DNA from: Burkholderiales bacterium
GTDB taxonomy: Bacteria > Pseudomonadota > Gammaproteobacteria > Burkholderiales > Burkholderiaceae_C
Assembly (NCBI GenBank): GCA_040004785.1
Contig: JBDUAG010000001.1
Coordinates: 1-37,455 of the forward strand
Reading direction: 5' to 3'
DNA length: 37,455 bases
The stretch's first letter is position 1. Each line of letters starts with the position of its first letter. Of the stretch, positions 1 to 37,455 are shown one piece after another. The position numbers and the translations under genes were made by a program. The notes under the pieces are model-generated. The model was not told the DNA's origin. It saw only the letters and a list, made by a program, of their open reading frames with translations, and did no database searches.

Positions 1-362
1 TAGACCGGCACCAGCATCATGTCCATGAAGGGCGACTTGGCCGGCTTGTCGAACTTGTTCCCCGGCACCATCGGGTCGTGGTAGTACAGAACTTTGCTGC
101 CGGTGCTCGGATCGATATCGCCTGCCTTGATGCCCGCTTGGATGTGGCGACGCGTGGCTTCTTCGCCCTCGGCGATGCTCTGCGGCAGCTTGCCACCTGC
201 AGTCTGGCTGGCGCCGGAGTCGGCAGTAGCTGCCGACGTGGACGAGGCATTTATCCCCATGCCACGCTGCATGCCGAACCTGTACAAGCCGTAGCTGCCT
301 CCGCCCAATGCGGCGAGGGAGCCGACGACCACCAGGGCGATCGCCAGAGGTTTGAGTTTCAT
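1..362 (-). CDS. cusB: CusB-like heavy-metal efflux RND periplasmic adaptor, N-terminal part (runs off window)
   Basis: Manual translation from ATG at 362: MKLKPLAIALVVVGSLAALGGGSYGLY...KVLYYHDPMVPGNKFDKPAKSPFMDMMLVPV. N-terminal hydrophobic anchor plus the YYxDPM..FDKPxKSPFMDM heavy-metal-binding motif. Not in the supplied ORF track. Confidence 0.85.
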   Translation of the reverse strand, partial: MKLKPLAIALVVVGSLAALGGGSYGLYRFGMQRGMGINASSTSAATADSGASQTAGGKLPQSIAEGEEATRRHIQAGIKAGDIDPSTGSKVLYYHDPMVPGNKFDKPAKSPFMDMMLVPV

Positions 363-382
363 GGTTTGGTTGTCCCGAGTAT

Positions 383-1699
383 TCAAGGGCGAAGCGCAAC
401 CGGAGTGTCGTGGCCGACCGGCACGAGGTAGTTGAGCTGGGACCACAGGCGCGCGGCATCCATCTCCAGGCGCAGCCGCTCCATGCGTGTGTCGATCTCG
501 CCTCGGCGTGCCTCCAACACCGCTGTCAGCGGGCCACTGCCACCACGGTACGCCGCAATCGACGCTCGCGTCCGCTCGGTGGCCAGCGGCAGCAGCGAGG
601 TGTCGTAGCGGGTCAGCCGATCCCGATCGCTGCGCCATTCCTGAAGCATCGCCAGTGCTTCACCGAGGTGCGCGCGCGTCGCTTCTTCGCGCTCGGCCCG
701 AATCTGTTCGACGACGGAGAGCTTGGCCGCCACTTCGCGATCCTGTCGGTTCTTCTGATCCCATTGCAGGGGCACCGACAGGTTCAGTGACACCATGTTG
801 GAATACGAGGAGGCGCGTTGGCTGTAGGTCAGCTCAACGCTGACATCGGTTTGCTTGTTTGCGCGCGCAACATCGGCGTCGGCCTGTGCCATCGCCTCCT
901 GCTTGGCCAACACGGCGATCTGCGGATGGTGGGCAAGCTGGGCTTCGAGGTCTTCGGCGTGCAGGCGGACCGCGTCCATTCCGGGCGGCGAACCGAGCGA
1001 CTCGACAGCAGCAGCACCGACCCAGCGGGTAAGCTGCGTCGTCGCGGTGGCGATCTGGCGTTCGGTCTGCGCGATGCGATCCTCGATCTGCGCAACGCTG
1101 GAGCGTGCCGCGAACACATCGGCCTGCGACCCCCGGCCGCTGCGATACGAGGCGTCCGCTGCGTCGATCTGCAACCTGGCTTCGTCACGCTGCGTCCCCA
1201 GCACGTCACGCATGCGTTCCTTGTAATGACGGTCCAGCCACGCCATCGCGGTGTCACGCTGAAGGTTGGCTAGTGAGAGTTCGCGGCCCGCCTCGGCCAC
1301 CTCCGCCTCGCGCTCGAATCGTGCGGAACGCGCGCTGAGCTTGCTGGCGCGCGTGAGTTCCTGCGACACGCCGACCGAGAGCATCGTGAAGTTGTCGCGA
1401 ACAAGGCTGAAGCGATCCGCACCGCTGACGGGCAGGCTGTTCAGGCCGGTCTTCAGAACCGGGTCCGGCCTCTGCCCGGCCGCGAGCGCCATGTCGCGCG
1501 CAGCGGCTGCCGCAGCGGCCTGGGCGGGCAGTTGGCGAGAACGCTCCTGCGCCAAGCGCAAGGCGTCATCGAGCGTCAGCGGGGCCGCGTGCGCGAGGAG
1601 CCCGACGAAGCCGAGGATCCCGCTGAGGGAGACACGACACAAGCCTGTCGCCAGCGACAGCAGGTGCTCGATGGACGAGCGATGGGAATGCAAAACCAT
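383..1699 (-). CDS. TolC/CusC-like outer membrane efflux protein
   Basis: ORF 383..1750; likely start ATG 1699 with GGAGA upstream. Signal-like N-terminus, LTLDDALRLA and SVGVSQEL / LSVPLQWD outer-membrane-factor segments, directly upstream of cusB. Confidence 0.85.
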   Translation of the reverse strand: MVLHSHRSSIEHLLSLATGLCRVSLSGILGFVGLLAHAAPLTLDDALRLAQERSRQLPAQAAAAAAARDMALAAGQRPDPVLKTGLNSLPVSGADRFSLVRDNFTMLSVGVSQELTRASKLSARSARFEREAEVAEAGRELSLANLQRDTAMAWLDRHYKERMRDVLGTQRDEARLQIDAADASYRSGRGSQADVFAARSSVAQIEDRIAQTERQIATATTQLTRWVGAAAVESLGSPPGMDAVRLHAEDLEAQLAHHPQIAVLAKQEAMAQADADVARANKQTDVSVELTYSQRASSYSNMVSLNLSVPLQWDQKNRQDREVAAKLSVVEQIRAEREEATRAHLGEALAMLQEWRSDRDRLTRYDTSLLPLATERTRASIAAYRGGSGPLTAVLEARRGEIDTRMERLRLEMDAARLWSQLNYLVPVGHDTPVALRP

Positions 1700-1830
1700 G
1701 GGATCTCCTGACGAACGACGAGGTCGAAGTTCGGCTCGTCGCGATGGCATGAACCAAGCGCGCGAGCGCGACCACGTGCGCTCAAGGCCGACGTTGCCGT
1801 CAGGCCCGCAGCGCGCGCGGCGTCAGGGAA

Positions 1831-2253
1831 TCAGATGCGGAAGACGCAGTGCAGGATGGCGTGCGGCGGCTCTGGCGCAGCATCCAAATGAGCGTCAGGA
1901 GCCGGGAAGGACCGGCCGGGACCGAGCGAGTGCTGCGGTTCGATGGGAAGCGAATACAGGAATGTCGGGATACCCAGGCTCACAACAGGCGCAGAGGCCG
2001 TGTCGGCGCTCTGCTGGCCTTGGCGGCAATGCTCGGCACAGAGGTTTGCCGCGTCCGGGTCGAGCTGATCACAGCCGGGTGGCATCCCGGTCGTCGTTGC
2101 TACCTGGGTGGCTTCAGGGGATGTGGCCGCCGCCATCGAGGCCGCTCCCATCAGGCTCGGGCACGCGTAACTTGCCACCGCAAATTGCGCAAACAGCACC
2201 ACGCCGATCAGCACGCGGCTGATGGCTTTGCTCATTGCGCGGGAAATTTGCAT
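1831..2253 (-). CDS. Small Cys/His-containing protein preceding cus-type efflux genes (putative metal-binding)
   Basis: Hydrophobic N-terminus (LIGVVLFAQFAVASYACP), LCAEHC motif, C-terminal PPHAILHCVFRI; co-oriented upstream of the efflux genes. Confidence 0.65.
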   Translation of the reverse strand: MQISRAMSKAISRVLIGVVLFAQFAVASYACPSLMGAASMAAATSPEATQVATTTGMPPGCDQLDPDAANLCAEHCRQGQQSADTASAPVVSLGIPTFLYSLPIEPQHSLGPGRSFPAPDAHLDAAPEPPHAILHCVFRI

Positions 2254-2374
2254 CGAAAGGAGTTTGAGGGGACTCTGACGCGAAGTCTAGCGCGCGTCTG
2301 TGAAGTCGTTTTGGTGGATCAAGTTCACCCGCGTGTTCGTCGCAGAGTCCAGGCTTTGATTACAACTGCCCAGA

Positions 2375-2541
2375 CGTAGACCGAAGCAAAGTAGTCTCAA
2401 GCGCGAGGGTAAAGTAGTCACTCTGTCTTTGCCGAGCGGCGCCGACTGCTGCATAGCGAGGCTGGGCGGGGCCTGCAGCGATTTGCGAAGCAAAGTCGTC
2501 AGTCGAAGGCTGCCGAGAACGCGGCGAAGCAAAGTAGTCAC
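2375..2541. repeat. Transposon end with four direct repeats of consensus CGAAGCAAAGTAGTCA (putative TnsB-type binding sites)
   Basis: Copies at 2382-2396, about 2405-2420 (degenerate), 2486-2501 and 2525-2541; terminal CGTAGA at 2375; lies just downstream of tniQ. Confidence 0.8.
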
Positions 2542-2586
2542 CGGCGCCAAATTCGAGCAAGACGCACTCAATGCATCGGTCGATGC

Positions 2587-3174
2587 TCAAGCGTTGCAGT
2601 GTGAGCGCGTGATCGCGCGCCGCAGCTCGGGAGGAGGGCGCTGGGGCATGAAGCTCCTGCCCCAACCTGCATAGGGCCTGCGACAGTTCGCACAGCGAAA
2701 CGGCGCGTTGAGCAGCTTGGCGTTGAGACGGTACTCGGTCGAAGAGCCGCAACCGCGGCAACATTCCTCCAGCGCGTCGCGATGGCAGGGGCAGTGCGTC
2801 GCGCCGATCGTTTGATGCATGACGCCGTGATAGCCGAGCTCCATGCATGGCGTGCAAAACCGAAGCCGATCATGCATCCGTCGCTGACCGTGAGGCGATT
2901 CAATACCGTCGCGAAGCGCCCGCTTGGGAATCTTGAACGACTTGGCCAGCGCCAACACATCGACATGCATCAACGTCGCCGGGATGCCCTCGTAAGGGTC
3001 AACGGTTCGCCGCGCGAGTTGCATCACGACGAGATGCCCGGGTATCGCGTTCATGCGCGCGAACTTCCAGGCGATCGCGACGATGGTCTCGTGTGGCATG
3101 AGCCAGGCGCGGTCGAAGAAATAGCCGTACGTCGGGCTCAGGCGGCCCTCACCGAAGGTCAGGATGGGCAGCAT
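2587..3174 (-). CDS. tniQ: TniQ family protein
   Basis: PHETIVAIAWKFARMN N-terminus, LRFCTPC..GYH....Q...CPCH...L..CCRGCG and C-terminal CANC zinc motifs; immediately downstream of a TnsC-like ATPase. Confidence 0.75.
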   Translation of the reverse strand: MLPILTFGEGRLSPTYGYFFDRAWLMPHETIVAIAWKFARMNAIPGHLVVMQLARRTVDPYEGIPATLMHVDVLALAKSFKIPKRALRDGIESPHGQRRMHDRLRFCTPCMELGYHGVMHQTIGATHCPCHRDALEECCRGCGSSTEYRLNAKLLNAPFRCANCRRPYAGWGRSFMPQRPPPELRRAITRSHCNA

Positions 3175-3206
3175 CTGAACGACTCGCTCGGGTGGGCGTG
3201 AGCGGC

Positions 3207-3937
3207 TTACGCGGCGCGTCGGGCCTTGCTCGTGTCAGGCGCGGCTTCCCTGCGAATCGCCAGGCGCGCTTGCACATAACCGCAGTCCTTGACGGCAGCG
3301 TCCCAGACCGCCGCGTCGGGGCGTTGCCCGGTCGAGTCGCCGTCCCAGCTCCGTTTGAGCATGATCTCCACGGCGCGAGCGAACGACTCCATCGGAATCT
3401 CGAGCGCGCCTGGCAAGCCGTTCCTGTTGTGCAACTCCTCGAAGGAATTCCACAGAAGTTGGGCGTCATCGGCGAGTTTGTAGCCCGAGGCGACGGCGTT
3501 GGGAACGAAGAAGCGCGTGAAGCTCCAATCGGTGCCGCGAGGAAAGCTCGTCTCGTCGTAGCTATGCAAGCAGGTGGCGGCATCTGCGGCATCGCGCAGC
3601 CCGTGAAAGCGAAGCTCCTCCACCATCAGGCGTGCGACGATCTGCGTCTTGTGCGCCAGCTGAAACGCGGTCTTGACCGAGCGCAACTCCTCCTGGCCGA
3701 TCAGGAAAGTGAAGAGTCGGATGTTGATCCGATCGAGGTGGTCGTGCACGTCGCGCAGCCACTCGTATTCGTTCTCGCTGTAGCGCTGCGCTTCGTCGAA
3801 GAACATGGCCACCGTGCCGCTGCCATTGCGGGCACACGCGTCCTTGATCCGATTGATGAGCTTCAGGCGCTTGGCCGGGTTCGTGCCGCGATCCGGGTCC
3901 GGGCACCCCGTAGCCTCGAGCAGGCTGGTGAAGAACC
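3207..3937 (-). pseudogene. TnsC/TniB-like AAA+ ATPase, N-terminally truncated
   Basis: Walker B-like MFFDEAQR and FLIGQEEL sensor segment present. No Walker A; upstream sequence switches to an ada fragment on the opposite strand at about 3938. Confidence 0.7.
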
Positions 3938-4200
3938 GAGCAGGCCGGCTCCGGCCCTGCCGGCGCTGCAAGTCCGACCAACTGAGCATGGCCGCACAAC
4001 GGGCCGCCAAGGTGGCCGCGCTGTGCCGCTACATCGAGCAGGCAGAGCATGTGCCGACGCTGGCCGAATGGGCCGAACGTGCGGGCTTGAGCACATTCCA
4101 TCTGCACCGCTTGTTCAATGCCATCAGCGGCCTGACGCCGCGCGACTATGCCAACGGCCGGCGTGCGCAGCGTTTTCGGCGCGAGCTAGAGGCGGGCCGC
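3938..4200 (+). pseudogene. ada: Fragment of Ada-type regulator (end of Zn domain plus AraC HTH)
   Basis: RPCRRCKSDQ (Ada RPCxRC zinc motif) followed by CRYIEQAEHVPTLAEWAERAGLSTFHLHRLFNAISGLTPRDYA; both ends missing. Confidence 0.75.
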
Positions 4201-4204
4201 CCCA

Positions 4205-4785
4205 GGTCACTGCGAACGTCACCGCCCCGAGCAGACCTCGCTGTAACCTGATGCAGCAGCATGCGGCCAGCTTCATTGCCCACACCGAAGCCAGCACCGG
4301 CAGCGAAATGCCGCGCTCCATCTAAGACGAGTTCGTTGCCTTTCTCGAGTGCGGCATCTCATCCTGGCGCACGGCTTCCTGAGATTGCGCCGCAGCGGGT
4401 GCGGTCACGACAAGGTCTTGGCCTTAAGCTGCAAGCGGCACGGGTTCCGCCCCTCGTGCGGCGCGCGGCGCATGTCGCAGACCGCGGTGCACCTGGTGGA
4501 CCACGTCATCCCTCATGTCCCGGTGCGGCAGTGGGTGCTGTCGCCGCCGATCCCGCTGCGTCTGCAGCTGGCCGCGCAGCCCGAGCTGGTCACGCCCGTG
4601 CTGCAGGTGGTGCAGCGCGTGCTCACGCGCCATCTGCGGGACGGCGCCCAGCTCGAGGCCGACGAAGGCCACGGCGGCGCCGTCACGCTGATCCAGCGCT
4701 TCGGGCTCCGCCGCCAACCTCAGCATACATCTACATTGCCTGGTGCTGGACGGCGTGTACCGGTGCGGTGCCGATGGCCACCTCA
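4205..4785 (+). pseudogene. IS91-family (rolling-circle, Y2) transposase, N-terminal remnant
   Basis: Across frameshifts and a stop: ERHRPEQT..QQHAASFIAHTEAST..*DEF.AFLECGI/LAHGFLRLR..CGHDK..SCKRHGF.PSCGARRM..HLVDHVIPHVPVRQWVLS..GAVTLIQRFG..NL.IHLHCLVLDGVY (zinc-binding domain plus HUH motif). Confidence 0.85.
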
Positions 4786-5008
4786 GGCCGGTCCCGAGCT
4801 CGTCCTGGGCGTTCCTGAGGGCGCTTGAAACCGCTATGCACTGTCGGCTCGCACGTTGACGAATGTCACGTGCTACAGCGACCGGCGGCTGGATACTGCG
4901 ACGTGCAGAGTTCCGCCACATTGAGCACTTCGACATCGTGCGGGAAATTGACGAATCACCATGATTGCCGCTCCGACGTTTTCCGCCCGAGCCCGCCGGT
5001 AGATCGCC

Positions 5009-7915
5009 GTGCAGGTTGACTTCGACGCCGTTGGGCGCGCCTTGCAAGCCATCGCCGGCGAAACCGTTCCGGCCGCGCTGCTCAGGACGCTGATGCCGAT
5101 CGTGCTGGAACACGCGGGAGCGCAACACGGCCATCTGCTCCTGGTTCGCGAGGGTGCGCTGACGCCGGTCGCCGAAGCCCGGTTCGACCAGAAGACCATG
5201 GCCGTCAGCGTTCTGGGCGATGTGCAACTCGGCGAGGCATCACTGCCGGCCACCCTTTTCGATGCCGTACGCCGCACGCGGGAGCCCGTGCTGCTTGGCG
5301 ACGCCGCGGTCGCGAATCCCTACTCCAGCGACGAGTATTTCACGAGCCATCGCCCGAAGTCCGTGCTGTGCCTGCCCATCGTCCGCCCGACAGGACTGGC
5401 CGGACTGCTCTACCTGGAGAATGAGACCGTCAGTCATGCGTTCAGCCGTGATCGAGTGGCCGTGATCGGACTTCTCGCGGCCCAGGCGGCGATCTCGTTG
5501 GAAAACGCCTTCGCGTGCGCCGCGGTTCGCGAAAGCGAAGCCCTGTACCGTTCGTTGATCGAAGCGCTGCCCAACCCGTTCTATTTCAAGGACGTCAACG
5601 CCCGATATCGAGCCTGCAACGCCGCCTTCGAACAACACGCCGGGCTGGCCCGGCAAGAAATCATCGGGCGGACCTCGCACGACATCTTTCCCAAGGCGCT
5701 GGCCGACGCGGAGCTCGCCGCCGACACAGCGCTGCTGGAGCACCGGGGCACCTCCGTGCACGAAGCCCAGGTCATGGGGCCCAACGGATCGCTGCGCGAC
5801 GTCGTCTCGCGCCGCGCGACCGTGGACCGGACCGATGGCACACCCGCAGGCGTCGCGGGGATCCTGTTCGACGTGACTGACCGCAATGAGGCGGAAAGGG
5901 TGATGGCCGAATACGCGCTGATCGTTGAATCCACCGACGACGCCATCATCGGCAAGACGATCGATGGCTTCATCACCACCTGGAACAATGGCGCCGAACG
6001 CATGCTGGGTTACACGGCCGAGGAAATCATCGGCCGCCCGATCGACATCCTGATCCCTGGCGAGCGCCTCGGCGAGGAGCGCCAGATCCAGGAGCAGCTC
6101 CGCCGCGGACATCGCGTCGGGCACTTCGAGACCGTGCGGCGCTGCAAGGACGGGCACTTGATCGACGTCTCGATCTCGGTATCACCATTGCGCAATCACG
6201 AAGGCGAGGTTGTAGGAGCCTCCAAGATCGCGCGCGATATCACCGAGCGCAAGGCGGCCGAGCTCGCCTTGCGCCGCTACAGCGACCAGCTGGAAGACAC
6301 CGTGCGGCAACGCACGGCCGAACTCATACTCGCGCGCGATGCCGCCCAGGCGGCGAACCAGACCAAGAGTGCCTTCCTGGCGAACATGAGCCATGAGATT
6401 CGCACGCCGATGAACGCGATCATCGGCCTGACCCACCTGCTGCGACGCGCCGAGCCGACCCGGCAGCAAGCTGAACGGCTGGAGAAGATCGGCATCGCCG
6501 CCGACCACCTGCTTTCCGTCATCAACGACATTCTCGACCTGTCCAAGATCGAAGCCGGCAAGCTCGAGATCGAGCACGAGAATTTCGAGCTGAGTGCCGT
6601 CCTCGATCACGTCTGGTCGCTGGTGAGCGACGCTGCCCAGGCCAAAGGCCTGACGATCGAGGTCGACCCGGACGGCGTCCCGTTGTGGCTGCGCGGCGAT
6701 GCGACCCGCCTGCGGCAGGCGCTGCTCAACTACGCCAGCAACGCCATCAAGTTCACGGAGCACGGCCGCGTCATCCTGCGCGCGATCCTGCTGGAGGACC
6801 GGGGCGACGAGGTGTGCGTCCGGTTCGAAGTCCGGGACACCGGCATCGGCCTCACGGCCGACAAGCTGCCAAGCCTCTTCAGGGCCTTTGAACAGGCGCA
6901 TGCCTCGACCACCCGCCAGTACGGTGGCACCGGCCTGGGCCTGGCGATCACCAAGCGGCTGGCGGTCCTGATGGGTGGTGACGCCGGTGTCGACAGCGAA
7001 CCGGGCCAGGGCAGCACCTTCTGGCTCACCGCCGTGCTGCAGCGCGGACACGGCGTCATGCCGGCGCCCGTCGACCGGGCGGAGGCTGCTGAGGCCCGAT
7101 TGCGCCGTGAGTCCCTCGGTAGCCGGCTGCTGCTGGTGGAAGACGATCCGATCAACCAGGAGGTGGCGCTCGAACTGCTGCACGCGGTCGGCCTGGCGGT
7201 GGAGGTCGCGAGCAACGGCCTGGCGGCGGTGCAGATGGCCGCGCGCGGCCGCTACGACCTCGTCCTTATGGACATGCAGATGCCGCAGATGAACGGCCTG
7301 GACGCGACGCGGGCGATACGTCGCCTTCCCGGCCAGGCCTTGACGCCGATCCTCGCCATGACGGCCAACGCATTCAGCGACGATCGCCATGCCTGCCAGG
7401 ACGCCGGCATGAATGACTTCATCGCCAAGCCGGTGAATCCGGACGACCTCTACCGGACGTTGCTGAAGTGGTTGCGCCCCGCAGCTTCTCGAGCAATGCC
7501 CGCCGCACCGATGCGCGAGGCAAGCGCTACCGCGGCACCGGCCGACCTGGAGCAGATGTTGGGGCGCCTGGCGGCCATTGCGGGGCTGAATGTGGCGCAG
7601 GGCCTGGAACGCATGGCCGGCAACCGCCCCGGATACGTGCGCCTCCTCAGGATAATGACCACCGCTGGCGGCGACATGGCGAAGCAACTCTCCGACGCCA
7701 TCGCCGCGGTGGACCTCTCGGCGCTCGAACACGTTGCGCACGACCTGAAAGGGACGGCGGGCAACGTGGGGGCCGTCGAGGTCGAGGAAGGGGCCGCGGC
7801 CCTCGACGCCGAACTCAGGGGCCGATTGGGAGCACAGTCCGCCGTCGCGCTCGGCAACGCGTTGCTTGGCACGCTGGAGCGATTGATCAAAGACATTCAG
7901 GACGCGCTGCGATAG
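5009..7915 (+). CDS. Hybrid sensor histidine kinase (GAF-PAS-PAS-HisKA-HATPase-REC-HPt)
   Basis: H-box [17 protein letters not shown]-box [13 protein letters not shown]-boxes DTGIG and GGTGLGL, receiver LLVEDD..LMDMQMP..AMTANA..KP, HPt [16 protein letters not shown] start uncertain; no transmembrane segment seen. Confidence 0.92.
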
Positions 7916-8166
7916 CGTGACCCCGCGCGCCGTCGGTGGGGCTCAACGGCCGTGGCTTGTGGCTTGCGAGACGCCGACCCGGATCCTGCCCTCTCGAGGG
8001 CGCGCACGCCATTGCCGAGTCGCTGGCATTGTGGTGGCCGTTGATGGCCAGTGGGCGCAGATCGATGTGGTCTGGCATCCATGAACTTCGGTCGGCCCAA
8101 AGGCCGGACCTCCTCAAGTTCACCGAGCGCCCTCCGAAATCACAAATGACAGCCATCGGAGTTCCA

Positions 8167-9714
8167 ATGCGCGAGAACCTGCCCATCACGAATCGTGAGT
8201 ACGACTTCCCTGCGAACGCGACGCTCATGTCGACGACCGATCCGCAGAGCCACATCACCTATGCGAACGACGCATTCGTCTCGGTGAGCGGTTTCACGCG
8301 GGAGGAAATCCAGGGGAGCCCGCACAACATGGTCCGCCACCCGGACATGCCTCCCGAAGCCTTCGCCGACATGTGGGCGACGCTCAAAGGGGGCGAGCCG
8401 TGGACCGCGCTGGTGAAGAACCGCCGCAAGAACGGCGACCACTACTGGGTCCGCGCCAATGCGACGCCGGTCATGCATGACGGCAGGATCACGGGCTACA
8501 TGTCCGTGCGCACCAAGCCGTCGCGCCAAGACATCGATGCAGCCGCGGCACTGTATGCCGATTTCCGAAGCGGCAAGGCGACTCACCTCAAATTCAACAA
8601 GGGGCTCATCGCCCGGACGGGGCTGATGGCGTGGACCTCTGTGATGCAGACGATGCCGGTTCGCTGGCGCATCCGCATCGCGATGCTCTCGGCGTTCCCG
8701 GCGATGGTCGCCTGCGGGGCTCTTCTGGGCAGCATGTCCGGCTTAGCCCTGGCCGAATTCGCAGCGGCGGTCGCTGCGTGCCTGATGCTTGCCACATGGT
8801 GGCTGCACGCCCAGGTCTCCCTGCCGCTCGAACAGATGCGCGATCAGGCGCTCCGAGTGGCCACGGGCGACACGAAGACGGCGCTTCATCTGAACCGCAC
8901 CGACGAAATCGGCATGACGCTGCGCACGATCGGACAGCTGGGCCTGATGTTCCGCTGGATCATCGACGACGTGAGCGGCCAGGTGAACAGCGCCAAGGTC
9001 GCAACAGCCGAGATTGCCCAAGGTAACGTCGACTTGAGTGCGCGCACGGAGCAGGCCGCCGCCAGCGTGGAAGAGACAGCGTCCTCGATGGAAGAAATGA
9101 CCGCGACCGTCAAGAACAACGCGAGTACGGCACAACAGGCGACAGAGGTCTCCGGCAGCGCCAGCGCAGCGGCGGCAAAGGGTGGCAAGGTTGTTTCCAA
9201 CGTCGTGTCCACGATGAACGACATCACGCACAGCTCGAAGAAGATCGCCGACATCATTGGCGTGATCGACTCGATCGCCTTCCAGACCAACATCCTGGCG
9301 CTGAACGCTGCGGTCGAAGCGGCCCGCGCCGGTGAGCAGGGTCGCGGATTCGCAGTGGTCGCCTCGGAGGTGCGCTCGCTCGCGCACCGCAGCGCCGATG
9401 CTGCCAAGGAGATCAAGCTGCTGATCAACACCTCGGTCGAAAAGGTGGAGTCGGGCGTCAGGACCGTGGACGACGCTGGCCGGACGATGGACGACATCGT
9501 CTCCCAGGTGAATCGCGTCTCCAGCATGATCGCCGAGATCGCGACCGCCACCAGTGAGCAAAGCGACGGCATCTCCCAGGTGTCCGAGGCGATCGGCCAC
9601 CTCGACCAAGTGACTCAACAGAATGCGGCGCCGGTCGAGCAGAGCACCGCGGCATCCGAGAGCCTGAAGCAACAGATGAATCGCCTCGCGGACGCAGTCG
9701 GCGTTTTCGAATGA
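8167..9714 (+). CDS. aer: Aer-like PAS-domain methyl-accepting chemotaxis protein
   Basis: ATG 8167: [68 protein letters not shown]; membrane hairpin; MCP tip [30 protein letters not shown]. Confidence 0.9.
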
Positions 9715-9988
9715 TCTTCACCCTGCTGCTGCTCGGCCTGGTCTGTCATGTGCGAGGGCGCCTTCCTTGACACGTACGCCGTCCAGCCATTCGATTCGGT
9801 CGATTGGGTAGGGGGTGTTGGCCACACCGGACTGAACCCTGCCGCGGATCTCTTGGCGACGCGAACGCCGCACCGCGCTACTTGAACGATCGGTCATGGT
9901 GTCGGCGAGCGGGCACGCCGATCCCTGTTCCACTCGTCATGGTGTCCACCATCTCTGGGGCCCACTTCATCAGGTCAGATGCACTACC

Positions 9989-10066
9989 CCGACCTGCGGG
10001 GGCCAGCTATAGATCATCGCGGCGATCCTCGAACAGCCGGTCATCGAGACAATCTTCACGCACCTG
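9989..10066 (+). pseudogene. IS91-family transposase C-terminal remnant
   Basis: Manual translation PTCGGQL*IIAAILEQPVIETIFTHL resembles the CPxCGGELKIIAAILExPVIEKILTHL tail of IS91-family transposases. Confidence 0.65.
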
Positions 10067-10215
10067 TCAGCTGATGTTTAGGTTTATCCGATATCCGCCC
10101 GTGACACGAGACCACGTGGTGGTGTGGCGCGGCCTGAGGGCGGATGTTGGGATAAACCTAAACATTTGCAGCCGTTGGCGAAGGGGAGCTATCTGACGCC
10201 CTAGACGGAGCGCGG

Positions 10216-10458
10216 CTACGGCCGCGTCGCTTCTCTTGTCGTCGAAGCGGTGAACTGGTGAATCGACTCGGCAACCGCCTGGTCGATAGCTTCGTTGAAG
10301 CGCACAAGGTCTGCCACCCCGGCCGAACCCAACTGTGGCCTGCTCTCCAGCCACATGCGAATGACGGACGCCCGCAGCGCCCGATACTCAGCCAAAGTCT
10401 GGTTGATATCGAACCCGACAGTTGCGCGCATGTCCCCGTGTGACTGCGCTGCGGTGGG
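10216..10458 (-). pseudogene. Fragment of RsbRD_N-like sensor domain (N-terminal domain of certain histidine kinases), cut by an IS3 end
   Basis: TAAQSHGDMRATVGFDINQTLAEYRALRASVIRMW..DLVRFNEAIDQAVAESI; similarity begins exactly beside the IS inverted repeat at 10459. Confidence 0.6.
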
Positions 10459-10732
10459 TGAACCGCACCGGCTTTCGAGGAGGCCTGTTGGCTTGAGGTC
10501 AAACCGGCGTGGTCTGACTTTCTTTTGGTTGTTTGGGACTTTCATTATTCCAGCCCCCGCAGGGGCCGCCGGAGGCCCCCCGGTTGGGCCATGTACTCAT
10601 GGTTCAACCCTCCTGCAGCGCCGCCGACTGGGCGGGCTTGTTCGTGGTCAACGCCTGAGCTTGCATGCGCCAGTAGTTCGCCTCGGCTTCGGCCGGCGGG
10701 ATGTAGCCGATGGGCTCAAGCAGGCGATGGTG
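10459..10732 (-). mobile_element. IS3-family remnants: right inverted repeat plus transposase C-terminus
   Basis: TGAACCGCACCGGCTTTCGAGGAGGC at 10459 resembles IS51-group ends (TGAACCGCCCCGG). Minus-strand HHRLLEPIGYIPPAEAEANYWR at about 10670-10732 is the typical OrfB tail. Confidence 0.8.
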
Positions 10733-11959
10733 GCGATCTCGATTCGATCCTCAACAAGGCGCTGAAGAAGGCCGCGAGCGAGCGCTATCCGACGATGGAT
10801 GCGTTCTCGCACGATCTGCAGCGCTATCTCGATGGCGAACCGGTCGTGGCTGGAGCGGCGGTCACCATTGCACTGCTCGCAGGCACATCTGTCGCGCTGT
10901 GGCAGGCGCGCAAGCACAGCGCGCCCAGGCCGAGGCGAACACGGCGCTGGCGGTTCAGTCCTTTCTAGAGGGCGTGTTCCTCACCAACTCGGGGGACCAG
11001 GCGGATCCCATGAAAGCCCGAGAGACGACCGCTCGTGAATTGCTGGACCGCGGTGCCGAACGCATCGATACCGAATTGCGACAGCAACCTGCCGCTCGGC
11101 TCCGCCTGCTGAGCGTGCTGGCCTCGGTGTACGAAGGCATGGCGCTCGTTGACAGGCAGATTGCATTGCGGCGCCAGCAATGGAAGGAGGCGCGCAGCCT
11201 GTCGGGGCCGAACAGTGATGACAGCGTGACGGCGATGGCCCAGCTCGCCCACGCCCTCACCATGGCGGAGCAACGCCCGGAGGCAATCACGCTTCTGCGG
11301 CAGGCCGCTGCCACGCTGGACGCCCGCGGCGACAACGGCTCTCGTGCGCGCTTCTGGGTCGAGGTGATGCAGGCATCGCTCGACCGCCGCATTGACCCCC
11401 GGCATGGTTTGGCCGCCTCGGATCGCGCGCTCACGATCGCCCGAAGATTCCCACCGGACGATGCGCTGTTGCTGACGCTGCAGGTGCGCGGCGACAACGC
11501 AACGTTCGTCGGCGAGCACGAGCAAGCGCGCCAGGCCTTTGCGGAGATCGTGCGCATCTCCGAGGCAAATCCACCGCTCGGTGCGAATGATCTGGCGGGG
11601 ATCTACGGGTCCCTCGCGGGCGCGCAAACCGCGTTGGGGCAGTTCGCGCAAGCCAACGCCTCACAACGCAAAGGCGTGGACATCGCGCGTCGCCGCGCAG
11701 ACCCTTTTTTGATGCGTCAGACTGAAATGGATCTGGCCATTCATCCCTATGTCACTGGCCGATTTCGCGAGGCCGTGGAGGCCTCCGAACTGGCATTGCG
11801 CTGGGCGCACGGCGCGGACGCGCCCCCGTTTCCTGGCCAAGCGCACTGGATCAACGTCAACCACGCCCTTTTTTCGCTGGCCTTCGGCCGACCCGAGAAC
11901 GCGCTGTCCGAAACGGATGATGACCCCTCGCTGACGATCGAGGCCTCGGCGGCATCTGG
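10733..11959 (+). pseudogene. Ser/Thr protein kinase with TM and TPR-like region, lacking most of the kinase domain
   Basis: GDLDSILNKALKKAASERYPTMDAFSHDLQRYLDGEPV (kinase C-terminus), TM VTIALLAGTSVALWQAR, frameshift at about 10915, then FLEGVF..TARELLDRGAERIDTEL and helical repeats; flanked by IS remnants. Confidence 0.75.
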
Positions 11960-12119
11960 TGTTGGCGCCGACGTAGAGTTGACCCAGGCGCCGAAGCTCA
12001 GGTGACCCGCATTCCGGGTCGCCGATGAAGCGTTTGCGCTGCTTGGAGCAGCAAGCCCTGGGTCACGCAAATCTCGGCATAGTTGCCATAGACGGGGCAG
12101 TCCGACATCGGCGCCGACA
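11960..12119. mobile_element. 160-bp non-coding element with IS21-type terminal inverted repeats
   Basis: Left end TGTTGGCGCCGACGTAGAGTTGACCC; reverse complement of right end TGTCGGCGCCGATGTCGGACTGCCCC; internal GCCG..TGACCC repeats on both sides. Confidence 0.65.
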
Positions 12120-12562
12120 CTCAGCACGGCCTGGGTCAGGCCCTTGGGCAGCAGGGTGCGCGTGACGTTGATGACCGGCAGCATGCGCTGCCAGTTGGCG
12201 ACCCAGGTGTTGGCTGCGGCGAGTTCGGCCGGCGCCACCAAGCGCAGCGCCACATCGTCGATCTGGTCTGGCACCACCTGCTCAGCCACGCCATGCCCGA
12301 GCAGCAGCATCTCTTCCCCGTTACGGCGCTGGACCCAGAAGTCGATCAGCCGACCGTCGCGCTTGATGCCGAGGCGGGTAGGGCGCTCGCACAGCGACTG
12401 CACGGCCGGATCGGCCTCAAGGCGAATCCATTGCTTGAAGGAGACGTGATCGAAGAGGCGTATTGGTCTCGCCAGCTTGGGGCTGAAGGCCACGAGCAGC
12501 GGGCAGCCACGAGGTCTGGTCATCTCCAGCGGTGCGCGAAAGCGTGCGGTGAAATCCTTCAT
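12120..12562 (-). pseudogene. TnsA-like endonuclease, C-terminally truncated
   Basis: FSPKLARPIRLF..WIRLEADPAVQSLCERP..IDFWVQ..WVANWQRMLP resembles TnsA N-terminal domains; first gene inside the transposon end; cut at 12119 by the IS21-type element. Confidence 0.6.
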
Positions 12563-12606
12563 GGATCAACACCTTACGCAAGCCCAGCGGCTGCGCATCC
12601 GCAAGT

Positions 12607-12741
12607 TGACGGATTTGCTTCGCGCAAAGATGAAGTGACAGATTTGCTTCGCAAACTGCGTCGGCAAATGTGTCACTCCCAGACTGACCTTCAGAGGGAA
12701 CGCGCTCCTCGCGAGCAGTGACAGATATGCTTTGCTCTACG
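12607..12741. repeat. Opposite transposon end with TGACAGATTTGCTTCGC-type repeats
   Basis: Copies at 12607-12623, 12636-12652 and 12719-12735, plus an inverted partial copy GCAAATGTGTCAC at 12664-12676. Reverse complement GCGAAGCAAATCTGTCA matches the 2375-2541 repeats; the array ends in TCTACG (12736-12741). Confidence 0.8.
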
Positions 12742-13406
12742 AATGCTCAACCGGGCCGGCTGAGCGCTTCAGAGCAAACCGACCAGCACTGAATCGGCCC
12801 ACACGATGCGCAATACCTCTTCGTTCTTCAGCCATGCTCGTTCCAAGCGGATCTCCGGACGCGTGCGCTTCATCGAAGGCCTGTCGCCACACCTGCAAAC
12901 GCAGGGCACCCTCGACGCCGTTGGCGACCACCCCGAGCAGCAGCTGCTCGCCTAGTCTTCGGCAAGTTCAAGGAGAGTGACCTTCTTGGCATCAAAACCG
13001 AATCGGCAAAGATGCTCATGTTGGCGGCACTGAACCTCATCGAGTGCATTGTGGAAACCGCGCCGCGAAGGACAAGCTGAGACCACCTGCATAGGTGACC
13101 ACGTGAGGGCGAGAGGGCGACTGAATCAACCGGCACGGTTGATGACTGCTGTCCGGCAGGGCGACAAGACTACCGATTCTCGGGGGTGCTCCCCCAGTTT
13201 TCATCCACTCCCAGATTATTCGTTCTTCGACACCCTCGGCCGAATTCGGAGAATCAGCCTCCAGAGCCCGTCGATTTGAAGGAGAGTCCGCGAGTCGCGA
13301 CGATGATCCGGATCTGGTCGGAGTGCATGTGCCGGGATCAAAACAGACTCCTCCCGTGTCCCGCCGCTGCCCGAACCAGAACCGTGAGGGAACCTGCGCG
13401 GAACGG

Positions 13407-14327
13407 TCATTCCGAGTTCGATCTGGCCACGCGACAGACATCGGCGAAGGCGCGTGCATAGAGGCCCAGTTCGACGTCTCGCTTCCAGGCGATGCCGATG
13501 TCCATGCTGGGCACGACATCGTCGATCAGAGTGATGGCCTCCAGACGTGTGTTATCGAGCGACCAGGGCCGGTAAACCATGTCGGAGAGGATCGTGACGC
13601 CGACGCCGACCGCGACGAGGTTGCGCGTCGCCTCCATGGACGTTGTGTGGAAGATGACGTTCGGCTGCATGCCGGCTGCATTCCAATAGCGTCTGGTCGT
13701 CTGCTCGGCGTCGTCGATGGTCAGGAGGATGTAGGGTTCGGGCTGTACTTCCTTGAGCGTCACCCGCTTCCTCTTCAGCAGTGGATGGTTCGCGGGGACC
13801 CAGAGGCGCCGCTTCGAACGCGTCAGAACGTCGGAGTCGATCTCGTCGAGATGCTCTAGCGGAGACGTCAGACACAACGCAAGCTCGATCTCACCGCTGA
13901 GGAGGCACCGCTCGATTTCGGCCCGCGCAAGTTCGACCAACTGCACTCGGATGCCTGGGAACTGCCGATTGAAACGCGCGAGCAGTGGCGGGAGGTAGTA
14001 CCCGGCAACCGTGTGATTGCAGGCGAGCTTGAGCACGCCCGTCATATCGTGCCGAACGCGTTGCGGGGCTTGCATGGCTTCGGCGGCCGCGGCGAGCACG
14101 CTGCGCGCATGCAGCAGGAAGACCGTGCCTTCGGAGCTCAGTGTGACGCCTTTGGCGTGGCGCTGGAAAAGCTTGACACCCATCTCCGCCTCCAAGGCCT
14201 TGATGGCTTCGGTGACGACGGGTTGCGACGTGAACAGCACCGCCGCGGCCTTGGAGATTTGTCCCGTTTCGGCAGTGGCCACGAAGATGCGAAAATGCCG
14301 CAGCGACGCTCTCACGGGGGTTGCCAT
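13407..14327 (-). CDS. LysR-family transcriptional regulator
   Basis: HTH SLRHFRIFVATAETGQISKAAAVLFTSQPVVTEAIKALE..LFQRHAKGVTLS; about 306 aa with substrate-binding domain. Confidence 0.93.
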   Translation of the reverse strand: MATPVRASLRHFRIFVATAETGQISKAAAVLFTSQPVVTEAIKALEAEMGVKLFQRHAKGVTLSSEGTVFLLHARSVLAAAAEAMQAPQRVRHDMTGVLKLACNHTVAGYYLPPLLARFNRQFPGIRVQLVELARAEIERCLLSGEIELALCLTSPLEHLDEIDSDVLTRSKRRLWVPANHPLLKRKRVTLKEVQPEPYILLTIDDAEQTTRRYWNAAGMQPNVIFHTTSMEATRNLVAVGVGVTILSDMVYRPWSLDNTRLEAITLIDDVVPSMDIGIAWKRDVELGLYARAFADVCRVARSNSE

Positions 14328-14754
14328 CGGGTGGAACAAGAGAAGTTCATGCTGACGTCTCGCTAAAGGTCGACGAGTGGAGCACCAAATTACGCAAACG
14401 TCATGCCATGCAGCCTCGCCATTGCATCACAGGTCGGGACGCTGGGCAGTCCGGACCGGCAAGCTGTCGCGAGGCTATTCTCACCGCGCGCCGGTGGCCG
14501 CGGCAAAACACCCGTCATGCGCGCGATCGCCCCCCTGTGCGCCTCGCTCGCGGCGCGATGATTTGAAGCAGACAGGCCGAGCTTGCGCAGCAGCCCGTCG
14601 TGCAACCCGTATACCAAGCCATGCACAGACAATGGCTGTCTCCGGCCCGATGCGTCCCGGACGATATGCGTGCGGCATACATTGACAAACTGCTCGGCCA
14701 CATTCATTCCGCAAAGCCCGATGGACGATCGTGCGCCGGGAGGTTCTCGAGGAC

Positions 14755-15005
14755 TACTTGATACCTCGCCTGCACCTCTTGAACGTGCCGCAGCCACGTG
14801 TCCACGAGCCCCGAGCGAGCGCCGTCCGACGCTGCATCGATGACAGAACATCCGTAATGGCCGACGACCATCACGTCCCGTCACCGGAGCACTCGACGGC
14901 GAATTGCAGCGCAAAATGGCAGTTCAGATCGCTGCTGTGAACGATGTTGGCAACATCGCGATGCATAAGCACCTCTCCGGGCGCAAGGTCCAGTATCTCG
15001 TGCGA
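14755..15005 (-). pseudogene. Beta-class carbonic anhydrase (can-like) remnant
   Basis: Manual translation EILDLAPGEVLMHRDVANIVHSSDLNCHFALQFAVE, frameshift, then DVMVVGHYGC..GARSGLVDTWLRHVQEV; matches the GEVFVHRNVAN / GHYGC / DNWLRH pattern. N-terminus missing. Confidence 0.75.
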
Positions 15006-15035
15006 GCAGACTCTCGACGTTGTGGCACACCGCCA

Positions 15036-16505
15036 TCAGCCATCCACTCCAGCGAGGCAAACGTACTTGAGCTCCAGGTAGTCTTCGAGGCCATGCCGAG
15101 AACCCTCGCGGCCGAGCCCCGATTGCTTGATACCTCCAAAGGGCGCCTCGACCGTGGAGATCAGGCCCGTGTTGACGCCCACCATGCCGCACTCGAGCGA
15201 CCCGGCCACCCTGAAGATCCTGCCCATGTCGCGCGAGTGGAAGTAGCCGGCGAGGCCGAACTCCGTGCAATTGGCCACCTCGACCACCTCGTGTTCCGTG
15301 TCGAACACGAACAACGGGGCGAGCGGTCCGAAGCTCTCCTCGCGTGCCACGCGCATGGCCGCCGTTGCTCCGCCGATCACGGTCGGCTCGAAGAACGTGC
15401 CCTCAAGCGCATGACGACCGCCACCGGCCAGCAGATGCGCGCCATGGGCAATTGCATCGGCAATGTGGGCCTCGACCCTCGCCACCGCGTTCAGGTCAAT
15501 CAGCGGTCCTTGCGTGACGCCGATCTCCGTGCCAGGCCTTACCTTAAGCTCGCGGACACGGTCGACCAACTTTGCGGCAAAGGCATCGTAGACGCCTCGC
15601 TGCACATACAGTCGGTTGGCGCAGACGCAAGTCTGTCCGGTGTTGCGGTACTTCGAGACCATGGCGCCTTCGACTGCCGCGTCCAGATCAGCGTCGTCGA
15701 AGACGATGAAGGGCGCGTTGCCACCGAGTTCGAGCGACAGCTTCTTGACGGTATCAGCGCACTGCCGCATGAGTATCCGGCCGACTTCTGTCGAGCCTGT
15801 GAAGCTCAACTTGCGCACGACGGGATTGGAGGTCAGTTCCGCCCCGAGGGACTGAGCATCGCCGGTCAGTACCGACAAGAGACCATCGGGCAGCCCTGCG
15901 CGCTGAGCCAGCAATGCAAACGCGAGGGCCGACAGCGGTGTCTCCAGGGCCGGCTTGACCACAATGCGCAGCCGGAAGCCAGGGCCGGCCCCACCTTGCG
16001 TGTCAGCATCGCCATAGGGAAATTCCAGGGCGTGATCGCAGCGCACACGCCGACAGGTTCCTTCAGCACAAGAATGCGTCGATCGGCCTGCGGGGCCGGC
16101 ACAGTTTCGCCGTAGGCCCGACGCGCCTCCTCTGCGAACCAATCGATGAACGAAGCGGCGTAGGTGATCTCGCCCGCGGCTTCCGCCAGCGGTTTGCCCT
16201 GTTCCAGGGTCATGACGAGCGCGAGATCTTCCCCGTGCTCGATCATCATGTCCGCCAGACGGTGCAGCACGGCTGCCCGCGCCTTGGAGGGCGTGCGCCG
16301 CCAGGCGGGTTGCGCGATCTGCGCGGGCCTCGACGGCACGGCGCGTCTCGGCCGCTCCCATCATAGGCACGGTGCACAGGGTGACGCCGCTGGCCGGGTC
16401 TGTCACCGGCACCGACTCGCGGTTGTCGGCGTCGGCCCAGGCGCCGGCGAGGAAGGCCTGTTCGCGCAGCAGGCTCGGATCTTTGAGGTTGGTAATCGTG
16501 AGCAT
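15036..16505 (-). pseudogene. gabD: NAD(P)-dependent succinate-semialdehyde dehydrogenase (GabD-like) with two compensating frameshifts
   Basis: LKDPSLLREQAF N-terminus, ITPWNFP, FTGSTEVG, LELGGNAP, GQTCVC, EESFGP. The segment about 15965-16325 reads correctly only in ORF 15866..16339. Could be an intact gene with sequence errors. Confidence 0.8.
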
Positions 16506-16528
16506 CTGTATGGAGGAACGTGCAGGCA

Positions 16529-17566
16529 TCAGGCCTGCGTGCTCAGACGGTGCCGTATCGAGTCGGCGACGACCGCGACGATCAGCAAGGTGCCCAGCAC
16601 CAGCATCTGCATGTATGAGCCAATGTTGGCAAGGTTCATTCCGTTCTGCACCAGACCAATGAAGATCGCGCCCATCACAACGATCTCGACTCTGCCGATC
16701 CCGCCGCGGAGGCTGACGCCAGCGATCACGCAAGCGGCGATCGACTCGAGTGCCACAGTGCCGCCCAGGTTGGCCTCGCCGGATTCGACTCGCGCCGTGA
16801 GCAGCAGGCCTGCGATTGAGGCAAGCAGCGCGCAGCCCAGATAGGCCAGCAACAGCGCGCGCCGCGTGTCGATTCCCGAAAGCGCCGCGGCCTTGGCGTT
16901 GCCACCCACCGCGAGCAAATAGTTCCCTCCGGCAGTGCGTGACATGACAACGAACATGAGCAGGGCAACCGCTGCGGCAATAAGTACCGGTATGGGAGCT
17001 CCCAACACGGTGCCGAAGCCGAGCGTGTCAGAGAAGGCTTCGGGCAATCCGCCGATCGGCACGCCGCCTGTGAGGAACAGCGCCAAGCCGAACCCGATCG
17101 ACTGCACTCCGAGCGTCATGATGAACGGCGAAACGCCGATGTAGGCGATGCCCAACCCGTTAACCAACCCGACGAGCAGCGCGCTGCCGAGGCCTGCCAG
17201 GCACCCGACGGTGACGGCCACCAGCGGCTGCACCTCAGGTCCGAACAGGGTCATGGTCACCGCGCTCGTCACCGACGTCAGCGCGATGACGGTACCGACC
17301 GACAAGTCGAAGCCACCGGTCACCAACGCGAGCATCTGGCCGAGCGAGACCAGCACCAGGTAGACCGACTGGCGCAGCAGGTTCACCAGATTCTGCACCG
17401 TCAGGAATTGGTCCGAAAGCAGTGCGAACACGACGATGGAGACGACCATCAGAGGAGGCAACACACCCACTCGCAGGAACATCCGCAGCGCGACGCGGCC
17501 CAGCCGCTGGCTGAAGCTGGAGGGGGACGTCGCCACGACGTCGTGCGGGATCAGCGAGGTGGTCAT
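16529..17566 (-). CDS. ABC transporter permease (RbsC/CUT2 family)
   Basis: GQMLALVTGGFDLSVG, PFIMTLG, AVGGNAKAAALSGID, LESIAACVIAGVSLRGGIG motifs; multiple TM segments. Confidence 0.92.
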   Translation of the reverse strand: MTTSLIPHDVVATSPSSFSQRLGRVALRMFLRVGVLPPLMVVSIVVFALLSDQFLTVQNLVNLLRQSVYLVLVSLGQMLALVTGGFDLSVGTVIALTSVTSAVTMTLFGPEVQPLVAVTVGCLAGLGSALLVGLVNGLGIAYIGVSPFIMTLGVQSIGFGLALFLTGGVPIGGLPEAFSDTLGFGTVLGAPIPVLIAAAVALLMFVVMSRTAGGNYLLAVGGNAKAAALSGIDTRRALLLAYLGCALLASIAGLLLTARVESGEANLGGTVALESIAACVIAGVSLRGGIGRVEIVVMGAIFIGLVQNGMNLANIGSYMQMLVLGTLLIVAVVADSIRHRLSTQA

Positions 17567-17576
17567 ATGCGCTCCA

Positions 17577-19103
17577 TCAAGCAGCTTCGCGCACGGGCTC
17601 GGCCGGTCCATCGAAAAAGAGTCCGAGCACTGCACTTTCAGTCAACTCGGGGCGGTTCAATTCGCCGACGACCCGGCCATTGCGCAGCACGTAGGCACGA
17701 TGAGCCAAGTGCAGGATCTCGGGAAGGTCCGACGAGATGATCACGACCGCCGCGTTCGCCTCGGTCAACTGCTTGATCAACATGTACAGCGCGCTCCGAG
17801 TGCCCACATCGACACCGACGGTGGGCTCGTCGAAGATGTACAGGTCCGCATGCATGGCCAGACCTTTGCCGAACAAGACCTTCTGCTGATTGCCGCCCGA
17901 CAGCAGCCCGACGGCCCGCCCGAGGTTGAGCGGTGCAAGTTCGACGCGCTCGGCCACACTGCTCGCCAGCGTGCGTTCGCGCCCGCGCTGGATCAGGCCG
18001 CCGGCACCCTGCAGTCCGCGCCGCAACATCGACAACGTGATGTTGCGCGCGCAGCTGAACCCCAGCATCAGTCCTTCGTTCCGGCGGTCGGGTGGCATGT
18101 AGAACATGCCGCGGGCGAGCAGTTCACCCGGCTTTCGCCGGGTCACGTCCTCGCCCTTGAAGAGGACCCGCCCGAGGACGACAGGCTCGATGCCAAAGGC
18201 CGCTCGCATCAATTCGCTCTTGCCGTGGCCGACCAGACCGGCCAGGCCGAGTACCTCGCTGCGGCGCACCCGGATCGACGCATCGCGCACGCCGCCGCGT
18301 GTACTCACGCCGTGCAGTTCGAGCAGGTTCTCCCCCGGCCGGGACGCGATCGTCGGATAGATCTGCGCAATCGAGCGCCCGGTCATCAGTTCCACCAGCG
18401 CGGCATCGTCCGCGCGATCAGCGCTGACCGTCGCAATGTGGCAGCCGTCACGTAGAACCGTGATTCGATCCGCAATGCGGCGAATCTCCTGCATGCGATG
18501 CGAGATGTAGATGATGCCCACCCCGGTCGCGCGCAACCGTTCGACCATCGCGAACAAGTGGTTCGTTTCCTGGTCGGTGAGCGAGGCAGTCGGTTCGTCG
18601 AGGATCAAGACCGCGAGGCGCGACCGCTGGCTCTTGGCGATCTCGACCATCTGCTGTTCGGCCCGGCTCAGGCTTCCGACGATGCGGTCGACGTCGATGT
18701 GGAAATCCAGGCGGCGAAGCAATTCCAGCGCCCGTGCCCGGATCTCGGCACGCCGCAATAGGCCAAAGCGCTTTGGTTCGTCGCCGAGGAGCAGATTCTC
18801 CGCGACGCTCAGCGTGGGCACGAGCGAGAATTCTTGGAACACCGCACTGATGCCGAGCGCGCGCGCTTCCCGCACCGAGCGCAGCTCGACCGCTCGTCCC
18901 TCGAACTCGATGTGTCCGCTGCTGGGCTCGCTCGCGCCTGCCAGCAGCGAGATGAGCGTCGACTTGCCGGCGCCGTTTTCGCCGAAGAGCACGTGGACCT
19001 CGCCGTGATTCAGGTCGAAGCCCACGTTGTCGAGCGCACGCACCCCTGGATAGTGCTTGCACAGGCGGACGGTGCGCAGCAGCGGGATCGCGGTCGCGGC
19101 CAT
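17577..19103 (-). CDS. ABC transporter ATP-binding protein (RbsA-like, two ATPase domains)
   Basis: GENGAGKST, LILDEPT, YISHR, LSGGNQQKV, DEPTVGVDVG. Confidence 0.93.
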   Translation of the reverse strand: MAATAIPLLRTVRLCKHYPGVRALDNVGFDLNHGEVHVLFGENGAGKSTLISLLAGASEPSSGHIEFEGRAVELRSVREARALGISAVFQEFSLVPTLSVAENLLLGDEPKRFGLLRRAEIRARALELLRRLDFHIDVDRIVGSLSRAEQQMVEIAKSQRSRLAVLILDEPTASLTDQETNHLFAMVERLRATGVGIIYISHRMQEIRRIADRITVLRDGCHIATVSADRADDAALVELMTGRSIAQIYPTIASRPGENLLELHGVSTRGGVRDASIRVRRSEVLGLAGLVGHGKSELMRAAFGIEPVVLGRVLFKGEDVTRRKPGELLARGMFYMPPDRRNEGLMLGFSCARNITLSMLRRGLQGAGGLIQRGRERTLASSVAERVELAPLNLGRAVGLLSGGNQQKVLFGKGLAMHADLYIFDEPTVGVDVGTRSALYMLIKQLTEANAAVVIISSDLPEILHLAHRAYVLRNGRVVGELNRPELTESAVLGLFFDGPAEPVREAA

Positions 19104-19121
19104 GCCGTCTTCGGGCCTCTG

Positions 19122-20192
19122 TTACTTGACTTCGAACAAGGGCTTGAAGCCAGGGGGCGGCAGGATGTCGCCGAGCTTGAGGCTCTTGATGTTGCTGCTG
19201 TCCACCACGAATATCTTCGGCCCGACGTGCTTGGTCAGCTCCTTACCCTCGAGGGCGCGAACCGCCTGATCGATGGCGATACGGCCCTGGATCACCATCG
19301 AATCTGCAGGCGATGCCAGGATGCGCCCCTTCTGAATTCCTTCGTAGACGCCGGGTGCCATGTAGAACGACAACAGCTTGACCTTGTCCTGCAGGTTTCG
19401 CGAGCGTACGAGGCCGACGGCAGCCTCGGCGGTGACTGCGGTTCCGGCGATGTAGGCGACGTCAGGATTGGCCTGGAGTGCATCTTCGATGAGCTTGGAC
19501 TGGGCTTCCTTGCCGGTGTCGCCGTACTTCGGATCAAGCGCATCGACCGCGCTTCCCTTCACCGCTTCCATGAAGCCCTTGTTCGCAGCCTCGACCCAGC
19601 CCGCGCCGGCCGGGCCGGGGAACCAGGCGACCTTGACCTTCGGGCTGCCGGCGGGATGCTTCTTGGCCAGGAAACTGCCTGTCGACTGACCCATGGTGTA
19701 AAACGAAACGAGGGACTTGGCAGTGATCTCGGGCGAGCTGATGCCGTTCACGAGGTCGATGACCGGCACCTTCTTTGCGGCGAGGGTCTTGATCAGGCTG
19801 TTCAGGCCATCGGCCGAGATCGCGCCGATGACCACGGCGTTGGCACCGCGGGCCACACAGTCTTCGATCTGCGAAATCTGCTTGTTCAGGTTGGTATAGC
19901 CGCCGGCTTCGACGAGCTGCAGCTTCACGTCCAGACGTTTGGCTTCTTCCACGACGCCGTAGTCCACGCCGAGCCAGTAAGCGTCCTTCATGTGGGGAAA
20001 CGAAACGCAGATCTGCCACTTCTTCGCGGCCTTTGCGAGCGGCGTGTACTCGATGTCCGTCCTCTTGCCATCTGCTGAGAACGGGGGATCGGTGGCTTCG
20101 GCCTTGTATGGAAACCAATCGGCACGCGCCATGGCGGGCGCGAGGACCATGAGTGCGGAAATCAGGGCGAGCGAAATCAAACGGTTGGTCAT
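19122..20192 (-). CDS. Periplasmic binding protein, TorT-like
   Basis: Signal peptide from ATG 20192 (GGAGG upstream); KWQICVSFPHMKDAYWLGVDYGVVEEAKRL..EAGGYTNL and AWFPGPAGAGW typical of the TorT subfamily of type I binding proteins. Confidence 0.8.
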   Translation of the reverse strand: MTNRLISLALISALMVLAPAMARADWFPYKAEATDPPFSADGKRTDIEYTPLAKAAKKWQICVSFPHMKDAYWLGVDYGVVEEAKRLDVKLQLVEAGGYTNLNKQISQIEDCVARGANAVVIGAISADGLNSLIKTLAAKKVPVIDLVNGISSPEITAKSLVSFYTMGQSTGSFLAKKHPAGSPKVKVAWFPGPAGAGWVEAANKGFMEAVKGSAVDALDPKYGDTGKEAQSKLIEDALQANPDVAYIAGTAVTAEAAVGLVRSRNLQDKVKLLSFYMAPGVYEGIQKGRILASPADSMVIQGRIAIDQAVRALEGKELTKHVGPKIFVVDSSNIKSLKLGDILPPPGFKPLFEVK

Positions 20193-20223
20193 GGAGCCTC
20201 CGTGGGTGGGTGGAAAGGTGAAG

Positions 20224-21198
20224 TCAGTCGGCGAGCTGTTCCCGCAGGCGAGCCAGGCGTTTTCGCGCCTCGGCCCGTGCCGCGAGCGCACCGGGCATGT
20301 CGGTTCGGACGAACCGAGCCTGGTGATTCGGTTGCAGCTGGGCGATGCGATCCATGTCGGCGCTGATGACCGTTCCGATCATCGCGTAGCCTCCGCCAGA
20401 CACGGCGTCCCGGTGCAGGATGATCGGCTCCAAGCCGGCGGGCACCTGGATGGAACCGTAGGGATACCCGGCGTCGACGATGTTCGACGGGTCCGACCCG
20501 GCACCGAAGGGCGGCGTGCGATCCAGGAACTTCAGCGGCCTGCCCCCCTTGAAACGGTAACCGATGCGATCAGCCTCCGCGCCGACCGACCAGCGGTCTG
20601 CATAGAAGGTCTCGACTGCCTCGGCGCTCAGCCGGTGGTCATAGAGTCCCGGCAATACCCTCAGCTCTTGCACTTTCGGGCAACTGACGGCCAAGTCCGC
20701 GGCGACACGGCGACCTACCCGCGCGCGCGGTGTCGAGCTGCCGACGGGCAACAGATCACCCGCGGCGAGCTTGCGACCCTGAAAGCCTCCGAAGGCCCCG
20801 AGGCCGTAGGTCGATCGGCTGCCCAACACCGCTGGCACGTCGATGCCACCGGCAATCGCGATGTAGAGACGGGCTCCGGTTCGCATGAAATCGAACCGCA
20901 GCTTGTCGCCGGCCCTGACGCCGAAGGACTCGTCTCTTGGCACCGCTGCGTCATTGAGCTTGGGCGTCGTTTCGGCGCCCGCGATCGCGACGATGCCGTC
21001 GGCAGTGAACTCGATTTCCGGGGCCAGCAGCGTGCACTCGAGGGCGGCGGCCCCTTCGTCGTTGCCGACCAGGAGGTTCGCAAGCCGGAGCGCGTATTGA
21101 TCCAGCGCCCCTGATTGCGGGATGCCGACGTGATAGTAGCCCGGGCGTCCGAGATCCTGGACCGTGGTCGACAGGCCCGGCTTGATCAGCTTAAGCAT
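20224..21198 (-). CDS. PxpC/KipA-like carboxyltransferase-fold subunit (AHS2 domain)
   Basis: PGLSTTVQDLGRPG, GALD..ANLLVGN, LGSRST, DRIGYR, GSIQVP..PIIL..GGY. Confidence 0.88.
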   Translation of the reverse strand: MLKLIKPGLSTTVQDLGRPGYYHVGIPQSGALDQYALRLANLLVGNDEGAAALECTLLAPEIEFTADGIVAIAGAETTPKLNDAAVPRDESFGVRAGDKLRFDFMRTGARLYIAIAGGIDVPAVLGSRSTYGLGAFGGFQGRKLAAGDLLPVGSSTPRARVGRRVAADLAVSCPKVQELRVLPGLYDHRLSAEAVETFYADRWSVGAEADRIGYRFKGGRPLKFLDRTPPFGAGSDPSNIVDAGYPYGSIQVPAGLEPIILHRDAVSGGGYAMIGTVISADMDRIAQLQPNHQARFVRTDMPGALAARAEARKRLARLREQLAD

Positions 21199-22066
21199 TG
21201 AGGGACTCCATCAGCCGCTGGTTGCAGGTGGCGGGATCGGCTTGAAAATCTTCGAGCGAGAACCTCACCGGCTTGATGCGAAGTTCGAAAGTGCCGGCCT
21301 CAACAGCAGCGACGTCCCGGTCGTATTCCTCGCGCGTGATCGGTTTCCACTTCACGATGTCGCCGGGCTTGAAGAAGCACATGAACTCCTTCAGGTAGGG
21401 CTCACGCTGAGCTGGATCGAAGATCGGCGCCGGCGTGACGCCGAACATCTGGTATCCCCCCGCACCGCGAACCGAGTAGATGCATCCGAAGCAGCCGCCC
21501 TGACCGACGGTGAGCTTGGGCGTGTCGGTGCGCGGCCGGACGTACTTGGGCACCTGCAATTGCTTCGACCGCTCGACCATTTGATAAAGGAAGGGAAGTC
21601 CCGCGACGAATCCCACCATCGAGACGAACCACGGCGCGCCGCTGTGGGCCGCGATGAACTCGTCGACCGACGCGCAGTCATTGACACGCGCGGCGTATTC
21701 GAGATCCGTGCTCAGCGGATCCTGGTGACGTTCGCGGAAACGCATGAGGGTCTCGTGCGTCCATGGGTCGTTGTAGAGCACCGGAATCTCGACGATGCGT
21801 GTGTCGAGCACCATCGGGGCCTGTTCTACGCGCTCCTCGATCGTCTTCATCAGTTTCAGCAGTTTCTCCGCACTGATCACGTCCGGATCGAATCGAATCA
21901 GGTACGACGCGTTTGCCGGGCAGATCTCGGTCACCCCAGGAACCTGCGCATTGCGCAGCTCGGCACACGCGGACATGCCGCGAAAGAATGCCTCCAGGGA
22001 CATCTCCTCCGAGACTTCAACGAAGAGGTGCTCATCGCCACCGAATGTATAGCGGGCCTTGCTCAT
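21191..22066 (-). CDS. PxpB/KipI-like subunit (AHS1 domain)
   Basis: YTFGGDEHLFVE, EIPVLY, MVGFVAGLPFL, PRTDTP, GAGGYQMFG; overlaps neighbouring genes. Confidence 0.85.
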   Translation of the reverse strand: MSKARYTFGGDEHLFVEVSEEMSLEAFFRGMSACAELRNAQVPGVTEICPANASYLIRFDPDVISAEKLLKLMKTIEERVEQAPMVLDTRIVEIPVLYNDPWTHETLMRFRERHQDPLSTDLEYAARVNDCASVDEFIAAHSGAPWFVSMVGFVAGLPFLYQMVERSKQLQVPKYVRPRTDTPKLTVGQGGCFGCIYSVRGAGGYQMFGVTPAPIFDPAQREPYLKEFMCFFKPGDIVKWKPITREEYDRDVAAVEAGTFELRIKPVRFSLEDFQADPATCNQRLMESLNA

Positions 22067-23460
22067 GTCGACACCTCTGGTTTGGCAGGGGACAGCCCAG
22101 CGGCGTTCTCCAACAACCACGGCTCAAGAAATCCGGTGTGATAGTCCGCCTTGCGCACGCGCTCGTCGCGGACCAGCGCGGCATGCAGTGACGCGGTGGT
22201 AGCTTTCAACCCGCCCAGCTTCAACTCGCCCAGAGCGCGCGCCAAGCGAGCCAGCGCCGCATCCCGGGTTTCCGCGCTGACGATGAGCTTGGCGAGCAGT
22301 GAGTCGTAGTACGGTGAAACCGTGTACCCAGGGTAAAGCATGGAGTCGACACGGATGCCAGGGCCGCCGGGCCAAACCAATTCCTCGATACGCCCGAGTT
22401 GCGGAGCGAAGCCTTTTGCGGGATCTTCCGCGTTCAGGCGCACTTCAATCGCGGCCCCCCTGCAGACGATGTCGGACTGCTGCAGGCGAAGCGGGTTCCC
22501 GGCGGCAATCGACAGCATCTCGCGCACCAGATCCACGCCGGTGATCGCCTCGGTGATGGGATGCTCCACTTGGATGCGCGTATTCATCTCGATGAAGAAG
22601 AACTCGCGCGAGCTGTCGTCATACAGGTATTCCAGAGTGCCCGCACCGCTGTACTTCACGGCCTTCGCGAGGTTGACCGCGGACTCGCAGAGCGCGTGTC
22701 GCGTCGCGTCGTCAATGCTGGGCGAGGGGGCCTCTTCCCAGACCTTTTGCCGCCGGCGCTGAAGCGAACACTCGCGCTCGAAGAGATGGATGGCGTTTTG
22801 CCCATCGCCCAGGATCTGCACTTCGATGTGACGCGCGCGGCCGATGAACCGCTCTAGGTAGGCTGCGCCATTGCCGAATGCTGCCATCGCTTCGGCTTGC
22901 GCCATCGGCCACTGCTGCGTGAGTGCAGCCTCGTCTGCACAGACACGAATGCCGCGTCCGCCGCCGCCCGCCGTCGCCTTGATCATGACCGGATACCCGA
23001 TCCTGGCGGCCTCGTGTCTCGCAGCTTCGAGATCGCTCACCAAGCCGTCGCTGCCCGGGACGACCGGCACGCCGGCACGAACCGCGGCCTGCCGCGCGCT
23101 GGCCTTGTCGCCCATTCTTCGGATGGCGTCGCCCGAGGGTCCGACGAACACCATCCCGGCCGCCCGCACCGCATCGGCGAAACTCGCGTTCTCGGACAGG
23201 AAACCGTAGCCAGGATGAATGGCCTGAGCGCCGGCCGAAAAGGCGGCCGTGATGATCGCATCGGCATTCAGATAGCTCTTCGCCGCCTGGTGCGGACCGA
23301 TCTGGACCGCCTCGTCCGCGAGCCGAACATGCAGGCTCTCCCTATCGGCCTCGCTGAACACCGCGACGGTCCGAATTCCGAGCTCGCGTGCAGCACGAAT
23401 GATCCGCACCGCGATCTCGCCGCGGTTGGCAACCAGCAGAGACTTGAGCGAAAGTGACAT
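22063..23460 (-). CDS. Biotin carboxylase (AccC-like ATP-grasp)
   Basis: LVANRGEIAVRII, HPGYGFLSEN, GGGGRG, RECSLQRRRQK, EMNTRIQVEHP, YYDSLLAK. Confidence 0.93.
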   Translation of the reverse strand: MSLSLKSLLVANRGEIAVRIIRAARELGIRTVAVFSEADRESLHVRLADEAVQIGPHQAAKSYLNADAIITAAFSAGAQAIHPGYGFLSENASFADAVRAAGMVFVGPSGDAIRRMGDKASARQAAVRAGVPVVPGSDGLVSDLEAARHEAARIGYPVMIKATAGGGGRGIRVCADEAALTQQWPMAQAEAMAAFGNGAAYLERFIGRARHIEVQILGDGQNAIHLFERECSLQRRRQKVWEEAPSPSIDDATRHALCESAVNLAKAVKYSGAGTLEYLYDDSSREFFFIEMNTRIQVEHPITEAITGVDLVREMLSIAAGNPLRLQQSDIVCRGAAIEVRLNAEDPAKGFAPQLGRIEELVWPGGPGIRVDSMLYPGYTVSPYYDSLLAKLIVSAETRDAALARLARALGELKLGGLKATTASLHAALVRDERVRKADYHTGFLEPWLLENAAGLSPAKPEVST

Positions 23461-23471
23461 TGCAGTGTCCT

Positions 23472-23717
23472 TCAGGCAACGTCGATATCGGCCAGCGGCA
23501 TCCCGGGATCGATGGGGGAGTCGTTGTCGACGTGGAACTTGACCAAGGTCCCTGTCACTTCTGCCGTGACTTCGGAGAACTGTTTCATGACCTCGATGAG
23601 GCCGATCACATCGCCCGGCTGGACCGCGTCGCCTTCCTTCTTGTAAGGTGGCTGGTCGGGCGCAGAACGCAGATAGAACGTGCCCGGTAGCGGACTGAGA
23701 ACAGAATGGATCGGCAT
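23472..23717 (-). CDS. Stand-alone biotin carboxyl carrier protein (81 aa)
   Basis: ATG 23717 with AGAGG upstream; SPLPGTFY..GDAVQPGDVIGLIEVMKQF with the biotinylation MK motif. Confidence 0.88.
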   Translation of the reverse strand: MPIHSVLSPLPGTFYLRSAPDQPPYKKEGDAVQPGDVIGLIEVMKQFSEVTAEVTGTLVKFHVDNDSPIDPGMPLADIDVA

Positions 23718-23766
23718 GGCATTTCCTCTTTGATCGTGCGGCGTGTTCAACGGCCCTTCCGGCTGC

Positions 23767-24171
23767 TCAGCGTGGGGCAGCAGCCTGCTCGGCGGGGGAC
23801 GGCTCGACCACATAGAGCTTTGCAGCCAGCTTCCAGACACCCTGGGAGCGCACGAAGTTGAGGTGGTCACGATATACCTTCGAGCCGATGCGAACTCGCA
23901 CCCGCACCAGCGCGATGTCGTTCGACAGTGCGAGGGACGCGATCACCGACTCCTCTCTCGGCTGCCCCAGGCTCTTCGGCGAAGAGCGCGTGGCGAGCAG
24001 CTCGCGATAGGTGGACGCCGAGAGCACCTGCGCGGTGCCATCGGCGACCGTGAAGAGGCTGCACGCCGGGAGAAACAACCGATCGAACTTCTCGAGATCG
24101 CACTCATGGAGCACGTCGAAGTAGCTCTGAATCGCGGCGTCGAGCTCGGGGGTCTGGAAAGTCGTGGTCAT
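23767..24171 (-). CDS. NTF2/SnoaL-like fold protein
   Basis: IQSYFDVLHECDLEKFDRLF..IALVRVRV..YRDHLNF....WKLAAKLY pattern; 134 aa in operon. Confidence 0.75.
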   Translation of the reverse strand: MTTTFQTPELDAAIQSYFDVLHECDLEKFDRLFLPACSLFTVADGTAQVLSASTYRELLATRSSPKSLGQPREESVIASLALSNDIALVRVRVRIGSKVYRDHLNFVRSQGVWKLAAKLYVVEPSPAEQAAAPR

Positions 24172-24198
24172 CGGAATCGAAGTAGGTTGAGCAGTGGA

Positions 24199-24822
24199 CT
24201 AGTGGTCGGCGAAAGTCGAAGGGTCGGATGGACGGCGCTCGCGTGGACGGCTCGCCACCAGACTGGGACGCAGCGTTTCCCGCTCGAGCCACGTCGCAAG
24301 TTGAGGAGCGTCCTTGCGCCACTCGCCGAGGTGCCGAAAATCGATGTACTCCAGCGCGATCGCAGTTGCCAGCCTGTCCACACGCGCGTCCGGCGTGCAG
24401 ATCTCCTCGCTGAACGATTCGAGCTTGGCAACGACGTTGCGAATGCGGCGGTCGCACTTTTCGATGAACGCCGGGCTGCGCTGCGGCTCCGGGCGAAGCA
24501 GCTCCATCACGCGCCCCACCGAGGCTTCCATCAGTCCCAGGGCAAGCCACCACCGCGTCTGCACGTCCCATCTGTCGTCGACCGGACTCAGGCCGCGGCC
24601 CGGACGCAACGAACAGAAGTACGAGCAAATGACGCGGCTATCGCACAGCATCGTGCCACCGTCGAACAGCAACGTGGGTATCTGCCGCAACGGGTTGATG
24701 GCATCGAGAACCTCGGCCTCGAAGACGTTGATGATCTTGTTGTCAACATCGAGGTTGAGTTCATGCGCTGTTGCCAGCGTCATGCGCCCGAACGGTGTGT
24801 TGGGGCCGTTGAGAAGGATCAT
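24199..24822 (-). CDS. Glutathione S-transferase-like protein
   Basis: TPFGR, NPLRQIPTLLFDGG..LCDSRVICSY (GST N-terminal domain); helical C-terminal domain ending in RPSLVASRP. Confidence 0.8.
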   Translation of the reverse strand: MILLNGPNTPFGRMTLATAHELNLDVDNKIINVFEAEVLDAINPLRQIPTLLFDGGTMLCDSRVICSYFCSLRPGRGLSPVDDRWDVQTRWWLALGLMEASVGRVMELLRPEPQRSPAFIEKCDRRIRNVVAKLESFSEEICTPDARVDRLATAIALEYIDFRHLGEWRKDAPQLATWLERETLRPSLVASRPRERRPSDPSTFADH

Positions 24823-24830
24823 GGCGAGCC

Positions 24831-25556
24831 CTATGCCAGGTAGGGGGTCAGTTCCTTGTGCATCACCCGCGCCAGCTCGACCGCGCCCGGCGTGTCGGAA
24901 TGGACGCAGATGCAGTCCGCGCGCATCGGAATGTCCTTACCGGTGACAGACGGTGCCTTGCCTTCCTTGATGACTCGAATGCAGCGTCTCGCGGCCTCCT
25001 GCGCGTCGACTTCCGGGTGTTCGCGAGTGATGATCAGCGAGCCGTCGTCGTTGTAGTCGAGATCGGTGTAGTACTCGGCCAGGAACTTCAGACCCCGCTC
25101 CGTGTAGACCTTTTCGTGCTGCGTGTTGGCCATTCCCAGCACCGGAACACCGAAGACCTCGACAGCGTCCGCCACCGCGTGCGCAACGTTCGCATCACGC
25201 GCGGCGGCTCCATAGAGCGCGCCGTGCGGCTTGATGTGGTTCAACGGCATGCCGGCGGCGTCCAGGAAAGCCTTCAACGCGCCGACCTGGTACATGATGC
25301 ACGCGGCGAGTTCGTCCCGCTGCATCTTCATCTCGCGGCGGCCGAAACCCTGCAGATCCGGGAAAGACGGATGGGCACCGACCTTGACCTTGTGCTTCTT
25401 CGCGAGTTCGACAGTGCGCTTCATCACCATCGGATCCGAAGCATGGAAGCCGCAAGCGACGTTGGCCACCGTGATAAACGGCATGATCGCTTCATCGTCG
25501 CCGCACTTGTAGAGGCTGAAGCCTTCGCCCATGTCGCAGTTGATAACGAGACTCAT
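24831..25556 (-). CDS. pxpA: PxpA/LamB/YcsF family protein
   Basis: INCDMGEGF, ANVACGFHASDP, GAHPSFPDLQGFGRR, HIKPHGALY, ICVHSDTPGA. Confidence 0.9.
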   Translation of the reverse strand: MSLVINCDMGEGFSLYKCGDDEAIMPFITVANVACGFHASDPMVMKRTVELAKKHKVKVGAHPSFPDLQGFGRREMKMQRDELAACIMYQVGALKAFLDAAGMPLNHIKPHGALYGAAARDANVAHAVADAVEVFGVPVLGMANTQHEKVYTERGLKFLAEYYTDLDYNDDGSLIITREHPEVDAQEAARRCIRVIKEGKAPSVTGKDIPMRADCICVHSDTPGAVELARVMHKELTPYLA

Positions 25557-25698
25557 GTGAGCTCCTGTTCAGTCGAGGCCACCGAAGTTCGGTGCGACTC
25601 ATGTTGATTCGCCCTGGACGCAACACGCAGTTCAGAGGCCCTATGCGCCCGCCACATTGGGGGGGGGGGTGACAGCCCCTTTGTCGAGCTGCAAATGA

Positions 25699-25767
25699 AG
25701 TGTATGGAGCGGCCCCTCGCAGGTCGAATAGCGTTTTTGCCGTGGGCGTTATTGGCTTTCCGGATAC
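25699..25767 (-). promoter_or_regulatory. Putative sigma70 promoter and LysR box for the pxpA-led operon
   Basis: Minus strand: GTAT-N11-ATAA (T-N11-A dyad, 25748-25767), then TTCGAC-N18-TACACT (25728-25699). Confidence 0.4.
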
Positions 25768-25809
25768 GCTGGCCATCACACTACGTTGCTGCCGGACCCG
25801 ATTGGAGCC

Positions 25810-25991
25810 TGGAATCTCACTGGGCAGACGGCAGTGACGCCTTCCGGGCTGGCGCGTTCGTTGGCCGCGGTTCCGTAGACACTGAACAGGTCAGAGAACC
25901 CGATGGCGATGCCGAGCGAGGTCGTCTTGGTCAAACTGAGGTACGGGTTGCCGAAGGCGGACAGCACGACGCGGAAGACAGGGTGGCGCAT
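25810..25991 (-). pseudogene. Amino-acid ABC permease (AapQ/HisM-like) C-terminal remnant
   Basis: FRVVLSAFGNPYLSLTKTTSLGIAIGFSDLFSVYGT resembles the YLNLTKNSSLAIAIGYPDL motif. Confidence 0.6.
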
Positions 25992-26446
25992 CGGGACAGT
26001 CCAAGGGCGGATGCGGCTTGCTTATGCACACAGCTTCAACCTGCATCGACTCCTGCCCCGCGGACCTGACCATGAGGTCGCCCACTGCGTGCGGAGGCCC
26101 ATGCGGAGCAGGCAGCGTTCTGCCCGATATCGCTTTGCCCTATATAGCTGGGGACCAAAAGACGATTCGACGTTGGGGTAGTGCACTCGGATACTTGTAA
26201 CGTCGCAACCAAAAGCGCGCCCATCAAGGCGTGAAGCAGTTTTCACCAGAGTCGGAGCGCATGGAATGAAACAGCTTGCGAAGTACTAAGCCAGCACGGC
26301 GAACGGTACTGCGAGCGGTGCAGACCACTTGGGACACGCTCTACCCATCCGACCGAAACAGTCCCGAGTTCCTTCAGCGAACCTCGCACGCGGAAACAGA
26401 ACGACGCGCCGAGACCGACTGGCCCACCGACCACGACGGAGTCACC

Positions 26447-27157
26447 ATGAACAATTCACCCCTCATCGCCCCTCAGCTCATCACCGGCGCCCGAATGCTC
26501 TATCTGTCGTGGGTTCCGGAAGATCCTGCCGCAGTGGCGTTACTGGTCCCCAAAGGCCTGACTCCGGATGCACGCAGCGTCGTCTACATGAACCAGTACA
26601 TCGTCGACCGCGCCGAGCAGACGTCCAATGCTGGCCTGCCAGGGACCTTTGGCGCCTACTCCCTGACTTATCTGGGAGTTGATCTGCAGAACCTCGACGC
26701 CCAACCGGGCACCCCCGGGCGCTGGTGGACTCACTACTTCAACAGCTCGGCAGACATGCTGGCCTACGCGGCGGATCGCGGCGTGCCGGCGTCGTCCGGT
26801 GAGACGACACTGCGTTTGAACGGTGATCAACTTGTCGCCACGAGTTCTGTCGGCGGCAAGCCGATCATCCGCACGACCTGCACCGTCAAGTTCGGCAAGG
26901 GCGCGCACGCGAATGGACAGCTTCGCTACATCACTCGCGTCGGCGGGGCGCTCACGAGTGGCCGCTATCCCTTCGTCATGAAGGCGGCGGAGGAATTCCG
27001 TGTGGACAAGCTGGAGTTCCTGGATGCCTCGAACCCTGTGTCTGCGCTGCGCCCGAAGACGCCGCTCGAGGTCACCTTCGGCTTCTACTCACCCGACATC
27101 ACGTTCTGCTATCCGGGCGGCGAAGGTCCCCTCGATATCGCACCGCACGGCGTTTGA
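26447..27157 (+). CDS. Acetoacetate decarboxylase-like fold protein of unknown function
   Basis: ATG 26447 with GGAG upstream; LYLSW..DPAAVALLVPKGL and FGAYSLTYLGVD beta-rich pattern; first gene of the monooxygenase operon. Confidence 0.6.
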   Translation: MNNSPLIAPQLITGARMLYLSWVPEDPAAVALLVPKGLTPDARSVVYMNQYIVDRAEQTSNAGLPGTFGAYSLTYLGVDLQNLDAQPGTPGRWWTHYFNSSADMLAYAADRGVPASSGETTLRLNGDQLVATSSVGGKPIIRTTCTVKFGKGAHANGQLRYITRVGGALTSGRYPFVMKAAEEFRVDKLEFLDASNPVSALRPKTPLEVTFGFYSPDITFCYPGGEGPLDIAPHGV

Positions 27158-27192
27158 TTCGCCACGTTCACAGCTCATCAAAGGAGAAAACC

Positions 27193-28671
27193 ATGCTTGA
27201 CCGTTCCGACTGGTACGACTTGGCCCGGACCACCAACTGGACACCCTCGTACGTGCCCGAAGCCGAGCTCTTCCCCGAGGGTCACACCGGCGCCAGGGGC
27301 ATCCCCGAAAGTGCGTGGAACACCTACGACGAGCCGTACAAGGTCGCCTACCGCGAATACGTCAGCGTCCAGCGCGAAAAGGACTCGGGGGCCTACTCGG
27401 TCAAGGCCGCACTGGAGCGGGCGGACATGTTCAGTTCGGCCGATCCGGGCTGGATCGCAACGCTTAAGGAACACTACGGGGCAGTCTCGGTGGTTGAGTA
27501 CAACGCTGCCCTGCAGAACTCCCGGCTTCTGCGTTTCGGGCGCGCTGGAGGCATGCGAAACATGGCGACTTTCGGCATGCTGGACGAGGTCCGCCACGGG
27601 CAGATCCAGCTGTACTTCGCGCACGAGTACGTCCCCAAGGACCGTCAGTTCGACTGGGCTCATGAGTCGATGCGAACCAACAACTGGGTGTCCCTGGCTG
27701 CCCGCCGCTTCTTCGACGACATGATGATGTCGCGCAACGCCGTCGACACCTCGTTGGCAATGAACTTCTCATTCGAGACCGGCTTCACGAACCTCCAGTT
27801 CATCGGCCTCGCCTCCGATGCAACCCACGCTGGCGACTTCAAGTTTGCGAAGCTGATCCAGAGCATCCAGTCCGACGAAGCCCGTCACGCACAGATCGGC
27901 ACCCCCATCCTGAAGATACTGATCGAGCAAGGGAAGAAGGCCGAAGCGCAGAAGATGATCGACATCTCCTTCTGGCGCTCTTGGAAGCTGTTCGCCATCC
28001 TGACCGGCATCCCGATGGACTACTACCTTCCGCTGGACAAGCGCGAAGGGTCGTTCAAGGAGTTCATGCAGGAGTGGGTCGTCACGCAGTTCACCCGCTC
28101 GCTGGAGGACCTGGGACTGGCCAAGCCCTGGTACTGGGACATCTTCATGCGCGACCTGGACGAGCACCACCACGGCCAGCAGCTCGGCACCTGGTCCTGG
28201 CGCCCGACACTGTGGTGGAACCCCGCAGCCGGCGTGGGTCCGGATGAGCGCGAGTGGCTGGAAGAAAAGTACCCGGGCTGGAACGACACCTTCGGCAAGT
28301 GCTGGGACGTCATCACCGACAACGCGAAGGCCGGACGCTTCGAGAAGACGGTACCAGGCACGCTGCCCGTCATCTGCAACGTATCGCAGAACCCCATCGT
28401 CGGCACGCCGAACCGCACACTGCAGGATCGCCAGCTCGACTACAAGGGCCGCAAGTATCACTTCGGCTCGGAAGTCGATCAGTGGATCTTCGAGCAGGAT
28501 CCCGAGCGCTATGCGCGCCACCAGACGCTCGTCGATCGTTTCCTGGCGGGTCAGATCGATCCGCCCGACCTGGGCGGAGTGCTGAAGTACATGGGCCTGG
28601 GCGTGCTGAGCGACGGCGGTCAGGACGCCCACGACTTCGCGTGGGTCGAGAAGTTCAAGGTTCCCGCCTGA
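27193..28671 (+). CDS. tmoA: Soluble di-iron monooxygenase hydroxylase alpha subunit (TmoA/TouA/IsoA type)
   Basis: RBS AAGGAG; WYDLARTTNWTP, di-iron motifs DEVRH and DEARH, FETGFTN, WLEEKYPGW, C-terminal YHS-like YHFGSEVD. Confidence 0.95.
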   Translation: MLDRSDWYDLARTTNWTPSYVPEAELFPEGHTGARGIPESAWNTYDEPYKVAYREYVSVQREKDSGAYSVKAALERADMFSSADPGWIATLKEHYGAVSVVEYNAALQNSRLLRFGRAGGMRNMATFGMLDEVRHGQIQLYFAHEYVPKDRQFDWAHESMRTNNWVSLAARRFFDDMMMSRNAVDTSLAMNFSFETGFTNLQFIGLASDATHAGDFKFAKLIQSIQSDEARHAQIGTPILKILIEQGKKAEAQKMIDISFWRSWKLFAILTGIPMDYYLPLDKREGSFKEFMQEWVVTQFTRSLEDLGLAKPWYWDIFMRDLDEHHHGQQLGTWSWRPTLWWNPAAGVGPDEREWLEEKYPGWNDTFGKCWDVITDNAKAGRFEKTVPGTLPVICNVSQNPIVGTPNRTLQDRQLDYKGRKYHFGSEVDQWIFEQDPERYARHQTLVDRFLAGQIDPPDLGGVLKYMGLGVLSDGGQDAHDFAWVEKFKVPA

Positions 28672-28742
28672 TCGGGATCCATCCATTTCCCCAGCGGATC
28701 GACACGACTCGCTGCGGTCCCTCTTTTTTGTCGGAGTGCGTC

Positions 28743-29003
28743 ATGGCATTGTTCCCTCTCGTTTCACACTTTCACGGTGACTTCGTCCTGAAGCTGCTGC
28801 CCGCGGACACGGACAGCACGATGGCCGAAGTAGGCGCCGCAGCTGCGGTCAACGCGGTCGGCATCCACATCGCAGACCGGCCCGGAAAGAAGATCTTGTC
28901 CCGCAAGCAAGGCGCCACCGCCCCTTATCCGTCCGACATGAAACTCAGCGCGACCGGCCTCGAGCCGATGGATTGCGTCGAGTTCTATTTCGAGAAAACC
29001 TGA
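28743..29003 (+). CDS. tmoB: SDIMO hydroxylase gamma subunit (TmoB type)
   Basis: MALFPLVSHFHGDFVLKL..TMAEV..GLEPMDCVE, 86 aa after the alpha subunit. Confidence 0.88.
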   Translation: MALFPLVSHFHGDFVLKLLPADTDSTMAEVGAAAAVNAVGIHIADRPGKKILSRKQGATAPYPSDMKLSATGLEPMDCVEFYFEKT

Positions 29004-29022
29004 GGCCACTTCCGGAGTCCCC

Positions 29023-29328
29023 ATGAAAGAAGCAGCCAACACATCGAAGAATCTGGTCGGTCCCGTGATCCAGGCGGGCGAGTTCGCCGAGGCCATCATC
29101 GAAGCGATCCGTGAGGACAACCCTGGCAAAGAAGTCCACCTTCGCTCGCGAGCCTCCTATGTCCGCATCGAACTCGAAGGCGAATGCAAGCTGCGCCGCG
29201 AGACGGTCCAAGCCAAATTGGGTCGGCCGTTCCAGCTGACCGAGCTCGAAGTCAACATGCCCTCGTTCGTCGGGCAGATCGAGACCGGCGACGAGGAAAT
29301 GCGCTTCTTTTTCGACCGCAGTTTCTGA
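29023..29328 (+). CDS. tmoD: SDIMO effector/coupling protein (TmoD type)
   Basis: NLVGPV..AIIEAIREDNPGKE..YVRI..LGRPFQLTELEVNMPSFVGQI. Confidence 0.92.
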   Translation: MKEAANTSKNLVGPVIQAGEFAEAIIEAIREDNPGKEVHLRSRASYVRIELEGECKLRRETVQAKLGRPFQLTELEVNMPSFVGQIETGDEEMRFFFDRSF

Positions 29329-29376
29329 CGCGAGCTGAACTGCCACTCCCACGAGCAAACATTCACAGAGGTCCGT

Positions 29377-30360
29377 ATGCCCCAACCCACGCTTCCCCCG
29401 ATCAAGACCTGGAGCCATCTGGCCGGTCAACGCCGCAAGCCCAGCGAATACGAGATCGTCTCGACCAATCTGCTCTGGCATACCCGCGACGCAGACCATC
29501 CCTGGGACGTCGAAGGCTTCATGGCGGACTGGTACCGGAAGAACCTGTTCGGTTGTGCATTGAAGCATGCCGACTGGGATCTGTTCCGTGACCCTGACGA
29601 GACGGTCTACCGCACCTACAACATCCAGCAGGACGGGCACGAATCGTATGTCGATGGATTGCTCGACCAGTTTGCGGCCGAAGGGCACGACAAGGGCTTG
29701 TCGTCGCAGTGGGTCGCGACACTGACGAAGCTGTACGCGCCGGCACGTTACCCGCTGCACGCGGTTCAGATGGCCTCGGGCTATCTGGCCAGCATCTCGC
29801 CGGCGAGCACCATCTCGAGCAGCGCGATGTTCCAGGCCGGCGATGCGTTGCGCTGGGTATCCCGGGTCGCCTATCGGACCCGCGAACTCGCGAACGCACA
29901 CCCGGATGCCGGCTTCGGCGTGAACGAAAGGCAGTACTGGGAGAGCCTGCCCGAATGGCAGGGCCTGCGTGAACTCACCGAGCGCATGCTCACGGCCTTC
30001 GAGTGGGGCGAGTGCTTCTTCGCGATGAACGTGATCTACAAGCCGGCGCTCGATGAGGCACTCAACCGACAGCTGGCGGTTTCTGCGCGCCGCAACGGCG
30101 ACAGTCTCCTTGCCTTGCTGGCAGAGGCTCAGTTGCGCGACAGTGCCCGTTCCCAGCGCTGGACGGCGGCGCTCGTGAAGATGATGCTGGAAGTGCCCGG
30201 CAACGCCGACGTGCTCGCACAATGGAACACCAAGTGGGTGCCGCTGGCGGAACGCGCCGTTCGCACTTTTTGCAAGGCCATCCCGGACAATGCTGAGAGC
30301 GGCGACGCGGCGGTTTCAGCGATGCGTGCCTTCAGAGTCAGTCTCGGGCTGTCGGCCTGA
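29377..30360 (+). CDS. tmoE: SDIMO hydroxylase beta subunit (TmoE type)
   Basis: KTWSHLAGQRRKPSEYEIVS, DWDLFRDPD..YRTY, YAPARY..H..QM, WQGLREL.E. Confidence 0.93.
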   Translation: MPQPTLPPIKTWSHLAGQRRKPSEYEIVSTNLLWHTRDADHPWDVEGFMADWYRKNLFGCALKHADWDLFRDPDETVYRTYNIQQDGHESYVDGLLDQFAAEGHDKGLSSQWVATLTKLYAPARYPLHAVQMASGYLASISPASTISSSAMFQAGDALRWVSRVAYRTRELANAHPDAGFGVNERQYWESLPEWQGLRELTERMLTAFEWGECFFAMNVIYKPALDEALNRQLAVSARRNGDSLLALLAEAQLRDSARSQRWTAALVKMMLEVPGNADVLAQWNTKWVPLAERAVRTFCKAIPDNAESGDAAVSAMRAFRVSLGLSA

Positions 30361-30370
30361 GCGGCTCTTC

Positions 30371-31393
30371 ATGGAGAGCTATGAGATCGCCATCGAGGGG
30401 GCGGCAAGCGGGTTCCGGGCATCCGGCCAGGACCCGCTGCTGCGCAGCGCACTACGCGCCGGTATCGGCTTTCCTTACGAGTGCAATGTCGGCTCCTGTG
30501 GTTCATGCAAGTTCGAACTTCTCGACGGCGAACTCGATGTCCCGGCCGAGCTGACCAGCGGAACCAGTGAGCGTGACCGCCAGCGCAGGCGATTCCTGGC
30601 ATGCCAGGTCAAACCGGCAAGCGAGTGCCGCATCAAAGTACGCACGTCGGTTTCCTTCGAACCTGTCAACAGGCCTCGCGCCGTGCGCGCGGAACTTGTG
30701 CGCCGCATCGATCACACCGGTGATCTGAGCGAGTTCGTCTTCCAGACGCTGCAACCGGCCCTGTTCCTCAGCGGCCAGTATGCCCTGCTGTCGCTGCCCG
30801 GTGTGCAAGCATGGCGTGCGTACTCCATGTCCAATCTATCGAACGACGACGGAGAGTGGCGCTTCTTCATCAAGCGCGTCGCTGGTGGCGCCATGACGCA
30901 ACCCCTGTTCGAATCGCCTCGCGCGGGGACTGTGGTCACGATCGACGGGCCGTACGGGATGGCGTTCGCGAGACTCGACGTCGAGCGGGATGCCGTGTGC
31001 ATCGCGGGTGGGTCCGGCTTTTCGCCCATGCTCGGGATTGCGCGCTGCCTCGCCGCCAGCGGCAACCTCAGGCGCCGCAACCTGCATTTCTTCTACGGCT
31101 GCCGCACGCCCGATGACCAGCCCGACGCCTCCCTCGTAGGAAATCTGCGGGAACAGGTCGGGTCACTCTCCCACACTGTCGTCGTCTCCGACACGGCGGC
31201 CGCATCGACCTTCGGGTGGACGGGGCCCACAGGCTTCGTGCACGAGACGGTCGCAAGCCACATCGGCTCCGACGGCGCCGCGCTCGAGTACTACGTCTCC
31301 GGCCCAGCTCCGATGGTCGATGCCGTGGTTCGCATGCTCGTCCTCGACAGGAAAGTTCCTGTCGAGCAAGTCCACTACGACCGCTTCTTCTGA
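30371..31393 (+). CDS. tmoF: SDIMO NADH:ferredoxin reductase (TmoF type)
   Basis: 2Fe-2S CNVGSCGSC..LACQ, FAD motif RAYSMSN, DGPYG, IAGGSGFSPM, C-terminal DRFF. Confidence 0.9.
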   Translation: MESYEIAIEGAASGFRASGQDPLLRSALRAGIGFPYECNVGSCGSCKFELLDGELDVPAELTSGTSERDRQRRRFLACQVKPASECRIKVRTSVSFEPVNRPRAVRAELVRRIDHTGDLSEFVFQTLQPALFLSGQYALLSLPGVQAWRAYSMSNLSNDDGEWRFFIKRVAGGAMTQPLFESPRAGTVVTIDGPYGMAFARLDVERDAVCIAGGSGFSPMLGIARCLAASGNLRRRNLHFFYGCRTPDDQPDASLVGNLREQVGSLSHTVVVSDTAAASTFGWTGPTGFVHETVASHIGSDGAALEYYVSGPAPMVDAVVRMLVLDRKVPVEQVHYDRFF

Positions 31394-31416
31394 GGTTTAC
31401 TACAAGGTTTTCGATC

Positions 31417-31752
31417 ATGGCTTTCAAGCGCGCTTGTTCCCTCGACGATCTCTGGCAAGGAGAGATGCAACCCATCGTCATCGACGGCAAGGACGTCCTG
31501 CTCGTCCACACCGATTCCGGCAAGCTCTGCGCCACCCAGGGGACCTGTCCGCATCAGGAGTTCAGCCTCGGTGACGGCGAGCTCAAGGGCAATGTACTCA
31601 CCTGCTGCAAGCACCTGTGGCAATTCGATGTCACCACCGGCAAGGGCATCAATCCATCGCACGCGGAACTCGCGCTGTTTCCCGTGCGGATTGACGGTGA
31701 CGACGTGATGGTGGACGTAGAGGGCATCGAACCCAAGTTTGCCCACTCATGA
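31417..31752 (+). CDS. tmoC: Rieske-type ferredoxin (TmoC type)
   Basis: MAFKRACSLDDLWQGEM, CPHQ..CCKHLWQFD..TGKGINP. Confidence 0.92.
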   Translation: MAFKRACSLDDLWQGEMQPIVIDGKDVLLVHTDSGKLCATQGTCPHQEFSLGDGELKGNVLTCCKHLWQFDVTTGKGINPSHAELALFPVRIDGDDVMVDVEGIEPKFAHS

Positions 31753-31813
31753 TCGAAGGCCCACAGGGCAGACCCACGACCGTGCATCTCCATTCAACCA
31801 GACAACCGATCAC

Positions 31814-31924
31814 ATGACCGTACACGACGTCGCCCGATTCACGGCGCGTCCGGCGACGCTGGACCCACTTCGGACGTTGCTGACCGGACTCGTCGAGCCC
31901 ATTCGCAGCGACAAGGGGTGTTGA
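31814..31924 (+). pseudogene. ABM/YgiN-like (antibiotic biosynthesis monooxygenase fold) N-terminal fragment
   Basis: MTVHDVARFTARPATLDPLRTLLTGLVEPIRSDKGC* resembles the xxPTRxExGC motif; stops inside an IS-like end. Confidence 0.6.
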
Positions 31925-31969
31925 CGCCGAAAATTTGACCCACTTGAAGCGATAGTTGGAGTGAACCCC
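31919..31969. mobile_element. Isolated IS21-type terminal repeat
   Basis: TGTTGACGCCGAAAATTTGACCCAC, similar to the ends at 11960 and 12119; coincides with truncation of the ABM-like gene. Confidence 0.5.
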
Positions 31970-32085
31970 TGAGGCTGGACCATCGGGGTCATCAGAACTA
32001 AGCCGCTTGCTGAGCGAGTTGCGTTTCGAACTCTATCGGTGACTGGTATCCGAGCGCGGAGTGCAAGCGCTTGGTGTTGTAGATC

Positions 32086-32130
32086 GACCTCGTTGCCACC
32101 GTGGCCGGTCAGAAAGGCTGCCTTCATCAT
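32086..32130 (-). pseudogene. N-terminal stub of a medium-chain dehydrogenase/quinone oxidoreductase
   Basis: GAGGAG RBS then MMKAAFLTGHGGNEV; similarity is lost immediately afterwards. Confidence 0.45.
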
Positions 32131-32184
32131 TCGTGTGCTCCTCGTTGTGCGCAGAAAAACATCGGTGGCGAACGTGCGCGGGAC

Positions 32185-33114
32185 TCACGCTCCGCCGGCC
32201 GGCAGCCGCACCGCATGCGCGAGTTGCCGACGCGCGGCCTCGCGAAATTCGGTGGGTGTGAGGTTCGTCTGCTTCTTGAAGAAGCGGCCGAAGTAGGCCT
32301 CGTCATCGAAGCCGACCAGCCCGGCGATCTGCTTGACGCTGAGCGTGGAGTAGACGAGTTCGCGCTCGGCCTCGTGCACGATGCGCGCATTCAGAACGTC
32401 GATCGCCGACCCGCCGAGCAGTTCGCGGCAGATGCGCGAGAGCTGCCCGACGCTCAGCCCGACATCGGACGCATAACGCGCCACCGGCCAGCGGTTGCGG
32501 AACTGCAGGTCGACCGTCGCGCGAAAGCGCTCCACGCGCGCGGCCTTCTTGCTGCGCTCCGCGCTGGCTTCGTCTTCGTCGAGCCGCATCGACGCGACGA
32601 TGCGGCTGATCTGCACGAACACCGCCATCAGCAGCACCGTGCCCGCGGCCGACTCGCCGCTGACATGGATGCGGCCTTCGCGGTCGATCGCATCGAACAG
32701 CGGCAGCAACGCGTCGGCATGGCGCGGCGAACCCGCCACTTCCATCACGCGCGGCTCGCGGATGTGGCGCAGCAGGCCCGGCGCCGCGACCGCCGCCACC
32801 GACTCCAACGGGTGTTGCGCGGCGGTGACGACCGGCCCGTCGACATCCGGCGAGAAGCGAAAGCCGTGCACGTGGCGGGTCGGCACCACGATCACGGCTG
32901 GTGCGCGAATTGTCCATTGCCGGTTGTCGACAAAAACATCACCACCGCCGCGCGTGAGGTAGAGCACCTGGATCAGGCCGTGGTGCACATGCGGGTCGAT
33001 CTCGAAGTTGAATATCGACGAACGTTCGTGAATTTGCTCCATGTGCACGAGGTCGATCCACGACGGCACGGCTTCGTCGCCGTAGAGCGCGTAGTTCGGA
33101 ATGCTCGCGTTCAT
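32185..33114 (-). CDS. AraC-family transcriptional regulator (PobR/HpaA-like)
   Basis: ATG 33114: IPNYALYGDE..EIDPHVHHGLIQV cupin; HTH SVKQIAGLVGFDDEAYFGRFFKKQTNLTPTEFR. Confidence 0.9.
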   Translation of the reverse strand: MNASIPNYALYGDEAVPSWIDLVHMEQIHERSSIFNFEIDPHVHHGLIQVLYLTRGGGDVFVDNRQWTIRAPAVIVVPTRHVHGFRFSPDVDGPVVTAAQHPLESVAAVAAPGLLRHIREPRVMEVAGSPRHADALLPLFDAIDREGRIHVSGESAAGTVLLMAVFVQISRIVASMRLDEDEASAERSKKAARVERFRATVDLQFRNRWPVARYASDVGLSVGQLSRICRELLGGSAIDVLNARIVHEAERELVYSTLSVKQIAGLVGFDDEAYFGRFFKKQTNLTPTEFREAARRQLAHAVRLPAGGA

Positions 33115-33231
33115 GCGGGTTTCTCCCAGGAGGACATGCAGCAATTGTCCTGCTCCGCGCACCTTCTGTCGATTGAGGGAACCGTGCCCCGTTTCTACGA
33201 TGCGAACGTGGAAAAAACAGGACACAGGCTC

Positions 33232-34107
33232 ATGGCTCCGAGGGTTCACGCAACCGACGACACATCGACGAATGCCGCCACGGCGCGCCGCGCCGAGTGG
33301 CTGGGTCTGGCGGGCCGCGTCATCGTCGTGTCGGGCGCGGGCAGCGGCATCGGGCGCGCACTCGCCGAGTCGTTGGCCGAGGCCGGCGCGAAGGTCGCCG
33401 TTCTCGATCGCGATGCGAACGCCGCGCACGACACCACCGCACGCATCGAACAGAGCGGTGGTTGTGCGATCGCAGTCGAAGCCGACATTTCGAACGAAAC
33501 CTCGGTGCGCTCCGCCGCCGCGAAGGTGCGTGCCGAGCTCGGCCCGGTGCATGGCCTCGTCAACAACGCCGGCCTGCTGCGTGCGGGCGCGCTGTCGGAC
33601 GTGTCGATCGACGAATGGAACCAGGTGCTCGCGGTCAACCTCACCGGCTACCTGATCTGCACCCGCGAATTCGGCAAGGACATGGTGGCCGCCGGTGCCG
33701 GCAGCGTGGTTCACGTGGCGTCGATTTCGGCGATCCACCCGCAGACCGCCAGCGGCGCCTACAGCGCGAGCAAGGCCGGCGTGCTTCTGATGAGCAAGCA
33801 GTTCGCGGCCGAGTGGGGGCCGAAGGGCATTCGCAGCAACGCGATCTGCCCGGGAATGATCCGCACTGCGCTCTCCGCGAAGTTCTACGAGGAACCCGGT
33901 TTCGAAGCCCGCCGCGCCGCTGTGACGGCGAGCCGCCGCGTCGGCGAGCCGCTCGACATCGTGGAGCCGGCGATGTACCTGCTGAGCGACCGCGCGGCGT
34001 ATGTCAACGGCACCGAGCTGGTGGTCGACGGCGGCCTCGATTGCATGTTGATGGACATGGTGCCGCGCCCCGGCTTCAACCGCACCGCCGACGCGGCACA
34101 GGCCTGA
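33232..34107 (+). CDS. Short-chain dehydrogenase/reductase
   Basis: SGAGSGIG, LVNNAG, YSASK, NAICPG; start uncertain. Confidence 0.9.
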   Translation: MAPRVHATDDTSTNAATARRAEWLGLAGRVIVVSGAGSGIGRALAESLAEAGAKVAVLDRDANAAHDTTARIEQSGGCAIAVEADISNETSVRSAAAKVRAELGPVHGLVNNAGLLRAGALSDVSIDEWNQVLAVNLTGYLICTREFGKDMVAAGAGSVVHVASISAIHPQTASGAYSASKAGVLLMSKQFAAEWGPKGIRSNAICPGMIRTALSAKFYEEPGFEARRAAVTASRRVGEPLDIVEPAMYLLSDRAAYVNGTELVVDGGLDCMLMDMVPRPGFNRTADAAQA

Positions 34108-34117
34108 GGAGACCGCC

Positions 34118-35824
34118 ATGACCAACTTCGACGTGATCGTGATCGGCTCCGGCGCCGCGGGCCTCGCCACGGCGATCACCTCGGCCAAGCGCGGCCTGAA
34201 GGTGGTGGTGCTCGAGAAAGAGCCGGTGTTCGGCGGCACCACCGCGCTCTCGGGCGGCGTGTTGTGGATTCCGCTGAGCCCGCACGGCCGGAAGCAGAAC
34301 GCGGCCGACACCCGCGAAGCGGTACGCACGTACATGATGCGCGAGACTGGCTCGTACTACGACGACGCCGCAGTCAGCGCCTTCGTCGACAGCGGGCCGA
34401 AGATGGTCGAGTTCTTCGAGCGCGAGACGGCCATGAAATTCGTGCCGACGCTCTACCCTGACTACCACCCGGACGTCGACGGCGGCGTCGACATCGGCCG
34501 CTCGATTCTCGCCGCACCGTTCGACATTCGCGGCCTCGGCGCCGACATGGCGCGCCTGAAGCCGCCGCTGAAGACCATCACCTTCATCGGCATGATGTTC
34601 AACTCGTCGAACGCCGACCTCAAGCACTTCTTCCAGGTCACCAAGTCCCTCACGTCGTTCCTCTACGTCGCCAAGCGTCTGGCCACGCACGTGAAGGAGC
34701 TGGCGCTGTACCGGCGCGGCATCAACGTGACGAGCGGCGACGCGCTGGCGGCGCGGCTCGCGAAGTCGGCACTCGACATCGGCATTCCGATCCGCACATC
34801 GTGCGCGGCGAAGCAAGTGGTGATGACCGACGGGCGCGCCACCGGCGTGCGCGTGGCCGGGCCGGGCGGCGAGCAGACGCTGACGGCACGCCTCGGCGTG
34901 GTGCTGGCATGCGGCGGCTTCCCGCACGAGATCGAACGCATCGCGAAGGCCTATCCGCACCTCGCGCGCGGCGGTGAGCACCTCTCGCCCACGCCGGTGT
35001 CGAACACCGGCGACGGCACGCGCATGGCCGAGCAGGCCGGCGGCGTCGTCGACATTCGTTTCGAGGACGCGGCCGCGTGGATGCCGGTGTCGAGGGTCGA
35101 CTACGGCGGCGGCGAGATCGGCGTGTTCCCGCACCTGCTCGACCGCTACAAGCCCGGCATCATCGGCGTGCTCGCCAACGGCCGCCGCTTCACCAACGAG
35201 TCGAACTCGTACCACGACGTCGGCGCCGCGATGATCCGCGCCTGCGCGGGGCAACCGGAGACGGCCATGTGGCTGGTCTGCGACCGGCCGACGCTCGCGA
35301 AATACGGCATCGGTTTCGTGAAACCCTCGCCGATGCCGATCGGCAAGTTCCTGCGCAACGGCTACCTGATGCAGGGCGCGACGCTCGCTGAACTGGCGAA
35401 GAACGCCGGCATCGACCCCACCGGCCTCGAGCAGACGGTGGCTGCCTACAACGTCGGCGCAGTGAGGGGCGAAGATACCGAATTCGGCCGCGGCCGCACC
35501 ACCTTCAATCGCTACCTGGCCGACCCGGCGAACCAGCCGAACCCGTGTGTCGCACCGCTGCGCAGCGGGCCGTACTACGCGGTGAAGGTGATCATGGGCG
35601 ACCTGGGCACGTTCGACGGCATCCAGACGAGCGTCGTCGGCGAGGTGCTCAAGCGCGACGGCTCGGCGATCGCCGGCCTCTACGCCGTCGGCAACGACCG
35701 CGCCAGCATCATGGGCGGCAACTACCCCGCCGCCGGCATCACGCACGGCCCGAACATGACGTTCGGCTACGTCACCGGCAACCACCTTGCCGATCTCGCC
35801 AGCTTCACGAAGGTCGCGGCATGA
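34118..35824 (+). CDS. FAD-dependent oxidoreductase (3-ketosteroid dehydrogenase/fumarate reductase flavoprotein family)
   Basis: GSGAAG, GGTTALSGG, GVVLACGGF, NTGDG, GRRFTNES, GLYAVGN..MGGNYPAAGIT. Confidence 0.9.
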   Translation: MTNFDVIVIGSGAAGLATAITSAKRGLKVVVLEKEPVFGGTTALSGGVLWIPLSPHGRKQNAADTREAVRTYMMRETGSYYDDAAVSAFVDSGPKMVEFFERETAMKFVPTLYPDYHPDVDGGVDIGRSILAAPFDIRGLGADMARLKPPLKTITFIGMMFNSSNADLKHFFQVTKSLTSFLYVAKRLATHVKELALYRRGINVTSGDALAARLAKSALDIGIPIRTSCAAKQVVMTDGRATGVRVAGPGGEQTLTARLGVVLACGGFPHEIERIAKAYPHLARGGEHLSPTPVSNTGDGTRMAEQAGGVVDIRFEDAAAWMPVSRVDYGGGEIGVFPHLLDRYKPGIIGVLANGRRFTNESNSYHDVGAAMIRACAGQPETAMWLVCDRPTLAKYGIGFVKPSPMPIGKFLRNGYLMQGATLAELAKNAGIDPTGLEQTVAAYNVGAVRGEDTEFGRGRTTFNRYLADPANQPNPCVAPLRSGPYYAVKVIMGDLGTFDGIQTSVVGEVLKRDGSAIAGLYAVGNDRASIMGGNYPAAGITHGPNMTFGYVTGNHLADLASFTKVAA

Positions 35825-36174
35825 ATGCGCTGGTGCCGGCCGGCAAGGCCATCGTCGACCACCGCACCTACACGATCGCGCTGCGCAAGATGCCGGAGTT
35901 CGTCGACGTGTTCGACCGCCTGGCGATGCCGATCCTGCTGCAGACACTCGGCCAACCGATCGGCTTCTGGACCAGCCTCATCGGCCCGCAGAACCAGTTC
36001 GTGCATCTGTGGGGCTACGACAGCCTCGCCGACTACGAAGCGCGCTGCCACGCGCGCGACACGCACCCCGATTTTCCGAAGTACCTGGCGGCGTCCGGTC
36101 ACCTGATCGTGGCCCAGGAGACGCGCCTGATCCGCAGGCTCGACGTACCCGCCTGGGCCCATAGTGGACTGTAA
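35821..36174 (+). CDS. NIPSNAP family protein
   Basis: ATG overlaps previous stop; DHRTYT..GFWTSLIGPQNQFVHLWGYDSLADYEAR. Confidence 0.85.
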   Translation: MNALVPAGKAIVDHRTYTIALRKMPEFVDVFDRLAMPILLQTLGQPIGFWTSLIGPQNQFVHLWGYDSLADYEARCHARDTHPDFPKYLAASGHLIVAQETRLIRRLDVPAWAHSGL

Positions 36175-36274
36175 TTCGTGTTCAGAATCTTATTCCAATA
36201 AATCAGAAATCATGCGCCACAGGCCATGACGCGGGCCACGCGTTGAGCGGCCCGCGACGCAAGGAGACACATCC

Positions 36275-37075
36275 ATGACGAACACTTCGAGACCGGCGCG
36301 AGTCGCCATCGTCACCGGCGCAGCCGATGGCATCGGCTGGGCCACCGCCCAGCAGTTCGCCACGCAGGTCGACCACGTCGCGCTGCTCGATCTGCGCGAA
36401 GGCGCGGTGTGCGAGCGCGCCACCGAACTCGGCAGCGCCCACGTCGGCATCGGCTGCGACGTGTGTGTGGCCGAGAGCGTGGCCGCCGCCGTGCGCGTCG
36501 TGCTCGAGCGCTTCGGCCGCGTCGACGTGCTCGTCAACAACGCCGGCATCGGTGACCAGGCCGGCGCCACCATCGACCAGACCGTCGAGGCCTTCGACCG
36601 CGTGCTCGGTGTGCACTTGCGCGGCACGTTCCTGATGAGTCGCGAAGTCGCGCCGGGCATGCTCGCGCAGGGTGGCGGCGCGATCGTCAACATCGCGTCG
36701 ATCGCTGCAGCGGCCGGCGTCCCGATGCGCAACGCCTACGGCGCGGCCAAGGCCGGCATCGCGGCGATGACACGCTCGATGGCCTGCGAATGGGCGAGCC
36801 GCGGCTTGCGCGTCAACGCGGTCGCACCGGGCTACGTGCGCACCGCGCTGGTCGACGAACTGGCGCGCAAGGGCGCGTTGAATACGAAGGCGATCGACGA
36901 ACGCACGCCGATGGGCCGCATGGGCCGGCCCGACGAGATCGCCAAGGTGATCGCCTTCCTGGCGTCGGACGACGCGAGCTACATCACCGGCACCGTGCTG
37001 AACGTCGACGGCGGCTGGCTCGCCTTCGGCGGCACGATTCCGGCGGTGCCGCCGGTCGTCGCCTCGGGAGCCTGA
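36275..37075 (+). CDS. Short-chain dehydrogenase/reductase
   Basis: TGAADGIG, LVNNAG, YGAAK, NAVAPG, DASYITG; RBS AAGGAG. Confidence 0.92.
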   Translation: MTNTSRPARVAIVTGAADGIGWATAQQFATQVDHVALLDLREGAVCERATELGSAHVGIGCDVCVAESVAAAVRVVLERFGRVDVLVNNAGIGDQAGATIDQTVEAFDRVLGVHLRGTFLMSREVAPGMLAQGGGAIVNIASIAAAAGVPMRNAYGAAKAGIAAMTRSMACEWASRGLRVNAVAPGYVRTALVDELARKGALNTKAIDERTPMGRMGRPDEIAKVIAFLASDDASYITGTVLNVDGGWLAFGGTIPAVPPVVASGA

Positions 37076-37076
37076 C

Positions 37077-37455
37077 ATGAGCATCCACATCTTCAACGGG
37101 CTCGTCTACGGCGCCCTGCTCATCGTGATGTGCTCGGGGCTGGCACTGATCTACGGGCTGCGCCGCGTCGTCAACTTCGCGCACGGCTCGCTCTACATGC
37201 TCGGCGCCTACATCGGCTACTCGGTCGCGCAGAAAACCAACTTCTGGGGCGCGCTCGTCATCGCGCCGGCGGTCATGGCCCTGCTCGGCGTGGCGATCGA
37301 CCGCTGGGGTTTCCGGCTGCTGCAGGACCGCGACCCGCTGACGGTCGTGCTCGTCACCTTCGGTGCGCTGCTGGTGATCGAAGACTTCGTGCAGACGACC
37401 TGGGGCAAGAGCAACCTGTCGGTCGCCACACCCGAGTCGCTGGCGTTTTCGTTCA
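37077..37455 (+). CDS. livH: Branched-chain amino acid ABC permease LivH-like (partial)
   Basis: Manual translation MSIHIFNGLVYGALLIVMCSGLALIYGLRRVVNFAHGSLYMLGAY; runs off window. Confidence 0.85.
   Translation, partial: MSIHIFNGLVYGALLIVMCSGLALIYGLRRVVNFAHGSLYMLGAYIGYSVAQKTNFWGALVIAPAVMALLGVAIDRWGFRLLQDRDPLTVVLVTFGALLVIEDFVQTTWGKSNLSVATPESLAFSF

Follow-up and report, generated by a model that had tools for sequence, protein, structure and literature searches.

The closest solved relatives of the oxygenase considered here are ToMO (TouABCDEF, 1t0q) and T4MO (TmoABCDEF, 3dhg), each built of six components. Alpha subunits of group-1 di-iron monooxygenases (SDIMOs) are delimited by at least 35% identity to TouA (PMC11825192, Table S1), and group-1 genes are ordered alpha, gamma, ferredoxin, coupling, beta, reductase (section 3.1 of the same paper). 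Such enzymes can hydroxylate indole at C2 and attack N-nitrosodimethylamine and THF (Table S2). Among lactam-opening systems, PxpABC act on 5-oxoproline (PMC13274462) and P. putida PP_2920-2 on butyrolactam (bioRxiv 10.1101/2021.12.09.472016, section 11); both are described in PMC13274462 as three-gene enzymes for which ATP-dependent phosphorylation, not biotin, is assumed. According to PMC13012033, PxpB/C homologues bind BCCP biotin in cryo-EM, whereas MSMEG_0435-0436 gave no sign of urea carboxylase activity and could have a regulatory role. The word 'carboxylase' is absent from the main text of PMC11825192 and PMC12917321, and the literature consulted for comparison contained no characterised example of a five-gene biotin-LamB module.

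The window, a stretch of 37,455 nucleotides from a Burkholderiales bacterium, was annotated with Pfam and NCBIfam profiles (42 of 173 listed ORFs scanned), which bore out the genes and positions of the original prediction, as well as the absence from the scanned ORFs of a catechol dioxygenase, an iso-type gene and a GABA transaminase. Two operons diverge, on the minus strand from 25556 and on the plus strand from 26447, across an 890-bp gap in which no sigma-70 promoter was matched. For comparison, GTDB was scanned over 58 of 64 parts, and 79 of 592 matches were kept. The resulting sample of 33 loci of the branch described below, all actinobacterial, was set against 46 other TMO loci and 19 lamB/biotin modules lacking an oxygenase.

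The oxygenase and its operon

The TmoA-type alpha subunit (27193..28671, plus strand) gave a full-length best PDB match to ToMO (1t0q, E 2e-220, 737 bits), reached the 35% identity to TouA and was 59–65% identical to ordinary TMO loci. It kept all of E104, E134, H137, E197, E231 and H234, which we take to be the di-iron ligands. Downstream on the same strand follow the gamma subunit TmoB (28743..29003, PF06234), the effector TmoD (29023..29328, PF02406), the beta subunit TmoE (29377..30360, PF02332), the reductase TmoF (30371..31393, PF00111/PF00970/PF00175) and, last of the operon, the Rieske ferredoxin TmoC (31417..31752, PF00355, CxH...CxxH motif), which completes the six components of group 1. 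Beyond it, the predicted 'ABM stub' exists as a plus-strand ORF of 36 codons (31814..31924); its ABM identity is doubtful, with PF03992 at E 0.16, below cut-off.

Six components, iron ligands and T201/N202/Q228 are shared with ToMO and T4MO. The gene order, however, is ABDEFC in the window and ABDE(F)C in 33/33 branch loci, not the ABCDEF of those enzymes, and differs from that of group 1; the reductase gene was missing from nine of the 33. In a quick tree, the alpha subunit fell into a separate branch of the group-1 di-iron monooxygenases (SH-aLRT 100); FastTree support for a narrower group of 60 rows was 0.63. The branch carries its own pocket signature, with V100, V103 and N193 in 33/33 loci and Q or M at 110 (ToMO numbering), where ordinary TMOs have I/L, mostly G/A, T and A/G, respectively. 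These substitutions suggest an active-site pocket smaller and more polar than that of ordinary TMOs. The group-1 tree of PMC11825192 contains one member of the branch, WP_033292595.1, which does not figure among the group-1 enzymes given there as characterised. A search of 300 genomes of the window's own family, of plasmids and of viral contigs recovered no branch alpha subunit.

The operon opens with a gene (26447..27157, plus strand) that matched PF06314 weakly. Its structure model (pLDDT 94.5) was related by Foldseek to Sbi00515, ADC and MppR (E about 1e-11), and TM values of 0.6–0.7 to known members point to an ADC fold. With the acetoacetate decarboxylase-like superfamily (ADC, MppR, Sbi00515, Swit_4259) it has the fold in common but only 14–18% identity, and no alignment column among 105 homologues contained lysine in 30% or more of the sequences. 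The conserved Schiff-base lysine of acetoacetate decarboxylase was thus not recovered which, together with the low identity, makes Schiff-base chemistry unlikely. The family profile matched no PDB sequence. The gene gives no specific clue to function because it is mostly found without the oxygenase (tmoA at 5/80 metagenome loci, many on short contigs); it was present in 0/33 congeners and, within the family of L047, in one of 401 genomes. Stand-alone copies had neighbours of several kinds, namely a class III aminotransferase, a nitrilase, an SDR and housekeeping genes, and these pointed to no substrate.

The biotin module

The minus-strand operon begins with the predicted metal-dependent lactam hydrolase subunit LamB/PxpA (24831..25556; PF03746, NF003814 over cut-off), followed by a GST-like protein (24199..24822, PF13417), an NTF2-like protein (Lumazine_bd_2; 23767..24171, PF12893), a stand-alone biotin carboxyl carrier protein (BCCP; 23472..23717; PF00364, PRK07051 over cut-off, EVMK biotin motif), biotin carboxylase (22063..23460; PF00289/PF02786/PF02785, PRK12833 over cut-off) and two carboxyltransferase halves. 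These are a long PxpB-like CT_C_D protein (21191..22066; PF02682), whose best PDB match is K. lactis urea carboxylase over residues 3–273, and a PxpC-like CT_A_B protein with a urea-carboxylase-like loop (20224..21198; PF02626, TIGR00724 over cut-off, alignment to 3va7). Homologues of PxpA, PxpB and PxpC therefore occur together, as in PxpABC and PP_2920-2, whose known function is lactam opening; the window adds co-encoded BCCP and biotin carboxylase and a longer PxpB, the likeness to PP_2920-2 being by description, not sequence. In Aspergillus, lamA and lamB serve the use of 2-pyrrolidinone. Both carboxyltransferase halves of the window scored below the 5-oxoprolinase equivalog models (TIGR00370, 78 against 145.55 for PxpB; NF045499 (PxpC_5OPro), 230 against 500 for PxpC).

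PxpBC aligned with the carboxyltransferase of urea carboxylase, and several active-site positions of the K. lactis enzyme (3va7) are kept, namely those matching K1605, Y1628, D1321 and Y1324; the roles of these residues, and of D1584 and N1330, are assumed here. The domain set of biotin carboxylase, urea-type carboxyltransferase and BCCP is likewise complete. In contrast to the single-polypeptide enzyme (TIGR02712), it is split over four genes and linked to an oxygenase, the putative urea-binding residues D1584 and N1330 are replaced by F and Q, and LamB occupies the place of allophanate hydrolase.

The gene order equals that of an uncharacterised stand-alone module of Proteobacteria, LysR-lamB-(GST)-BCCP-BC-pxpB-pxpC-(TorT ABC), whose PxpB is 64–74% identical; 68 plasmid records hold PxpB at 60–80% identity. 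None of the 19 stand-alone modules contained oxygenase, ADC-fold, tautomerase or NTF2 genes, and some carry instead a molybdenum hydroxylase (L178) or hydantoinase A/B (L164). The window continues with a TorT-like solute-binding protein (19122..20192; PRK10936, 436 bits against a cut-off of 200; closest solved structure 4yhs, E 3e-169), a CUT2-type ATPase (17577..19103, PF00005 twice) and a CUT2-type permease (16529..17566, PF02653), all on the minus strand. GST and the TorT importer, which the original prediction had counted among the parts of the system, accompany 7/19 and 11/19 stand-alone modules and 0/33 branch loci. The importer, GST and LysR of the window belong to the stand-alone proteobacterial module.

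The next gene, a gabD-type succinate-semialdehyde dehydrogenase (15036..16505, minus strand; best matches PRK11241/TIGR01780, in two frames), is disrupted by a pair of single-base frameshifts (around 16326 and 15964) that compensate each other, leaving residues about 55–175, including the PWNFP segment, out of frame. The reading was compared with contigs from four runs of a single study, among whose samples the source may be: a 988-base contig of run X3 matches the window across both breaks, a contig of run X1 agrees across the second, and a contig of run X2 (depth 2.7) carries one additional base at that second break. No RNA run was listed as containing the sequence. Of note, the adjoining beta-carbonic anhydrase remnant (approximately 14390..15035, minus strand; PF00484 E 2e-4; PRK10437 E 2e-11 over 68 residues, below cut-off; pieces in different frames) is decaying, as is gabD. 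Since gabD is present in 1/33 branch loci and 0/19 stand-alone modules and is broken here, the predicted place of GabD in the system is not supported. The accompanying argument from a missing transaminase is weak, because elsewhere in the genome, on C384, a gabT scoring over cut-off adjoins a second gabD.

Conservation across loci

The ADC-fold gene was found in 33/33 branch loci, lamB in 32, BCCP and pxpBC in 31 each and biotin carboxylase in 30 (L050 being without it), and in 30–32 of the 33 a 21-kb locus contained both the oxygenase and the lamB/biotin/pxp genes, in most cases arranged as one operon. Two loci lacking a local pxpB carry it on another contig, and L188 and L189 are two further full operons. 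Beside ordinary TMOs, lamB, BCCP, biotin carboxylase and pxpBC were found at 0/46 loci. This contrast indicates that the pairing is more than chance and supports the originally predicted single system, whose ADC-fold and pxp/biotin neighbours do recur with close alpha homologues. Conversely, catechol 2,3-dioxygenase, meta-cleavage hydrolase and a phenol-type regulator were absent from 33/33 branch loci but present at 10, 13 and 22 of the 46 ordinary loci. Unlike ToMO and T4MO, the branch thus has the ADC-fold and lamB/biotin genes as constant partners and no linked ring-cleavage or phenol genes.

In genome G1314, the oxygenase, the lamB/biotin/pxp genes, the importer and LysR are all in one operon. 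Its alpha subunit is 88% identical to that of the window, whereas LamB is only 37% identical, and the LamB and PxpB proteins of the two group with different stand-alone modules in trees, from which we infer that the pairing formed repeatedly. Oxygenase-linked and stand-alone modules interleave. The window LysR (13407..14327, minus strand; PF03466/PF00126), likely the regulator of this system, is 63% identical to that heading the G1314 operon, compared with 44–49% to LysRs of stand-alone modules. bioB was present in 7/33 branch and 3/19 stand-alone loci. Named strains of Amycolatopsis, Saccharopolyspora, Streptomyces, Nocardioides and Oryzobacter hold the whole operon.

A 4-oxalocrotonate tautomerase was encoded in 24 branch loci, with Pro1 and Arg11 kept in all 24, and NTF2 in seven and, instead of the tautomerase, in the window; the two never coincided and between them account for 31/33 loci. 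Because both are limited to oxygenase-linked loci (0/19 among oxygenase-less modules), their exchange suggests that the oxygenase product is unsaturated and lends support to the predicted double-bond-shifting helper.

An HpaB-type flavin monooxygenase cluster (cupin, DUF2848, amidase) adjoins 7/33 branch loci and occurs in 16/33 branch genomes, against 11/160 sampled Pseudonocardiaceae; 17 branch genomes are without it, seven carriers are closely related Amycolatopsis, and the source genome gave no match. Its proteins of 52.7 and 19.0 kDa are close to the presumed 54 and 18.7 kDa of pyrrole-2-carboxylate monooxygenase, an enzyme of the flavin group (group D) that takes in the HpaB type (PMC6165268, Table 1), and the cluster is an unproven candidate for that activity. 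UbiD, as a possible pyrrole-2-carboxylate decarboxylase, was rejected as a clue: it was present in 2/5 carrier genomes, and the best-scoring models for the UbiX next to L072 were BagM/FevK and VdcB, both below cut-off. The literature search, confined to open-access papers with subscription papers outside its scope, returned nothing on the neighbours of the branch, pyrrole-degradation genes or DUF2848.

A possible route and its alternatives

Directly observed are which genes are present and how they are conserved, an iron site that is intact, the division of a urea-carboxylase architecture over separate genes and the exchange of tautomerase and NTF2. An architecture in which the oxygenase makes a lactam and the biotin complex opens it is probable. 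More tentatively, the six-part monooxygenase would turn a small five-membered N-heteroarene into an unsaturated lactam, to be opened by the biotin/ATP-dependent LamB complex; pyrrole or a simple pyrrole is the likeliest substrate, at somewhat short of an even chance. Pyrrole would be oxygenated at C2 to a pyrrolin-2-one, whose isomers might be interconverted or handed on by the ADC-fold protein. Biotin carboxylase would load BCCP with CO2, and the amide would be activated when PxpBC pass this CO2 on to the nitrogen of the lactam; LamB would then hydrolyse the ring, and the carbamate would lose CO2. Tautomerisation of the aminobutenoate to the imine by 4-OT or NTF2 would release ammonia and succinate semialdehyde, the latter going to a GabD encoded elsewhere (on C384 in the source genome). 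The original interpretation thus persists in its conserved system and double-bond helper, and not in its GabD role, its transaminase argument or its inclusion of GST and the importer.

The same architecture could serve imidazole, pyrazole, oxazole or thiazole (less likely indole or pyridine), giving a cyclic amide or cyclic urea, a reading of rather low probability that the co-occurrence data fit equally. A cyclic urea would suit the urea-carboxylase-like carboxyltransferase and the second, more urea-carboxylase-like pxpB/C pair of 20–21/33 branch loci, for which the pyrrole route does not account, and indole would fit the C2 hydroxylation possible in group 1. However, a scan of 113 accessory ORFs revealed none of the genes that such products would call for downstream, the bulkier pocket residues would speak against indole, and di-iron enzymes tend to N-oxidise pyridines. 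It appears improbable that saturated 2-pyrrolidinone is what the oxygenase yields, released by N-dealkylation of an N-substituted lactam or formed by double oxidation of pyrrolidine, for conversion via GABA, GabT and GabD. The butyrolactam activity of PP_2920-2, the seemingly interchangeable, interleaved modules, the gabT-gabD pair and the attack of group-1 enzymes on N-nitrosodimethylamine and THF would agree with this, but it leaves the Pro1 tautomerase and NTF2, exclusive to oxygenase-linked loci, without a role, and no recurring dehydrogenase or formaldehyde-handling gene was seen in the loci. Less probable again is a lactam-free scheme, consistent with the kinship to ToMO and T4MO, the existence of alkene enzymes within group 1 and the ketones handled by known ADC-fold members, in which a small alkene is epoxidised or a small arene hydroxylated, the ADC-fold protein isomerises and the biotin enzyme C-carboxylates. 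Under this scheme LamB (32/33) would be left without a task, the carboxyltransferase is a urea-type enzyme and not one of the acyl-CoA or pyruvate kind, a conserved lysine is missing from the ADC-fold protein, and ring-cleavage genes are absent nearby, with no catechol 2,3-dioxygenase (TIGR03211) over cut-off in the source genome (68% complete). That the operons are unrelated passengers on a mobile island, as the GC content (63% against 67% for the genome), the absence of the region from 33 congeners searched and the decayed genes might suggest, is already contradicted by the single operon of most of the 33 actinobacterial loci and G1314 and by pairings re-formed with different module copies, leaving it a negligible probability.

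Each part of the pyrrole route belongs to a known family, and the combination is without a described function in the open-access literature. As an aerobic pyrrole pathway it may, on a still more cautious estimate, comprise a first di-iron pyrrole monooxygenase and a new class of biotin enzyme opening lactams by N-carboxylation. If correct, it would reveal genes by which pyrrole or a similar azole is degraded and would assign a heteroarene substrate to this uncharacterised branch of the group-1 di-iron monooxygenases. Biotin-dependent lactam hydrolysis would also explain the clusters of LamB, 'allophanate hydrolase' and 'acetyl-CoA carboxylase' genes in many genomes and would provide a function for the five-gene LamB-biotin module that is widespread in Proteobacteria and Actinomycetota.

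Gene content and setting of the two operons

Pfam and NCBIfam searches bore out the two divergent operons of the window, whose source genome is 68% complete. The forward-strand operon (26447–31752, +) comprises an acetoacetate-decarboxylase-like (ADC-fold) gene followed by tmoA, B, D, E, F and C, which encode a di-iron monooxygenase. The opposite operon (25556–13407, −) carries lamB, GST, an NTF2-like gene, biotin carboxyl carrier protein (BCCP), biotin carboxylase, pxpB, pxpC, a TorT-like ABC importer, gabD, a carbonic anhydrase remnant and LysR. The "ABM stub" of the original prediction gave no significant family match. Between the operons lies a 71-codon ORF (25776–25991, −) without a Pfam match, which by eye resembles an amino-acid ABC permease fragment.

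The region was probably acquired, because its GC content is lower than that of the genome (63.1% vs 67.4%) and the ADC-fold gene had no match among the 33 congeners searched. The left flank (9700–13400), also of lower GC and with pieces recurring on other contigs, is probably the island edge; a TPR fragment (10710–12005) and an ORF that is transposon-like by eye but has no family match (11747–12562) lie there. On the other side, an AraC regulator, two short-chain dehydrogenases and an FAD oxidoreductase (PRK06134) occupy 32185–37075 at genome-like GC; this set is probably a separate unit, since no counterpart was seen near the branch loci defined below.

An oxygenase branch with conserved partners

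A GTDB scan with the window alpha subunit yielded 592 matches, of which 79 loci were kept and divided by identity to that subunit into 33 actinobacterial branch loci (69–74%; Actinomycetota) and 46 ordinary TMO loci (59–65%). A quick tree of 49 rows separated the window-alpha group (the window, five 85–89% relatives, 17 branch rows and three unlabelled proteins) from the rest with an SH-aLRT of 100. Named proteobacterial members of the branch are Comamonas humi, an Acidovorax MAG and Rhodopseudomonas sp. P2A-2r. Oxygenase genes run ABDEFC in 24/33 branch loci and ABDEC in 9/33, and the order is ABC-first in the 46 other loci wherever gene number suffices. The nine ABDEC loci (L001–L004, L005, L008, L009, L018 and L050) are without an intact reductase gene. 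All iron ligands are kept in the branch alphas, and V100, V103, N193 and Q/M110 (ToMO numbering), at positions we take to have roles in the pocket, suggest a tighter, more polar pocket. The branch member WP_033292595.1 figures in the group-1 tree sequences of a 2025 review and is absent from the characterised group-1 enzymes in the accessible part of that source (PMC11825192).

The ADC-fold gene was present in 33/33 branch loci, lamB in 32/33, biotin carboxylase in 30/33 (L050 being one without) and BCCP, pxpB and pxpC in 31/33 each, whereas each of the six was found in 0/46 of the other group; the two branch loci without pxpB carry it on other contigs. None of the 33 has a catechol 2,3-dioxygenase, meta-cleavage hydrolase or phenol-type sigma-54 regulator gene, against 10, 13 and 22, respectively, of the 46, and the window system does not conform to an ordinary toluene pathway. 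The whole gene set recurs in L188 and in L189, a locus of genome G1314 that reads on one strand LysR, lamB, ADC, tmoABDEFC, BCCP, biotin carboxylase, pxpB, pxpC, TorT-ABC and tautomerase. In metagenome locus L082 (alpha 88%), the beginning of lamB is present and diverges from the ADC gene, as in the window. Named carrier strains include Amycolatopsis rubida DSM 44637, Saccharopolyspora shandongensis and Streptomyces violens. Comparative genomics supports the core of the original prediction, in which the oxygenase and the lamB/biotin/pxp genes form one system.

Two of its supporting arguments were not borne out. The window gabD, cited as evidence for the pathway, contains two compensating frameshifts that scramble ~120 residues; across the breaks the window sequence agrees with contigs of further runs in a single study, one low-depth contig differing at the second. 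Moreover, gabD had no match in the 40 kb covered at L189 and is missing from the stand-alone modules considered below. The argument from a missing transaminase is weakened by a gabT above cut-off that adjoins another gabD on contig C384 of the same genome.

The ADC-fold protein model (pLDDT 94.5) matched Sbi00515, ADC and MppR in Foldseek. The homologue alignment contains no conserved lysine, which sets the protein apart from acetoacetate decarboxylase, and most ADC-fold genes in metagenome loci occur without an oxygenase, so that its role is the least certain. Two such genes lie beside lamB or biotin carboxylase/BCCP/pxpC2 on short contigs with no oxygenase visible (L096:41–4432, L137:174–1561). 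Stand-alone ADC-fold genes also neighbour a class III aminotransferase or, on a Nostoc plasmid, a dihydroorotase and a fragment of gamma-glutamyl-GABA hydrolase (L136:8363–10654, L162:13179–16311).

Further genes recur around the branch. An additional pxpB/pxpC pair, with greater similarity to urea carboxylase and just 25–37% identity to the first, is found in 20–21/33 branch loci (e.g. L072:6346–7317, L020:4403–6441), often adjoined by a PucR-type regulator, a gene present in 16/33 loci. An SRPBCC (Polyketide_cyc2) gene lies 3' of the tautomerase in 12/33, in Pseudonocardiaceae and Streptomyces (e.g. L053:18886–19275), and bioB occurs in 7/33 branch and 3/19 stand-alone loci.

The lower module

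Nineteen stand-alone loci were picked by PxpB similarity from 14 genomes (in a 401-genome sample of the order) and five plasmids. All 19 contain lamB-BCCP-BC-pxpB-pxpC, with GST in seven and TorT in 11 (one partial); oxygenase, ADC-fold, NTF2, tautomerase and gabD genes were found in 0/19. In the PxpB and LamB trees, the window and G1314 copies sit among different stand-alone copies despite their 88% identical alphas, so the pairing of oxygenase and module seems to have arisen more than once. Such repeated pairing would speak for a functional link and interchangeable modules. In L178 (10521–22402), a xanthine-dehydrogenase-family molybdoenzyme, which may provide an alternative lactam-making route, follows the module and its TorT-ABC importer. 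Hydantoinase/oxoprolinase B and A lie between pxpC and TorT in L164 (11373–15291), and ORF pairs of similar size occur in L168 and L170.

PxpABC opens 5-oxoproline (PMC13274462, PMC8453981), and butyrolactam use by P. putida needs PP_2920-2, an annotated pxpABC paralogue (bioRxiv 10.1101/2021.12.09.472016); the accessible portions of these three sources describe both without biotin, and the window module does not match canonical PxpABC. As far as the available text of PMC3199775 goes, "allophanate hydrolase" genes of this type encode a urea-type carboxyltransferase, and in the consulted part of PMC13012033, PxpB/C homologues bind BCCP-biotin and have no urea carboxylase activity. The urea carboxylase of K. 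lactis aligns with window PxpB over residues 3–273, and its loop recurs in PxpC. By hand count from alignments, positions matching K1605, Y1628, D1321 and Y1324 are kept in PxpBC, and D1584 and N1330 are not; we take all six to have functional roles in urea carboxylase, from which the module differs in this loss and in being split. We infer that the module would catalyse biotin-dependent N-carboxylation of a lactam, followed by ring hydrolysis by LamB. In Aspergillus, lamA/lamB serve 2-pyrrolidinone use.

Substrate and overall reading

A 4-OT-family tautomerase is present in 24/33 branch loci (Pro1 and Arg11 in 24/24), NTF2 (a Lumazine_bd_2 protein) in 7/33 and both in 0/33; the two loci with neither have their lower genes on other contigs. 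The window carries NTF2 and G1314 the tautomerase. This exchange is the strongest substrate clue: because the stand-alone modules are without both helpers, what the oxygenase makes probably has to undergo a proton shift, which would be expected of an unsaturated lactam or amino acid. The core of the loci scanned includes no recurrent dehydrogenase, so the lactam must come from one oxygen insertion, which fits an aromatic azole. With pyrrole, the leading candidate substrate, the oxygenase would form pyrrolin-2-one, and succinate semialdehyde and ammonia would follow without additional dedicated genes. Another azole is a less likely substrate. A saturated-lactam route is unlikely, and non-lactam chemistry is more improbable still.

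A weaker clue is a cluster of HpaB-type flavin monooxygenase, reductase, cupin, DUF2848, amidase/nitrilase-family hydrolase, GntR and transporter genes in Actinomycetota and Proteobacteria (L007:876–6828; also L008, L035, L053, L065, L067, L070 and L183–L185). It lies inside 7/33 branch loci, probably just past three more, and in 16/33 branch genomes vs 11/160 sampled Pseudonocardiaceae, counts in which closely related genomes are not independent; G545 has the oxygenase without the cluster. Pyrrole-2-carboxylate monooxygenase belongs to the same enzyme group (PMC6165268, Table 1), and the cluster is a candidate for pyrrole-2-carboxylate catabolism.

No description of the system was found in the open-access literature searched. 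It consists of a group-1 di-iron monooxygenase whose gene order is distinctive and an enzyme resembling a split urea carboxylase, and the comparisons support a predicted system of the type in which N-heterocycle hydroxylation would be followed by ATP-driven lactam opening.
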